DNA from: Macrostomum lignano
Taxonomy: Eukaryota
Length of the DNA: 64,000 nucleotides
Direction of reading: 5' to 3'
NCBI GenBank assembly: GCA_002269645.1
Contig: NIVC01001376.1
Coordinates: 1 to 64,000, forward strand
Shown here one piece after another: positions 1-64,000 of this stretch. The notes under the pieces were generated by a model, which saw only the letters and a list, made by a program, of their open reading frames with translations, searched no databases and had not been told where the DNA came from. The translations under genes and the position numbers were made by a program. Positions within the stretch are counted from its first letter, which is position 1. Each line of letters begins with the position of its first letter.

Positions 1-360
1 ATGCAGTCTGGTTGCTAGGGACTGAAAGCCTGTACCCAATGCAGTATGGTTGCTAGGACACAACCTGTCCCCAGTGCAGTATGGTTGCTAGGGACACAAC
101 CTACCCCCCCCAGTGCAGTATGGTTGCTAGGGACACAACCTGTCCCCCAGTGCAGTATGATTGCTAGGGAACAACCTGTACCCCAGTGCAGTATGATTGC
201 TAGGGAACAACCTGTATCCCAGTGCAGTATTGTTGCTAGGGCAAACCTGTACCCCAGTGCAGTCTGGTTGCTAGGGCCAGAACCCAAACCCCAATTACCC
301 CAATGCAGTCTGGTTGCTAGGGGCGCAACCTGTACCCCAATAGTCTGGTTGTTCGGGTTG
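1..360. repeat. Minisatellite, ~36-37 bp unit (cagtgcagtatggttgctagggacacaacctgtaccc), truncated by the window start
   Basis: About 10 degenerate tandem units, e.g. cag at 148 and 184 (36 bp apart). ORFs 15..413 and 46..366 are translations of the repeat. Confidence 0.9.
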
Positions 361-2395
361 CAATAGAATTGTGGTGCGGTTGCTATGGAAACAATTAATA
401 TTATTGATATCAACCCTCGTAATTGTCTTCGCCGTTTGGTGGTCCAATTTTAATACAACAGTTTTATTTTCTATAACTAAGCATGAAATTTAGTTTTGTC
501 AGTGTACTATTAAAACGGCCCTTTTCGTGGCTGTCAGTTTTTTTGTCTCGCACTCTTGAATACAAAAAAGGAGCGTACATCAAATGCTTACTTGAAGTAG
601 CATCGCTGGTAAAGAAAAATAATATATACTCTTACAAAAATTGTTTATTTCAGTTTTATTGAATTCTTTATTTAGGCTAAGTAGCTAAGTAGTATAATCA
701 CAGTAGTAGTATGAGCTGTTTTTGAATTTTAGTACACACGGTTACATCTTACCCAAGTGTGATGTGCTGGCTTTGCTCTCGCTTTCTCCTGTTATTCTGC
801 TTTTTTGATTTAGTTAGACGCTCGATCTGTTTAAATATGACTCCAGTTTTTTGTTTAAACAAGCTTAAATAGTCTTACTCTGCACTCCTATTGTTGATCG
901 TTGTATATTCAGTAAAGTTGAAAGTAAAATTGATAAAAATATCCAAATGAAAAAGCCATAAATCAAAATAAGACAGGGTAACGAGTGTTTGTGTATGTGT
1001 GAATAAAAAATCGCTTGCTTTGTATTATTTTTATATTTTAGTTTCCATTCTGTTTTTGTCGGTTTTGGGTTTTTTTCAAAGGGTCCTTTTTAGGGTCAAT
1101 TATGATATTTTAATGCTAGTTTAAAGTGCAAAAATGATTGTTATTAATTGAAAAAGTAGTGTAAATTTTGCTTGATGGTCAGTGTACTGTTAAAACGGCC
1201 CTTCTGAGGGCTGTTCCAGTTTGTTTTGCATTCGATGGCAGAACAGGAACTTTAGCAACTGCATAAAACCAGACACAATGAATTCGTTCTGTTTTGTCTA
1301 CTTTGAAGCACTTTAACCTGTAAATAGCTGTCATCCTTGTTTCCTATTTATTAACTTTTTAAAATATCTTTGTTGTGCTTGCATCTGTCTATTTCTCTTT
1401 TTAAATTGTCAAGCTTTTTTTCTACTCTTAGTAGTCTATCCCGGGTTTTTTTAGCGATTGAGAGTGTCTCTGTTAATTTAATCTAAATGTTTATAGTATA
1501 TAGGTTGCTTTCAGTTAATGTTTTATTAGAATCACACCTTATATTGTATTATATTGTTAATTTTAGGCTGTGAAATTTTCCGTTGGCAAATATTTTATTA
1601 TTGTGTCCTCAGCTTGTTGTTCGCTTGCTTTGTTTAAAAAATAAAAACTTTATTATTGAGTAGTAGAGTTAGTTTATATTTTCTTTGCATTATTATCTTG
1701 GTGGTGTGTTCATTTTGTTTCCTCGGTTGCGGATTCTAAATGCAAATTGCCGATATGAAAAATAAATAATAAAATGCAAAATTATTTAATATTTTTTTAT
1801 TTCCCTCGATATCCTACTGATCAGTAGTGTGAGTCGGTTTTATTCGCTTTAATCTAAGTGTTCACCAGTAGTAATTTATTGTTTATTTATCTATTAATTT
1901 TTAATCGGTTGTTTACTTGTCCACCCTTAAGCATTTGTTGTACCAATATATTTAAAGTGAGTGAATATATTGGCTGCCTGTTGTCCCTCTCTATCCTATG
2001 CGTGCTTCTAATTCTAACCCACTACCTTGCTAATTAACATTTTACTATATAAAAGTGTCTTGCGAGCAGTTAACTTGAATAAAAATAAAAAATAAAAAAA
2101 CTTCAAATTTTTGTCGCGTGCGTTCTGTTTACTACTACCTAATTACAAGAACTAGTAGTGATTCCTGTCTTTTTCGCTTTTTATTTTTAATTTAAAAAAT
2201 CCTGTGCACTAAAATACGAACCAAAATATTCGGCCCATTCCGACGTATTTTCTCTGTGCCTTTGAAGTTCATCATGACTGTGAATTGCAGGACAAGTAGG
2301 TCAAAAGTTACTAACTGCAAAGCCAATAATTTGAAATCTTAACTTCAAGCGATATTTATTTTCTTTCAGGTAAGATTTTTAAATTTTTAGAAAGT

Positions 2396-5300
2396 CTATC
2401 CACTTGACATTTTTGCGATTCTGCAAACTTTATTTTCGACTTCCTCGATGTTCTCAGCGAACCAGGCTTTGATCCTCGGTAGGCTCTCTATCCTCCACTT
2501 GGCGTTGATGAGCACTTTCTCAAGAGACTGAGCCAGCGCGCGACCGAACTTCTTCAGATTTTCCTTGTTTTGCTTTTTGAAATTCAAGATCTCCGTGTAG
2601 TGCTCCAAATCGCTGAAAATGCCCAGGTAGCTTATGACATCAGACTGCATCAGTGGACTTGGAATTTTACTGTTTACATTCGTCCAATTCTTCTGCAAGT
2701 GGTTCCAGAAAGTCTGTAATCCATTAGGATTCTTGGCCATGCTTTCAAGCGCAAAGGCCATTTCCTGCATTCGAAAATGGCTGTCATTAGCTGGATGTTG
2801 GAGGTAATGCTCAAGAATCGATGGCTTGCTAGAGCAGGCAAGACCTGGGATGATGTCGATCTTAGTGCCTAGGTGAGAAACGGTCTTGCTGAGTGAGTCC
2901 CACTCCTGAGAACTCCCTTCAGCCCCCTCGCAGAGAACAGCTGGTCTAAAATCAGGATTGATCAGCGACCGAAACCCGGAATTCTCGTATTCTCTGAACT
3001 TCGCTTTCGCGGCATCTTTGCAGCTCGCCAATCCGTATTTGTACGCCGACGAAGTGATAAGCTCTCGCTTCAGCTTAGTCAGGTGGGTGTCCGTGTCTTT
3101 GTTTTCAAGCCCGACATCGTTGAAGGCTCCCTCGAGTAGATCTCGCATGTACGCATTCAGCGGTCCGTACTCAGAAGGCCGTGACTGCAGCATCGAGCGC
3201 AGGTAGCCAATCTTCGATAGAGCGGCCGACCACGGTGCTAAGTGCGTCTCCCTCTTCAGGTACTTGGTCATGTTGAGCGGAATGCTGTAGTCCAGATAGC
3301 CGGCACTGGCCAGAGCGAAGCTGTCATCGAGCAGACGAGCCCTGTCCTGCGGACTGAACACCGTGTGATTCGAGACCAGCTGATCGATGAGCCGCTTCCA
3401 GTTGTCCAAGTCGTAGTTCACTCTGTAGAAGCCGGACGAGCGAAGGTTGAGCAGATACCAGTCGTCAGCAGAGTTGTCGAGTTCGAAGGACTGCTCCTTC
3501 TCGGTCATCCAGTTCACAAAGCCCGACACGTCCTCAGGAGTTCCCGAGGTGAGGTTCCGCTTGGTTCCCATGGTGACAGGGATGATCCACGTGTAGTTGT
3601 AGTCGCTCAGGTAGCTCGGAACTTGACTGGCATTCCAGAGAAAGTGGTTCTGCGTCAGTGTGAGACGTCCAGTCGCAGTGACGAAACAGTTGAGCACGGG
3701 GTAGCCATCTGCTTGATCCAGCGATCCATCACTGAGCCGACGTCGAGAGACTTGTTTGTGGACTCGGAGTACTGCCGGGTCAGACTGTCATAGAGAGCGG
3801 TGTGGAATGTGTTTCCGTAGCTGTTCTGACGCAGGTAGTTTCCGACACCTTTGCGGAAGACCTCGTCACCAACGAACCCGTGAAGCATGCGGAGAATCAT
3901 TCCACCTTTAAAGTAAGTGATTGAGTCGAAGTTTTGGTAGATATTTATCAGTTGCTTGACTTCGAAGAAAATCGGATGACTGTTAGCCAGCGAATCTGTT
4001 TCCAGCGTCTTCAGCTTATAAGTCGCAACAAACTGAGCATCAAAATCCCAATCCGGTCGAATGTTGTTCACGCCAATGGTTAGCGCGAAACTAGCAAATC
4101 CTTCGTTCAGCCACAGGTCGTCCCACCATTGAGGAGTGACTAAGTTTCCAAACCACATGTGAGCGACCTCGTGACTGACAAGAAGTCCACTAAACTGGTA
4201 GTTGAAGGCCCTATCTTTTCGGTTGTCAATGGCAACGTAACTTTCACGATAGACAACTAGACCCCAGTTTTCCATGCCCCTTGAAGGAAAATCAGGAACA
4301 GCAATTTGGTCTTTTTTTTCAGCGGAAATCGAACATCAAAGTAGGATTCGAAGAACAGAGTTAGATTCTTTAGCGCGTCCTGTGAAAAGTTCATTATGTT
4401 TAGAAGCTCTGGTCTCACATAAGTGCGGTACGTTCGCATCTGAGAATCCGTGTCTTCAATGTATTCGAACTGAGAAACAACGAACGCAAGAATGTACGTG
4501 GACATGATGGGAGTGGTCTCAAAGTCTCCCTTCTCTACCTGATCCGAGTCGCTCATCTCGCTGAACCAATTGCTGGCCCTGGCTTTGGTGACTCGTTTCG
4601 ATGGCATGTTGCTGAGCGCAGTGAAACCCTTCTCTCTGACAATGCTGATGTCAAACCTGGCCTTGAATGCGGGCTCGTCGAAACACGGAAACACCATCCT
4701 GGCGTGAGATACTTGAAGCTGGGACGTCGCTAGGTACTTTGTGGTTCTCTTCTCGGTGTACGAGCTCAGGTACTAGCCTCGCAAACCGGATCGAAGCGGA
4801 GATCTGAAGCGTGGGATCTCGATCACGATGTTGGTGCTGTTCGCTGGCAGCGGCGCACACAGGTCGATGCTGCACCACTGACTATCGCTGTCGTACACAC
4901 AGTTGGCGATTGCGTAGTTTATGTCTAAGCAGCTGTCGTAGACCCGAAAATCCGCTGCGGTGAGTTTAATGTTCTCCGCCGAGTGCAGCTTGATGTTGCT
5001 AGTTGAGTCTTCGATGCTGAGTCTCACCTGCATGGAGCCGATGAAGTAGAACTCCAAGGCATTGCTCCCGTAGATGTAGGGCGCCAGGGTGACTGCATAG
5101 TGCAGTGGCTTCACTCCGGTCGGCAGGCGGACGTTAGGCGGAGGTTGCCCCGCATTTTTTGCCTTGGTCTCATTGGTGCAGGATGTAGGTGCAGGAGTTG
5201 CTGGGGTCGGAGCAGTGTCAGGCTGGCCATAAACAGGTCCTTCTGCGAGCAATAGCAGCAGTGCTAGGGCCGTTAGCAAGCGTTGCTTTGGTGATTTCAT
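2396..5300 (-). pseudogene. Intronless M1-family (aminopeptidase N/ERAP-like) zinc aminopeptidase with signal peptide, disrupted as assembled
   Basis: Four collinear ORFs join into one ~965-aa protein. It has a hydrophobic N-terminus (LLTALALLLLLAEG), VRLPTGVKPLHY, ARMVFPCFDEPAFKARF, xGMENWGL, HEVAH-x18-E (HEVAHMWFGNLVTPQWWDDLWLNE), catalytic Tyr in FDSITYFKGG and an ERAP1_C-like C-terminus. Lesions: in-frame TAG at 4773-4775 (GLRG*YLSSY), a 1-nt loss in an A8 run near 4312-4319, and a 1-nt loss at QM/GYP near 3706. Confidence 0.9.
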
Positions 5301-6149
5301 TTCGAATGATTTTTTGTCTTCTTGTTTAGTCGCAGAATTGCTCTGTTGGTTCTAGCGAATTTATTCGTTCTTATTTTACTTGTACATGGGGATTTTGTAA
5401 CGAACTGTATCATTTTATATCATTCTAGTCTGGAAGAAATCAAAAAAATCGTACGAAATTATTTTGTTTTTTTTTTAATATTTAGATCACTCCAGCTCCT
5501 GAATTGGTATTTATTGCATGCATTTGGATAAAACATATCAAAAATAATTAAATAAGTTTGAATAATTCTTAAGCTGAAAAATTTTGCTTAAAAAAAATAG
5601 CTATCATGAAAATTTCAACGTTTCCAATTTATGAGGTTGAAGCTTTAGCCTGCAGGAATGGATATCTGCGGTAAAAACTCACTGAAAAAAGCATTAGCTA
5701 GGCGCAGAACAAGGACAACTAAAGCAACGTATATACAGGACGCAACACTCACGTTTCATGGGAAAGGTTCTGAAGTTTCATGGGCCACTTTTGCCAAAAA
5801 AATGCACTAGCTATGGAGATAGAAAGTTTTGATTTTTTCAGCACAAAAATTGTTTTTGCTTTCGACAGATCCAATGTTCATCGTTTGATATGTTAATTGT
5901 GCCTTTCTTATAGCTCTATTGATATTCATAAAGCTTTTTGTTCAAAAAATTAACTAGGATTATGTGTTAATTTTTTATTCACCGTATATGTACATTTCCT
6001 GTATCTAAAAATCATAAAAATGCATGGCAAAGCTCGAGTCTTTGGTTTTGTGAATCTATTTTATCATCTCTGTTACACACATTGTTACACAGTCAGCTAA
6101 GAATGGCAAATTAGATTCATAAAACCAATTAGCTGAGCCGTGTCATTAC

Positions 6150-7845
6150 TAACTAACTAACTACCGATGGGGGCAGAGCGCTGCGATTAGGCCACGAGGC
6201 CCCTATCGCAACCCCAAGCTAAAATCAGAAAGGCGTTAGCCTTGGGGCTGCGCCCACCCCTCGCCGGCAGCAGAAGCGCTCGCAAGAGTGGCGGCGTCTG
6301 CGATCTTCATCCGCCAAGAATCTAGACCGAATACGCGCAGGTCACGGATCCGGTCCGGAGTGGTGAGCTCGTCCAGCCTTACCGGGTGACCGAGGTGACG
6401 CCTTCGCGCCTCGCTGAAGTGCGGGCAGAAAGTGACGTGGTGCGTCGAGGTTTCCTCCTCTAGATCACAGAATGGGCAGATAGGGGAGCAGCCACTTTGC
6501 AGTGAAATATGTCTCTGGAAGAAGCCATGGCCAGTAATGACCATGCACATCTCCCTCAGGTCAGTTTTACTTAAGGAGATTAAATATTCGGATACTTTCC
6601 GGTTTATGACAGGCATTGCGATTCATGTTTGCCGATATTCGGAGCAGCTGTCCCAGTGGACCTGGTGCTGGCGGTTCAGCCACTATTGAATGGCGCGATT
6701 GACTGATGACTTCGGAGAAGGTAATTTGACTGGGCGTTGCGCTCCACCGGGGTGCAAGCCCGTTTGGCGAGTTGATCTACCAGCTTATTGCCGAGGAGTT
6801 TGCTGTGACCTGGTGTTCAGATCACATTGATCCTGTTGAGAATCGCCAGGGTCTGCAAGCTTTGGAAGCAGTCTGAAACAAACTTGGTTGAGAGCTTGAT
6901 GGAAGACAAGGCCTTAATAGCAGCCTGGCTGTCAGAGTAAAAATAAATGTCAAAGCTGCTGATGCCAGCTTTGTGCAAATTTGCTCAGCGCACTGGTTGA
7001 TGGCTACAACTTCGGATTGAAAAACCGAGACATTCTCACCAAGATGAAGACTTTCTTGTAAGATCGCCTCACCCTTTGTGGAAAATGGCGATGCCCGCGC
7101 CCGCGAGACCGTCACACAGGGATCCGTCAGTGAAGCAGTGGATACCCTGGCTTCTCCGGTTGATGCCCACGTCCAGTGGGTGGCTCCCTCGCGGCGGAAG
7201 GGTACACTTGAAGCCCTTCCTGGGGATGAGAGTGGGGGATTTGCAGTCCACCTCGTCTAAATTGAGGTGGATGCGTTGAAGGTCGCGACGGATATAGTCC
7301 AGATGCGGGATGAGAGTCTTCTCGGGCATGAAGCCCGAGGGAGTGTTAGCAATAAATTTATCACAACTGAGAAGCTGCCGCCCTTCATCGCCTCAGCTCT
7401 AATGAACAAATGCAGCGGAGGCATGCTGAGGATGGTGTTGAGCCCCTCGTAAGGGGTGGATGGATACGCACCGGTGATGGCACGGCAGATGTTACCCTGA
7501 AGCTGGTACAGCCGGTCCCGCACAGTCTTCAACTCGAACACACTGGACCAGATAACACATGCGTAGGTAATACTGGGTCTAATCATGCCGGTGTAGATCC
7601 ACCTGACCGTCTTGGGAGATTGTCCCCAGGTAGGCCCAACGTGCTTGGTTAAGTCCAGCGCAGATCGTGAGTGAGCGTCACACCTAGATATTTTGTTTCC
7701 TTGACTAAGTGGTGTCCTTACCATAGATCGTGAGGTTCCGCATGCTCCACTTCCGCTTCCTGGTGAAGATAATGGCCATAGTCTTAGCGGTGCTAATGGT
7801 TAGGCCGTGCCGGGTAGCCCAGGCTTGCGCCTTATCGGCGGAGCC
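6150..7845 (-). mobile_element. 5'-truncated non-LTR retrotransposon (I/LOA group): RT C-terminus, RNase H, CCHC finger
   Basis: Frameshifted segments [63 protein letters not shown], RNase H HCFTDGS and VFQSEVVAI, and [10 protein letters not shown]...[18 protein letters not shown]. Ends in a short (TTAG)n-like tail near 6150-6163. Confidence 0.88.
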
Positions 7846-7867
7846 TTGCCATTTTAATGGTTTTTAG

Positions 7868-8080
7868 GCACAGGACATGGACTGGACTGGGGGGTCGCCA
7901 CACACACCCTCAATTACCCCAGCTAATGCTGGTAACCTTTTTACAACTGGGTGAACTGAAGCAATGCAGAGTTAAGTGTCTTGCTCAAGGACACAAGGAG
8001 ACCGAGTGGGTCGAGAATTGAATCCCCAACCTTTCAGTCATGAGTCCGAAGCTCTAACCACACTATAGGCTGCGACCCCA
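7868..8080 (-). mobile_element. tRNA-derived SINE (family A, CORE-like central domain), 3'-truncated
   Basis: Minus strand has a tRNA-like head (tagtgtggttagag...ggattcaattctc) followed by tgtgtccttgagcaagacacttaactc...tgcttcagttcacccagttgtaaaa. Clearly homologous to 27652-27970. Confidence 0.7.
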
Positions 8081-9110
8081 CTAGCTTCAAGGCCAAGCTC
8101 TCCTATTGATGATGAAGTGGAAGCAGAACCGAAAACTGTCGACATGGATTATATGGTCACGCAAGAATTCAATGAGCGGCCCATCCAGAGAGAATTAGCA
8201 TTTAACAATACATCGTATTTTTGGCTTCATGAAGTGAAAAAAGTAGCTAATGTTTTTTTCAGACAGCTTTAATAACATAAGTTTGGAATCAATATACACT
8301 TGCAAAAATACGTACATTTATGTATACGCAATCAATGTTTTTCCTGCCTACCCTGAGCTTTAGCTGCGGCTCTTCAAGTGAATACTTAAAAGGAAAAGAG
8401 CTGAAAAATGAGAAAAGGGGGAGGTTGCTGAAGCGTACCGAGCGGGAAGTGCTACCCTTCTTGGGAAACTAGAAAAAATTAGTCAAGAACCAGAGAGTTT
8501 TGCCCAATCGACGCCTAAACACCACCTGTCGGCACTCTGTGGCTGTTTTTACATGTACATCGGGGTTGTCTATTTTATCGCGTCGTCAAGCGCTTTAATT
8601 GTTTGTGCCGCCTTCTGAGTCAGGTTTACCCCACCTCTACAGAAGAGTAGGAATTGAAGACGCTTTCCATCTCCGTGTCAGCTTCTCAACTTCCTAGCCA
8701 AGTAGCTCCTACTCTCGATCTTTCTCCCAAAGCCACTCGACTCATCCCGTCACCCTTACGAGCGTAGTTACTGGTCCAACAACTCAAGCTAAAGTTACTT
8801 CTGTAGAAAATATTTCTTTTATTTTATATTAATATAATATTTATTTCAGACAGCAAATGCAGCGCTTGAGAAAGGCTGGCTTATTGATTCGCAGCGAGGG
8901 TTGCGTCTTCATTGTGGTCCAAGCATTTTGACTATTTAGCTGACGCCTCTCACGGAAAATATGGACGCCACTCTCTCTAAGAGGAGGAGAAACTTTTCAA
9001 TCAGGTATAAAAAAGTAAATTTAACAGCAAGAGACGAAACAGATCAGATTACGAAAATTCTTAAAATTTTTATTCAATTCCGAACTACTCGTAGAACTTT
9101 TTTAGCTGAA

Positions 9111-10821
9111 ATGATTTCGCAACTAATAATACTTTGTTTGCTATCCATCGGTAATATCCTAATCCATTTCGCAATTCACTTTGACCCAAATATCCCTGAA
9201 CTCCCAATTAATTAACTATAATTTCAGCCACCTGCGTGACTGCCAGCCAAGCTCCTGAGCAAGAGTACTACCTGGTCGATGAGCCCGTTACCATCAACGC
9301 CTCGGTGAGCAGCGAAGTGATCAATGTGACCGGGGTGGCTTCCGAGATCGACTGCGTGACGAGGTGCCTGTCGAGAGGCTGCTCGGTGGCGGTGGCTCAC
9401 GAGAGCATCGGGCTCTGCCAGATGGCGATGGTGTATGAAGGCGGCCACTCGTCCGGGAGTCGCGTGCAGAGGCTGCTGGGCTCGGAGGCCGGGGCCAGGG
9501 TCTGGACGTTCGACGCACCGCTAATTCACCTAAACTTCAGCATTGAGTTTCTCAGTAAGCACTTCTGCAACATTCCAAAGTTTCGTTAGATCTGCGAATA
9601 TTTATCTCTCAATGCTAAACTCCATCTTCCAGACTCCAGCACCGGTAGAAACGGCTCCATCCAGCAGCTGCTGATCGACACCACCCACTGCTACCGGATT
9701 GAAGCTGCCGGTGCCAGCGGGAGTCCCGGGGCTCGACAACCGAGCGGTCGAGGAGCAGTCATGGCAGGCAACTTCAGCCTGACTGCCGGCACCCTGCTGA
9801 CCATTGTTGTCGGACAGCAGGGCGGCCCCGCTAGCGATAAAGGCGGCGGAGGTGGCGGCGGAGGCAGCTTTGTGTACACTGTCAACGCCTCCGGCAACCC
9901 GCTGCTGCTGCTGGCTGCTGGCGGAGGCGGCGGTGGCTGCTACTATGAGGCTGGTAAGTGCCAGAGCAGGGTCTCGTCTGACTGCTGAATCACCTGTTTG
10001 AGATGAGAGCCCTCATGCGAACGCGAGCATTGGTTATCAAAGAAGAATGAAGCGGATTAAAAAAAATTAAAGAGATAATTAATAATTATTTTCTTGATTA
10101 GGACTCATTATTTGACATCATCAGGGTTGAATTATTTAACGAACGAGTGACTGAGCAAATTTAAAGTATGTACAGCTAGAGGAGAATGAGCAAAAGCAAT
10201 GACTGTGGCCCTAACCTTTGATTGATGGATTGGTTGATTGATTGATTGACTTATTGATTGATTGGTTATTTACAAGCTTACTACTTACTATTAGTAGTCA
10301 GTTATCAAAGTTAAAGCTCCTGTCGTGTTTCAAAATTCAGGTGCTGATGGCTCAGGAGACGAAAGAGGCACGAACTCAGTTGCTGGGGATTCTGATTACT
10401 CTGGCTACGGCGGCAGCAACGGTCAGGCCGGCTTCAGCAATTCTGATAATAATGACGAAGACTACTACCCCGGCGGCTGCGGCGCCGGCTGGTTTGGCAA
10501 GAATACCAACGCTAAAGCCACGCAGCACGACGGCGACCACGGTGGAAGCTTGGCTGACGGCTGGGTCGGCGGAGCCGTTAACACCAACTATAACGGCGGA
10601 ACCGGAGGGTTCGGAGGCGGCGGCGGTGGCGGCAGCACCCCACGAACGACAATGGCGGCGGCGGAGGCGGCGGCTTCAGCGGTGGCGGCGCCGCTGGCAA
10701 TCACGGTGGCGGAGGCGGCGGCTCCTTCTGCGGCGGCCGCGGCTGCGCCGCCACCAGCGGCGGCAACACCGGCAGCGACCAGGGCTTCGTCAAGGTGCAG
10801 TCGGTCCTGGATTGCGATTGA
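9111..10821 (+). CDS. Secreted PAN/apple + ALK/LTK-like glycine-rich-domain protein, copy 1 (exons 9111-9150, 9228-9554, 9633-9953, 10341-10821; 1-nt frameshift in exon 4)
   Basis: All introns are GT-AG and phase 1; internal exons are 327 and 321 nt. Signal peptide MISQLIILCLLSIATCVTA; PAN core [23 protein letters not shown]; GRD motifs [65 protein letters not shown] and GGFGGGGG. A frame break at the C4 run 10638-10641 is repaired by one added C, giving ...GFVKVQSVLDCD*. Confidence 0.85.
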
Positions 10822-10907
10822 ACAGTTTTGATGATAAAACAACTTTGGGTTGAGAATTCGAACGTTTTTGTCAATGTTATTTACCAGCCTAAGTAAGATT
10901 TCTAGTT

Positions 10908-11278
10908 AGTTAGAGGCAGGCGGTTGTGTGTAGCCTGGCGCACTTTAGGCGCGACATTGGCACACAACCGGCGAGAGCCATTACTGGCGCCCATTCCGCC
11001 GACTCCCCTGAGCAGGCACACAAGCCCGCGGATACGTACGCAGTCATACGCACAGGCACACACTCACACAGGAGTTTACAGCGGCCCTGACTTTATTTAT
11101 CGTTAGGCATGTACACTTCACTGTGCCTTGGGGGTTGGGCCTCAAAGACGTTAATTTCAGGAGCAGAGCCAAGCCGAGATTCCAATTCAGCCCCAAATTA
11201 ATGTGACTGCACTTGGAATCGAGCCTGGGCCGCTGGCACATCAGAGCGCCACGCTGGACCGCTGGGCTTCAGCCCCCT
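10908..11278 (-). mobile_element. tRNA-derived SINE (family B), near full length
   Basis: Minus strand: A-box-like gaagcccagcggt, B-box-like ggctcgattcc and a (CTAA)n tail. The 3' half matches 18643-18816 in the opposite orientation. Confidence 0.7.
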
Positions 11279-12605
11279 ACCCGTGACCTGACACAACAAT
11301 TCTATATAGCACATGCATACGGTTATTATTACTACTAGTACATTTTCTTCTTCGTAAACATCATGTACTTTCTGCTAGAAATTGCCTTCATAGTTGCTCC
11401 TGTTCTTTTTGCTTTTTTTGCTGTATTTTTCTTTCACAAAGTAAAAAAAGGTTTTTCAATCTGTGATATTTAATTTGGGCCCTTTGGGCCAGTAAGAAAC
11501 TTCTCTCGGACCTCCCCATGAGGGTGTAATTCGAATTTGTAATTTTGCTGTTACACCCTATCGCTCAGCGTGGTGATTACGTAATACTCGTAAATGCCCC
11601 GCAGTGTAAAGTGAAAGTTGTGCAACATGCAATTAGGGAGATTCAAGAGAAGTTGTTTACTGGCGCAAGTTTTAAATGTTGCCATTTCTCTAAGCTCTGC
11701 ATCATTAACAACCCGATATGTTCGATTTCGATCGCAGCTTGTGCACTATGCAGTTCTTTATAACAAATATACATTGCACAAAAGAATTTTAACACCTGAT
11801 TCTTATTGTTATTTGAAAATCGTTGTACACGCCGCAGAAGTGTTCCATTTTAATTATTTAAGCTAAAGTTAAATTTTTGCGGTTAACAATCTGCTCTGTC
11901 AAGTAATGTCGCCATACTGCCGAACATCGGTTAAGGAAGCAACTTCTTCGGTTCTAGGAAAGTCTGTTTCTTAAAAAACCTGTGCTTGAACAATGTGCTT
12001 AAAAAGCAGTACAGAAGTGTTTTGAGTGAGTATTGTCAGCTCAACTAAAAGGGTCTGAAAGTCAGCAGAAAATTGAAAGGGGAGGAGAGAAGCCTCCTAC
12101 CCTGCTGACGCTGAGCACCTGTCCTCCTGCCCCTCTCGTCCATTCAGTTGCCAAGTGCCTTTGTTGCCAAGGCGATCTTCTAAGTTATTAACCCAAACCG
12201 CCAAAAGAGGAGGAAGATGCTTCTAACTTCTCAACACCCAACAAGAGTTTCTACTCCTGATCATTGTTCTTTGCTCAGCAAGACTCGCCTGCCGCCTTAC
12301 TGGTCTTTGCTTTTGTTTTAAGAGTCTCCCAAATTCACTGGCAAAAACTGAGACAAAAGCTGAAAGCTGCCAGGGAAGCCTGACAGGATTGAGAGGCTGG
12401 CGTATTGATCGAAGGGTAAAAATAGCGATGAAGAGGTTGTTTACCTGCCTTCCTTGTGGTATACTTAGGCTATTTAGCAAAATTCTCTCACCACAGAAAT
12501 TGTGAGGCTCTCCTAATAAGCAGGGGTTCAAGTCTTTTTTCAAGGCGATACAAATCAAGACTAACCCTGATTTTATAATATTCAATCCTAGTTTTCTTTG
12601 CTGAA

Positions 12606-15600
12606 ATGATTTCGCAAATAGTACTACTTAGCCTGCTCTCCACCGGTAAGCTGCCTAATCCATTTCGCAATTCACTTTGACCCAAATATCCCTGAACTCC
12701 CAATTAATTAACTATAATTTCAGCCACCTGCGTGACTGCCAGCCAAGCTCCTGAGCAAGAGTACTACCTGGTCGATGAGCCCGTTACCATCAACGCCTCG
12801 GTGAGCAGCGAAGTGATCAATGTGACCGGGGTGGCTTCCGAGATCGACTGCGTGACGAGGTGCCTGTCGAGAGGCTGCTCGGTGGCGGTGGCTCACGAGA
12901 GCATCGGGCTCTGCCAGATGGCGATGGTGTATGAAGGCGGCCACTCGTCCGGTATTCGCGTGCAGAGGCTGCTGGGCTCGGAGGCCGGGGCCAGGGTCTG
13001 GACGTTCGACAAGATAAGCTCGGGACCTCGGGACAACAGGACTTTTATAAGTGAGCATTTATTTCTACTCTTTCACTTCGGCTTGTCTGGAAAGTCGAGA
13101 AAATGTGTGAAGCAAGCAAGAAAGAAGCAAGCTGTTGACGTGGTGGAAAAAGCTCAAGATCCTGACTTTATCGCCAGCCAAAGTAATAAAAGATCGTTGG
13201 CACAGTTCCCTAACAGCAGAAGTCGTAAATTTCAGACACCGGAACCGGCCGGACCGGCTCCATCCAGCAGCTGCTGATCAACTCCACCGGGTGCTACCGG
13301 ATCGAAGCTGCCGGTGCCAGCGGCGGCTCCAGCACAGCCAAATCAGGCGGTCGCGGAGCCGCCATGGCTGGCAACTTCAGCCTGACAGCCGGTATCCTGC
13401 TGACCATTGCTGTCGGACAGCAGGGCGGTGGATCGCTCAGCTGGGGCTACACAGGAGCTGGCGGAGGCGGGGGCAGCTTCGTGTACACATTTAACACGAC
13501 TGGTTTGCCAACACTGCTTCTGGCCGCCGGCGGTGGTGGAGGTGCCTGTTACACTACTAATGGTAATGATTTTAATGCGTGTTAATATACTCGAATAAGC
13601 CTCAGGGGTGGCATGCCAATGATCAAGGTGGAATGCTGAGGTACATGTAACAAAGCTTAAAGAGCTAATCTGGTATCTACACCTGATATCCTAGACTAGA
13701 ATTCTTGCTGAAAGGGGCTACTTTTCCTTCCTAATCCTAATCCTGGTAATTGTTGGTTTCACTTGAAAATTTGGACAAACATCTCAATGGGCCTGTCAAC
13801 TTAAGCTTATAAAGTGGCGCCCGAGTAACCTATGTACAAAAATGATACGTCATTCTGCTCACAATGACACTAGGAAGCTGGGTAGCTGGTTTTGGACACT
13901 AAGAGCAGAATGCCATATCATTTGAGTACATAGGTTACTGGGGCTCCACTTTATGAGCTTAAGTTGAGAGGCCCTTTATTTCAAGTAGTTTCACCAGAAC
14001 TGGTTTCAAGAATGTGAGCATGTGGTTTTTATTTTAACCTTTAGAAACTTCCGATTAATTAAGTACATGTATATTTTATCAGTGGGTGCAGATCAGAGTG
14101 TATGCATACACTTTCACTCATTGTATTACATACTCGTATAATATTACATAAAAATACATGCATCATGTTTTCGAAGCTGCAGGGGCGCTGTTACTAACTA
14201 CAAATTTTAAAGACCAGAATTTTCGACAACTCTAATTTCCACTTCGAAGAAAACTTGATGATGCACATTTATAAACTGCGAGCATATAGAGCTTTTCTAG
14301 TTTGCAGTTTACAGTTTTGTTGTTTGAATCTTAAAGATTATGGTTTGTAGCTAGTAGTTTGCAGTTGGTAGTTTGTAGATTGTTGTTTGCAGTTAGAAGT
14401 TTGCAGTTGGTAGTTTGTAGATTGTTGTTTGCAGTTAGAAGTTTGCAGTTGGTAGTTTGTCAGTTTGTTTGGAGTTTTTGGTTTGTAATTGGTACTTTGG
14501 TAGTTTGTAGTTGTTAGTTTGGAATTTGCAGTTTGTAGTTGGTGGATTGTAGTTGTTAATTTGTAGTTAGTAGTTTGCAGTTTGTATTTTGTAGTTTGTA
14601 GTTTTTAGCTTGTACGAAGTCTGTTTGTACATGTGGTAGCTAGTTTGTGAAGGTGCCTTCTTTCGATTTCGGTCTCATTTGATTTCTACGTTTTAAATTT
14701 GGTCTATGATCAATTGTTTCGATGATCAACACTTCGGAGTATGAGCTAGCAAATTCTTTGACAATTTAATTAAACCTGTCATCCCTTCCGAGCACTATGT
14801 GAGCTCCAATAAACAGTTTATTGAAAGCCTCAGCAACACCGCGATTAATCAAACTGACGGGCTTTATAGCTTTAATGTTGTTTCTCTTTTCACCAACATC
14901 CCTCTCGAATTCACCATTGAGCTGGCTGCTGATCTTGTGTATGAAAAGATCATCCACCTCCGTTCTCGAAAGCCACTTTTAAGAAGATGCTCATATTCGC
15001 CACCTCGGGCATCTTTCTTTTTTGGGACAAATATTACAGACAGATTGATGGTTGTGCCATGGGCAGCCCTCTTGCCCCAACCCTCGCTAAATTGTACATG
15101 GCCCATTGGGAAAAGGACTGGATGTCCCTCCCGTGTGCGCCTCGCTTCTACAAACGCTACGTGGATGACACGTTTGCGATCTTTGAGGATGAAACTAAGA
15201 AGAATGAATTTTTTAATGTGATAGAGGGGTATTTCGTTCTAGCTTGTTCCCACTGCTTAGTCACCAAATTTGTGGTAGGGCTATTTGGGTTATGGGCTTG
15301 TTTTAACGCTGACACCAAAGTAATAGGGATGTTGTCAATCCTAGAGATGCCACCAATTTGTGACGGGGTAAGTTCTGGGGGGGGGGAAGAGAGTATCTGA
15401 CTTATTAATTTCGGCTGCTGTTAACTTGGGTTCGGGGACTTGGGGATTTCTTGGATTTGGGGAACAGTATTCAAATTATACTACTTTAAGGAGTAAGCTT
15501 TAGAGAAACTCCTGGTAACGCGAGTGTTCGAGCGGCAAGACACTGTCTATTATTCTATATGCTAATATTAGTCCGAGGGAGGGCTGCACGGCGGACCAGA

Positions 15601-18600
15601 GTTGCCGGGGAAACGGGGCACTAATAGGGAATTTCAATGGCTAATATGCTGGCATAGAAGGTAAGGCACTTAATATGGGGGGTTTGAGTAGAGAGGCGGA
15701 ATGCCTATTAGAGGATTAGATAAGAAGGCAGGGCGCCTAATGAATGAAGGGGGGTTTAGGAATAGGCAGAACGCCTTAGAAGACAGAATGTCTGGGAAAG
15801 GAATGGGAAGAACGCTTTGGCAGACAGGACGTCTCGAAAGAATAGGCAGCACGCCTTGAAAGATAAAAAGGTCTGGAGAGGATAGGCAGAACGCTTGGGA
15901 TTGGACAGCTCGTCCTGGGGAAGGAAAGGCAGCAATGCTCCCCTATTGAAAAACACGTTCTAGTTATTGAAAGGCAAGACGCCTTTAAAGAAGGAAGACT
16001 GACTCACTGGCTATTTTTAGAACAGGCGCTCAATGGAGGCCAACTGGCAGCTTCAGCAAGCTTGCCAGGAACCAAGAGAGGAAAGGTTGGTCTTACTTCG
16101 CTGTTTATTTTTCATATATATAGTTTTTCTAGACAAAATGACGGACAAGTTTTGAAAAATCATAATAATTTTGGTGAGGCATTTGTGAATAATACGTCAA
16201 GTTGTTTAATAATGATTTGTCTAAAAGATTGATTAATTTGTTGCAAACAAGAATAGTTAAAAGGAAAAGAACAGAATCCGTGATTTACGTAAAAGATATA
16301 TTTCAGTACTAAAACAAGGCAAGGCATGCAAAAGATTATAGCTGTCTCATTAACATTTTTATCAATTCTACTCATGAGAATATCAAATTCACGGTGGAAG
16401 GTGGAAGCAGAAGACTTCCTTTCTTAGACATTGACGTTGATGCCACCAATGAAACTATTTCTACCAGCCGTGTTTAGGAAACCTAGTTTTACCGGGCTGA
16501 TGCTTAGATTCGATGCCCTGTGCCCTAGACAATGGAAGGTTGGATTGGTTCTTAGATTTGATGCCCTGTGCCCTAGACAATGGAAGGTTGGATTGGTTCT
16601 TAGATTTGATGCCCTGTGCCCTAGACAATGGAAGGTTGGATTGGTTCTTAGATTTGATGCCCTGTGCCCTAGACAATGGAAGGTTGGATTGGTTCTTAGA
16701 TTTGATGCCCTGTGCCCTAGACAATGGAAGGTTGGATTGGTTCTTAGATTCGATGCCCTGTGCCCTAGACAATGGAAGGTTGGATTGGTTCTTAGATTTG
16801 ATGCCCTGTGCCCTAGACAATGGAAGGTTGGATTGGTTCTTAGATTCGATGCCCTGTGCCCTAGACAATGGAAGGTTGGATTGGTTCTTAGATTTGATGC
16901 CCTGTGCCCTAGACAATGGAAGGTTGGATTGGTTCTTAGATTCGATGCCCTGTGCCCTAGACAATGGAAGGTTGGATTGGTTCTTAGATTTGATGCCCTG
17001 TGCCCTAGACAATGGAAGGTTGGATTGGTTCTTAGATTTGATGCCCTGTGCCCTAGACAATGGAAGGTTGGATTGGTTCTTAGATTTGATGCCCTGTGCC
17101 CTAGACAATGGAAGGTTGGATTGGTTCTTAGATTCGATGCCCTGTGCCCTAGACAATGGAAGGTTGGATTGGTTCTTAGATTTGATGCCCTGTGCCCTAG
17201 ACAATGGAAGGTTGGATTGGTTCTTAGATTTGATGCCCTGTGCCCTAGACAATGGAAGGTTGGATTGGTTCTTAGATTTGATGCCCTGTGCCCTAGACAA
17301 TGGAAGGTTGGATTGGTTCTTAGATTTGATGCCCTGTGCCCTAGACAATGGAAGGTTGGATTGGTTCTTAGATTTGATGCCCTGTGCCCTAGACAATGGA
17401 AGGTTGGATTGGTTCTTAGATTTGATGCCCTGTGCCCTAGACAATGGAAGGTTGGATTGGTTCTTAGATTTGATGCCCTGTGCCCTAGACAATGGAAGGT
17501 TGGATTGGTTCTTAGATTCGATGCCCTGTGCCCTAGACAATGGAAGGTTGGATTGGTTCTTAGATTTGATGCCCTGTGCCCTAGACAATGGAAGGTTGGA
17601 TTGGTTCTTAGATTTGATGCCCTGTGCCCTAGACAATGGAAGGTTGGATTGGTTCTTAGATTTGATGCCCTGTGCCCTAGACAATGGAAGGTTGGATTGG
17701 TTCTTAGATTCGATGCCCTGTGCCCTAGACAATGGAAGGTTGGATTGGTTCTTAGATTTGATGCCCTGTGCCCTAGACAATGGAAGGTTGGATTGGTTCT
17801 TAGATTTGATGCCCTGTGCCCTAGACAATGGAAGGTTGGATTGGTTCTTAGATTTGATGCCCTGTGCCCTAGACAATGGAAGGTTGGATTGGTTTTTAGA
17901 TTTGATGCCCTGTGCCCTAGACAATGGAAGGCTGGATTGGTTCTTAGATTTGATGCCCTGTGCCCTAGACAATGGAAGGTTGGATTGGTTCGCTGCTCTC
18001 TTCACCGGGCCTTTTCCATTTGCAGATCTTGGAGGCTTTTTCACAATGAAATTGAAATCCTCACCAATTTGCTCCGCTACAATGGCTACCCTAGGAACTT
18101 TGTGTTGAAAATAGTCAACTCTTTTCTCAATGACAAACTGACTGAACCCACTCAGATGAAAGTTCGTGAAACCACCTCTGATTGTCCCTTGATCACTTTA
18201 ACTTTCTTTGGTGTTCGCTCTATTGAGTTTAAAATAAAACTGAAAAGCTGCTCCGTAAAGACTTAAACGCTCAAATCCGTGTTGTGTTTCGCACTGAAAA
18301 GGTTGCTAAGTTTGTCTCTAGGCTGAAATCCAGTGTTCCTCGTCCTCTCGCGGCAGGTGTCATATATAAATTTATTTGCTCTGAGGATCAGAGCATCTCC
18401 TACATTGGAAAAACTAAACGACACCTGTACACGAGGGTCAGAGAGCACTGGCTAAAAAACTCTGCCATTAACGAACACCTGCTAACCTGCAACAGTTGTT
18501 GTGACGCTGACACACACGAGATGATTAAGGCTATTGACTTTTGCGATTAGAGATCACATGCTCTCGCCTCTGCCTATTAGAAGCCCTGTACATTAAAACG

Positions 18601-21600
18601 AGACAGCCCACGTTAAATACGAGTAACCAACTCGCGATGGGTAAAGTTAGGGCCGCAGTACACTCCTGTGTGAGTGTGTGCCTGCGTACGTATCCGCGCG
18701 CTTGTGTGCCTGCTCAGGGGAGTCGGCGGAATGGGCAGTAATGCCTCTCGCCGGTTGTGTGCCTATGTCGCTTAAAGTGCGCCAGGGTGCACACAGCCCC
18801 CTGCCTCTAATAAAAAAACTCGCGATGGGTGTGTAAGACTTCCTTTAGGCTTCGCCTATTCTTGACTAAGTTTGGTCTCTGTTTCCGTTCTGATCAATAT
18901 AGAGTTTCACTCGATCTTGAGCCTAAAAGATCTTGCAACAGAGATCGCAAGTTGTTGGCCAAGACTCGTGCCTGTAGCACAAATAACGAACAGTTGTCTT
19001 AGGATTTCCGTGAGTTGCACTGGAACTCTTGCTGTGGATTCTTCTCCGGGAAGCCTCATTTCGGGGCCGAGGCCGTGTCTATTTTAGAGAATTTTAGGTA
19101 CACGTCATCCCCCGCCGCTGATTAGCAACGGCGGGGTGCCAAAAACAGACGCAGTAACATTAGATTAGTGCGTTGCTACGGGGCGAGAGAGTTATTTGAT
19201 AACTGTTCGTTGGTCGCATCAGGCGATGGTTAAAGGTCAGTTCGGGGTTCATTATTCGAGCCGATTTGCACGTCAGACCACTCGTGCGTCCCTCGGTGAG
19301 TCGTGTCTTTTGCTCCCTGGGCCGATCCATGTACGTCACCGCTGACCCTGGCCTGTTGACCATTGCTCTGTCTCGCCCGCCAGTCGGGGTATCATGTCGT
19401 ATCGATTCTCCTGGCACCGCGCCGACTGACTCTGCCTGGTACCTCGGCCGATTTTGAAATCCCGTTTGGTCTGAAATCTTGGGGGAAAGTGACAATTAAG
19501 TTATTATCATATCTATGATTTATTTCGCTTTCTTGCCGTTCTTTTAATTTCTCTCACTTAAGTGTCTTATCTCTAAATTGAACTTTCGCCCCCTGGTTTT
19601 AGCTTCTTACTTTGCCCTTTAGCGAACCTTTTATTTTGTTCAGACTTTTCTTAATTTCTAATCCCTATAGGGTGGGGGATAGCCGTCAAATCAGCATATT
19701 TTAGTTGACCTTGCAAATAACCGGACTGGAACGAAATCGACGTACATTCTCCCCCTACCAATTGGTTCTATTTTCCATTAATATGTAAAAGTTTTCAAAC
19801 CATCAAAATTCAATAAAATTACATGTACTTTCATATTTTCTCTCTCCACTCACTATATATACTGTTTACTTGTCAAATCATTTGAGTTACTTACTTGACT
19901 TAGCTTCAGAGGGCTCCGTGCGTCCGGAAACAGCGAGGAGGCGTTGCCGCCCATTTCGCTAGCCCCTGGCGACCACGGGCAGCTAGTGCTGCGGTGTCGC
20001 GCAGGGAGTTCCGGTGGCGCCGGTGTCCGCAGCGCGGTGCCCCTCCGGAGAGTCCAGGAGGTGGATTGTCGCTCGCTCGGAAGCCCCTAGGTAGCGGACG
20101 AGCTGGCAGAGAATCTCGGGCCTGAAAACGTCGGGGAGGTCCGGGTTTGGGCCGAGGTAGGTGAGCCTGACGTGAGTAAAGGCGGGGCATTCAAAGATGA
20201 AGTGCTCCGCATTCTCGACACCGGAGAGGCAGAAAGGGCATTCCTCACTGCGGATTTTTCCCTGGAGGTAAAGATGCCTGGCAAAGCAGCCATGACCCGA
20301 GAGGGCCATGGTCACCGCCCTGATGTCCGTGCGGTTGAGTCCAAGCAGGGCCCTGCGCAGGGCGGAGGAAGGACAGGGGACAGCCGTGCGGGATTGCCGG
20401 CTGTCGGGGGCGTTAGCCCACCTCTCCCTGTGCTTAGAAGCCACCCACTGGTTGATCCGAGGGTGACAACGGCGATGGGGGTGGGGGCCACGGGCAGGGG
20501 ACCAGTGAATGAACCGGTCGAGCCAGCCTTGGCCAGGCGATCGGCCAGCTCGTTGCCGGGGTCACCCGAATGCCCGGGGATCCACTTTAGGGACACTTTG
20601 TTAGAGGCGCCTAAGCGGTTGAGCTGCCCGATGCAGTCGAGGACTGTACGCGAGCAGGTGGTGGTGCTCTCAAGGGCGTGAATCGCCGCTTGACTGTCCG
20701 AGTGGAGGGTAATTTCCTTCCCCCAGACGTGCTGATTGTACAGCTCCATGGCGCAGGAGCTGATGGCGAGAACTTTGTTCTGGAAGACGGTGGAGCAGGT
20801 GCCGGTGTGTTGGGAGAAGGTCGCCACAGTTCTCCCTCCAGACACGATGCAGTAGCCGTATCCAGAGGCGGAGTTGATTTGGGACCCGTCAGTGAAGCAG
20901 TGGATTTCATGGGGTTTCCAGTTGTCTCTCGCTTCATGGCGTGGTGGAATGCTGGTTTTGAATTTGAGCGGGGGGCAGAGCGTGGACGGGATTCCGTCCG
21001 AGAGGGTCAGCAGGCCTCTCGCTGCTTCCAGGTCTCGCAGGCTGAGGTCGCCATGCGGCCGGAGGTTCCGCTTTCTGAAGGCAAACTGCTTCTGGATTTG
21101 GACACCCGCGTCAAGCAGACGACGGGTGGTTTTCATAGCCTCCCCTCTAACAAAGAGGTCGAGGGGGGAATGTCCAAGAAGGAGTTCATGCCAGCGAAGG
21201 GCGTTGAGGGAGCCGCGCTCATGATAGCTCGACAAGCGCGGCCTTGCACCCTATTTAAAACCTCAAGAACCCCTTTCACCTCTAGGGCACTGTTCCAAAT
21301 GAGGCCGGCAAAGGAGATGGCCGGTCTAACAATGGCAGTGTAAATCCACCAGAGGCGGCGGGGGGTGAGGCCCCAGGTAGCACCGAAAGCTCTGCGGATC
21401 TGCGCGAGAGTCGCGTGAGCTTTGCGGACTTTGGTTTGGACGTGCGGGGTCCAGCTCAGCCTGTTGTCGAGAGTGACGCCCAGACATCTGGTTTGTTTCT
21501 CCATGGCAACAGGTTTGCCATTGAGGGAGAGCGGTTCGATCCTCCAGTTTCGGCGGCTGGTGAACATGATAGCCACGGTTTTAGACTCAGAGAACCTGAG

Positions 21601-24600
21601 ACCGCAGCTATGTGCCCAGCGCTCGGCACGGTGGATGAAGGCTTGAAGGAGGTCCCTGAGGACCGCGGGTGACGGTCCAGCCACAGTGGCGGTAACATCG
21701 TCCGCATAGCCGACCTTCTGAACTGGGTCCGGATGCGGGCTGCAAAGCAGCTCGTCCATGACTAAATTCCAGAGGATCGGGCTGAGGACTCCACCTTGCG
21801 GTCCGCCTTTCTGGACTTCCACGGAGCGTGAGTGTCCCAGGAGGTGCGAGGTGGAAGTACGATGGGAGACTATGTACATGATCCAGCGGGTGAGGTGCTC
21901 GTGCGTGCCCCGGGATTCCAGGGCTCCCCTAAAGGCTCCAAAGAGCACATTATTGAAAGCACCATCAATGTCGAGGAAAAGCGAGAGCGCGTATCCACTA
22001 CCAAGCACGGCGCGCTCCAGCTTGTCGACAATGGCGTGCAGCGCACTTTCGATGGAGCGTCCAGGACGAAAGGCGTGTTGATTGGGGGAGAGCGGGGAGT
22101 TCCTCAGCTCTACGAGGAGGAGGCGCCAGAGTACCAACCGTTCCATCAGTTTGAGGAAGAAAGATGTCAGACTGATGGGGCGGTAAGCTTTGACAGAGTG
22201 ATAGTCTCCCTTCCCTGGCTTGGGTATGAAGACCACCGTGGCCTCTTGCCAGGCTTTTGGCACGTACCCGAGGGTAATGCTGGCCTTGAAGAGGTTGCAG
22301 AGGAGACCAAGAAACCTGTAATTTTTAACTGCCTCATGGAGGAAGCCAGGATAAATGTTGTCAGGACCCGGAGACTTGAAAGGAGAGAAGGATTTTGCGG
22401 CGCGAGCCGTCCTCTCTAGTGATGATGGTCGAAGCCAGGATCTGTCCGCCGGAGAGTGGTCCGGTGGGCCTAGCTGCGGTGCGGCACGTGGGAAAGAGCT
22501 GGTGAGCATAATGTCCAGCGATTCCCCAGGGTTCTCAGCGAGCCGGCCGTCCGGTCTTTTAATGACTGAGAGCTTTGACATTTTGTCGAGGGTGAGGGCC
22601 TTAACTACGCGTGAAGTAAGGCGGGTGCCTTCTAACTCCGCGCAGTATTGGCGCCATTTGTCGGACTTGGCTTTCTTGGTTTCACGCTAAAAGTCGCGGA
22701 TCGCTTCTTGGTAGGCGGCCAGGTCAGCTGGGTCCTTGCTCTTGCGAGCTTTCCGCTGGAGGCACTTTGCCTTGCGCCGGAGGGATCCAAGCGCCGGGTG
22801 CCACCAGGTGCGGATTTTTTGCCTTTGTAGGCTTTAAGAGGACAGGAAGCCTCATGGGCTGTCAGGAAGGTCTTGCTGAGCAAGTCTGCAAGGTCATCCA
22901 CTTCCTGACAGGTGGTTGGAGTGACGGTAGACAGCTGATCTGTCTGGCATTTCAGGGTTTCCGTGAAAGCCGTCCAGTCAGTGTTCCGGATGTTCCTTTT
23001 CCACAGGATGTGAGGCTTGGGGCAAGAGGATTGCAATCGAAAACGAACGAAGCGATGGTCAGACAGAGACTCCTCTTCGTCCCACACCTCCCAGTCCTTG
23101 ACTAAAGGAGTCAAGCCATGAAAGACGAGGGTCACGTCGAGGGCCTCCGTCCATCGCCCGTTGTCAAAGGTGGGGGTTGCACCAATGTTGCAAAACTCAG
23201 TATTGGTGGTGCAGATGTAAGCAAGGAGTTCCTCGCCTCTGCTGCTGGAGGTATTACTGCCCCAGTGGGTGTGGTAAGCATTGACGTCGCCCGCCACCAG
23301 CAGCTCGAACCTACGGTTAGAGCAGTAGTCCACGAGGGAGATGAGGTTGGGTGGAACCGCGGGGCCATCGCCAGGGATATAGATCGAGCGATGATGACCG
23401 TTAGGTTGGTGATAATGTGGTTGGACTGAATGACACAGAGATCTCTGTCAGAGAGGTCCGGTCTGTGCCAAGCTTTGAGATGGGTAGACACGAACATGAC
23501 TGCTCTGGGGTTTTGGGGGTCTTGAAAACAGTCAAAACCAGCAGGAATATACAGAATCTTACTTTTCTTTGTCCAGGGCTCCTGGAGTAGGATAATGCCC
23601 GGTTTCACAAAGTTTGCCACCCGCATCAGGTTGGTCGAGGCCGCGATGCAATGGTGTAGGTTTAGCTGCAGGATGTCCACTCCGGGGAATCCACGAGTGG
23701 TCCGCGCAGCTTCCTGCCGGCTCAAGGCGAGTTGTGCAGGAGAGCCGCCTCTTCTGCCTCGCCGATATCACCAGGCTCCTGCTCCATGGGCTCCTCCCGG
23801 ATGGTCTCCTTGGTCGAGGGCGATGCCTCCACCTGGGCGGCATTCTCGCTCTCGGCCCGGTTTTCCGGGGGGGCGCAGTGGTGACACTGGGTTGGGGGTG
23901 GCTGCGGTTGTGGGCCTTGGCGGTGTCCAGCAGCTGCTTCGCGCGCTGAGTCAGACCAGAGCAGATAGTGTTCCGGGCGGGTTTCCGGCCCTTTCCACGT
24001 CCGCCTGTTGCTGCAGCTTTCGCGGCTTTCCCTCTGACAGGGTCCACGACCTCGGAGGGGTCGTGACGAACGGGAGCTTCTTTTCCTGGGCATTTCCGCC
24101 CGGCAGAGCCCCCGCTCGCCCGCTTACGTTTCTATGGGGGCGGTGGGCGGGTAGCGTCAGACTCAAAGCTAAAAAGCTGAATCTGCATCAGCCCGACAGG
24201 GATAAGGGACATGTCCGGGTAGCGGAGCATCCAGCTATCCGACAGTCCAAGAATAGCCGTGAAACCGTCTCCGCCTGGCTTGGAGATGGTCTCGTGAACT
24301 ACGACGCCATTAGCCGGTAGCTCCGGGTTGGTAGCCACTAGCAGGTGACGCAGCTCGTCGGCCTTGGTGATGCAGCTGCGAGCCGGGATCCAGGCACGGT
24401 GCCGGTGTGTCCGGGGTCGCTCGTCCTCCCTGTAGATAAACAGGTTTTCCAGCTCCGTACCCCAGTCGAAGGATTTTAGCACCTCGAGGAGCTGCTGTCC
24501 TGACTGGCTGTCGGCGGGCTGGATATGGATGGCTTGGTCCTCGACTTTCGTCTTTTGGACTGGAGTAGCGGTACCGCTCAAGGCCATCTTGACCAGGTGG

Positions 24601-26784
24601 GAGTCCAACCTGCGCCAGATAAGGTCGAGCTGTTCGGCCGTAAGAGGCGTCTCCTGGCCTTGAATAACCAGGGCCGGCTGCCTCTTGGCCATAGCCGCGT
24701 AGGTGCGCTTCGGCTTGGTGGTTTGGCCAGCACCCCCCGCTTTGGATCCCTCCACAGCCGTGGGAGCTTCCACACGGGCAGAGGTCCCGCCACGGGAGGG
24801 GCCAGCCGCACCAGGAGCTTCGGCGGCATCTGATGCATCTGACCGGCGCGCGGGGTCCACCCCCTTGTCGGATGTCGACTCCTCCGCGGGGTTCGCAGAG
24901 ATACCGGCACCCTCCTCGGAGGTGGCCGGAGGGGAGGCTTTCGCATTCCTCCGTTCCTCTGCTTTGCGCTGGAGAAAAGCTTTGTAGCGAGCAATGCTAC
25001 GGGCCTTCTTTTTTGAAATCTGAGGTCCGCTGTCCTGTTGTCCAGCCGCTCCGGCATTGTCCTGAGCGGCGGCAGGGGCTGACTGAGAGGCACCGGGGGT
25101 TCCGGTGTTGCGAATGTCCGGCTGGGCCGCGGTGCCAACCTCGGTTGGTGCTCCAGCAGCCTCGGACGTGATGGATGTAAGTGAATACTCCATGAGTCGC
25201 TGAAAGGCGAATGGGGACTAGAGGTGAGAAGCTGCTGGGCCGTAACCCCAAACCCACCAGCCAGGCCAAGAGGTAGCGACCGGGGGGTGGCTTAAGCCCG
25301 TACCGGCCCGACCGCTATCAACCGAGAAACTCCCCGGCTAAGAGCCCGGCTTGGAAAAACCAGAGGCCGAACCAAAGGACCATCAGCGCGGTACTACACT
25401 GGGCCCTTGAGGGAAGCAGGAGGACTGCCTCCGGAGCCTGCGGAGCCTGCGGACTGGCCGCATACCCTGTTAAGGTCAGAGGTTGATACCTGTTCCTCAG
25501 AGCCGTGGCCAGAGGTACCTGACACGCACAGGTTCACTTCCGGGCGGAGCCCGTACCCAACTTGGCCAACAGGCCACGGATGGGTTGCCGTCGCCGGAGC
25601 CCAGTCAGTCCAGCAGCCCTAGAGCTGCCTTGAACACATGCGGGGCGTGAACCCCTGGGTCGGTTTGCGAGTCAGCTTGGAGAGAGTTCTCCTGCCATTC
25701 CTGCACCAGAATAGAGGGGGTGCAGGTGTGTAGGATCGCAGACCTTAGCTCGTAGGCCTGGTCTGTCTCATGCTATACAGGCGTGCTGAACCCACCTTGC
25801 ATGCTGCTAAATCATTTGGTTTTCAAATAAATTTCGACCCTGAAGATGTCCAATAGTTGGACGAAATGCATCGGAATTTCAAATAAATATAACTAACACT
25901 TCATGTTGATATTGAATTTAATTATCTATACTCTATTAAGCGAGCCACTTTACCTGATTTCTAGTCTGTGAAATTTCTAGTCCCTTGCTGCATAGTTAAA
26001 TCTAATTTCACAAGCTTGTTGTTACAATTAAACCATAGGCTCAAAATCACTGATAAAAAACAAGCAAAATTCTATACAGCCTTGAGACTTGAATAAGCCG
26101 TATATCTCCTACAATTATGGAATATTGATGAAGAATTTGTTAATTGTACCAACGGTATCTTCATCGAAAAGATTTCTAGCTCGATACTACAACTAATAAG
26201 TTATTTTTATCGATCCTTGTCGGTCTCTAGCACTGCATTTCTATGAAAAATCCTTCCTTCTGCTTCAGCTGTCCATGACTCTACTACTCTCCATGTTTGA
26301 TATTTCAGGCGCCGCCGGTTCTGGAGGAACATCCGGTACGGCTTCGATACCCGGTGACACTCCATACTACGGCTACGGAGGAGCGAATGGCCAGCCCGGA
26401 TCCAACAACCCCGCTGGAAGGAAAACAGGCTCTTACGTCGGTGGCTGCGGCGCCGGGTGGCTGGGAAAGGCAGCAAACCCACCAAGTAACATGTACGATG
26501 GAGGTCGAGGCGGCAGTCTGGCTGATGGCTGGATTTGTGACAGCGCTGGGACTGCTGGCGGCTTCGGTGGCGGAGGCGGAGGAGCTAATTACCCGGTGAC
26601 GAGTCTCAACGCCGGTGGCGGTGGCGGTGGCTACAGCGGCGGCGGTGCCGGCGTCGCTGGCAATCACGGCGGCGGAGGCGGCGGCTCCTTCTGTGGCGGC
26701 AGCGGCTGCGCCGCCACCAGCGGCGGCAACACTGGCAGCGACCAGGGCTTCGTCAAGGTGTGGCCGATTGATCAATGCAATTAG
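12606..26784 (+). CDS. Secreted PAN/apple + ALK/LTK-like glycine-rich-domain protein, copy 2 (exons 12606-12645, 12724-13050, 13236-13562, 26309-26784)
   Basis: Same 4-exon phase-1 architecture. Signal [19 protein letters not shown]. Exon 3 ends ACYTTNG|gtaat and no exon 4 follows nearby. The orphan exon after tatttcag at 26309 (GAAGSGG...[12 protein letters not shown]) is in the right phase and orientation. No stops or frameshifts in the joined CDS. The 12.7-kb join is inferred. Confidence 0.78.
13789..13974. mobile_element. MITE with ~72-bp imperfect terminal inverted repeats (GGGCC ends, PIF/Harbinger-like)
   Basis: gggcctgtcaacttaagcttataaagtgg...cattctgctc is mirrored by gagcagaatg...agcttaagttgagaggccc with about 8 mismatches. 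No clear TSD. Confidence 0.7.
14335..14625. repeat. Low-complexity GT-rich tandem repeat (tagtttgcagttgg-type modules)
   Basis: Repeated agtttgcagttggtagtttgtagattgttgtttgc units and degenerate variants. Confidence 0.75.
15217..16349. mobile_element. Solo LTR (1133 bp) inserted in the Penelope RT
   Basis: Starts TGTGATAG and ends CTGTCTCA (TG...CA with imperfect terminal IR). Flanked by TTAA at 15213-15216 and 16350-16353. Removing it restores the RT frame ([18 protein letters not shown]). Confidence 0.75.
16503..17990 (+). repeat. 48-bp tandem array, 31 near-identical copies, derived from Penelope RT coding sequence
   Basis: Unit cttagatt(t/c)gatgccctgtgccctagacaatggaaggttggattggtt encodes [16 protein letters not shown]. 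1488/48 = 31. Flanked in frame by [10 protein letters not shown] and RCSLHRAF. Confidence 0.95.
18643..18816 (+). mobile_element. 5'-truncated SINE family B copy with A-rich tail and 14-bp TSD
   Basis: TSD aactcgcgatgggt at 18629-18642 and 18817-18830, tail ctctaataaaaa. Matches the 3' half of 10908-11278. Confidence 0.85.
19983..23725 (-). pseudogene. LINE ORF2: AP endonuclease, reverse transcriptase, RNase H, CCHC finger (frameshifted)
   Basis: [32 protein letters not shown]; RT motifs [59 protein letters not shown]; RNase [31 protein letters not shown]; SGHG...CPFC...AEHFIFEC. Confidence 0.92.
23722..25193 (-). pseudogene. LINE ORF1 (gag-like, DUF4780-like segment), frameshifted near the C-terminus
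   Basis: 353-aa ORF 24132..25193 has a low-complexity N-terminus and [13 protein letters not shown]...GLMQIQLF, which resembles LOA ORF1 proteins. It continues in other frames to ~23722. Confidence 0.6.
25838..25876 (+). ncRNA. Minimal type I hammerhead-ribozyme-like motif (degenerate stem I)
   Basis: cc-CTGAAGA-t-gtccaa(tag)ttggac-GAAA-tgca-TC-gg: core CUGANGA/GAAA/UH with a 6-bp stem II and a palindromic short stem III. Stem I is only ~2 bp. Confidence 0.4.
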
Positions 26785-27651
26785 TGGGGCTTTTTGGGAG
26801 AAAAGCTAAAATGATGGCGTATCGAAGGAAACTGGAAGCGAAAATTGCCAAAGCCCTTATAACAAATCATTTTAAAAAGTTTTTTTGTTAATTTATTTAT
26901 AAAATCTCTTTTCGAAGTTATGCAAGATTTTTGTGGCAGAGTCAACGGAAGTTTGAATTACGCTTTTTCTGTTTTTGAATTTTAATTTTACAATCGTTTT
27001 AAGGAAATTTTTACAAACTAAGCCAAAATTATCATTATTTAACTTTTCTCTGCCTCCAATTTCACTCGCATGCCCTATTGAATGCTGTAGTGTTCGTTGT
27101 CGCCAGAATATTTATATTTTTTTATTCAAAAGGCACCTTTGGCTTTTGCCATTGTTTGTTATAATCGATTTTTTTATTGAAAAAAAGCTTTTTATTTGAC
27201 AATAGTAGTCCACATATACTTAATTTTCTCTGGTGATAATTTATCTTGTTTATGAAGTTATTTTTCTCAAATGCCGGCACGTCAATCAATGCTTTTCTTT
27301 TGTACCAGATTCTTAATCTTTATTTTGTTACTCAAGTCCAGCTTATTCTTTTTGTTTATTTCTTCTAAACTAAACTTATTGCTTAACTTTTCAACCGGCC
27401 GTATTTATCCGCTACGACGCGTCTATTTTAATTGAAACAGTTGAAACTCACTACCCGAATATACGAAATATACTACTACCCTTGTCCACGTAGTTTTGCA
27501 CATTTTTTAATGAAGCACTATCAGCTAGCTACTCAGATACCTATAATGTGCCCGTTGTTTAGTTTTGGAAGTGCAGCGGATAAAGTGAGGTACAAATAAC
27601 ATGCAAGATTGGATCAGCTGATAGACATCGATGCAGTCTGCTGGACGCGAT

Positions 27652-27970
27652 AATAATAATAATAATAATTGTTTGCACCTACCCCAATTGGGCCAGATGT
27701 GCAACCGACAGCTCAGCCGCAGCTATTTGCACGGCGCATCTGAAGGCTGCGCACGGCTGTTCAGTCCAAGGACTGGGGGGGGGGGGGGGTCGCCACACAC
27801 CCTGAATTACCACAGCCAATGCTGGCACCCATTTTACAGCTGGGTGAACTGAAGCAGTGTAGAGTAAATTGTCTTGCTTAAGGACACAAATTGTTCCAGT
27901 GTGATCGGGAATCGAACCCCCGACCTTCAAGTCGTACGTGAGTCCGATGCTCTAACGACTGGGCTACACC
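27652..27970 (-). mobile_element. tRNA-derived SINE family A, full length, (ATT)n tail
   Basis: A box tggtgtagcccagtcgttag, B box ggttcgattcc, CORE-like tgtgtccttaagcaagac...ttcagttcacccagctgtaaaatgggt, and a tail. 7-bp TSD acgcgat at 27645-27651 and 27971-27977. Confidence 0.8.
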
Positions 27971-27979
27971 ACGCGATGC

Positions 27980-29435
27980 AACCTGCTCTAGAATGAGATA
28001 GAGCTGATAGACACGATACAACCTCAACCTGGTTAGACACGATGGAACCTGTTAGACACAATGCAACCTGTTAGACACAATGCAACCTATTAGACAATGC
28101 GATTCCTATTAGACACAATGCAACCTGTTAGACACAATGCAACCTATTAGACACAATGCAATTCCTATTAGACACAATGCAACCTATTAGACACAATGCA
28201 ACCTATTAAGGCCCGCCCTTCGCATCGGCCGAGTTCAGCAGCTTCCTGGCGGATCAGGGCGCCCGGCACCATCGAATCACGCCTCTACCCTCAGGCTAAC
28301 GGCGCAACGGAGCGGTGCAACCAGGGGCTGAACAAGGCCATTCGCGCGGCGGTCCTCGAAGTTCGGGACTGGACGCTGGCCTTGGACGAATACCTGAGTA
28401 CCTGGCAGCGTACAGGCGCACTCCACACTGCGCCACAGGCGTCGCACCGGCTAGTCTGCTATTTGGCAGGCAAATCAACAATGTAATCCCGAGCCTCCAA
28501 CACTCGCAGCCCATCGACGCGACAAGAGCGGCCATCGCCGACCGCGACCGCCAGGCCAAAGAGGAGATGAAGCGGCTCACCGACCGACGCTCCAGGGCAG
28601 CAGAGCACGCCATCCGTCCAAGCGACCGCGTTCTGAGGCGTCTGCAATCCCGGCAGAAGACCGACTCCTTCTACGAGCCAGTGCCATGGACCGTGGCCGA
28701 GGTCCAGGGACCGTGGACTCCCTGCTCATGCAGCGTGACGACTTCGTCTGCCGCAGGCATGCCACGCAGGTCAAGCGGCTGTCCGAGCAGCCTAAGTAGT
28801 CCGATGAGCAGCCGCTCCAGCCGCCTGGCCTCCCTGAGCCCATGGAGCCAATCGCCGCCCGGCCGTATCCCCGGCAAGCAGAGGACCCGGAGAGGAACTA
28901 CAAAGAACCTGACCTGCGCAGAAGCTGATCGACTCTTAAATGGACTGCACATGCACGAACTGTTAGTCACTTTTTATGGTTCCCTTTGTGTTTCCCCCGT
29001 TACTTTTAATCCATTCGAGGAGGAATGTAATGCCACTCTGGCCAGTGCTAGCTTGTAAATTGTATTAGCAAGTACATGTTGCTACTCAAATTATGTACGT
29101 AAGGCACGCGGCTCTTGTGCACGTTGCAATCGGATCGCTTCCAAATATATAAATATTGTCCCACCCTACTAGGAGGGTTAAGGCCTTTTTCTCGCACGCC
29201 ACAAACACAGCTGACTCCAGAGTCATTACAGACACAATGCGACCTAGACACAATGCGACCTAGACACAATGCGACCTAGACACAATGCGACCTAGACACA
29301 ATGCGACCTAGACACAATAGAACCTGTTAGACACAATGTAACCTGTTAGACACAATACAACATGTTAGACACAATGCAACCTGTTAGACACAATGCAACC
29401 TGTTAGACACAATGCAACCTGTTAGACACGATGCG
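27980..29435. repeat. 19-bp minisatellite (tgttagacacaatgcaacc) in two blocks, 27980-28208 and 29231-29435
   Basis: Tandem units on both sides of the Gypsy fragment. A 16-bp variant (tagacacaatgcgacc) adjoins the LTR. Confidence 0.9.
28209..29230 (+). mobile_element. Ty3/Gypsy retrotransposon 3' fragment: integrase core, PPT and 3' LTR
   Basis: PFASAEFSSFL...HHRITPLYPQANGATERCNQGL, YRRTPHCATGVAPASLLFGR and SDRVL. PPT gaggaggaa at 29017-29025. LTR 29026-29230 is bounded by TGTAATG...CATTACA. Confidence 0.88.
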
Positions 29436-30372
29436 ATAGATTTTTTGGAGCAGTCGTGGCAGTTAGGTACGATGGCTGACAACCAGGAAAGGGGACCTCA
29501 AGCAGCTCAAGGAAGGAACTGGAGTAGCCTCCTCTTGGCGGGTCATGATACAAACTAAGATCCTGCTTGCTTCTAGCTATCAATATTTGCTTCTAATAGC
29601 TACTGCTGTACAGAATAAAATACCGTATATTTGTTAAAAATCGTCGAATATTCTAGATAAAAACTTTTAAAAAGCTCGTATACGCCAAGCACTAAGCCAA
29701 AATCAAACTTTCTTCACTGACTAACCAAACATCTAAAAGCCTTACGGATTATGAAATCCATCATCCTCCTCTCTACACAGCTAATTTATTTCGTACCCTA
29801 CTAAGTTTTCAGTTGCTCCCACTCAGATAGATTTTCGAAGATAACAGATGAATCGACTTGTTTAATATTTTTTACAGTGTTTCTGAAGTAAATATTAAAA
29901 ATTAAAAGAAAAGTTTTAAATTTTATTAGAAAACAATTATTGGAAATAAGACGCGAAACAGGAATAAAAACAAAGAATAGAAAACTGAAATTTATGTTGT
30001 GACTGAGTTCTAGGACAGGTTTCCGCACAAAGATTGATTATAAATAAACATTTTTAATTCGCAAATAGCACTACAGAAATATTCGCGTTTATAATTGCGT
30101 AAATTGATCTTTTGAAAACACAATTTCAGAAAAAGAAAAGAGAATAAAAATTTAAAATAAACACAAATATTTGCAATCAACAAATTTAGTGAAACGAGTG
30201 CTACAGTACATGAATAGATTGATGGATAGTCCGAATTTAATAGGCAGGTCATACATTGTGAAAGTAAGAAAGTTCTCGAATGCCTAAACTCTTGCCAATT
30301 AATTTTGCAAACTGAAATTGGTCTCTGCTGAAAATCTTCTACTGAATCGACGAAAATTAAGTCGTAAAATTT

Positions 30373-33219
30373 TCAGCCACAAGTCGGAATCGACTGCACC
30401 TTGACGAAGCCCTGATCGCTGCCGGTGTTGCCACCGCTGGTGGCAGCGCAGCCGCTGCCGCCGCAGAAGGAGCCGCCGCCTCCGCCACCGTGGTCGCCAG
30501 CAGTGCCAGCGCCGCCGCCGCTGTAGCCGCCGCCGCCGCCTCCGCTATTATCATCTTTTAAATCTTTGCCCCCACCGCCTCCACCGCCGCCGAAGCCGCC
30601 AGCACCGGCGCCGCCTTCATCGGCTGGGGCGCCGCCCAACCAGCCGTCCGCAAAGCTGCCGCCCCGGTCTCCATCAGTCGTTAAGTTTCTGGCGTTGACA
30701 GCCTTGCCCAGCCAGCCGGCTCCGCAGCCTCCAATAGCATCGTCGTCTTTCCTCATAGAGGGATTGTTGGACCCGGGCTGACCATTCGCTCCGCCGTAGC
30801 CGAAGTACGACTCGGCCCCGCCAAACGAATTCGTCCCGTTCACTTGAGCTGCCCCGTCAGCTCCTGTAGGCAACAATTACATTTGCACTTGCAAAACATT
30901 TTTACAACCGAACTGAAAATTAATTTTACTGAGTCTGTTATATAAAGACCAGGCTAGTGAAAAGCACAACAACCTGTAACCGTACAAAGATGACTTTATC
31001 TCTATGCGTTTGCTTAAGTTTGCTATCTTCATTTAAACGTTTTTTGAAGATCTATCGAAGTTAGTACTATCGGTAAGATCGAACCAGAATCCGACTATTC
31101 AAACATCCTGGACAACTGAGGCCATGCAGTTCTGGCTCCAAAATTAATTACCACTTTGTGGCAATATTTTAAATTCAACATTTAACCCGCTTAAAGTCTT
31201 GATGATTTTACCGTCTTTTCTGTGGCAGCCACCGCCGCCTCCGCCAGCAGCTAGCAGCAGCAGCGGGTTGCCTGAGGCGTTGACAGTGTACACGAAGCTG
31301 CCTCCGCCGCCACCTCCGCCGCCTTTATCGCTAGCGGGGCCGCCCTGCTGTCCGACAACAATGGTCAGCAGGGTGCCTGCAGTCAGGCTGAAGTTGCCTG
31401 CCATGACTGCTCCGCGACCGCTCGGTTTTCCGGTTCCAGGACTCCCGCTGGCACCAGCAGCTTCAATCCGGTAGCAGTGGGTGGTGTCGATCAGCAGCTG
31501 CTGGATGGTGCCGTTTCTACCGGTGCTGGAGTCTGGAAGATGGAGTTTAGCAGCATCCGTAAGCTATAGCCTGACTTGAGCAGGTCAAAGGTTTCATGGA
31601 AAAAGTTTTGCTAAACGAGCGATGAAAGCTGTCAATGTACCATGTTCCTATCATTGCAGTTGTCTAACAACTAACTCGTACTTTGGCGCCCCTTGGTGCT
31701 GGCGCCCCTTGGTGCTGGCGCCCCTTTGTGCTGGCGCCCCTTGGTGCTGGCGCCCCTTGGTGCTAAACCCCTTTGGTGCTAAAGCCCAGGGGCGTAGCCA
31801 GGAATTTTGATGGGGGGGGGGCGTGAGTTAGAGGGCGCCTGCTTCTTATAGGGGGGCGCCAGTTTCTTTTAGGGGGGCGCCAGTTTCTTTTAGGGGGGGG
31901 CGCCAGTTTCTTATAGGGGGGGGGGGCGCCAGTTTCTTTTAGGGGGGGGCACCAGTTTCTTTTAGGAGGGGCCGGGGCACCAGTTTCTTTTAGGAGGGGC
32001 CGGGGGCACCAGTTTCTTTTAGGGGGGGGGGCGCCAGTTTCTTATAGGGGGGGCGCCAATTTCTTTTAGGAGGGGCCGGGGCACCAGTTTCTTTTAGGGG
32101 GGGGGCGCCAGTTTCTTATAGGGGGGGGCGCCAGTTTCTTTTAGGAGGGGGGCGCCAGTTTCTTTTAGGGGGGGGCGCCAGTTTCTTTTAGGGGGGGGCG
32201 CCAGTTTCTTTTAGGGGGGGGCGCCAGTTTCTTATAGGGAGGGGGGCGCCAGTTTCTTTTAGGGGGGGGGGCGCCAAGGCCAGAGTTGGTGATTGGGGGT
32301 GGCACGGCCCCCCTTGCCCCCCTCTGGCTACGCCCCTGCTAAAGCCCCCTGGTGCTAAAGCCCCCTGGTGCTAAAACCCCCTGGTGCTAAAGCCCCTTAG
32401 TACTAAAGCCCCTTGGTGCTGGCGCCTTTAGTAGAACCCAAAAGTAGCACCCAAACACGGTGCCCACAAGATGGTCGCTGCATGTCGCTAAATGCTAATG
32501 CCCAATAAAAAATCCTTTGCAGTTTTTAGGAAAAAGTGAGTGACTATAGAGTCCAATGTAATATTTCTAGATCCTAAAGAAGCTTTGAACACAGAAATTT
32601 AGAAAGATAGTATCATTATTATTTTTTAGTTTTTTTCACTGAAGACTAGAATTTTTTCAATTTCAATTTCTATTAAATGCTCGTTTAAAGATTAACAAAG
32701 ACGCTTACTGAAAAACTCTCTGCTGAAGTTCAGGTTAACCATTGCCGATGTGGTTGGCGGGTCTGCTGTTGTTGATGTTATTTCGGGCGGCGAAGTAGTT
32801 ACCGTTGTTGTAGTTGTTGCTTGTTGGGTATCGAACGTCCACACCTTGGCCCCGGCCTCCGAGCCCAGCAGTCTCTGCACGCGACTCCCGGCCGAGTGAC
32901 CTTCGTACACCATGGCCATCTGGCAGAGCCCGATGCTCTCGTGAGCCACCGCCACTGAGCAGCCCTCCGCGTGGCACTTAGCCGCGCAGTCAATGCTGGA
33001 GGTGATGCCAGTGACATTGAAAACCTCGCTACTCACCGAGTTGTCAATGACAAACGGCCCGGCTACCAGTTTGAAGAATTTGCTTTGTGTCGAATTGCAT
33101 GTTGCTGGAAAAGTTTTCAACTATGAATAAAGTAACGTGCTTAAAATTTTAAGCGATTATTAATTCGAGAGATACCTACCGAAAATTAGACAAAAAGCGA
33201 AGGCTCTTGGCAAAATCAT
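30373..33219 (-). CDS. Secreted PAN/apple + Thr-rich linker + ALK/LTK-like glycine-rich-domain protein, copy 3 (exons 33219-33180, 33104-32709, 31532-31212, 30863-30373)
   Basis: Intact frame with phase-1 GT-AG introns; exon lengths 40, 396, 321 and 491 nt. Signal MILPRAFAFCLIFATC; [26 protein letters not shown]; linker QATTTTTVTTSPPEITSTT; same GRD motifs; ends GFVKVQSIPTCG*. Confidence 0.88.
31787..32338. mobile_element. hAT-type MITE carrying a G-rich tandem repeat, in intron 2 of copy 3
   Basis: Perfect 15-bp TIRs caggggcgtagccag / ctggctacgcccctg and 8-bp direct repeat ctaaagcc at 31779-31786 and 32339-32346. Interior is ~21-25-bp ggggggcgccagtttcttttag units. The host site is itself a short tandem repeat. 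Confidence 0.75.
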
Positions 33220-34807
33220 ATTTTATAAAACTTTTCGCTTGGAGTAAAACTTCAATTTGAGCCTTTCTGCTTTTTTGGAGATGGCGAGTGTATCTGATTA
33301 TATTGAGAGGCTGCTAGCTAAGGGCCAATAGGTATTCTTACCAGCCCAGTCCCATTGTTTTTTAATTGGTGCCAAAAATTGCATACAGCATGCAGGTAGC
33401 AGAAAAACTTCTAATTGGCAGCCTCCATTGTTCCTTGATCATTAAATATTGAACATTCCACGAAAAGAAGGAGGAATGAAAACCCATTTGAAAAGCAGGC
33501 AATACGCCTATACGTGGGTTCAACAAAGAGAGCCCTTAATTGGATTTCTCTTCTTCAATTCAAAAGTAGCTACACATTTAGACCGTTAAACCTATGCACA
33601 ATTTTTTCTGAATTTTTTGCGCGAAAACTGGCTTAAGGATGATGAAGTTGGAACGCAATTAACAAGGCGCACAGCTGTATATGCGCTGTCTGCATATGTA
33701 TTAAAAATTCTTGATAGAGCCTAAAACGAAGTGTGACGTTGTCAGTTGAGGTGGCCCCTACAAGGGCCGTTTTAGCGAAAGCAGTTGCCAATGCCATTCT
33801 ATAATATTGTTAATTTGATGGTCTCGCATTCTAACGTCTGCTTATAGTAATGCCCAAGGAATTTTACCAACATTGCGTGACGTTCGTAAAGCCTATGTAC
33901 GTACAATGCGATCGATAATTCCTGTTTTTCAAGTTGGTTTTCACGCCGGCCAATAGGAAAGCCACGCATATATTATGCTAGCCTGAAATTAAGCTTTGTG
34001 GTGCACCCACCCCCAGCCCGCTCGTTATCAGTCCTGTCTGGCTGGGGCGCCCGGGGTTAGGCCTTGTTTACCCTTGTTTTCCGGCCCGCGCTCTCTCGCT
34101 CTCCCTCTCCGCCTCTGCCAAGTTTGCTCGGGCAAGTCCACCCTGCCAAACTTAAGTCACGCCACTGTCCCGAGTGGGAATCACGCCACTCCTTCACCGT
34201 CGCCACTTCATCGCCGTAGCCCATTTGCTATCCATCGCCATTTTTGTTGCCTGGTCGCAGTGCCCAGAATACAATAGCACGGATTCAGCGCCAACCAGAC
34301 CCATAGTCCCACTCTCATATTGCTGACAGAAACCTATAGCGAGCGGGTCCATCTGACCATAATAAATTTCCGCCATCGGCCATAACCTAACAATTACATT
34401 GACTACGTTTAAGTCTGAGTGCTACCGCTACACAATGTGCCTCCGTTGTTATTCGCCTCATTTGATCCTGGGACTGAGTCTGCCTTTAAATCGTCACAGA
34501 AGTCTCATTTCTATTAAGTCACTGGAAGCGGAGAGATTTGAGAGAGACCCTTCTAGCTCGTACGTAAATGCATGTAAGTTCTTAAGACTTAGACTCGAGG
34601 CAAGCACAAGCCAGGTTGCTTTAAATTCGTGTAAATGGATTTTTCACGAACAGCGAAAGTATCCTATTTGCAACAATCGAAGAGCTATCTATCTGACCCA
34701 AAGACGAAAAAACCACACGAAGGCGGTCAGTTACCAGGCACAGAATACAGCGGCGCCACATTTCGCTTACTTTTACCACTTTTGGTTTTGTTATTTTGAA
34801 GATAGGA

Positions 34808-35755
34808 CCACAGAACTTACTCAGAATGCTCAATCAGCGATTTAATGAAATTAAACTGCGTAGAAATAGATATGCGTACAAACTACTAATCCGGTGAAGA
34901 AACATAAGTAGCCATAGATTATTACTCAAGTGTGTAGCACAAGATATATTAATTTAATAGAATTACTTGCAGCAGCATTGTCTTTTCACAAAGAATTTGG
35001 ATGCTTGGTTTTGCTGCAGTGAAGCATGCCTTCTGCAAAATCGCGAAAACAGTGTGCTGCCTATGGCTGTCCAAATTATTCCTATCGTTGTCCACCAGAA
35101 ACCAGGTTTCACAGCTTTCCTTCAAACCGTGCCCGGTAAGCTTAGTCGAATCGAGACTAATATTATTTGCATGAAAACTCAGATTGCGTCTTAGATTGCG
35201 ATCTACGGAAGCAGCTTCCTGTGTCAACTCTTCCTCCGCCTCAACTCGGTGCCATGGCTTGAGCCCTCTAGTGAACGCATTTATCAACGATCAACAAAAA
35301 ATGCGAACAGGAATCGACCAACGTGGTCACGCTCGTCACTCCGAATTGCAACAGGACTTCTCCACTATAGTCCCCGTTGCCATCGTTTCCTGCGAGACAT
35401 TGGATTTAAACTGCCAAGCCGCGTCACTATTCGCCGAAAGATCGGGAGTTGTCTGCGCCAACCTGTGCTTTAATGACACTTGTCCGTTTTTTATCCAACT
35501 TTTTGAGTTGCATCACTTCAAAACTTTTTGTGCTCCAGTTTAACTGGTTTCTACGTTTCACGTTTTACGTTTCGATTGCTGCATGGTTTCTGGTTACTGA
35601 CTTAATAAATCAGGCGGTCTTGTGCTACACACTTGAGTATTAGTCTATGGCTACTTATGTTTCTTCACCGGATTAGTAGTTTGTACGCATATCTATTTCT
35701 ACGCAGTTTAATTTCATTAAATCGCTGATTGAGCATTCTGTGTAAGTTCTGTGGG
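34808..35755. mobile_element. Non-autonomous DNA transposon with ~135-bp near-perfect TIRs
   Basis: ccacagaacttac...gtagccataga...tgtgtagcacaaga (~34808-34943) is mirrored at ~35617-35755. tagg(a) is present on both flanks. Superfamily not assigned. Confidence 0.75.
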
Positions 35756-36153
35756 TAGGACCTTAGACAACTATTTTTAGAACTCTAAAGCTCATATCCA
35801 AGCCATAGAAAAAATTGCCAAATTCGAAAATTCTTTTTTACATTCGGGCTTGAGAAAGTATAGTCAGTGGGGAAACCCATATTAGATAAGCTATAAAATC
35901 GATTTAACTCTCAGTAGTCTATCTTCCAAACCGGTATTGTTTCAGTAACTCGTTGTCCGCTAAGGCTCCTAGAAAGTCACAGAAGAATGTTAGAAGCCAT
36001 TCATGCATTCAGGCAAGTTAAACCATATCGTACAGAACACTACTTACCTGTCTCAAAACACTCGTGGAACTCGATGCCTCTCATTGTTCCATCGGGCCAA
36101 AATAATTGCCAGCATTTTGAAGCAACGAAGACGAGTGGATTTACTAATGACTA

Positions 36154-37049
36154 CACCTTTTTGCATTCAATTTCAACCAAAGTCGCATTCAATTTCAGCA
36201 AGCTGGCGTTCAGAATCGGCAATCTAAATTTAGCCAACCAAATCTTCATTCAATTTAAGCATGCTCGCATTCCATTTCAGCGAACCACATTCAATTTCGG
36301 CAATCTGCACTCAAATTCAGCAAAATTTTATTAGCTAAACGTAAAACGAAATAAATGTCGTCCAATACATGTACAGTGTCATAGGGAACAGAAACAGAAA
36401 ATCGAAGTCACGTGAAGTGTGGCCCTTCAGTCTCCATTGATGTGCATCCTGGCCAGGCATCTCGGTACAAAGCTGAAGCAGTGATTGTACCACTGGAGAC
36501 ACTTGTCCCTAGTGACACTGTCATTCACTGTTAGATCGGCGAAGCGCATCAGCTCGTCCCTTCGATATTCAGCCAGGGTACGCCCAGCGCGAGCTTCGTC
36601 GGATGGATTGATGAAAACTTCGAGGCTGTCACTGAGTTCACTTTTAATGGCCGCCTTCCATGCGGAGATGGCGCTCTCAACGGGTGTTAAAAATGGGCTG
36701 TATCTAGGGAGTCAACGGAACTCAGCCAGTCCCACAACCTCTTGTAATTCAGCGTCATTATGGCTGCTGACATTATCAAAAATAAGGTATGCAAGTTGGT
36801 GCGGCCAGGCCATTTGAGCGTTACCCATCACAATTTGCAGAAATTCGGCGAATCTCTCCTGCATTCTGCATTCTGCATTCAAAATTAAATTGAATGCAGA
36901 TTGCCGAAATTGAATGTGTTCGCTGAAATGGAACGCGAGCATGCTTAAATTGAATGAAGATTTGGTTGGCTAAATTTAGATTGCCGATTCTGAATGCCAG
37001 CTTGCTGAAATTGAATGCGACTTTGGTTAAAATTGAATGCAAAAAGGTT
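36154..37049 (-). mobile_element. Tc1/mariner (IS630-like DDE) deletion derivative
   Basis: ~155-bp TIRs with TA on both flanks (36152-53, 37050-51). Minus-strand remnant LIFDNVSSH...FR*LPRYSPFLTPVESAISAWK matches the DN-x2-3-H and LPxYSPxLNPIE motifs. Confidence 0.85.
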
Positions 37050-38049
37050 TAAATGACTTAGGCTCTCGATGTGTCTTAAAGTTAGGGTCGAAGTTGGGGT
37101 TTTCAGCCATAGAATGCTATCTTTATAAAACACTTTGACCATAAGTTCAATCTTATCTTACTCTGGGTCGCACCTAAGTTGGTTCCCAGCTAAGACTCAC
37201 ATTTATCTTTATAAAACATGCAACCCCTAAGTTCATGCGTAAGTTGGCACTTAGATCAAACTTAGCTTTATAAAACACCCCACTGGTGTCGCTTTCGAAG
37301 CAAACAGGCGCACACATTCAACACGGTAGAAGAATCGGAAGCCATGCAGCGAGCTTTTGGAGGAAGATAGGAGAGCTTTGTCACCGCAGGATAAGCGCTA
37401 GATGAACAAGATCACGTAGCACGTCAGGTGGCTCCTATGCTATGACAAGATAAGCAACTAAAAGTACGAGCTGACTGTGAGTGCAATTGAAAGGGGGTGA
37501 TAGCGCCCATGCCCTCTTTTCACAATGGCTGAAGGTGAAGCTGCAAACTTTGTGATCTGACCCCTGAATGTCATCTGATCTATGTTGACGAGATTGCGGA
37601 TTTAACATACATGTACGTGGATCGACAAGACACACATGCGCAACGATCGAAGAGTGCAGTAAGTGAATATCATCCAGGCAATTTCACCGGATCTTGGCCT
37701 GGTTCTCTATAAGATCGTGAGCCAGACACTGACTGCCGACATATTAATTATAGGTGTTCATCGAGGAGCTGCTCAATTCTGGCCAATAAAGGCGTCGAAA
37801 AGCAGCCGACCGTGCATTTCTGCATAATTATGGATGCAGGCGCTCGCTTTCCCAACGGGGTGAGGATCCCACAACAGCTTGAAATGAACATGGCGCGTGG
37901 TGTAGCTGCCACCACGTGGTGTGGCTTTTCTAAATCCAACTGAGAGCGCACATTCCTGCTTGAAGGCGGCAATCAAGCGTCAACTGTTTCAGCCGCGAGT
38001 ACAAGTTAAATTGGACAGACCCCCCCTAAGTATAAGTGGTCGCCATCAT

Positions 38050-39900
38050 AAGCTCGAAAAATCACTATAGCTCGAAAAGTCACATCGTCGAAAACTGATT
38101 TAGCAGACACCATCACAAGCTCGAAAAGTCACAGGCTCGAAAAATCAAATCGTCGAAAAGTTTAACAATCACCATCGCAAGCTCAATAGTCACTAACTCG
38201 AAAAGTCACATCGTCGAAAAGTCACATCGTCGAAAAGTCATACTGTCGAAAAACTGATTTAGCAACAACCATCACAAGCTCGAAAAGGCACAAGCTCAAA
38301 CCCTAACCATAACCTAACCCTAACTAAGGCACAGTTAAACTCTAACCCTAACCCTATCCCTATTGAATCGTTCGTTGAACTACATGTATTTTTCGTTTGT
38401 ATTCGATCGGTTCTTTTCTAATTTTAGCATCCAAACTAGCAATCTACGCCCCCCAACGGGGAGCCAAAGAAATGCAATACACGTATTTTTAATAAGCTAC
38501 ATGTAGCCTTGAAATCTTAAAAAATCTCCTGTCAAACTTCTAACCCTAACCAAAACCCTAAATTCAATATTTTGTCCATGAGTTTTTGCATGATCGATGC
38601 TTCTATGATTTTTGGCATGACGCTTCCATTGTTTTTGCATGACGCTTCCATTATTTTTGCATGATGCTTCCATGATAAACATTTTTAATAAGCTAAATGA
38701 GCCAAGTTATAAGCTACCCTAACCCTAACCCTAACCCGAATCTTACCGCAATAACCCTGAACCTAACCCTAAACCTAAACCCTAATACCAACCCTAACAC
38801 TAACCCTACAGCCTGACATCTGCATAAGTTTGTGAAGAGCTAGTAGTATTTTTTAGCTTAGTATCTTAGCGTTAGGGAGCCAAAAATACAGTACAAGTTT
38901 TGTAATAAACTACATGTAGCATCTCTTTGCAATATACCTCAGAAGTCCCTTGTAAGCCTTGAAATGTCAGTAATTCCCCCCACAAGCTTTAACAAATCAA
39001 CTTCCCCCCTTGACATCTCAGCGATGCCCCAAATAAGCCTTGAAGTCTAAAAAAAATCTGTCAACCTTCTAACCCTAACCCTAGCCTAACCCTAACCCTA
39101 ACCCTAGCCTAACCCTAAACCTAACCCTAGCCTAACCCTAACCCTAACCCTAACCCTAACCTAACCCTAAAGCATTGTAATTTCAGTAATTCTGAGTCAT
39201 TATAGCACTACTACAGCATTATAGCGATTCCCTGCAAGCCTCGACATCGTAGGGATTCCCAAATGAATCTCTTAAGTTTGACATGAAGCTTCTTTTTTTA
39301 CACTATGCTTTTTCTATCAGCGAGCCCTGAGGAGCCAACAAAAAATGTAATAAAAAGTTTTCAATAAACTACATGTAGCTTCTGACTTTAGCCTTGAAAT
39401 CTCATTTATACCCCCGTGAGCCTTGACATCTCAGCTATTCCCCCCGTAAGCCTTGACATGTCAGCGATGCCCCCCATAAATCTTGAAATCTAAAAAAATC
39501 CCCTGTTAACCTTGAAACCCGATAAAATATAACCCTCAACCCACACCTGACCTAAACCTAACTTTAACCCAACCTAAAGCCTTGAAATCTCAGCAATTCT
39601 TCTCCCCTAAGCCTTGGCATTTTAGTGTTTCCTTCTTTAAGAATCACAGCACTATAACGATTTCCACCAAGCTTTGACATCGTAGCAATTCCCAAATGAA
39701 TCTTTTAACTTCGACATGACTTTTCTTATATGTATACATAGTGCTACTTTTATTTTTTACATGACTCTGCTTCTATCAGCGCCCCCCCCCTGTGGCGAGC
39801 CAACAAAGAATGTAATAAAAATTGAGTAAAGTACATGAACTTTGAAGTAGCTTCTGACTTTTGCTTTGACATCTCAGAAACCCCCCCCCCACCTGTAATC
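38050..39900. repeat. Composite repeat: (tcgaaaagtcac)-type array, then ~420-470-bp degenerate units each containing (CCCTAA)n telomere-like tracts
   Basis: CCCTAA tracts near 38300-38360, 38716-38810, 39070-39170 and 39535-39580. A gagccaa...aataa...ctacatgtagc anchor recurs near 38460, 38876, 39332 and 39797. Confidence 0.75.
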
Positions 39901-39999
39901 TCAGTTATTCTCTGTGAGCCTTGACGTCTCAGTAATTCTCCCCAGCACAGCACTGTACTATAGCTTCATTTAATATTTATATGACACCTTTCATGTCTG

Positions 40000-42012
40000 A
40001 CATGACGCTTCTTTTGATTTTTACATGACGCTTCTTTTATTCTTCCATTATTCTTCTTAATTTTTTAAATGACACTTTCATTAGTTTTTATATGAGGCTT
40101 CTATGATTGTTTGCATGACGCTTCTATGATTTTTACATGACGCTACTATGATTTTTACATGACGCTTCTATGATTTTTACAGGACGCTTCTATGATTTTT
40201 TAAATGACGCTTCTATGATTTTTTACATGACGCTTCTATGATTTTTTACATGACGCTTCTATGCTTGTTTACATGACGCTTCTATGATTTTTTCATGACG
40301 CTTCTATGATTTTTTACATGACGCTTCTATGATTTTTTCATGACGCTTCTATGATTGTTTACATGACGCTTCTATGATTGTTTACATGACGCTTCTATGA
40401 ATTTTTACATGACGCTTCTATGATTTTACCATGACGCTTCTATTATTGTTTGCATGACGCTTCTATGATTTTTACATGACGCTACTATGATTTTTACATG
40501 ACGCTTCTATGATTTTTTCATGACGCTTCTATGATTTTTTACATGACGCTTCTATGATTTTTTCATGACGCTTCTATGATTTTTGCATGACGCTTCTATG
40601 ATTAATACATGACGCTTTTATTATTTTTTCATGACGCTTCCATGATTTTTTCATGACGCTTCTATGATTTTTTTTGACGCTTTTTTTACTTTTACATGAC
40701 GCTTCTATGATTGTTTGCATGACGCTTCTATGATTGTTTACATGATGCTTCTTTTATTCTTGCATTATTCTTCTTAATTTTTTAAATGACACTTTCATTA
40801 GTTTTTATATGAGGCTTCTATGATTGTTTGCATGACGCTTCTATGATTTTACCATGACGCTTCTATTATTGTTTGCATGACGCTTCTATGATTTTTACAT
40901 GACGCTACTATGATTTTTACATGACGCTTCTATGATTTTTTCATGACGCTTCTATGATTTTTTCATGACGCTTCTATGATTTTTTATGACGCTATTTTGA
41001 CTTTTACATGACGCTTCTATGATTTTTTCATGACGCTTCCATGATTTTTTCATGACGCTTCTATGATTTTTTATGACGCTTTTTTGACTTTTACATGACG
41101 CTTCTATGATTTTTACATGAGGCTTCTATGATTTTTTCATGAAGCTTCTATGATTTTTTATGACGCTTTTATGACTTTTACATGACGCTTCTATTATTGT
41201 TTACATGACGCTTCTATATTTTTTTAAATGACGCTTCTACGATTTTTTACATGACGCTTCTATGATTCTTTAAATGACGCTTCTATGATTTTTATAAGAC
41301 GCTTTTACGCTTTTTTACATGGCGCTTCTATGATTGTTTACATGACGCTTCTATGATTTTTTACATGACCCTTCTATGATTTTTTACATGACGCCTCTAT
41401 GATTTTTATAAGACGCTTTTACGATTTTTTACATGGCGCTTCTATGATTGTTTACATGACGCTTCTATGATTTTTTACATGACCCTTCTATGATTTTTTA
41501 CATGACGCCTCTATGATTTTTTAAATGACGCTTCTATGATTTTTATACGGCGCTTCTATGATTGTTTACATGACGCTTCTATGATTTTTTACATGACGCT
41601 TCTATGATTTTTACATGAGGCTTCTATGATTTTTTCATGACGCTTCTATGATTTTTTATGACGCTTTTATGACTTTTACATGACGCTTCTATGATTGTTT
41701 ACATGACGCTTCTATGATTGTTTACATGACGCTTCTATTATTGTTTACATGACGCTTCTATATTTTTTTAAATGACGCTTCTACGATTTTTTTACATGAC
41801 GCTTCTATGATTCTTTAAATGACGCTTTTATGATTTTTTACATGGCGCTTCTATGATTGTTTACATGACGCTTCTATGATTGTTTACATGACGCTTCTAT
41901 GATTTTTTACATGACCCTTCTATGATGTTTTACATGACGCTTCTATGATTTTTTAAATGACGCTTCTATGATTGTTTACATGACGCTTCTACGATTTTTA
42001 ACATGACGCTTC
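40000..42012. repeat. 20-21-bp satellite (catgacgcttctatgattttta), ~2 kb
   Basis: Roughly 90-95 tandem units. A ~120-bp interruption is duplicated at ~40020 and ~40745, and a few seed units occur at 38575-38680. Confidence 0.93.
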
Positions 42013-45000
42013 TTTTTAAAAAGTCTTTTTGTTTTCCTGACGTTGAAAAGCTTTAATTAAAAAAATTATACTTTATGAAAATTCGAACCATCGTCGCTGC
42101 ATTTGGCAGTTCAGTTTGTTCACCTCTAGGCTAGCTCTCATCGTTTTGATAACATCAACTTTTGCACTTATATAATTCAATAGTTTAAAATCCAAGCATA
42201 GAGTAAATCACACGAAGCAGTTATGACATAATCAGTTTCTCAGTCAGTCAGTATCAGTTAACAATATGGTTACGCAATTTAAATCAAGTCTGGTGCTACG
42301 CTTCCACACTGCATTTTCAATTCAAGTCGGAGTTACAATTCAGTGATGATGCAATCTATTTCAGAATCAGAATTCAACCAGTCAGTTTTTTCTCTAGCAT
42401 TCTTACAATGCATTTCAAGTCGAAAAGTTTGCTTGACCTTTGCAAAAAAGCATGTTTTTCGAATATTTAATGCCTTTAGCATCGAGCAATTTCTTAGCCA
42501 CGATGCATGTACAGTCACGGGAAAATTTCTGATCGAACAGTGCAAGTTCGAACAAAATCGGTCCAGCCATTTTTTCTCTAATCGATTGCGTACAAACAAG
42601 CAACTCATTTTTAGTATATAGGAAATATGAAACATGTGAACGAATTAACAGTTTAATACGTACTGGCAGCTAAAGTGCAGCCTGGATAGTTTCGACACAT
42701 CTGCATGCTCCGCTTCATTCTCCACTGATACTTTACACATGTAGAATAATTTCAGTGATATATGTTTTTTGCCAATTTTCTGCCCAGCTATCAGCTATTG
42801 ATTCAGTTTTTGCTCAATTGTGCTCCCAAGGACAACTTGTGTAGTTGACAAGTTGTCCTTGTGTGCTCCATTCAGATATATTTCTCAAAAGTTTGTGCAG
42901 TTTTTGCTTTCTCCCCCAAATACAGTGTTAAAATGCAGCGCCAGTTGACGCTGGACTGACTATAACTGAGTGCTCAGATTAATAAATTAGTTATGCCCCA
43001 AAGCCCTTAATTAGTTTGGACTATAAAGACTACTGCTGGGAATTTTTATATGGCTTGCAAAAATCTATTTATAGTTTATGCGACCGCAGGTAGCGTGTTG
43101 CTTCCACCACGGTAAATTAACGTACGTACTACAGACCGTTAATTCTCAGAGCAGGTTGAGAATGGGTATATATTTTTACGCCCAAGTGGGCAAGTACTCA
43201 AAGACGATGCTAAACTTTATGATCAAATTAGAATACAAGCTAAATAGGTTTTATTGCAGTTTATTATTTACTGCTGGAGCCGTCTTGCGAGCCTAGCGTT
43301 CGGCAGAGCCGCGCCGTGCAAAACAAAACTAGAGGGTTGCGCTGGGTCACAAAATAAGTAGAGTTAAATGATGGGTTTCGGCCTTTTCGGCTCCTTTGTG
43401 GAAGCCTCCGGGCCTCAGGTCTCAGAAATAAATCAATTAGAGTCCTGGCCCCCCACTCCTGTCAAATGGTCAGCCCCATGGTAGCTTGATCTTGTGGCGA
43501 GCAGTATATAGGTCCTATATCTAAGAGAGGGACAGCGAGAGACAAGCAGGGAGAATTTTGAAGGTAGAGATTAGCCAATCCGCAGATTAACTAACCCGCT
43601 GCCACCAGCCCGTGCGTCCTGGCTCACCAAACAGGAACTTTCGAAATCGGGCTTCCGACTAGAGGGGGCTCAGCACTTACCTGCCAACTAGTGTCTTTTT
43701 GCTGTCAATCTCGAAGTCATAGCCGATGATAAAGGACACTGCTGGGACTAGATCGCATTGGCCATGCAGGTACAGAGGGGACTTGTGCATGGGATTCTTG
43801 CAGTGGCTAGACTATGGGGTAGCTATACATGTACTATTACATTGCTAAATACGAGGAATTGTACTTTTGGCCTTCAACGCGCCAACTAGCCTCTCGTAGC
43901 GCTGATGACAGGCTAACTCGAACATCGGAGACCGTATGATTCATTACCCGAGCCGCTTGGCGAACCTAGAGTGCACAGACATATCTAGCACCGATTTTGC
44001 ACTATTGGCAATTTTGCTAACTGATTTGATAGATTGATCGACTGAGGACTGCCTTGCCATTGATCCACTGCGACCGGCGCCTACTAGCTTAACTACTCAT
44101 CTGAGCCATCGGCGAACAAAGAAACAAAACCGATAACAATAACTGCCAGATTTAACCTTCTCACTAAATCACTTCACACTTCAGATTGAATTGGAGTATC
44201 AGACTACTATAGGTATTATTGAATGATTTCTGCCTCAATAACAGCACCGCTGAACAAAATGAGCAAAAGTGTGCGCCTAATCCAGCTACTGAAATAGGGG
44301 ACGGATAAGGGATCACCCAATCAAGCAAGTCTAGGTAGCCTCTCACCCAACCAATCAGAAACTCAACAGCCGGAGACCAGGTAATCCACAGTGACCGAAT
44401 CGGCTTAGTGCTTCGCAGCTGTAGACCCGGGATGATGCTGATGTCACAATCTTCGCAGATAGCTAGCAGGTGTTGTTCTTAATCTTTATGTTCGCTGCTG
44501 ACGACCGGGGGGATTCGTCCTTGATGATGATGGGGGGAGTCGCGATCCGGGGATCAAGAAACGACGGTCGAGCACCGGGAGGTCTAAGTTAGGCCAAGGT
44601 CCCAGGAGGCGGAGCAGGAGGTTGAGTCCGAGCGGGCCAAAAACACCAGTATAAATAGCCGCCAACCGGACCGCAATTTGTTATAATGGAACAGTTATAA
44701 CGCACGTCGAATTTTCTGATTGGCTGAGCTTGTTGCCACCCAAACTCACGTGACCAGAAGATCCTATCAGTTCGCTCGGGCCATAAAAATACGCAGGTGC
44801 GGTCATAAACCACTCAAAATCGCTACATAATGATTTATGACCTTTCGCGTAGGAATGAGAAAAATTAATGAAAAAGTATACATTAGGAAGCTCTTATTAA
44901 GTAGAAAGTTAAGATAATAAAGAGAAATCGCAAATCGCTAATCCCAAGGTACTTTTAGGGGTAAAACGCATCGCTGTCAAAGCTGTCACACGCTTGAGTA

Positions 45001-47129
45001 AACACGAACAACAATAGGCCCTGACCTCATAAATCTTGATGGCCTGTCAAAATGATGAGAAAGAAGCTACCGCCCGCATCCTCTCAGACCATCTGGCGCC
45101 AGCCTCAGCATTGAGTGAGGCGCAGGTGGCTGTCATACCAGCTCGAAAGCAATGATTTATGACCCAAAAGCCGCACATATGTTATTATAACTACAAGTAT
45201 GGCAAAGTCATATGACTAGTATGAATTCTAGGAAAATTACAAAAAAGGAGAAAAACGCCCATAGCCTGTTTTTAGTAGGCTAGCAAGTTTGGAGCCCATG
45301 TGCGAGCGTGGAATTTGGAAAAAGTGCGTGGTCCTCATCATAAAATTTTAAGCAACACAAAGCAGTAAAACATAAAAGTGTAAATAGACATGAAAAGGAG
45401 AGGAAAGAAGAGTTACATGTCAGCCCGTTTAGTGCGGGTTTAAATAATGCGCGTAAGTTCCATCCCGGGAACTTTAGGGGGCCTGACAGTGGGGCGATAA
45501 TGCCCCGCGAATGGCGAGTACTGATACTCAACAAAGAGCAATTAGAAAAGGGGGGCCGAATCCGGACAATGGACACCGGGCTCCGACAGATGGACCGCTG
45601 AGAGTCCTGACGGTGGAGGTGGGAGGGATCCCGGCTGCGGGCACCAAAGATGACGAAAGATTTTCGTTATCTCGCAGACGAGCCTGACTAGCTTATACTA
45701 TACGCGTCCCAGTGGAGGACTAAAAAATGCGTGAATCACGGGCTGAAGAAAATAGAAATTAAAAATTTAAATGGTCAAAAACACGTAAAGTGCTTGTGTG
45801 GTAGTGTGAGCTACATTTACCCCGTTCGAGTAATCTACTGTTCGCGCGAACTTGATCGTTATCGTCCGGGGTTTGGCCCCATTTGTACGTCCACCTTGAG
45901 GTGCTACCCTGACGTCTGCACCTTCGTCATCGTCCCAATTCCTCGTCCCGGGTTGGCCCATCTTTTCCCGTGTTTGGCGCCCCATTTCCCAGTCCTGGTC
46001 TTGTCATCCCAATTTTTGGTTTTCGTAATTTTTGCTTATGCCCCCCACCCCCGTAATTTTGTTATGGACCAGGCGTTGACCGCGGTGTGCACCAACTTCT
46101 GCCCGCACCCGGCCATCTGATGTACAATTTGCGTCATCGCCGGAAACACGTGAACCTATTTAATTATTCGTGCGCATGGTGTTTTTGCTTTTCTACTTCT
46201 TTTCTCTCTGGAAGATTACGTTATACCCATTTAAGTTACCGTTATTTTAACCGCTTATTTGACTTTCTTTAATGACTAATTTTATTTTGCTTGATCAGCT
46301 CCAAAAAAATTAACTTACTGATCCCTAATTAGCGAGCCTCGCGCACCGCGGCACCCCCGTTTATCGTCATCCTTCGTTTGTTACTTTGGTCGACTCCGAT
46401 CCTAATTTACTAAATTTAACTCATTAAAATACGCCTATTTAAGCACATTAGCCTCTCCTAAGTGATTTGCCCGTGGGGCGTAAAATAACAAAATTAATCT
46501 CAATTCCACACGAGCTCTGAGAAAAGCAACTTTCCGTAATACGTAAATTACGGTGGTGGCAGCGCTTACTCTACTGACAGTAATCAGCTAAGCATTTTCG
46601 ACGTACACTGAACTTCGGTGTCTAAGGCCCCCATTTGAACGACCGTGCCTAACGAAGACCGCTCGACTACGACCACAACTACCCCCCCCCGGAATTGAGG
46701 ACCCCGGCAGATATAGTATCAAGGAGAAAACTCGTGGAAAGTTAAACTGAGCGATTTCCGGCTTTAATTCGTGCAAACTCAACGCCGGCGGAAATTCAAA
46801 ATATTATACCGCCTCCTTTTGAAGCCTAGTGGACCAGTGACCGCGGTTTTTTAGTTCCAGTTCCCGATAAGAAAATAATAACAAAAAGATCGATTTGGCA
46901 AAAAACAGTTGAATGTAAAAGGATTTTTGGCTCGAAACTAAAATTTACCATCTGAAATCTGTGCTTATATAAAAAATCAGCTTCACAGACCTTACTGTCT
47001 CTTCAGTGCACGTCTCCAATCTTGCATAGCGTGATGTTGAAACGTCAGAAACTGTAGGATTTCGTAGCTACAAGGGTTTGTAACTTTGAATTTGTAAAAT
47101 AACCGGCTTATACTCGTAGGTAATTATAG

Positions 47130-48390
47130 AACAACAGTAACAAAAATACGCAGTCGCCCCAGTAGTCAGTGGAGGGAGTGTCAGGTGACATGTCAGCAGG
47201 CGAAGAATCAATTGTCCGGCCCATTGATCGACAGTGTCGGGCGCCCCAACGTTGCTCAGGATGCAGTTCACGTATCTCCGTGTCGTCGGTCCTCGGCTTG
47301 GGCAATAGCCCAGATCACGTACCGCCTGTCATTTGGAGTTGCCGTCTCGCTGCAGGATGGTACATCCTTGGACAGGACGCTTTTGTCAGCCTGAACGCAT
47401 AGAGCAGCCCCGCGGGCCGAGTGCTCCAATTGTCTAGCTGTTGCTCCAGCGTGGCCGTTAACATCGGGACGCTAGAATTCGCGCGTCTGGATTTCGCGTG
47501 ACTGGATTTCGCGTGATCTGGCATTCGAGCGACTTCATTTGGGCGACTGGAAATCGCACGACCTGGAATTGAAGCGCGCGACTTCTTTCTAGCGACTGGA
47601 TTTCACACGACTGGATTTAAATCAAGTCGATCGAAATCCGGTTGCGCGAAATTCAGTCACGCAAAATCCAGTCGCACGAAATTCTTCGTCGCGCGAAATC
47701 TAGTCGCTTGAAGTAAGTCGCGAGAAATGATGCAGTCAAATTCAATTTCAGGTCGCCTAAAATCTTCCGATTCGCGCAAAATCCTGGTGCGCAGAAGACA
47801 ATTAGCGCAAAATCCAGTAGCGCGAATTCTAGCGTCCTTCGAACATCCACGTCTCTGCAGCGTTGTCGAGCAACACAGTCTCAACAGCCGAGCCCTCTGA
47901 CGATTGGGCAGCGCTTTGGACTGAAGGATGACGCGAATTGACCGGTAGGCCGTCCAGGCAAGTCCTCTCGATCTAGATCGTCGTCGCCGAATTTCGTCCT
48001 CAACGTTGGGCATCAGACCGGCGAGGCGAACCGCTGACAGCGCGCGAGGTTGATCGTCTGCCCGTCTGCGCCGCGGCATGTCAGCTCCGCTGGGATATCG
48101 GCTCGCTGAGATGGTCATGCCAGCGCCTCGGTCTTTCAGCGTGTAGACAAATAGGCCGACACCTTGATGCCACCTCGACCAACCTTAATCTAGCGCTGTG
48201 CACCATCAACAGTTGAGGACAGGAGTGTAAGGTCGTCGGCGTAGCACAAAACCGCTCAGGCGGCAACCGATGTGTCTGCGCAGCAGGAAGCCGTCGCCTG
48301 CTGAAGGGGGTCCGTTCGGAAGCTGCACAATCCATGCCAGGAGCAGCACGAAGAGGAACGGCGCTAGAATGTGTCGCTCTGTGTAGCACT
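47130..48390 (-). mobile_element. Degenerate RTE-clade LINE 3' fragment
   Basis: LCYADDLTLL, EDEIRRRR...LAWTAYRSIRVILQSKAL, MLTATLEQQLD and RRQLQ. TGT-rich tail near 47130-47150. Split by a MITE. Confidence 0.75.
47467..47837. mobile_element. Palindromic MITE with 18-bp perfect TIRs and ~15-bp subterminal modules
   Basis: ggacgctagaattcgcgc / gcgcgaattctagcgtcc. cgactggatttcgcg modules point inward from each arm. Confidence 0.8.
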
Positions 48391-48577
48391 CTTAAACGAA
48401 GTTTCAGACAAGGTCAGACAAGCCGTCTGCCGTCACCACAGCGTATCACCATACAACGATATGATGGCGTCAACTAGCTGCTGGGAACTCGACAGGTTCG
48501 TAGGACAAAAGGAAGTGCTGCTCTTAGCACTGAATCAAATGCCATAATAATTAAAAACCCTAAAAATGCCGAGTAAA

Positions 48578-48613
48578 GGCCGAGACCTTTCACAGTCGTG
48601 AAAGGTCTCGGCC
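48578..48613. other. Perfect 16-bp hairpin with 4-nt loop
   Basis: ggccgagacctttcac-agtc-gtgaaaggtctcggcc. Confidence 0.85.
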
Positions 48614-51040
48614 CTTCGGAGTTGTAACTCCTCTAATTTCCTATTTTTCCGAGGTTCATGCTGGCGCGTACAGACTTCATTCATATGCAATTATTTCCAG
48701 CTTGTACATTGTTTCATTTTACGAAATTGTACCTTTAAATGCATAATCACATGCAAGTGCCCGTGTCACCACACGGGACAGGGGCCGACATCGGGACAAC
48801 TTTGCATATGCCCCCCCCCCCCTGGCCTGAGTAAAATCTATGAAAAATCGAACAAAATGAGTGTCTGTGTGGCATAATTGAGTGTTAAAACACCGATATA
48901 AAAATAATGTAGGGATTTCGTCACTCAGAATTCTTGACTTTGTCCCCCACCATAAAATCCATAGCGACGCACTCACGCCCCTGATCACATGCAAGCTAAG
49001 AATTACATCTAGTTGTGCAACATATTTACATGTTTAATATTTGATCAATTAGATTTGTAAGGTCTGCAGAGAAATTACAATTAATCATTCAAGGTGCACT
49101 ATTGGATTAATTTACGTAATGACTGTATTAAATTATTGATAGAATTTTTACGAAAATTACATGTATTCTTCTGCAGAAGTAACATCATAATCTTATAAAT
49201 TGCATGTATCTGATCTTATATTTTTATCTCAATATTTTTATTTCACATGTAATATTCAAAACCCATGTTTTATAAGGACCTTTAACTTTTACGCACTTTT
49301 AGGCGTCAATTAAAACCATTATTTGAATTGCTATTAGTTAATTTCTTAATTTCCCACAATATTTGTGAGTTTAAATTAATTGTAGTTAACTTAATTGTAG
49401 TTAACTACTGTATTTATCAAGTGTAAAAAGAACGAAACATTTTTTAATAAATGTCTACTAGTTTATTTGTTTATTCATTCTAAATATTAATTTTTTTATT
49501 TTTATCATATTTTAAGGAGTTCTTACTTCATATCGTTATCGTCACATTATCACATATAACGATAATGTAGATCGAGCTGCTTCGAGTGGAACCGTGCTTT
49601 TTTGAATATTCGCCTCTATTTTAGTACTTGTTTCTACAAAAAATATAGATAAAAAAAGTTTGAATAATATAGTATTTTATTCAATTTTTTGAACCTTAAT
49701 GTCAATTTCATTCTTAAAGCAATAAAAAATTGTTTCAATATGCATTTTAACATCCGTTACGGCGGGATTTTAAAGTACGATTTGGGAACTGGAACTAAAA
49801 AACCGGAGGCTTTTTATTACCTTCCAGAATCAGAATCGGTTCGGATCTTCCAAGAAAAATAGCAGTAGAACTATTTAATTCTGTTGAATGTTTGACTGCC
49901 TTAACAACTTCACTTAGCACCTTTTTTCACTTTCTTCTTGGCGATTGTCACTGCATTCAATAATAAAAACTTTATAGCACGTATCTCCCTCTAGTTATGG
50001 AGACAAAAAGTTATACTTCACAAATTGGTTCTGGTTCTGGAACCAGAACAAGCAATATGAAAAGGCCCCCCGGTCGTAGACTCGTAGTGGACCAACAGCC
50101 GCCGACCACAAAAATTTTCATTTTCTCCGCCGCCAACTCACTAGCACCATCACCACTACCACACTCTGAGCCTTTCCGTTTATAAACCATGGACAGGAGA
50201 AATTCTAAGTGTTTGAGTCACGAAAAATTGATACTGACATACTGTCGCCTAGGGATGTCGACCCTGGGGAGTGCTCCCCGGGGCCCGGGGGAGTTTGTCG
50301 GGGAATACTCCCCGGGGAATTTGAACGGGGACCCCGGGGAGAAAAAAAGCATTTTTAACTTAATTTTCGCCATTTAAATAAGAAAATCATTCACAGAAAG
50401 CTGATTGAAACTCTGTCTATGCTTTTTTACAGCAAAATGCTTATTTCAATGTACATGTATTATTTTAAACACAACACACGTTTGAATGTTTTTTAATTTC
50501 CACTATATGAGTCTTTCAATCTAGCAAATTGCGCGTACGAGCGTAGAAACCCGTCAGGAAAAAGAAGCCTTACTGACTATTGTGTTAATCTGCGTTGACG
50601 GCTTGACGCATTTGACGCAGGCATGCAGCGCTGTGTCCTGCGTCAGTCACTGACGCATAGGGGGGTGTCATTACAATAACAAAATACTCCCTATTATACA
50701 AGGACAAAATGGTGATGTATCTGCAACTGCAAGAAATTAAAATTCCGATTATAAAAGCAGTCTCATTCATTAATTATCCTCCCACGAGTGTAGCTGCTGA
50801 GCATGCATTTTCCGCCTCCGGAGTCTGGACTCTTTCTGCACCCGACGACAACCGGCTAGCCGGACCAAAAGCTTACAAAATCATCGGGCTAACCGGCAGG
50901 AAAGCGCGCTCTCGAGCTCTCGCTTCTCCCGGCTAGACGGGCCCAAAGCGCGCTCCCATACAATCAAATAGGAGTGTATCAATTGAAAGCTTTCACGGGT
51001 GTTTAATAACAATTTGCACAATTTGCACAACAATTTCCTA

Positions 51041-51325
51041 GCGATCTGCTGCGCCGTCGGCGACTCCAGCTGGCAGGCCACGTCATCCGCGCCGAGGCCT
51101 ACTGTCCGGAGCCGGTGCAGGAGGTGCTGCTACTTACGTTGCAGGCACCCTACCGGCGGGGACAGGCGAGGACTCGGCGCTACGTCGACTGTCTGCTGGC
51201 TGACGCCGGCGCCCCGGACTCTGCCGGCGGTGCGGCTTTTGTTCGCGCCCAAGCTTTGAAGCGCGCCATCTAACGCTGCTTTTGTGATCTGGCAGCGTAC
51301 TCTGTTGTTGTGTTGTTGTTGTTGC
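51041..51325 (+). mobile_element. 5'-truncated RTE-clade LINE end inserted in the left foldback arm
   Basis: DLLRRRRLQLAGHVIRAE...RGQARTRRYVDCLLADAG...KRAI* followed by a (TGT)n tail. The matching site in the right arm (~53240) is empty. Confidence 0.82.
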
Positions 51326-51727
51326 AGTAGAAAAATCGACGTTTGTTAATATTAATTCGCTTGCATGTAATTTGAAAACAAAATTTACAGGAATAAGGGT
51401 TCCTGTGTTCAACGTTCAACAAAGCTTCTAAGGCATATTTGTTGTGCTACTGTGAATTGCTGTGCTGGCCTATGCACTAGAGACTAGACTAAACAAGTGA
51501 AGGCTTCGTGTACAAGATAAATGAAAGGAGCTTTTCTTAAATTTCTTGTGCATTATTATGTGATTGCTTAAGTAATTTTGTTCTATAGTTTAGAGCCTGT
51601 CACGTGTCAGTTAATTAATAATACAGGCATTTGAAATATAAATGTAGGTCTAATATTATTAGAAGTAACTTATAAGCTGCTTTCATTCAATTATAAAAAG
51701 GCTTCAATTCAATTAAATTCTATTATC

Positions 51728-52850
51728 CCTGGCTTCTCTCCTCCCTGACCCTGGCTTCCCTCCCCTGACCCTGGCTTCCCTTCCCTGACCCTGGCTTCCC
51801 TCCCTTGACCCTGGCTTCTCTCCCCCCTGACCTTGGCTTCCCTCCCTTGACCCTAGCTTTTCTCCTCCCCTGACCCTGGCTTCTCTCCCCTGACCCTGGC
51901 TTCTCTCACCTGACCCTGGCTTCTCTCTGCCTGGCCCTGGCTTCTCTCCTTACTGACCCCTGGCTTCTCTCCTCCCTGACCCTGGCTTCCCTCCCCTGAC
52001 CCTGGCTTTCCTCCCCAGACCCTGGCTTCTCTCCCCCTGACCCTGGTCAGGGGGAGAGAAGCCAGAAGTCAGTAAGAAGAAAAGCCAGGCCAGGCGGAGA
52101 GAAGCCAGGGTCAGGGGGAGAGAAGATAGGGTAAAGGGAGGGAAGCCAGGGTCAGGGGAGGGAAGCCAGGGTCAGGGGAGGGAAGCCAGGGTCAGGGGAG
52201 GGAAGCCAGGGTCAGGGGAGGTAAGCCAGGGTCAGGGGAGGGAAGCCAGGGTCAGGGGAGGAAAGCCAGGGTCAGGGGAGGGAAGCCAGGGTCAGGGGAG
52301 AGAAGCCGGGGTCAGGGGATTTAAGCCAGGGTCAGGGGGAAAGAAGCCAGGGTCAGGGGAGGGAAGCCAGGGTCAGGGGGAGAGAAGCCAGGGTCAGAGG
52401 AGGGAAGCCAGGGTCAGGGGAGGGAAGCCAGGGTCAGGGGAGGAAAGCCAGGGTCAGGGGAGGGAAGCCAGGGTCAGGGGAGGGAAGCCAGGGTCAGGGG
52501 AGGGAAGCCAGGGTCAGGGGAGAGAAGCCAGGGTCAGGGAGGAGAGAAGCCAGGGGTCAGTAAGGAGAGAAGCCAGGGCCAGGCAGAGAGAAGCCAGGGT
52601 CAGGGGAGAGAAGCCAGGGTCAGGGGAGAGAAGCCAGGGTCAGGGGAGGAGAAAAGCTAGGGTCAAGGGAGGGAAGCCAAGGTCAGGGGGAGAGAAGCCA
52701 GGGTCAAGGGAGGGAAGCCAGGGTCAGGGAGGGAAGCCAGGGTCAGGGAGAGAGAGAAGCCAGGGTCAGGGAAGGGAAGCCAGGGTCAGGGGAGGGAAGC
52801 CAGGGTCAGGGAGGAGAGAAGCCAGGGGTCAGTAAGGAGAGAAGCCAGGG
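51728..52850. repeat. ~20-23-bp satellite (ctggcttccctcccctgacc) arranged head-to-head
   Basis: C-rich orientation 51728-52042 and G-rich orientation 52045-52850. Confidence 0.92.
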
Positions 52851-54042
52851 ATAATAGAATTTAATTGAATTGAAGCCTTTTTATAATTGAATAAAAGCAG
52901 CTTATAAGTTACTTCTAATAATATTAGACCTACATTTATATTTCAAATGCCTGTATTATTAATTAACTGACACGTGACAGGCTCTAAACTATAGAACAAA
53001 ATTACTTAAGCAATCACATAATAATGCACAAGAAATTTAAGAAAAGCTCCTTTCATTTATCTTGTACACGAAGCCTTCACTTGTTTAGTCTAGTCTCTAG
53101 TGCATAGGCCAGCACAGCAATTCACAGTAGCACAACAAATATGCCTTAGAAGCTTTTGTTGAACGTTGAACACAGGAACCCTTATTCCTGTAAATTTTGT
53201 TTTCAAATTACATGCAAGCGAATTAATATTAACAAACTTCGATTTTTCTACTGCAAATTGTTATTAAACACCCGTGAAAGCTTTCAATTGATACACTCCC
53301 ATTTGATTGTATGGGAGCGCGCTTTGGGCCCGTCTAGCCGGGAGAAGCGAGAGCTCGAGAGCGCGCTTTCCTGCCGGTTAGCCCGATGATTTTGTAAGCT
53401 TTTGGTCCGGCTAGCCGGTTGTCGTCGGGTGCTTTCTGACAAAGGTAGTGTGCGCGCACGATTTGGTGATGTCACGTTGGACGAGATCAAATTAAATACA
53501 GTTTTAAACAAACATTGCTTAAAGTTTTTATCCTTGCGCCTTGAACATGTAGTCCGAAGCTTTTATCAAAGTTTAAAAAATGCCACTTTATTACTTTAGA
53601 TCTAAGTTATCCGCCGTTTTTTACTTATTTTTTCTTTTCCCCGGGGAATCGACATCCCTACTAGTGTCGCCTTTATATAGCACATTAGCCCTTTGCTTTG
53701 GCTAGGGATGTATGGTCATCGAATTTATTGGTAATGGTAAGTTATCAAGTTAGTCAGTCTGCAAAGTTTAGCCTACTAGGCAGTTCTATCTCATGTCATA
53801 AATTTGCCATTTGCCTGACTTCGAGTTAGACAAATTGATAGTTTTGTAATGTTAATTAAGTAAATAAAAGCTAGTCTAGTTCTAATCTATAAAATTAAAG
53901 TAATATATAATTAGAGTAAAATTTTCATTTTTAGTATATTTGATTTTCTTTCATAAAATATTAGTTTAGCTAGTTTAGGGCCTAGGCTTTTAGGCTTACT
54001 TTAGGGTAGGGATAGAACTAGAACATAATTATTATTAGGCCT

Positions 54043-54820
54043 ATTCATTATTAAGACTTACTTATTAATTAATTAATGCCAATGACAATGAGAAGCATAT
54101 GCCTAAGGCTAAGATAGCCCTAGCCTAGCCACACTTTAAATCGTATAGAGTATTTGCCCAAAAAATAAGCAAGCATTGGTCTTGAATATGACATAGGGCT
54201 AACTTTTATCCCTTAGAATAATCTTATTGTTCATTATTAAGACTTGTAGGATTGCAAAAATAATTGAGGCGTGAAATGCAGTGGTTCATTTGCTTAAATT
54301 TTTCTTTGATTGATTCCGTGTGGAAAAGAATAGAGAGAATTGAGTAATTGCGTGTTAGGGTGCTGTAAATTTATATACGTGTTGATAGAACATTCCGGAA
54401 TCCGGAAAGTTCGAGAAGCGGTTTTTAGAAAGGGGTGTGCGGGAGTTCAAAATACCAAATATAGAAAGTGCGTGTTTACGCGGAAGTTTCTAGAATATAA
54501 GTATTGTACTTACTGTACGCTACCTTATACCATATACGCGCATTGTTTAGTTGGAGAACTTTCTAGAATAAGAAGATTTAAACATGTTATAGAATATTAT
54601 AGAAAATAGAAATATACTATAATACTTATAATATAGTGAATGCGCTACAGACTTACTTATTAATTAATTAATGCCAATGACAATGAGAAGCATATGCCTA
54701 AGGCTAAGATAGCCCTAGCCTAGCCACACTCCAAATCGTATATAGTATTTGCCCAAAAAATAAGCAAGCATGTGACATAGTGACATAGGGCTAACTTTTG
54801 TCCCTTAGAATAATCCTATT
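54043..54820. repeat. Tandem duplication of a ~186-bp AT-rich unit, second copy split by a solo LTR
   Basis: gacttacttattaattaattaatgccaatgacaatgagaagc...ccttagaataatc occurs at ~54055 and ~54650. Confidence 0.8.
54245..54649. mobile_element. Solo LTR (405 bp)
   Basis: TGTAG...CTACA termini and a 4-bp TSD gact (54241-44, 54650-53). Confidence 0.75.
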
Positions 54821-55334
54821 ATCAAAGGGCTAATAGTAACCTTCTGTCTTTATAAATAATCTCAATGCCACCAAAGTTGACGTAGGGGTTAGTTCCCTCT
54901 ATTAATATCTCACTAATTGCATGCCTGAGTTGCAATGAAGTGCAAAGGACACAATAATGATCAAGCTCTCATAAAACTATTCCATTTAAATTGTAATACA
55001 GTATATGAATTTTACCTGAAGTCGCAGATAGTTTTCAACACGGAAGGTTGTAGACCAATCAAGTAAAAACTTCGCGACTTGGTCGACCAGCAGGGACACC
55101 TTCCAGTGTGGCATCTGAAGGTCCTGTGCGATTTCCATGCCAACCCCCCTGGCTTAGCAAGCCGGCTAGCTTGGCGTGCACCCACCCCACCTCAGCTAGA
55201 CAGAGGCGGGGGGGTTTCCAGTGCGGCTGCACTGGTGCTGCCGGTCGCGTAGTCTGGCCGCCACACAGCTCCCCCCAGCACTGAGCTAGGCCCCGAACGT
55301 CGGGTGGTAGCCGAGGCAGCGAGAGCGCTGAGGA

Positions 55335-55480
55335 GCGGGCGCCGAAGGCGGCAGGGGCGCGAGGTGGAGGCGGGCGCCGAAGGCGGCAGGGGCGCGAGGC
55401 GGAGGCGGGCGCCGCAAGCGGCAGGGGCGCGAGGTGGAGGCGGGCGCCGCAGGCGGCAGGGGCGCGGAGGCGAGCGCCGA
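55335..55480. repeat. GC-rich 35-bp minisatellite (~4 units)
   Basis: cgccg core at 55340, 55375, 55410 and 55445. Confidence 0.85.
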
Positions 55481-56294
55481 TGAAGCAAGTCGCCCCTATT
55501 GGAATAAGTGGTATTTTCGCGGACGGCGTCCGGCGCACTTTTTCTTTTTCCTCATAGTCATGGCGCATGGCGCGCTACGCGCGCCATGCGCCATGACGCA
55601 CAGCAGCTCACAGGTAAGATGCAAGGAGGACATCACGCGCTACATACAGCGCTGCTGAACAAGGATGAGAAGCATGCACAGGAGAAAGTCAGCAGCACGG
55701 TGCAGCGTTACCCTTGTGGCGATCCCATGTAACGATGTAAGTCGTTACTTGTTACAGTACACTATTCACTGTTCTATCTAATGTAACACTGCATTCTACC
55801 AAAAAATAAAAAATAAAATAAAATATTTTCCTTTTCCTTTTTACCTTTGTTTTTGCCATTTGCTTACTTTTTATGTTTGTTTTGTTTTAAAAATTAGAAA
55901 TTAATTTTAAAATTTTTTAAATTTCTATTTTCGGTTTAACGATCTCAATTTCTCATAATATAATATAGATAGCCCGTAACCGTCCCGTATATTGGCGCAC
56001 AAAAATTGTTGCTATGTTGTAAAAAAAGGTCTTTTATTGTCGCAAGGCAGGTAGTGGCGGGCGCACAACGGCGCACACGAGGGTTTTTGTGTCGGCGCAC
56101 GGCGCACAATTTTGGGAGAGGCCAAAATTTGTTCCGGCGCACACTCTGCCACCTTCCTGACTATGGCGTCCATACCACCTTAGGATTTGAAGATTGTCAT
56201 GACGCACCGTCCAGGCCACTTTATGATTGCCATGGCGCACTAGATGCACTGTCCACAGTGTCTGAAAACTTATTCCAATAGGGCAGGTCGCCGA

Positions 56295-56470
56295 GCGGGC
56301 GCCGAAGGCAGCAGCAGGGCGCCAGGCGGGCGCCGAAGGCAGCAGCAGGGCGCCAGGCGGGCGCCGAAGGCAGCAGCAGGGCATCAGGTGGGCGCCGAAG
56401 GCAGCAGCAGGGCGCCAGACGGGCGCAGAAGGCAGCAGCAGGGGGCCAGGCGGGCGCCGAAGGCAGCAGG
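56295..56470. repeat. GC-rich 31-bp minisatellite (~5 units) related to the 35-bp array
   Basis: cgccgaaggcagcagcagggcgccaggcggg at 56300, 56331, 56362 and onward. Shares the gcgggcgccgaaggc core. Confidence 0.85.
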
Positions 56471-59400
56471 GGCACGCGGCCGGACCACACCAGAGGCAAT
56501 CGACAGTCAGTTGCCGCCGTGAGCCGGATCGATGCTCCTGCACAGAGGCTGGGGACGCTAGGCTAGCAGCAGCGGTGCTAACCTAGAAGTAGCTGCAGCG
56601 TGTGGCGCTGGTTGGTCCAACGCGGGGGCCGAAAGGCGAGACCCCAGGAGCTACCGGGGGGCGGGCTGACTGGGCCGATTCGTGCTGCTTGGGCTGCGGT
56701 GCTGCTGGGCTGCGGTGCTGCGGTGCTGCTGTGCTGCGGTACTGCGGTGCTGCAGTGCTGCCGTTGCAGTCGGCCAAGGCGGTTGGCTGCCAGGACCGCA
56801 CAGGGCCGACCAGGTAGGCCCAGTGTTCCGCGCTGGGAGTCGGGCTTACCAATGAAGCGGAAGGCCTTATAGTTTCAATAGATGGAGTGGCAGCAAAGAT
56901 GTTGCTCTGCATTGCGCGTATATTTATACAAGTGAAAACAGCACGAGATTATTGAGGGGCCGAGGGAGGTGCGCACATGTGGCGTGGCGTGATTGGCTAC
57001 GCCAACCCCCCTGGCTTAGCGAGCCGGCTAGCTTGGCGCGCACCCACCCCACCTCAGGTAGACAGAGGCGGGGGGGGGTTTCGAGTAGTCTGGCCGCCAC
57101 ACTCTGCACTTTCATCGTCCAGACAGGCATCAAGTAGATGCCACAACTCCTTACAGAAGGCACTGTTAAGAGAAAGTAATGTTTTTGTGCTTTATTGCAG
57201 AAAAAATGAGATTTTTTCAGTTAATATTTATTTGCTACAAATATCGCAACTTACAACCAATAGCCAATTTGTCCAATATTGCAATCAGAGGCAGCAAGGA
57301 GGCTCATTAACATTTTGTAATGATAACCAGTGGCTGCCATTTCAGTTATAGAAACAGCGCAATGCAAAAGTGTTCGCACAATTTTGCCTTGCTGTTTCTA
57401 CTGTGCCTGATTCTTATTATATTCGCCAACTGCATTTTTATGTGTCTTTCTGGTTGAGCAATGGAGCAATAATTGATTGCGGGATTTTGCAAATTCGAAG
57501 CCCCCTGTTAGCATGGACTCCATTCGCGCACTCGGTATTTAACGGCCTCTTGAGATGGATGTATTTTTCTTCTCAGCAGTTGGATTCCTACAAAAAACAG
57601 TGTGCGCTGGAACTATTTTGATGGCTTTTAAGCACTGTGCGCCGTGCGCCGTGAAGAAAAGATTTTGTGTGCTGCAGCGCGCCATGATAAGGTAAGTCTA
57701 AGGTAAGGTAAGGTAAAGTAAATAATTAACTGGTAAATAAATTTGAATTTACAGTAAACAAATTTGAATTTACAATAGACAAATTTAAATTTCATTTATA
57801 TATTTTATATTGTGATTTACATAATTTTAGTACTCTTTGATAGCATCTAAAAAAACTCTTTGATAGTATAATAATGAATATAACTATAACGAAGTATAAC
57901 TATATATTTTTTCAGTGCCATGTGCCATGTGCGCTGCTAGAGTGTTTCCAATTTTTAGTGCGCTATGCGCCATGTGCGCTGCCAGAGCATTTCCAATTTT
58001 TCCTTGTACACCATGTACGCCAGAAAATTCACCAAAAACTGCCACCTTCCTAGCTATGGCATAAACCTAGTACTACTAACTCAAATAGTAAAAATATAAT
58101 AAAATATTCAAATAAATATTTAGGTTTAATTAGGTTGATTAGGTTTAAAGCACAAATACCAAAACATTTCTATATATTAAACCACTATAATAGTATATGA
58201 ATAAGCCTAACCTAAGTCTAAGAAATAGCCAAATCCTAATCTTCAAAATCTTAGACTAAGGCTTAGTGCCTAATTCTGATAGTAGGCCCAACACAAACCT
58301 AATGCTATTATCAATATTTGATATAGATAGACAGCCTAGGCCAAAACCCAGGCTATGAATATAAGAAAAGCTATGTGTTTTTTTAACTTTTTGGGGCTAA
58401 CACATATACAGTGTAAGTAAGCCTAATATAATTAATTTTATATAATATAAAATTTTATATAAGTAAATTCAAGCTGTAATATTAAAACCATAATCTCAGA
58501 CCTATTAGATTATATATATCCATGGCCATACATAGCCTTAGACCTACTTTATAATGCTGGAATTAAAAGTAGTATAGCCACTAGCCTGTTAGAATAGTCA
58601 GATAATGTAAACTCTAGGCCCTATCAATTTTCTTATGTTCAGTTTAGCCTGTCAGTCTCACTTATAGGCCATAGACACCTAGATAGAAAAAATAGATTTG
58701 CAAAATTACCAAACAGATAAAATTCAGCTGCTAAAATGTTATGACTGCATTGCATTGCACTCAATTGTTTAACATCGAGTAAACATCAAATTTAGTGTGC
58801 ACCATGTTATAAGAATAAATTCTACACTTAAATTTGATCTGAAAAATTATTTAGCGAAAAATAAAATGAAGCGTATTTGGCAATCAAATACAAATATGTA
58901 CGGACAAATTAAAAACATTATCTATAACAAACACTTTCTTTTAAAATATTCAGTATACTTTACTTAGATTTATTAATCAATAAAAGTGTATTTAACTGTT
59001 AATAAATTATATTTTTTAAGATCTTACCGTAAAACAATACAAACTCTTCTTTCTTTGATTTTTTGCTAAAGTGTTTTGTAACAACATAGTATTCTACTAG
59101 TAGTAGAAAAAAAAAGAAAATGAATACTATAATTTATGTTTACGTTCGAAACATACATGACATATTTCTGCAATAGTAATAATCACTTGACAAAATAATT
59201 AAGCATGAACAAAAGCCACTTTGCTGCAACATCATCTAGCTATATAGTAGCTAGGGTGCAATTAAAAAAATTGAAAATTAATAATTGAAAAAATTGCAAT
59301 TGCTCTTTCATTCAAATTGCAATTCAAAAAGTAATTGAAAAAATTGCAATTGCTCTTTCATTCAAATTGCAATTCAAAAAATTTATTCAATTAAATTGCA

Positions 59401-61591
59401 ATAAGGAAAAGTTTCGCAATTTTATTGCAATTCTTTAATATTTTTTGTGCAATTCGGGTGCCAGGTGGGAAGTTTCTAGACTTTTATTTTTTTCAATGGA
59501 AAAACTACATTGAGTAGATGCATGCTATCGGTATGCAACTGATTCAAGGACCGAGTCCCATTGAGAACAAATGAGCCGCTGTGAAAAAAGCAGACGTTTA
59601 CATAACTCTAAAGTCAAAATTAAAGCAGAAAACGATTCTGGTTCATATTCGGCATTTGGGATAATTGATTTCACCATTTATAAGGAAAGTGCGGAACGAA
59701 CTGGGAGCTGTCTATGAGCAGTAATAGTTTTAATCAATCACCGGAAATGAAGAGACAGGCTGCTGCTGACCAGCGTTGAATTCCCTGATCGAGGAACTGA
59801 TCCAGGGCATCTTCCTCTATGAAGTTTGTCACAGCAGCAGCAGCCCAGTGAAAAATGGAATGTGGAATCCACATGGATTTAGGATATGGATTTCATATAT
59901 ACATTTGTCTCCGTTTTTCTATATGGATTTAGAGTATAGAATCCACGTGGAGTATCCACATCGAACATACAGTGTAATCTGCATTGCTCCAGATAAATTC
60001 TACATCATTTCTAGATCAAGCAAATCTGATTATCGTCTACAGATTTCACTCATTAATTGCGCATTTCCAAGGCTTAACGAGTCAGCCTTAAGGCTTTCAG
60101 ACTAAACGAGTAGTAACAGCTAGGGTTAAGTTCCGGTGTACGAGTATATTCGCTGCATTAGACCAATTTTAACGTGACAAATGATAATATCATAAAACAA
60201 ATATCGTCATGGTTTTCTTTGATTGCAGATAGTACTTGCAGGTGAAAATATTTAAGTAGCTGACATTCGTTTTTATTAAATTTTTTTTAATTAAGAGCTG
60301 TTTGAACTTTAAAGCAGAAGCATGCATAAAAATTTAAGCAACATGTATTAATAAACGAAACAAGCGGACTATAGAAAATACCGATGTATGTAACAACTGC
60401 AATTTGAGAAAATACGGAAGTTTGAGTTGTCACAGTTGATCTGGGTTACAGTCAAATTGTCAGCTGCATGACATTCGCTTTCTTAGCATAAAACGTTTTA
60501 AGCTATTTAATTTTTCAATTAAAGCTCCTAAAATCCTATTGATACATTCCATCATGGATCATCCTATTCCATCATCCATGAGTGCTTAAACATTAAACCC
60601 AGTAAAAAAGGAACAAAATAGAGTTAGATTTTTATTTCGTAAATGTATAAAATTCTAACGCAGTTTTGGCGGCAAAGATTTACGTTTCAATCGGAGTCGT
60701 CGACGAAGACCATTTTGGTCCTTTTTCGCTGCTCTCCGCGCTGCTCTCCGCAAGGACTTCCTGGCTCCACTCTGGCTCTGCTCCGATTCTGGTTTTCAGT
60801 GTTGGCCTGATCCGCTTGATCTTGAGCCGGCTTGATCCGCTTTTTTGAATCTCGCAGAAAGTTCTCAACTGCTTTTTGAATGCCAGTAACAGTTGCAGCA
60901 CCGTTGCTATGGCCCTAGCTGCCAGGTATATTGCCACAATGTTGTCACAATGTTGATATCTAATGTTGCTGAATTGTTGATGTCAATGTTGCGGCAACAT
61001 ATTTTTTGTCGTTGCAAATGTTGTCATATGTTGCTATATAATGTTGCCATAACATTAAAGCAATGTTGACATAACAACATTTTGAAATCTCTTTTCTTCC
61101 TACTGATAGTAATGCAGCGAGATTATTTAATTTGTAGTAGATTGTTTTAATATTCTGAAAAAAACAAAACGAGATGCAAGACCACCCTGCAGCTTTAATC
61201 CAATTCAATGGGAAGAATGAAACAAAATGGCGCACTCGAAGTACAACAAAAAGTTGTTGGTTTTATATTTTTCTAGATGGAATTTTACTTCAAAACAGAA
61301 TAAATTGCAAATGGTTTTTACTGCGCAAAGAGATGTCAATAGGGTTTGTTGTAAATTTGTAAGTCAATGGTATGCAAATATAACTTAGATAAGGGGGAAA
61401 TAATATGGCATACAAAGTCATACAAAGCGGCTTTAAGAAGGAAAATCACTTTGCAGCATCATTTTTTTATATTCACCCACAACTAGAGGCTTCAATACAA
61501 AAATGTCCTTTGCTATCAAACAATCAAAGAAATTCGGACAGCTGGATGTTGACAAAATAACTTGGTACATTGCGATTGATTTTACACGCCA

Positions 61592-64000
61592 TTAATAATT
61601 GTCTTCTTCGTCAGCGTCGTCAGCACCGAAACCTTCAGCATCGCCTTCGCCGTCCAATCTAGGACCAACACCAGAATCGGCAGCATTTTGCCCACTAGAG
61701 GCGCGTTCAGCTTTGCGACGTTCTCGAACGGCGGCAAAGCGCAGATGCTCGCCCACGGCTTCCTCGATCGCGAGTCCTGTCGCCGTCTTATGGGCCGTCC
61801 ATACGACATCTGAGAACGAGAGAATTCCTGAATTATAAATTAATCGAACACAAATGGACTATTTCAACGTCTGAATTAGAAACTAATGGGCATTACATTC
61901 TGCTTTTCTTACTTTTGATAAGGGGGAGAAGTCCAAGGTTTTCAAACGGCAGTTTGGACACACCCCTACGAACGGCACCACGAAGGCTGTACTGCTTAGC
62001 CAATCCGTCGGTCATCAGTTGGTACATAAGGGTGCTTACTTGCGTTGAAACAGACTTTCCACCCAACCGACGGAGAAAGGCGAACTGAAATGTTGATGTT
62101 GGTTGATCACAAAATTGAAGTCGAAAGAAGTCTTGTTAGATAGCTTCTTATAAGAATCTATCAAAGCTTGCAAATCGTTTTGCTATCATTGTACGATATT
62201 TTAAAAAATCAGAAATCTCTAGCAAAAAAAGAAATCAGTGGCTTTAATTACAGTGCACATTGCATTCTAGCTGTATCATTTTATTTAACGAATATTTACC
62301 ACAGTCTCTGTTGACTTTCGATCCTCCTTGACTTGACGGCTCCATGCTAGAAGCCCCTCCGGGGAGTTGAACGGCAAGCCACCCAAAATGGCTTTGTCAG
62401 TAGGAATTTGGTGTTGTCGACTATCAGCAGCAGAATGAGCAGCGGGCAATGGGTTTGAGGAGATATGCTGCTCAATCGATTGAAGTCGCCGATCGATGCT
62501 GCACACTTTAAGATACGTCGCCCGCTGCGACGCTGAAATATTAGAAAAATAAAATCGTTGTTTGCTTATTATACGCATATTATATGTTTTTGCTATATAT
62601 GTATCTGAGAAATATACTTCTATACGAGACAAACCATTTTTCTCATAAAAAATCAAAGCGTAGTTGTTGTGAAAATATAAAATGAGTATAAGCTATAGTC
62701 ATGTCAGTCAATGAACAGATTCATTTTAATATTTAGTGTGGATTCATGAATTTGGATCTAATGAGTAAATAGTGAGTCTATCTGTAAGCAGCATTTACTG
62801 GTAGGGTACAAAAAATATCATAACTGTTACCTTCTATTTTGGAAATCATAGAAGCAACTTCTGCCAAAGTTACAGTTGACGATTGTCCTGGACTAGCAAC
62901 ATCAGGTTGTTCTCCGTACAAATCGCCGAGAGTCACCAGAAGTGACTGTGTATTTGCAGCTGCGAAAGGCGACAGTTCGACCGATGGTGAATTTCGTAAG
63001 CCCGGCGACGACACTGCAGACGGCAGAGCAGACCGGTTACGATTCGCTGGTGATGATATTGCCGCAGCGCCAGCTGATGATGGCATTGCCGCATCGCCAG
63101 CTGATGATGGCATTGCCGCAGCGCCAGCTGATGATGACACTGCCGCAGCGCCAGCTGATGATGGCATTGCCGCAGCGCCAGCAGATGATGACACTGCCGC
63201 AGCGCCAGCTGATGATGGCATTGCCGCAGCACGAGCTGATAAAATCCCACATGGTGCGGTAATAACTGATGTAGCTGAATTGTTGCTGTTGGGCCCAGGG
63301 CGGATGTTCGAAGCATGTGATTGTTGCAGTACAGTCTGCAGCCTTGGTGCCTTGGGTACCACAGTCGGTTCACCAGCTGGTAATCTCGATCTTGATTTGC
63401 GATTCCTTGAATATTCGATCTCCTCGTCCAGACAATTACTGTGTCTATCGATGAAGACATCAGCAGGTGGACGATGCCTCGACACTTCGCAGTCCGTAGA
63501 TACGACGTCACCTTTGTTTTCATAACGACTTCTTAATTTTAAAGCCGAGCGCCATGAATCTGAGAGGTTATATAACGAGAAGCGCAATGTAATGCAAATA
63601 TTTTTCCCTGGCAGGTCATAATTGAGCACTTTAATTCATATCAGTATTATGCGATACATTTTTTAGTTGTTTATTGTACGATGTAATTTGTAATAATGTC
63701 AGTTATAAATAAACAAGTAATAAACAAAAATACAAGCCAAGTGCAAAAAACCTATATTTTATACATACATAGGCATACATATATGGGCTTTGAAACTTCA
63801 CAAGTCACTATTAACCATGCTTTACAGTAAAATGACAAACATATTTACTCTTGAAACTCTTTAAAAGTATATGCTAAACGGGAAACAAACCCTGAACTGA
63901 GAAAAACCAGCTTACGTACCATGCTGTGCCAATACGATCACCTCGTGTAGAGTCCAATTTTCGTCTGGAGCGATCCGTCCATCGATTGCCTTCTCATACG
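61592..64000 (-). CDS. Spliced DUF4806/BEN-like domain protein, 5' end beyond the window (exons >64000-63920, 63559-62831, 62532-62300, 62084-61913, 61809 or 61827-61592)
   Basis: Phase-compatible GT-AG joins with no stops: PDENWTLHEVIVLAQHDSWRSALK...STDCE; a coiled-coil LAEVASMISKIE...SIDRRLQSIE; LPFNSPEGLLAW; FLRRLGGKSVSTQVSTLMYQLMTDGLAKQYSLRG...KLPFENLGLLPLIK; AIEEAVGEHLRFAAVRERRK; acidic tail. Family call is from motif memory. Confidence 0.7.
63061..63240 (-). repeat. 27-bp coding minisatellite (~7 x AAAMPSSAG) within the DUF4806-like gene
   Basis: gccgcagcgccagctgatgatggcatt with period 27 (63061, 63088, 63115 and onward). Confidence 0.9.

Follow-up and report, generated by a model that had tools for sequence, protein, structure and literature searches.

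The window analysed here, a stretch of 64,000 nucleotides from the flatworm Macrostomum lignano, contains exactly three copies, as counted by tblastn, of a family of four-exon genes, G1 (9111-10821, plus strand), G2 (12606-26784, plus strand) and G3 (33219-30373, minus strand), of which G1 and G2 are arranged in tandem and G3 lies in convergent orientation (Table 1). Each gene consists of a 40-nt first exon encoding Met and a hydrophobic stretch, one exon for the N-terminal domain and two exons for a glycine-rich domain (GRD), and all nine introns are of the GT..AG type and in phase 1. These spliced models bear out the plan of a shared 40-nt signal-peptide exon, a PAN exon, two GRD exons and phase-1 introns that a preliminary description of this DNA had proposed, and the positions with which it had delimited the cluster, 9111 and 33219, are the exact ATGs of G1 and G3. 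The rescue of these gene models was correct; ORF calling in the region yields only fragments. Exon 1 of G3 matches those of G1 and G2 in length and phase, but DNA similarity to them is undetectable. An aminopeptidase next to the cluster shares 88-98% identity with sequences from Macrostomum.

Table 1. Features of the three genes and of the sequences shared or inserted among them (positions within the 64,000-nt window).
Feature	Position	Strand	Description
G1 exon 1	9111..9150	+	40 nt, MISQLIILCLLSI-, signal-peptide start; donor G|GTAATA, phase 1
G1 exon 2	9228..9554	+	signal-peptide end and divergent PAN/apple domain; 96% DNA identity to G2 exon 2
G1 exon 3	9633..9953	+	first half of GRD: TNF-like strands, first Gly motifs; 95% DNA identity to G3 exon 3
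G1 exon 4	10341..10821	+	second half of GRD; broken by a 1-nt frameshift adjoining base 10634
G2 exon 1	12606..12645	+	40 nt
G2 exon 2	12724..13050	+	PAN/apple domain; modelled, core pLDDT >90
G2 exon 3	13236..13562	+	first half of GRD
G2 intron 3	13563..26308	+	12,746 bp, transposon-filled
Penelope-like RT/GIY-YIG element with 48-bp x 31 tandem array	about 14800-18550	+	inside G2 intron 3
LINE (ORF1, EEP endonuclease, RT, RNase H)	20312-25193	-	inside G2 intron 3
G2 exon 4	26309..26784	+	second half of GRD; C-terminus ...IDQCN*, straight after last conserved GRD strand
G3 exon 1	33180..33219	-	40 nt, MILPRAFAFCLIF-
G3 exon 2	32709..33104	-	PAN/apple domain and Thr/Pro-rich, mucin-like linker of ~30 residues
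G3 exon 3	31212..31532	-	first half of GRD
G3 exon 4	30373..30863	-	second half of GRD; C-terminus ...IPTCG*, straight after last conserved GRD strand
G1/G2 tract (gene conversion or recent duplication)	9098..9514	+	96.4% identity to 12593-13010; exon 1, intron 1 and most of exon 2
G1/G3 tract	9613..9943	+	95.8% identity to G3 31552-31222; exon 3 and 20 nt of intron

G2 (389 aa) and G3 (415 aa) have uninterrupted reading frames. The spliced coding sequence of G1 comprises 1169 nt, which is not a multiple of 3, and one base is absent beside A10634, where GGC-AG-CAC is found instead of the expected GGC-AAG-CAC; this leaves G1 as a pseudogene or as the carrier of an assembly indel, and the lesion, a single base within a G/C-rich run, could be an assembly error. 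In its unshifted frame, G1 continues into an Ala-rich tail with a stop at 10829-10831, and the terminus DCD* (10810-10821) is attainable only via a frame shift. The proposal that all three proteins stop directly after the GRD is thus correct for G2 (QCN*) and G3 (TCG*) and fails for G1. G3 is the sole copy that is both compact and intact, G2 being intact with a transposon-bloated intron and G1 frameshifted. Pairwise dN/dS values of 0.34-0.40 among the three paralogues indicate real coding constraint.

Within the tract common to G1 and G2, pS is 0.016, versus about 0.45 elsewhere, and this tract, together with the one that G1 has in common with G3, makes G1 a mosaic of G2 and G3. As judged from these alignments, sequence passes between the copies by gene conversion. 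The loops of the GRD, which differ among paralogues, evolve faster (pN/pS about 0.5) than the Gly scaffolds (0.03-0.2); since the loop values still lie below 1, diversifying selection is not indicated.

Searches with Pfam PAN_1 (PF00024) on the isolated N-terminal domains give no match, even at E<=10. The pattern C-x3-C-x4-C-x11-C is invariant in the three window copies, in five M. lignano proteins and in six cnidarian PAN_1 domains. An AF2 model of G2 exon 2, comprised of one helix and strands, has a mean pLDDT of 74, with values above 90 in the core, and its top ~38 PDB matches in Foldseek are all of the PAN type (36 PAN/apple chains and 2 related WSC chains), with probabilities of 0.63-1.0 (at least 0.9 for the top 33), although the E-values are modest (6e-3, TM ~0.5). 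The top matches include the HGF N domain, the plasminogen PAN, a fungal oxidase PAN, SML-2, AMA1, and MIC4. The relative P0144, which is found with the window profile (HMMER, E=8e-9), passes PAN_1 on the matched stretch (22.6 versus 21.4 bits) and continues with a GRD, which supports the window domains only transitively. On this sequence and model evidence, the N-terminal domain is best described as a divergent PAN/apple domain despite the PAN_1 miss, so that of the PAN assignment made in the preliminary description the core cysteines, the predicted fold and the PAN-bearing relative stand, and a direct PAN_1 match does not. HGF N, plasminogen PAp, and the lectins SML-2 of Sarcocystis and MIC4 of Toxoplasma have this fold and core disulfide pattern as well, but the flatworm domain has diverged beyond the reach of PAN_1 and retains only the four inner cysteines.

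The C-terminal 260 residues, about one third of which are glycine, are predicted to form a complete ALK/LTK-type TNF-like/glycine-rich (TG/GRD) domain. G2 scores 28.4 bits against Pfam PF12810, above the gathering cutoff of 24.5, whereas G3 by itself remains below threshold with 12.1 bits, a low score due to compositional bias. A family profile that includes G2 and G3 retrieves ALK (2.3e-13), SCD-2 (1.8e-10), and LTK (3.3e-10) from the PDB, in alignments to these ectodomains that cover the full TG domain. For structure, the evidence comes from these profiles and from a modelled homologue, not from a window protein itself: in P0002, the closest full-length homologue, from M. lignano (41% identity to G3), pLDDT of the GRD is mostly 85-95 and a search with the model matches solely ALK/LTK TG domains (E 4.6e-11, TMt ~0.6). 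According to this model, the glycine runs are not low-complexity repeats but belong, as ordered polyglycine-II (PGII) strands, to a domain that is compact and globular. Profile, Pfam and model thus agree with the earlier assignment to the ALK/LTK GRD.

Secretion is predicted from a hydrophobic N-terminus (KD11 2.3-2.4) with small residues at -3/-1 (VTA|SQ-type site), the signal peptide being judged by eye and hydropathy; leaders of homologues are comparable. The 6-9 N-glycosylation sequons (N-X-S/T) and the paired cysteines, with 10 conserved Cys after the leader, point the same way. The proteins stop 15-20 residues past the last Gly motif, with neither a TM helix nor an EGF-like module after the GRD in the G1-G3 products, and hydropathy peaks internally only once (KD 1.65-1.67), at LLTIVVGQQG, a conserved beta-strand of the GRD. 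Kinase signatures (HRDLAARN, DFG, GxGxxG, and others) are absent from all six frames of the window, and a kinase motif was found in 0 of 152 homologues. That these proteins lack TM and kinase portions, as had been proposed, is confirmed on all these counts.

The combination of PAN and GRD is not unseen; it is already predicted and automatically named in M. lignano and in cnidarians. About 14 M. lignano paralogues are among the best 120 matches. A0A1I8HRN4 and A0A1I8GD17 (both “Apple domain-containing protein”) as well as A0A1I8GEH1 show the same succession of leader, PAN-like domain, NSSTGRNGSIQ, GRD, and C-terminal Cys and are 39-42% identical to G3 over 77-78% of its length; by sequence they probably belong to the same lineage-expanded family of this genus. 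Such M. lignano predictions are other paralogues (~40% identity), automatic only and uncharacterised, and some are joined to unrelated genes, as P0142 is with IFT140. The same kinase-less combination of PAN_1 and ALK_LTK_GRD is predicted in Porites (KAM7432210), Stylophora (PFX14163), Pocillopora (XP_058960210), Nematostella (XP_048583957, “loricrin-like”), and Rhopilema. The PAN domains of the cnidarian proteins score above the Pfam threshold, GRD identity amounts to 35-42%, and in several of these proteins EGF domains or a further small exon or module separate PAN from GRD. A single exon encodes the coral GRD, that of the flatworm being divided by a phase-1 intron, and the coral gene examined lies outside any tandem array, unlike the cluster in the window. 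Among the relatives, the GRD is fused to PAN, EGF, WSC, or fibrinogen modules, and none of the nearest 152, many of them cnidarian, is a kinase; their median length is 310 aa. No functional literature on the secreted PAN and GRD architecture was found, in agreement with the preliminary description, and the searched public collections hold no transcript or protein identical to the window genes. These are, then, three further genes of an already predicted, uncharacterised kind.

As judged from the profiles and the P0002 model, the TNF-like beta-sandwich and polyglycine-II lattice in the ectodomains of ALK, LTK, and SCD-2 (PDB 7n00, 7nx0, 7lir) are homologous to the GRD over the full domain, at ~22-26% identity in structural alignment; however, the window proteins lack the EGF-like module, TM helix, kinase, MAM, and LDLa and have PAN in front instead. 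More than 100 structural matches are viral, including phage and giant-virus structural proteins. The phage tail-fibre adhesins Pam3 gp24 and S16 gp38 and other viral GRD proteins carry a binding module with this TNF-like/PGII fold at their ends, although they are trimeric fibres without PAN and their likeness to the window proteins is structural and remote. In glycine-rich tail-fibre tips, conserved glycine motifs bear variable loops (PMC9608196).

Taken together, the data are explained best, with a probability of about 0.72, by soluble two-module secreted binding proteins of ~390-415 aa that belong to a lineage-expanded, gene-converting family. Their modules follow one another as hydrophobic leader, divergent PAN/apple domain, short linker (Thr/Pro-rich and mucin-like only in G3), full TG/GRD, and stop. 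N-glycosylated and disulfide-bonded, the proteins would work extracellularly as soluble binding molecules with two faces, in which PAN may offer a carbohydrate- or protein-binding face, by analogy with HGF-N and apicomplexan PAN lectins, and the GRD a second one, where conserved polyglycine strands would constitute a rigid scaffold for the faster-evolving loops between them, much as in phage tail-fibre tips. By the same analogies, their role is likely to consist in recognition, agglutination, or matrix cross-linking (at surfaces, in mucus, or of an immune type) and not in signalling.

The preliminary description had suggested decoy receptors. Soluble ectodomain decoys are an established regulatory device, and the GRD, being homologous from end to end to the TG domain with which ALK, LTK, and SCD-2 bind their ligands, might be able to bind a flatworm ALK ligand (Jeb-, HEN-1-, or ALKAL-like) and so to dampen ALK signalling. 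This ligand trap seems highly unlikely to us, as the nearest relatives are all kinase-less, the fold abounds in viral structural proteins, identity to ALK is low, and neither an ALK nor a ligand gene is seen within the window; lineage expansion, variable loops, and the diverse module fusions fit general binders better than a dedicated trap. The suggestion is thus unsupported and partly contradicted. From the non-kinase relatives and the viral abundance of the fold we infer that the family is an independent, ancient non-receptor GRD branch not derived from an ALK gene by truncation.

A mechanical role as glycine-rich matrix, mucus, eggshell, or adhesive component is unlikely as well, though less so. 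The glycine content, the mucin-like linker of G3, and the automatic name “loricrin-like” of cnidarian relatives are in line with it, and proteins of the cuticle and of the apical matrix include some with PAN domains (PMC4970718). However, the predicted ordering of the glycine runs in a compact domain argues against such a material, the proteins are small, with single-copy domain content and devoid of repeats or cross-linking motifs, and the “loricrin” names are artefacts of composition. That the whole cluster is non-functional, made up of pseudogenes or untranscribed relics of duplication and transposon activity, appears very improbable: the frameshift of G1, the 12.7-kb transposon-filled intron of G2, the lack of a matching transcript or protein in public collections, and the absence of AATAAA or ATTAAA within 800 nt downstream of G1 and of G2 (G3 has such signals 132-583 nt downstream) are countered by the complete reading frames of G2 and G3, in which the splice sites are canonical and no conserved Cys or Gly motif is missing, by a dN/dS of 0.34 between these two, by scaffold pN/pS down to 0.03, and by the possible assembly origin of the frameshift. 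With one copy broken and another laden with transposons, part of the cluster may nevertheless be decaying.

A bolder form of the binding-protein reading, which we hold to be doubtful, sees in the family a repertoire of soluble recognition proteins that diversifies and would be the animal equivalent of phage tail-fibre tips, in which a rigid PGII scaffold displays paralogue-specific loops and gene conversion shuffles PAN and GRD halves. If this were true, the ligand-binding domain of ALK/LTK would have been recruited from ancient secreted binders, and not the reverse.

The ALK/LTK glycine-rich domain is usually treated as a peculiarity of one receptor family. The flatworm and cnidarian genes, together with the more than 100 viral matches, present the GRD fold as a widespread extracellular binding module that some invertebrates commonly have in secreted, kinase-less form, and automatic names such as “receptor protein-tyrosine kinase,” “loricrin-like,” or “PE-PGRS” on many GRD proteins are misleading. 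As Macrostomum is experimentally tractable, with RNAi, in situ hybridisation, and transgenesis, this compact family offers a route to learning what a free GRD binds.

The three paralogous four-exon genes of the Macrostomum lignano window, G1, G2, and G3, share one layout, with a first exon of 40 nt in each and introns in phase 1, as the preliminary description had stated; all nine introns have GT..AG boundaries. G2 encodes a product of 389 aa (C-terminus IDQCN*) and G3 one of 415 aa (IPTCG*), both ending after the C-terminal ALK/LTK-type TNF-like/polyglycine (TG) domain, here called GRD. Pairwise dN/dS values of 0.34-0.40 among the three genes argue for constrained coding sequences and not for chance ORFs. 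In tblastn searches with the spliced products, no fourth copy of the family is encountered in the 64-kb window. The possibility that the exon at 26309 is part of a fourth gene was rejected; since tblastn reveals no other family exons between 13563 and 26308, and since its phase and acceptor fit G2, this exon is assigned to G2, where it follows exon 3 after an intron of 12,746 bp. G3 alone is compact as well as intact.

Features of the window, with the exons of the three paralogues and neighboring elements
Feature	Position	Strand	Remarks
M1 aminopeptidase N-like gene	about 2396-5300	-	long exons; Peptidase_M1/ERAP1_C by homologue annotation; signal-like N-terminal ORF at 4773-5300
LINE tail fragment	about 6236-7724	-	related to the LINE in G2
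G1	9111-9150, 9228-9554, 9633-9953, 10341-10821	+	rebuilt from sequence
G2	12606-12645, 12724-13050, 13236-13562, 26309-26784	+	rebuilt from sequence
Penelope-like retroelement remnant	14799-18550	+	in G2 intron 3; RT fragment 14987-15400, GIY-YIG domain 18284-18550
48-bp tandem array	16503-17991		31 copies, 98% matches; between RT fragment and GIY-YIG domain
LINE, near full-length	20312-25193	-	in G2 intron 3; ORF1-like ORF 24132-25193, RT 21133-22581, RNase H 20312-21235, EEP endonuclease 22632-23333 by Pfam (its ORF reaches about 23725)
19-bp tandem arrays	28033-28208, 29230-29434		common unit (…AGACACAATGCAACCT…)
ORFs between the 19-bp arrays	28196-29058		integrase-like by eye
G3	33219-33180, 33104-32709, 31532-31212, 30863-30373	-	rebuilt from sequence
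23-bp tandem array	31833-32276		in G3 intron 2; unit GGGCGCCAGTTTCTTTTAGGGGG, about 18 copies
AT-rich satellite	40000-42013		2 kb; 23-bp unit, about 90 copies
Adjacent 20-bp arrays	51727-52046, 52082-52850		units CCCTGGCTTCCCTCCCCTGA and AAGCCAGGGTCAGGGGAGGG
Candidate 283-aa ORF	62778-63629	-	27-bp repeat (9-aa 'SSAGAAAMP'-like), about 7 copies

G1 had also been taken for an intact gene ending in 'DCD*' directly after the GRD, which does not hold. Its spliced CDS counts 1169 nt and a base is absent beside A10634 (GGC-AG-CAC, where comparison with GGC AAA of G3 predicts GGC AAG CAC). As assembled, the frame continues into a tail rich in alanine until a stop codon at 10829-10831, and 'DCD*' sits in a different frame. 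G1 is either a pseudogene or contains an assembly indel, and decay of the cluster at G1 is one possible reading of the missing base.

G1 is, moreover, a mosaic of G2 in its 5' part and of G3 in exon 3. Positions 9098-9514 of G1, which take in the first exon and intron and the greater part of the PAN exon, are 96.4% identical to 12593-13010 of G2, and positions 9613-9943, covering exon 3 and 20 nt of intron, are 95.8% identical to 31552-31222 of G3, whereas the remaining exon comparisons among the three genes give 77-81%. Both tracts are sharp-edged, and inside them synonymous divergence falls from the general level of about 0.45-0.55 to 0.016 and 0.137. It follows that the paralogues swap sequence in units of exon blocks, through gene conversion or recombination; the comparison points to recent gene conversion between paralogues, including oppositely oriented copies 21 kb apart.

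The cluster is surrounded and interrupted by other elements. The aminopeptidase N-like gene shares 88-98% identity with Macrostomum sequences, which places the window in M. lignano or a close relative. The 48-bp array in the Penelope-like remnant is open in several frames. Intron 2 of G3 extends over 1176 bp, compared with 78-185 bp in G1 and G2, and consists mostly of the 23-bp array and short 'GGGGCTTTAGCACCAAGG'-type repeats on both sides of it. The segment 28033-29434 lies where the 3' ends of G2 and G3 face each other and is possibly a transposon that carries arrays at its termini; a Pfam search, confined to its ORF at 28196-28486, gave no match. The AT skew of the window makes its strongest excursion at the AT-rich satellite, and the GC-skew jump at 52-54 kb is attributed to the two 20-bp arrays, as their mutually reverse-complementary units make a large inverted satellite. 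The 283-aa ORF has no match in Pfam.

For the GRD, direct comparison with Pfam PF12810 (ALK_LTK_GRD, cutoff 24.5 bits) recovers G2 with 28.4 bits and leaves G3 below the cutoff with 12 bits. Single-sequence phmmer with G3 against PDB is only marginal (E~0.2), and a profile search was therefore required. A profile built from G2, G3, and 45 homologues matches human ALK (2.3e-13), SCD-2 of C. elegans (1.8e-10), and LTK (3.3e-10) in PDB, covering the domain from its first TNF-like strand through to its final one. The fold was modeled for A0A1I8HRN4 of M. lignano (P0002), the closest complete homologue, which is 41% identical to G3. In this model the GRD mostly has pLDDT values of 85-95, and the first 21 matches in PDB are all TG domains of ALK, LTK, or SCD-2, with E-values down to 4.6e-11; beyond these, PDB yields nothing significant except weak matches to phage tail tips. 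Among predicted viral structures, 103 proteins match the model at E<=1e-3, most of them phage virion/tail-fibre proteins and glycine-rich proteins of giant viruses, in line with published work in which the tail-fibre tip of Pam3 resembles SCD-2 (PMC9608196). In the second GRD exon, the glycine scaffold hardly changes (pN/pS 0.03-0.2), whereas the inter-glycine loops evolve several-fold faster (pN/pS about 0.5) and carry indels.

The N-terminal domain does not match Pfam PAN_1 or PAN_4 even at E<=10, neither in full proteins nor as isolated domains. Its core, C-x3-C-x4-C-x11-C, stays invariant in alignments with those domains of cnidarian homologues that pass PAN_1. For the contiguous translation of G2 exon 2, AlphaFold gives a model with a mean pLDDT of 74 (core >90), in which a single helix lies against a sheet; its first ~38 matches in PDB comprise the HGF N domain, plasminogen PAN, the PAN of a Colletotrichum copper oxidase, and WSC, with SML-2, AMA1, and MIC4 further down, all at modest E-values (6e-3, TM ~0.5). 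When only the PAN exon was used as query, a word-indexed search for homologues returned nothing; an exhaustive HMMER search with the three N-domains of the window found 15 relatives, several of which run on into a GRD. Among these, P0144 passes PAN_1 over the matched stretch and P0148 combines PAN_1, WSC, and fibrinogen-C. Three independent lines, i.e., cysteine core, predicted model, and HMMER relatives, place this putative PAN domain in the PAN/apple superfamily, and the proposed PAN plus GRD architecture is borne out.

G2 and G3 both have a hydrophobic leader at the N-terminus, after which comes a putative cleavage motif of small residues (VTA|SQ in G2). Sequons for N-glycosylation number 6-9, and ten cysteines past the leader are conserved. 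A single internal hydrophobic peak was considered as a TM helix; this reading was dropped because the peak coincides with the conserved 'LLTIVVGQQG' strand of the GRD, which aligns to ALK. Tyrosine-kinase signatures are absent from every frame of the window and from the 152 homologues retrieved, whose median length is 310 aa. Splicing onward into downstream TM or kinase exons is rejected as kinase motifs are absent from the window, and the predicted lack of TM and kinase is upheld.

G3 has its best homologues in about 14 M. lignano proteins with 34-53% identity, several of them with the same leader-PAN-GRD layout and the UniProt name 'Apple domain-containing protein'. Further predictions of kinase-less PAN_1 plus GRD proteins exist for Porites, Stylophora, Pocillopora, Nematostella, and Rhopilema, under names that include 'loricrin-like', 'lysozyme-like', and 'receptor protein-tyrosine kinase'. 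In the Porites gene (P0041) the GRD is encoded by one exon and the gene is single, without tandem partner within 10 kb, whereas in G1-G3 the GRD lies on two exons and the genes are clustered. Public M. lignano models join PAN plus GRD units to unrelated genes, for example to IFT140 in P0142 (2348 aa), and many GRD-only proteins in UniRef are automatically named 'receptor protein-tyrosine kinase', 'PE-PGRS', or 'loricrin-like'; these fusions and names are systematic misannotations of the family. The architecture is already present in databases, without functional description there, and G1-G3 add members. A full-text literature search found no functional study of secreted PAN plus GRD or stand-alone animal GRD proteins, and where PF12810 is cited in the literature found, it is stated to have no known function.

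In architecture, the G1-G3 family is of a secreted type with two modules, and it evolves under purifying selection. A function as decoy receptor, suggested by the likeness to ALK, is disfavored because the nearest relatives are all kinase-less, because relatives abound in cnidarians and viruses, and because these relatives occur in fusions with many other extracellular modules. The same applies to a purely structural role, since the glycine runs form part of an ordered globular domain. Proteins of the G2/G3 type are probably soluble bivalent binders, in which PAN would supply a face for glycan or protein binding and the GRD a second face, with a loop set that varies from paralogue to paralogue, as phage fibre tips and ligand binding by ALK suggest by analogy. 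On the surface of the animal or in its secretions, these proteins would most likely serve in recognition, in agglutination, or in cross-linking of the matrix.

Follow-up and report, generated by a model that had tools for sequence, protein, structure and literature searches.

Layered gene conversion as the best explanation of segmental identity among three linked PAN-like/glycine-rich genes of Macrostomum lignano

Introduction

Interlocus conversion and concerted evolution are known from the gene clusters that encode globins, MHC proteins, opsins, and KIRs. In these clusters, linked paralogues that have diverged from one another share tracts of near-identity a few hundred bases long. Introns and synonymous sites are covered by the tracts as well, and neighboring segments of the same gene give incongruent relationships. 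All of this is true also of three genes, c1, c2, and c3, in the flatworm Macrostomum lignano. Then there are the systems that generate diversity, such as conversion from pseudogenes in chicken immunoglobulin V genes, the VSG mosaics of trypanosomes, and the FREPs of snails, where, as in c1, segments of a gene match different members of its family.

The three genes lie within a stretch of 64,000 nucleotides (assembly GCA_002269645.1, contig NIVC01001376.1, positions 1 to 64,000), which I call the window. An initial annotation saw c1 as a mosaic put together from its two neighbors and compared it with the second kind of system. I will argue that this likeness is only superficial and that the flatworm cluster of c1 to c3 is a clean, well-bounded case of interlocus gene conversion in layers.

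The cluster and its repeats

The cluster occupies 25 kb and consists of three paralogous genes of four exons each, modeled by tblastn and by reading splice sites. All of their introns are in phase 1. Two of the genes are in tandem on the + strand: c1 (9111-10821; exons 9111-9150, 9228-9554, 9633-9953, and 10341-10821, set by splice sites and translation) and c2 (12606-26784; exons 12606-12645, 12724-13050, 13236-13562, and 26309-26784). The third, c3, is inverted and lies on the - strand (30373-33219; exons 33219-33180, 33104-32709, 31532-31212, and 30863-30373). The 64-kb window contains no additional copies or fragments of the gene, no Ns, and no repeats linking the three loci other than the tracts described below, and a tRNA scan found no tRNA genes in it. 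From their sequences the three appear to be old paralogues with backbones that diverged anciently, and divergence among the copies is at or near saturation in the introns, in the untranslated regions, and in the 5' part of exon 4. A Thr/Pro-rich linker of 27 codons is present in c3 and lacking in c1.

Intron 3 of c2 is 12.7 kb long and contains satellites and a LINE. The latter (19983-25193, - strand) is a GC-rich (~58-60%) non-LTR retrotransposon whose open reading frames code for endonuclease, reverse transcriptase, and RNase H; the former include a 48-bp satellite in 31 copies with 98% matches (16503-17991) and a 7/42-bp array of the GTTTGTA type (14335-14614). Intron 2 is 1176 bp in c3 as against 78 bp in c1, because of a block at 31656-32442 in which a 23-bp G-run satellite (31833-32276) sits between two blocks of a 16-bp repeat (31656-31802 and 32328-32442). 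The whole looks like a foldback or transposon-like insertion.

Short interspersed repeats that are 80-85% identical to one another are found at 7889-8061, 27784-27959, 10910-11095, and 18642-18810, one of them directly downstream of c1. Related repeats (76-85%) occur at a second M. lignano locus, L001 (NIVC01000100.1, 849196-881104), at its positions 4043-4165, 14836-14958, and 31197-31452. Farther along the window, a large inverted structure at 50838-53432 is built of 20-bp repeats of the CCCTGGCTTC type: 51322-52046 is about 90% identical to the reverse complement of 52468-53256, and the 181-bp arms (50838-51018 and 53252-53432) are 99% identical. At 40000-42013, about 90 copies of a 23-bp unit form an AT-rich satellite that is strongly skewed in AT and GC.

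The encoded proteins

In the encoded protein, a signal peptide is followed by an N-terminal domain of about 95 amino acids with four cysteines, and after a variable linker comes a glycine-rich domain. The products of c1 to c3 would be small, secreted, and devoid of transmembrane and kinase parts. The glycine-rich domain is of the type found in the receptors ALK and LTK (TG/GRD), judging by sequence and by a modeled relative. It matches PF12810 (ALK/LTK glycine-rich) with 28.4 bits in c2, against a cut-off of 24.5, and with only 12.1 bits in c3, and it has a weak sequence match in PDB to the C. elegans ALK homologue SCD-2 (7lir, E 0.008). In the AlphaFold model of the M. lignano homologue P0005, this domain has a pLDDT of 70-90 and matches ALK (7nx4, E 2.5e-9) and LTK (7nx1, E 9.5e-9), i.e. 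the TNF-like plus poly-Gly fold, a match that pertains to a relative 39% identical to c3 and 44% to c2 and not to a protein of the window. The poly-Gly blocks of the ALK/LTK domain are conserved, as are the motifs GxGAGW and SF(V/C). Unlike ALK and LTK, the window proteins are predicted to be secreted and kinase-less, with the GRD fused to a PAN-like domain, an architecture shared with proteins of corals and Nematostella. Closest to the family are M. lignano proteins at 39-44% identity, and protein searches found none above 44%. A family that has the ALK/LTK ligand-binding fold minus the kinase is uncharacterised and may merit its own study.

The name PAN, given to the N-terminal domain in the initial annotation, is defensible only by way of intermediates. 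Pfam returns no hit at E ≤ 5 for this domain from c1/c2 or from c3. Alignment with coral PAN_1 by hhalign is not significant (E 0.043, probability 1%), with the cysteines in register, and a profile search of PDB with the domain gave only chance hits. A single-sequence model of the PAN exon has a pLDDT of 39.7, too low for use, and the N-terminal domain of the P0005 model (pLDDT 50-69) gives weak hits to the PAN/apple lectin SML-2 (E 0.7). The domain does have phmmer matches to P0132 (1.6e-14), P0133 (6e-6), and P0136 (4e-4). In P0133 and P0136, a PAN_1 (PF00024) hit overlaps the matched region and is followed by PF12810. P0133 has 22.6 bits, with the cut-off at 21.4. In P0132, PAN_1 is listed at residues 619-675, and the best matched stretch is elsewhere (92-171). 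The four cysteines are invariant and were compared with the PAN/Apple pattern C-x3-C-x4-C...C. I call the domain PAN-like, in the sense of a divergent PAN/Apple-like domain, a name that is indirectly supported.

Two tracts with different partners

Tract A of c1 (9158-9514, + strand) consists of 70 nt at the end of intron 1 together with the PAN-like domain in full, and it agrees with c2 (12654-13010, + strand) at 355 of 357 positions, intron sequence included, just as had been read by eye. The tract starts 8 nt past the donor site of intron 1, includes the acceptor, and ends at the last codon of WTFD, within exon 2. Directly beyond both edges, ungapped identity between c1 and c2 drops to random. 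That the right edge falls at the end of the domain has a simple cause: the linker beyond it is not homologous among the three copies. In intron 1, c1 and c2 are identical over 70 nt, whereas intron 1 of c3 cannot be aligned. Elsewhere the two genes are far apart, with identities of 80% in exon 1, 73% in exon 3, and 68% in exon 4, and beyond the 13 nt that precede the ATG no homology can be detected. The annotation was thus correct also in calling their signal exons, their upstream DNA, and their exons 3 and 4 diverged.

The only mismatches in tract A are at 9457 (G/T) and 9459 (G/T), and c1 carries the c3 base at both. These two differences, 2 nt apart, are best read as a single multi-nucleotide change in c2 that took place after the event, and tract A is therefore essentially one mutation old.

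Past the end of tract A, c1 takes on the likeness of c3. The tail of its exon 2 with the donor site (9525-9560, + strand) is homologous to c3 32738-32703, with 31 of 36 positions the same (LNFSIEFL vs LNFSREFF), and the tail of exon 2 in c2 is unrelated to it. Then comes tract B (9613-9943, + strand), comprising the last 20 nt of intron 2 and all of exon 3 but its last 10 nt, the part that codes for the start of the glycine-rich domain. Its partner is c3 31222-31552 (- strand). Over these 331 bp, c1 is 95.8% identical to c3 and 74% identical to c2 (blastn), and six of the 14 mismatches with c3 are clustered at 9727-9737. The acceptor region of intron 2, TGCTAAACTCCATCTTCCAG, accounts for the 20 intron nucleotides, all identical in c1 and c3. 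The switch of likeness just past WTFD and the common acceptor context had both been pointed out before and hold up on alignment; to call exon 3 near-identical in c1 and c3 is right as to high similarity and slightly generous in wording, since 300 of 321 positions agree over the exon as a whole. The divergence within the tracts, 0.56% in A vs 4.2% in B, differs eight-fold.

Incongruence along the genes

The alignment of the three copies has 1187 gap-free columns, 424 of them polymorphic. To the left of 9514, 105 sites pair c1 with c2 and 7 pair it with c3; between 9515 and 9943, 7 pair it with c2 and 83 with c3 (Fisher p = 2.5e-39 for the switch of partner at 9514). Exon 4 gives a star-like picture, its site patterns numbering 40, 56, and 51. 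The longest concordant runs among the 424 sites are 85 for c1 with c2 and 23 for c1 with c3, while the maximal runs in 10,000 permutations reached only 14 and 13, respectively (P ≤ 1e-4 for both pairs), so that chance can be excluded. Together with the identities of the segments, these counts confirm that relationships among the copies are incongruent from one segment to the next.

Divergence at synonymous sites (dS) separates the segments by depth. It is 0 to 0.03 between c1 and c2 in tract A, where the PAN-like 5' half has 0, and 0.11 between c1 and c3 in tract B, where c1 and c2 differ by 0.73. It is 0.27-0.31 in the 3' half of the PAN-like domain for c3 vs c1 or c2 and 0.25-0.47 at the 3' end of exon 4 for all pairs. 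It rises to 0.73-0.80 in exon 3 for c2 vs c1 or c3, to 1.41 in the 5' half of the PAN-like domain for c3 vs c1 or c2, and to 0.95-3.1 in the 5' part of exon 4 for all pairs.

Two of these segments are alike in all three genes. One is the 3' half of the PAN-like domain (CSVAVAH...WTFD), an older homogenised patch in which c3 (32831-32965, - strand) is about 93% identical to c1 and c2. The other is the 3' part of exon 4 (c1 10645-10797, + strand; 88.9% identical to c2 26608-26760), which is either homogenised or highly conserved in the three copies; the low dS of this Gly-rich end could in part reflect a preference for the codon GGC and not conversion. GC3 is 0.80-0.91 in the patches that all three copies share (9380-9514, 10645-10797, and their c2 and c3 counterparts) and 0.54-0.78 in the other domain-coding segments (the PAN 5' half, exon 3, and the 5' part of exon 4). 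This peak is consistent with GC-biased conversion, and codon preference in Gly-rich sequence could also explain it.

A frameshift in c1 and a neighboring aminopeptidase

A run of four Cs in exon 4 of c1 (10638-10641, + strand) is one base short of what the frame of c2 and c3 requires. Read without correction, the last ~60 conserved residues are replaced by an Ala/Pro-rich tail that ends at a stop at 10829-10831. The conserved C-terminus and the shared stop (TGA, 10819-10821) can be read only after a 1-nt change of frame, and from there the frame is intact to that stop. It is hard to see c1 as an old pseudogene, given the intact frame past the shift and a pN/pS of 0.30 on its branch in exon 4, which shows purifying selection, and I reject that idea. 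The shift may be very recent or it may be an error of assembly.

A similar lesion is found upstream of c1, in an M1 aminopeptidase gene (2396-5300, - strand). At about 3695-3711 (- strand), one G has been lost from a run of Gs, giving ATGGCTAC in place of ATGGGCTAC at the conserved motif WIKQM-GYPV and splitting the open reading frame. The aminopeptidase homologues of M. lignano read straight through this motif. The lesion marks either a pseudogene or a homopolymer error of assembly. Because the aminopeptidase has a one-base loss so similar, a homopolymer error is a real possibility for c1 as well.

The aminopeptidase is 86-98% identical to protein fragments from M. lignano and, at the nucleotide level, 92% identical to a copy at the edge of L001. 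Four or more aminopeptidase genes stand in tandem at this locus; three of them are 76-78% identical in nucleotides to the window gene, and the fourth is the edge copy at 92%. No PAN/GRD gene lies within the 32 kb of L001. Since M. lignano is a neopolyploid and has two subgenomes (PMC10733133), the window and L001 may be homeologous regions.

Probable gene conversion in layers

I propose, with considerable confidence, that these patterns are best explained by two or more interlocus gene conversions, each of a short tract and differing in age, layered within the three-gene cluster. Short stretches would have been copied between the genes by interlocus (non-allelic) conversion, presumably when a break in one copy was repaired off the template of a paralogue, as in synthesis-dependent strand annealing. 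The first event, very recent, would have involved c1 and c2 and 357 bp of intron 1 and the PAN-like domain. The second, older and now 4.2% diverged, would have involved c1 and c3 or a c3-like gene and about 331 bp of the intron 2 acceptor and exon 3. Still other exchanges may lie behind the older patches that the three copies have in common, one in the PAN-like domain (3' half) and one in exon 4 (3' end). The tracts stop where alignable homology ends, in the indel-rich linker past WTFD and inside introns. I infer that the events were non-reciprocal. Exon 4, the introns, and the flanks of c1 are its own, and c1 is therefore a gene that existed already, with stretches copied into it or out of it.

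Conversion tracts in animals are typically of the length seen here, 357 and 331 bp. The partners of c1 are within reach, c2 at 3.5 kb in direct orientation and c3 at about 22 kb in inverted orientation. On the other side, what lies left of tract A is exon 1, 80% identical and with just one identical stretch of 18 nt, little anchor for a strictly homology-driven event, and the real conversion partners could be paralogues beyond the window; both points count against the proposal. The tracts are also known from a single assembly that apparently has indel errors. Searches of the literature turned up nothing on the PAN-like/GRD family or on gene conversion in Macrostomum.

Of the two processes named in the initial annotation, gene conversion or module shuffling among paralogues, the first is strongly supported by the change of closest relative from segment to segment and the second is not supported. 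Nor does the direction it gave to the exchanges, from c2 and from c3 into c1, follow from the data. The sequences are symmetric inside the tracts, the star-like exon 4 leaves c1 with no backbone affinity by which to polarise events, and the comparison covers three sequences; the database relatives that might serve as an outgroup are at most 44% identical, and a protein search with the PAN exon alone found no match. It stands at somewhat less than an even chance that the same process ran with c1 as the donor in one or both events, giving its PAN-like domain to c2, its exon 3 to c3, or both. In that case c1 would not be a mosaic built from c2 and c3. That c1 agrees with c3 at both mismatches of tract A is compatible with a subsequent change in c2, whichever way the copy went. 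The affinities of c1 beyond the young tracts, with its tail 86% identical to c3 and its exon 1 80% identical to c2, speak for c1 as a repeated recipient, but not decisively, as this double affinity is equally that of an old relative of both.

It is very improbable that c1 is a chimeric gene, made from c2-like and c3-like parents by exon shuffling at the level of DNA or by unequal or inverted crossing-over. One might be led to this idea by the rough match of the tracts to one domain (PAN-like) and one exon (exon 3). Yet the divergences of 0.56% and 4.2% indicate that the tracts did not arise in one event; exon 4, introns 2 and 3, and the flanks of c1 match neither neighbor; and the edges of the tracts lie in exon 2, in exon 3, or a few bases into introns and do not look like intronic recombination joints.

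Assembly or polishing could also produce false identity, if reads of one paralogue were used for another or if two loci or haplotypes were joined. The seeming single-base homopolymer errors, in the C4 run of c1 and at WIKQM-GYPV of the aminopeptidase, give some cause for this suspicion, but errors of that kind are indels and cannot make 357 bp of substitution-level identity between flanks that do not align. With copies about 70-75% identical elsewhere, reads would not cross-map in polishing. The contig carries the tract twice in direct orientation (an A-R-B-R-C arrangement), which leaves a single assembly path unless there are more copies elsewhere; the window has no Ns or joins; and 4% divergence in tract B is a natural pattern. 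I consider an artefact highly improbable.

Finally, strong purifying selection on the PAN-like domain and exon 3, with no exchange at all, can be dismissed: the proteins are indeed constrained, with pN/pS below 1 throughout, but constraint on protein is rejected as the source of identity that extends to introns (70 + 20 nt, with intron 1 of c3 unalignable beside the 70) and to synonymous sites (dS of 0 between c1 and c2 in the PAN-like 5' half vs 1.41 to c3), with the closest relative switching between segments.

Homogenisation or diversification

If layered conversion is at work in the cluster, does it create new combinations of PAN and GRD, as in diversified recognition families? This had been suggested in the initial annotation, and the evidence does not support it. 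Estimates of pN/pS are below 1 in every segment long enough to give one; the pairs at or above 1 come only from 7-14 codons in the tail of exon 2 and from the last 7 codons. Pairwise dN/dS is 0.14-0.38 in the variable segments, and the branches of exon 4 have pN/pS of 0.30, 0.30, and 0.95, where the 0.95 is based on just 20 changes. On balance the conversion events have made the copies more alike, and the ends of the tracts are where homology ends and not at exon-shuffling junctions.

The wider family in M. lignano shows the segmental pattern of the window at the level of protein. Among the paralogues P0002, P0003, P0004, and P0009, identity is 91-98% in the PAN-like domain and where the GRD begins, and 73-87% in the middle of the GRD, equivalent to the 5' part of exon 4. 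From such sequences a family-wide organisation with a constant frame and a variable middle seems possible. One may go further and imagine that PAN-like/GRD genes are a large, fast-evolving family of secreted Macrostomum proteins, in which repeated conversion of short tracts preserves the uniformity of the PAN-like domain and of the first part of the GRD and reassorts them against a variable mid-GRD, giving combinations for recognition. I think this quite unlikely. If true, there would be functionally distinct PAN-like/GRD combinations that serve recognition, for example in reproduction or immunity.

Implications and comparison with known systems

Layered conversion has practical consequences for anyone working with these genes. 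Trees and calls of orthology in the PAN-like/GRD family must be made segment by segment. Short-read mapping and counts of expression are ambiguous between c1 and c2 across the PAN-like exon. An attempt to date the duplications that gave rise to c1, c2, and c3 by the divergence of whole genes would mislead.

How, then, should the cluster be classed? Unlike the immunoglobulin V, VSG, and FREP systems, it has three copies in a 64-kb window and no bank of pseudogene donors there. Unlike them, its genes have pN/pS below 1 and the events lessen the differences between copies, and there is no evidence here of somatic or programmed exchange. It differs from the globin, MHC, opsin, and KIR clusters in being known from three sequences of a single assembly, and in belonging to an uncharacterised family. 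With those same clusters it shares the layering of events of different ages and homogenised patches of raised GC3. Layered interlocus conversion of this kind is patchy concerted evolution, a known process that calls for no new mechanism.

Follow-up and report, generated by a model that had tools for sequence, protein, structure and literature searches.

A Three-Gene Cluster of Macrostomum lignano Probably Encoding Small Secreted Proteins with an ALK/LTK-Type Glycine-Rich Domain

Most of what is known about the glycine-rich domain (GRD) of ALK comes from one vertebrate receptor pair and, on the structural side, a few phage fibres. PMC13243192 and bioRxiv 10.1101/2023.11.25.568672 describe the solved ALK domain as a bundle of 14 polyglycine/PPII helices. 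The TNF-like plus Gly-rich fibre tip of cyanophage Pam3, in which the Gly stem is conserved and the receptor-binding distal tip hypervariable, has already been linked both to S16 gp38 and to the ALK of C. elegans (PMC9608196). The T-even/S16 long-tail-fibre adhesin gp38 (PDB 6F45) is itself a PGII/PPII bundle of conserved Gly motifs carrying variable loops (bioRxiv 10.1101/2023.11.25.568672). Stand-alone secreted GRD proteins of flatworms and cnidarians appear only as mis-named database entries ('loricrin-like', 'PE-PGRS', 'receptor protein-tyrosine kinase'), none of which has a described function; a literature search covering PF12810, glycine-rich proteins of Macrostomum and the cnidarian 'loricrin-like' proteins turned up no study of function. 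Here we analysed a 64-kb stretch of M. lignano DNA (the window), in which a first-pass annotation had noted glycine-rich terminal exons reminiscent of gp38. Very probably, two of these exons are the tail-to-tail ends of members of a three-gene tandem cluster (c1, c2, and c3) that encodes small secreted proteins with a PAN/Apple-like domain and an ALK/LTK-type TG domain, and that carries a 3' conversion patch.

Organization of the gene cluster

The interval 26309-30863, which had been annotated as one feature, consists of two convergent terminal exons, that of c2 on the forward strand and that of c3 on the reverse strand, with 3.6 kb of repeat debris between them (Table 1). The third copy, c1, is located at 9111-10821, and no copies beyond c1, c2, and c3 were found by tblastn within the 64-kb window. 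Each of the genes has four exons, with GT-AG at every junction, and c2 exon 4 is 66.7% identical in a tblastn search with c3. The intact products of c2 and c3 comprise 389 and 415 aa, respectively. The terminal exon of c2 codes for the glycine-rich subdomain and the final two β-strands of the TNF-like subdomain; reading c2 as a single gene requires splicing across an intron filled with transposable elements, and the joining of exons 3 and 4 is thus a prediction. Neither a tRNA nor an Rfam match was detected in the spacer by ARAGORN and Rfam, and a tRNA-like stretch at approximately 27900-27980 was called by neither of them.

Table 1. Coordinates of the genes, loops and repeats in the window.
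Feature	Position	Strand	Remarks
c1 exon 1	9111-9150	+	signal peptide; GT-AG
c1 exon 2	9228-9554	+	Cys domain; GT-AG
c1 exon 3	9633-9953	+	TNF-like strands, first putative poly-Gly helices; GT-AG
c1 exon 4	10341-10821	+	-1 frameshift at 10640-10641
c1 loop A, SNSDNNDEDYYP	within 10433-10471	+	aligned with c2 copy
c1 loop C	about 10634-10653	+	interrupted by frameshift
c2 exons 1-3	12606-12645; 12724-13050; 13236-13562	+	span 12606-13562
c2 intron 3 (predicted)	13563-26308	+	12.7 kb; retroelement ORFs, 48-bp minisatellite
c2 exon 4, terminal, with stop	26309-26784	+	AG acceptor at 26308, frame continues from exon 3
c2 loop A	26401-26439	+	directly before GGCGAGW
c2 loop C (10 residues)	26584-26613	+	follows GGFGGGGGG
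Spacer between convergent c2 and c3	26785-30372	.	belongs to neither gene
19-bp minisatellites in spacer	28033-28208; 29230-29434	.	flank integrase-like ORF
Integrase-like ORF (fragment) in spacer	28315-29058	.	between 19-bp minisatellites
c3 exon 4, terminal, with stop	30863-30373	-	canonical acceptor, intact product
c3 loop C, (G)KDLKDDNS	30567-30544	-	counterpart of c2 loop C
c3 loop A, NNPSMRKDDDAI	within 30771-30733	-	aligned with c2 copy
c3 exons 1-3	33219-33180; 33104-32709; 31532-31212	-	span 31212-33219
c3-only Thr/Pro-rich linker	~32830-32741	-	within c3 exon 2
Near-identical 3' block, 96 nt (HGGGGGG...FVKV)	c1 10702-10797; c2 26665-26760; c3 30492-30397	+; +; -	

One loop of c1 had been read as a continuous 'STPTNDN', but the frame is broken inside it. 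The 1169-nt CDS of c1 contains a -1 frameshift in the CCCC run at 10638-10641, so that 'STP' and 'TNDN' lie in different frames, with only CC (10640-10641) between the codons ACC and ACG. The upstream frame runs into Ala/Pro-rich nonsense up to 10831, and the conserved C-terminus is encoded in another frame. This frame split, together with the CDS length, indicates that c1 is either a pseudogene or affected by a homopolymer error. After the frameshift, c1 differs from c2 by one nonsynonymous and three synonymous changes; the frame is still conserved.

Domain architecture and the glycine framework

Each of the three copies encodes a signal peptide, a four-Cys PAN/Apple-like domain, and a TNF-like plus glycine-rich domain (Pfam PF12810), with a Gly content of about 35%. 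The N-terminal hydrophobic leaders and, in c3, about nine N-x-S/T sequons were read from the sequence. The PAN/Apple assignment of the N-terminal module is a weak one: the Cys domain had no match to Pfam PAN at E ≤ 10, and its hhalign alignment to cnidarian PAN domains was of low significance (E = 0.15), although the C-x3-C...C...C register was aligned and the M. lignano homologues are labelled 'Apple domain-containing' in UniRef. In all three copies the stop codon follows seven codons past the last β-strand, and what comes next is either repeats or the neighbouring convergent gene, entered from its 3' end. In the gene structures of c1, c2, and c3, the GRD is followed by neither an EGF module nor a transmembrane helix or kinase domain. 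Since the genes end a few codons past the domain without these parts, we rejected the possibility that they are ALK orthologues. The products would be small secreted glycoproteins acting as soluble extracellular binding proteins, the specificity of which may reside in the PAN-like domain and/or in exposed connectors of the Gly bundle.

The glycine motifs quoted in the first-pass annotation (GYGGxNGQxG, GGCGAGWxGK, DGxxGGSxADGW, GGFGGGGG, GGGGGxSGGGA, and a 32-residue C-terminal block) are all in the sequence. In Pfam searches with the full-length proteins, c2 matched PF12810 with 28.4 bits (E = 2e-6), above the gathering cut-off of 24.5, whereas c3 scored 12.1 bits, below the cut-off because the composition correction penalises Gly runs. 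The scores of two homologues, P0041 (34.3 bits) and P0005 (23.8 bits), fall on either side of the same cut-off. For the same reason, the correction stripping the signal, sequence searches with exon 4 alone found nothing in Pfam or PDB. With the full-length proteins, phmmer against PDB (E ≤ 10) returned only ALK ectodomains and actin at non-significant E-values of 0.17-2.4, and the ALK alignment was colinear. The colinear set, YxI.A.GA.GG, L.IVVGQ.GG, GGGGGSFVY, LLxAAGGGGG, GGFGGGGGG, and GGGGGS[FY]C, is found in c1, c2, and c3.

A total of 1119 homologues were obtained at E ≤ 1e-3. Top-ranking among them are 'Apple domain-containing' proteins of M. lignano, which share the layout at 39-44% identity, followed by cnidarian PAN(+EGF)+GRD proteins; in M. 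lignano this is a large, multi-copy family. Positions of the Gly motifs are at least 90% conserved in a 59-sequence alignment of homologues. In exon 4, dN/dS is 0.12-0.16 at the family-conserved columns, and the 5' part of the exon retains its Gly motifs with synonymous sites saturated (pS 0.59-0.71). Among the window copies, motif identity is 0.83-0.95 versus a connector identity of 0.19-0.43.

The fold was assessed by proxy, using the AlphaFold model of P0002, the closest homologue, which is from M. lignano and 41% identical to c3. Over the GRD of this model pLDDT is mostly 73-94, except for a 10-residue block near loop C (53), and DSSP left the poly-Gly stretches unassigned. In a Foldseek search against PDB, the best 21 matches were all ALK/LTK TG domains (E = 2.7e-11 to 5e-7; probability 1.00; TM (target) 0.40-0.65; 21-26% identity), and matches at E ≤ 0.001 comprised ALK/LTK ectodomains only. 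The cyanophage Pam3 fibre 7YPX ranked next (E = 5.6e-3, probability 0.82). In BFVD, phage and giant-virus proteins matched the model at E-values down to 6e-15 (TM 0.47-0.48, rmsd about 3 Å), and 77 viral proteins matched it at E ≤ 0.001. With dozens of phage proteins and the Pam3 fibre matched, a comparison with phages is not far-fetched. For gp38 itself, the likeness proposed from the sequence was retained as a design in which Gly motifs delimit variable segments, but not as detectable similarity of sequence or fold: phmmer against PDB (E ≤ 10) gave no match to gp38, and 6F45 was absent among the best 50 Foldseek PDB matches listed for P0002.

The earlier suggestion of a polyglycine scaffold was supported by the PF12810 match of c2, the ALK/LTK fold matches of the P0002 model, and the published PPII bundle of ALK. 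Judging from colinearity, we infer that the Gly framework corresponds to the polyglycine-II helices of ALK. These helices would pack into a honeycomb core of the TG fold that only glycine fits, which would explain the conservation of the Gly motifs across phage fibres, cnidarians, flatworms, and human ALK. The Gly helices would be joined by solvent-exposed connectors that tolerate substitutions and indels.

Mosaic divergence among the three copies

The 3' block, described from the sequence as almost nucleotide-identical, is 94-97% identical across c1, c2, and c3, synonymous sites included. In a 35-codon tract that includes the block, dS is 0.12-0.33, versus 1.2-2.2 in the rest of exon 4, and the lower synonymous divergence of the tract is significant by Fisher tests (p = 4e-8, 1.5e-5, and 7e-3). 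Because of this difference in dS, the near-identical segment is best explained as a putative gene-conversion patch rather than as a product of extreme constraint. Identity between the copies collapses immediately past GTCAAGGTG. Codon bias was rejected as the cause of the 3' identity, as third positions of Gly codons vary freely upstream and are identical inside the block.

The 3' patch is probably one of several. In exon 2, dS is 0.10 between c1 and c2 and 0.67-0.73 for the other pairs, whereas in exon 3 it is 0.14 between c1 and c3 and 0.71-0.83 for the other pairs. The identity of the shared patches runs on into the introns. This pattern suggests that exon 2 is common to c1 and c2, and exon 3 to c1 and c3.

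Variation of the connectors and comparison with known systems

The loops of the three copies differ in both sequence and length, as noted previously, and may be called variable; 'hypervariable' would go beyond the loop dN/dS of 0.35-0.54, a value obtained from three copies whose loops contain indels and whose dS is saturated at 1.1-2.4. Homologues of similar divergence do not show the same pattern. At equal overall identity (0.66), the mean pairwise identity of the window copies and of the cnidarian-type homologues is, respectively, 0.26 versus 0.52 for loop A, 0.25 versus 0.94 for loop C (SEDNGAS), and 0.21 versus 0.81 for the LGGAP connector. Thus, the cnidarian-type homologues keep their connectors, whereas the window copies do not. 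In addition, among M. lignano paralogues that are 87-91% identical, the part equivalent to exon 4 has a 3-5 times higher density of amino-acid differences (Fisher p = 7e-4 to 3e-5), and these fall in connector 0, loop A, and loop C.

These observations would fit a single diversified recognition surface formed by the connectors between the Gly helices, as in gp38 or Pam3 gp24, with diversifying selection acting on the connectors and conversion homogenising the scaffold. We advance this reading tentatively, as a possibility rather than the expected outcome. The conservation of connectors in the cnidarian-type homologues alone and the concentration of differences among the M. lignano paralogues in connector 0, loop A, and loop C speak for it, as does the distribution of the conversion patches, which take in exons 2 and 3 as well as the 3' end but spare the loop-coding part; phage homologues of the fold also bind their receptor via a variable distal tip (PMC9608196). 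Against it stand the loop dN/dS, which with the reservations given above is below 1, and the fact that relaxed constraint accounts for the same data. More speculative still is a wider reading, which we consider rather doubtful, in which the secreted PAN-GRD expansion of the flatworm lineage would serve the diversified recognition of microbes, glycans or mating partners on a phage-like polyglycine-II scaffold; through conversion the scaffold and the TNF-like parts would stay uniform, and selection would keep connector 0 and loops A and C different.

It is unlikely that the cluster is non-functional and decaying, with the copies being pseudogenes or fragments and the loop variation reflecting neutral drift. 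The c1 frameshift, the 12.7 kb of retroelements between exons 3 and 4 of c2, and the lack of a near-identical protein in the database would agree with decay; however, in c2 and c3 the reading frames are open, the splice sites canonical, and the family-invariant residues all present, dN/dS is low on the framework columns and below 1 in the loops, and the frameshift of c1 falls within a C homopolymer with the frame downstream still conserved. Very improbable in our judgement is that the proteins are soluble decoys or co-receptors resembling the ALK ectodomain, which modulate signalling by the animal's own ALK-type receptor. The TG fold is indeed shared with the ligand-binding region of ALK/LTK, but identity in the structural alignment is only 21-26%, the EGF-like module is missing, the N-terminal partner is PAN-like as in the cnidarian secreted homologues, and this is a large, multi-copy family in M. 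lignano; to our knowledge, ALKAL ligands are restricted to vertebrates. Finally, we give almost no credence to a disordered, low-complexity Gly-rich structural protein without a defined fold, as the automatic names of homologues ('loricrin-like', 'PE-PGRS') and the high Gly content might suggest, given that the motifs hold to specific positions in colinear order over 59 homologues and that the confident P0002 model matches solved ALK/LTK domains.

As it stands, the locus with its cluster of secreted PAN/Apple-like and TG proteins is in the main a clean instance of a known fold, together with an apparently clear conversion mosaic among tandem paralogues. If the connectors form a binding face, the family would provide an animal example of the phage strategy of a rigid Gly scaffold with variable tips, and a hint at the role of the ALK ligand-binding domain before its attachment to a kinase.

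Among the related systems, the M. lignano 'Apple/WSC domain-containing' GRD proteins (for example, UniRef A0A1I8HRN4, A0A1I8GD17, A0A1I8I814) have the same leader, Cys domain, GRD, and motifs as c1-c3. The 'loricrin-like' cnidarian PAN(+EGF)+GRD proteins are alike in architecture and motifs but, unlike c1-c3, have conserved connectors, and they contain a long insert after VGQxGG that is missing from the flatworm clade. The ALK/LTK TG region (PF12810; PDB 7LRZ, 7MZY, 7NX1, 7N00, 7LIR) belongs to the same family by profile and fold, and the 14 PPII helices of ALK listed in PMC13243192 match the Gly motifs of c1-c3 colinearly. In contrast to ALK/LTK, c1-c3 are small, secreted, and multi-copy, without an EGF-like module, transmembrane helix or kinase, and their N-terminal module is PAN-like rather than MAM/LDLa. 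Loops A and C have 8-13 residues in c1-c3, compared to turns of 2-3 residues in ALK; by colinearity, loop A takes the position of a 2-residue turn in human ALK (PMC13243192). The TNF-like plus Gly-rich architecture is shared with the Pam3 tail fibre gp24 (PDB 7YPX/7YFW) and with glycine-rich virion proteins of phages and giant viruses. The Pam3-type proteins form trimeric tips of fibres, have a helical shaft at the N-terminus, and come with a chaperone, whereas c1-c3 are secreted animal proteins with introns and a PAN-like domain. In gp38, 10 PPII helices are set on a β-helix, in place of the TNF-like sandwich of c1-c3, and the relation between the two would be an analogy or, at most, a very remote one, a likeness of design and not of ancestry.

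Gene models and the c1 frameshift

The window is eukaryotic in character, with spliced genes, LINE-like retroelements and minisatellites. The interval given in the first-pass annotation, 26309-30863, is no single feature: it holds two convergent terminal exons, of the tandem paralogues c2 and c3, with 3.6 kb of repeat debris between them. Models of the three paralogues (c1, c2 and c3), built from the sequence, have GT-AG at every junction, and tblastn found no further family copy within the window. The intact products of c2 and c3 are 389 and 415 aa long, consisting of a leader, a Cys domain and a glycine-rich domain (GRD). In c3 only, a Thr/Pro-rich, mucin-like linker of ~30 aa connects the Cys domain to the GRD. 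The 12.7-kb intron 3 of c2 is crowded with retroelement ORFs, and its minisatellite produces long artefactual ORFs on both strands. A tRNA-like stretch in the c2-c3 spacer (~27900-27980) received no ARAGORN or Rfam call. For an aminopeptidase exon, the best named database match was a Peptidase_M1 protein of M. lignano, 86% identical across 18% of the query; on this match the window would probably derive from a macrostomid or a related flatworm.

Coordinates of features in the window
Feature	Position	Strand
c1, four exons (terminal exon last)	9111-9150, 9228-9554, 9633-9953, 10341-10821	+
c2, four exons (terminal exon last)	12606-12645, 12724-13050, 13236-13562, 26309-26784	+
c3, four exons (terminal exon last)	33219-33180, 33104-32709, 31532-31212, 30863-30373	-
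c2 intron 3	13563-26308	+
48-bp x 31 minisatellite, c2 intron 3	16503-17991	
Reverse-transcriptase-like ORF, c2 intron 3	21133-22581	-
Other retroelement ORFs, c2 intron 3	20312-21235, 22632-23333, 24132-25193	-
19-bp minisatellite arrays (TTAGACACAATGCAACCTA-like), c2-c3 spacer	28033-28208, 29230-29434	
Integrase-like ORF fragment, between the 19-bp arrays	28315-29058	
Mucin-like linker, c3 exon 2	32830-32741	-
G/C-rich 23/47-bp minisatellite, c3 intron 2	31833-32276	
M1 aminopeptidase (aminopeptidase N-like) exons	2396-5300	-
Interstitial telomere-like (CCCTAA)n-type repeat and 23-bp satellite (~90 copies), noted jointly	39069-39170, 40000-42013	

All motifs and loops quoted previously were found in the sequence. 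The letters of the c1 loop "STPTNDN" are present, but "STP" and "TNDN" lie in different frames and do not form one reading. A -1 frameshift separates them: only CC (10640-10641), inside a CCCC run (10638-10641) in the terminal exon, stands between codons ACC and ACG, and the c1 CDS is 1169 nt long. As assembled, c1 therefore lacks the last Gly helices and two C-terminal strands. The frame past this point is still conserved relative to c2 (one nonsynonymous and three synonymous differences). c1 is either a recent pseudogene or the product of a homopolymer (assembly) error. Apart from this frameshift and the interval spanning two genes, the original observation was essentially right.

Domain identity and the glycine framework

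Exon 4 alone had no match in Pfam or PDB, whereas full-length c2 matched PF12810, the ALK/LTK glycine-rich domain, with 28.4 bits (gathering score 24.5). A phmmer search of PDB returned only ALK ectodomains and actin at non-significant E-values (0.17-2.4), with the ALK alignment colinear across all Gly motifs. Among 1119 database homologues, the best were M. lignano proteins of the same layout (39-44% identity), named "Apple domain-containing" or "WSC domain-containing" in UniRef, followed by cnidarian PAN(+EGF)+GRD proteins mis-named "loricrin-like", in which these modules precede the GRD; many ~300-aa proteins from ENA assemblies were also present. Stand-alone GRD homologues among those listed (P0001-P0120) carry misleading automatic names ("loricrin-like", "PE-PGRS family protein", "receptor protein-tyrosine kinase", "putative lysozyme-like protein"). 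Cysteines of the N-terminal domain follow the PAN-type register C-x3-C...C...C, the PAN match itself being weak. We rejected ALK orthology, since the c1-c3 genes stop 7 codons past the last strand and encode neither an EGF module nor a transmembrane or kinase segment. The hydrophobic leaders and the N-x-S/T sequons (~9 in c3), both read from the sequence, fit secreted glycoproteins, and we infer that these may act as soluble extracellular binding proteins. The domain family is already known; its secreted architecture here is undescribed.

Solved structures of ALK and LTK show the GRD as 14 bundled helices of Gly-rich polyproline-II/polyglycine-II (PPII/PGII) type, the inner ones almost pure glycine (PMC13243192 Table 1; bioRxiv 10.1101/2023.11.25.568672). 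We mapped the window motifs using the colinear ALK alignment and the residue ranges of PMC13243192, with an offset of 670 assumed for chain 7mzy_A. GGGGGGGGS and AAGGGGGG (exon 3) would fall on ALK 816-824 and 841-848, a 10-residue motif and GGCGAGW on 869-875 and 878-882, DRGGSFAD on 899-906, GGFGGGGGG on 914-927, a 13-residue motif on 931-943, and HGGGGGGS on 950-956. The window motifs would thus correspond to the PPII/PGII helices of ALK, and an invariant framework with variable connectors would arise because core helices must be glycine and connectors are exposed. Homology to the solved fold supports the PGII scaffold proposed in the first-pass annotation, a scaffold already known for the ALK-type fold.

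The Gly motifs and adjoining strand motifs were at least 90% conserved in a 59-sequence alignment. Across the 5' part of exon 4, synonymous change has reached saturation (dS 1.2-2.2), and glycine is retained with free variation at third codon positions; dN/dS at family-conserved columns is 0.12-0.16. Framework conservation is ordinary purifying selection on the fold.

Connector divergence and gene conversion

Judged by loop dN/dS, as suggested in the first-pass annotation, the window copies do not show diversifying selection: their family-variable columns gave dN of 0.55-0.84 and dN/dS of 0.35-0.54, below 1, in a test that has little power either way owing to saturated dS, three copies and loop indels. 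The pattern was, nevertheless, not shared by ordinary homologues of similar divergence. Overall identity in the exon-4-equivalent region was 0.66 both in nine cnidarian-type homologues and in the window copies, the latter value being inflated by the converted 3' block (0.98). The cnidarian-type proteins keep their connectors, with identities of 0.94 in loop C (SEDNGAS; after GGFGGGGGG), 0.81 in the LGGAP connector and 0.52 in loop A (before GGCGAGW), versus 0.25, 0.21 and 0.26 in the window copies. Between M. lignano paralogues 87-91% identical, the exon-4-equivalent part held amino-acid differences at 3-5x the density seen elsewhere (p 7e-4 to 3e-5), and these lie in connector 0 and in loops A and C. 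By both comparisons, the fast evolution of these connectors is real and specific to the lineage. Either relaxed constraint or diversification could account for it; a diversified binding surface is a plausible hypothesis with some comparative support.

Synonymous divergence among c1-c3 is strongly mosaic. The low-dS pair is c1-c2 in exon 2 (0.10; other pairs 0.67-0.73) and c1-c3 in exon 3 (0.14; others 0.71-0.83), and over the final 35 conserved codons of exon 4 every pair is low (0.12-0.33, versus 1.2-2.2 in the rest of the exon; Fisher tests, p 4e-8 to 7e-3). High-identity tracts extend into introns: c1 9098-9514 is 96.4% identical to c2 12593-13010 (5' UTR, exon 1, intron 1 and most of exon 2), and c1 9613-9943 is 95.8% identical to c3 31552-31222 (end of intron 2 and exon 3). 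The mosaic and these tracts make c1 a chimera, partly c2-like and partly c3-like, and indicate that non-allelic copies in the tandem array underwent gene conversion or recombination. The near-identical 3' block ends abruptly at GTCAAGGTG; with the mosaic dS and intron-crossing tracts, this argues for concerted evolution by gene conversion instead of the extreme conservation seen earlier. Homogenised sequence, in exon 3 and at the 3' end of exon 4, codes for the TNF-like strands, and the part escaping homogenisation codes for the Gly bundle and connectors.

Fold relatives among receptors and phage fibres

A structure model of the M. lignano homologue P0002, 41% identical to c3, stood in for the window proteins. 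Block-mean pLDDT was mostly 73-94 over the GRD, and a single block of 10 residues close to loop C fell to 53. In PDB, the 21 best matches of the model were all TNF-like plus glycine-rich (TG) domains of ALK/LTK (E 2.7e-11 to 5e-7); the cyanophage Pam3 fibre came next (E 5.6e-3). Among predicted viral structures, 77 proteins matched at E <= 0.001 (best 6e-15), many being phage virion, tail or "glycine-rich domain" proteins and dozens coming from phages and giant viruses. gp38 (6F45) was absent among the matches listed from either search.

The phage-adhesin analogy is already in the literature. Reviews of PPII bundles place S16 gp38 and ALK in one structural class. For the Pam3 fibre, PMC9608196 describes a Gly stem that is conserved and a distal tip that is hypervariable, and reports similarity both to S16 gp38 (52 C-alpha superposed at 2.7 A) and to C. 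elegans ALK 7LIR (125 C-alpha at 2.6 A). The likeness drawn in the first-pass annotation was to gp38; among the matches listed, the fold searches on the model group the flatworm family with the ALK/Pam3-type proteins and not with gp38 itself.
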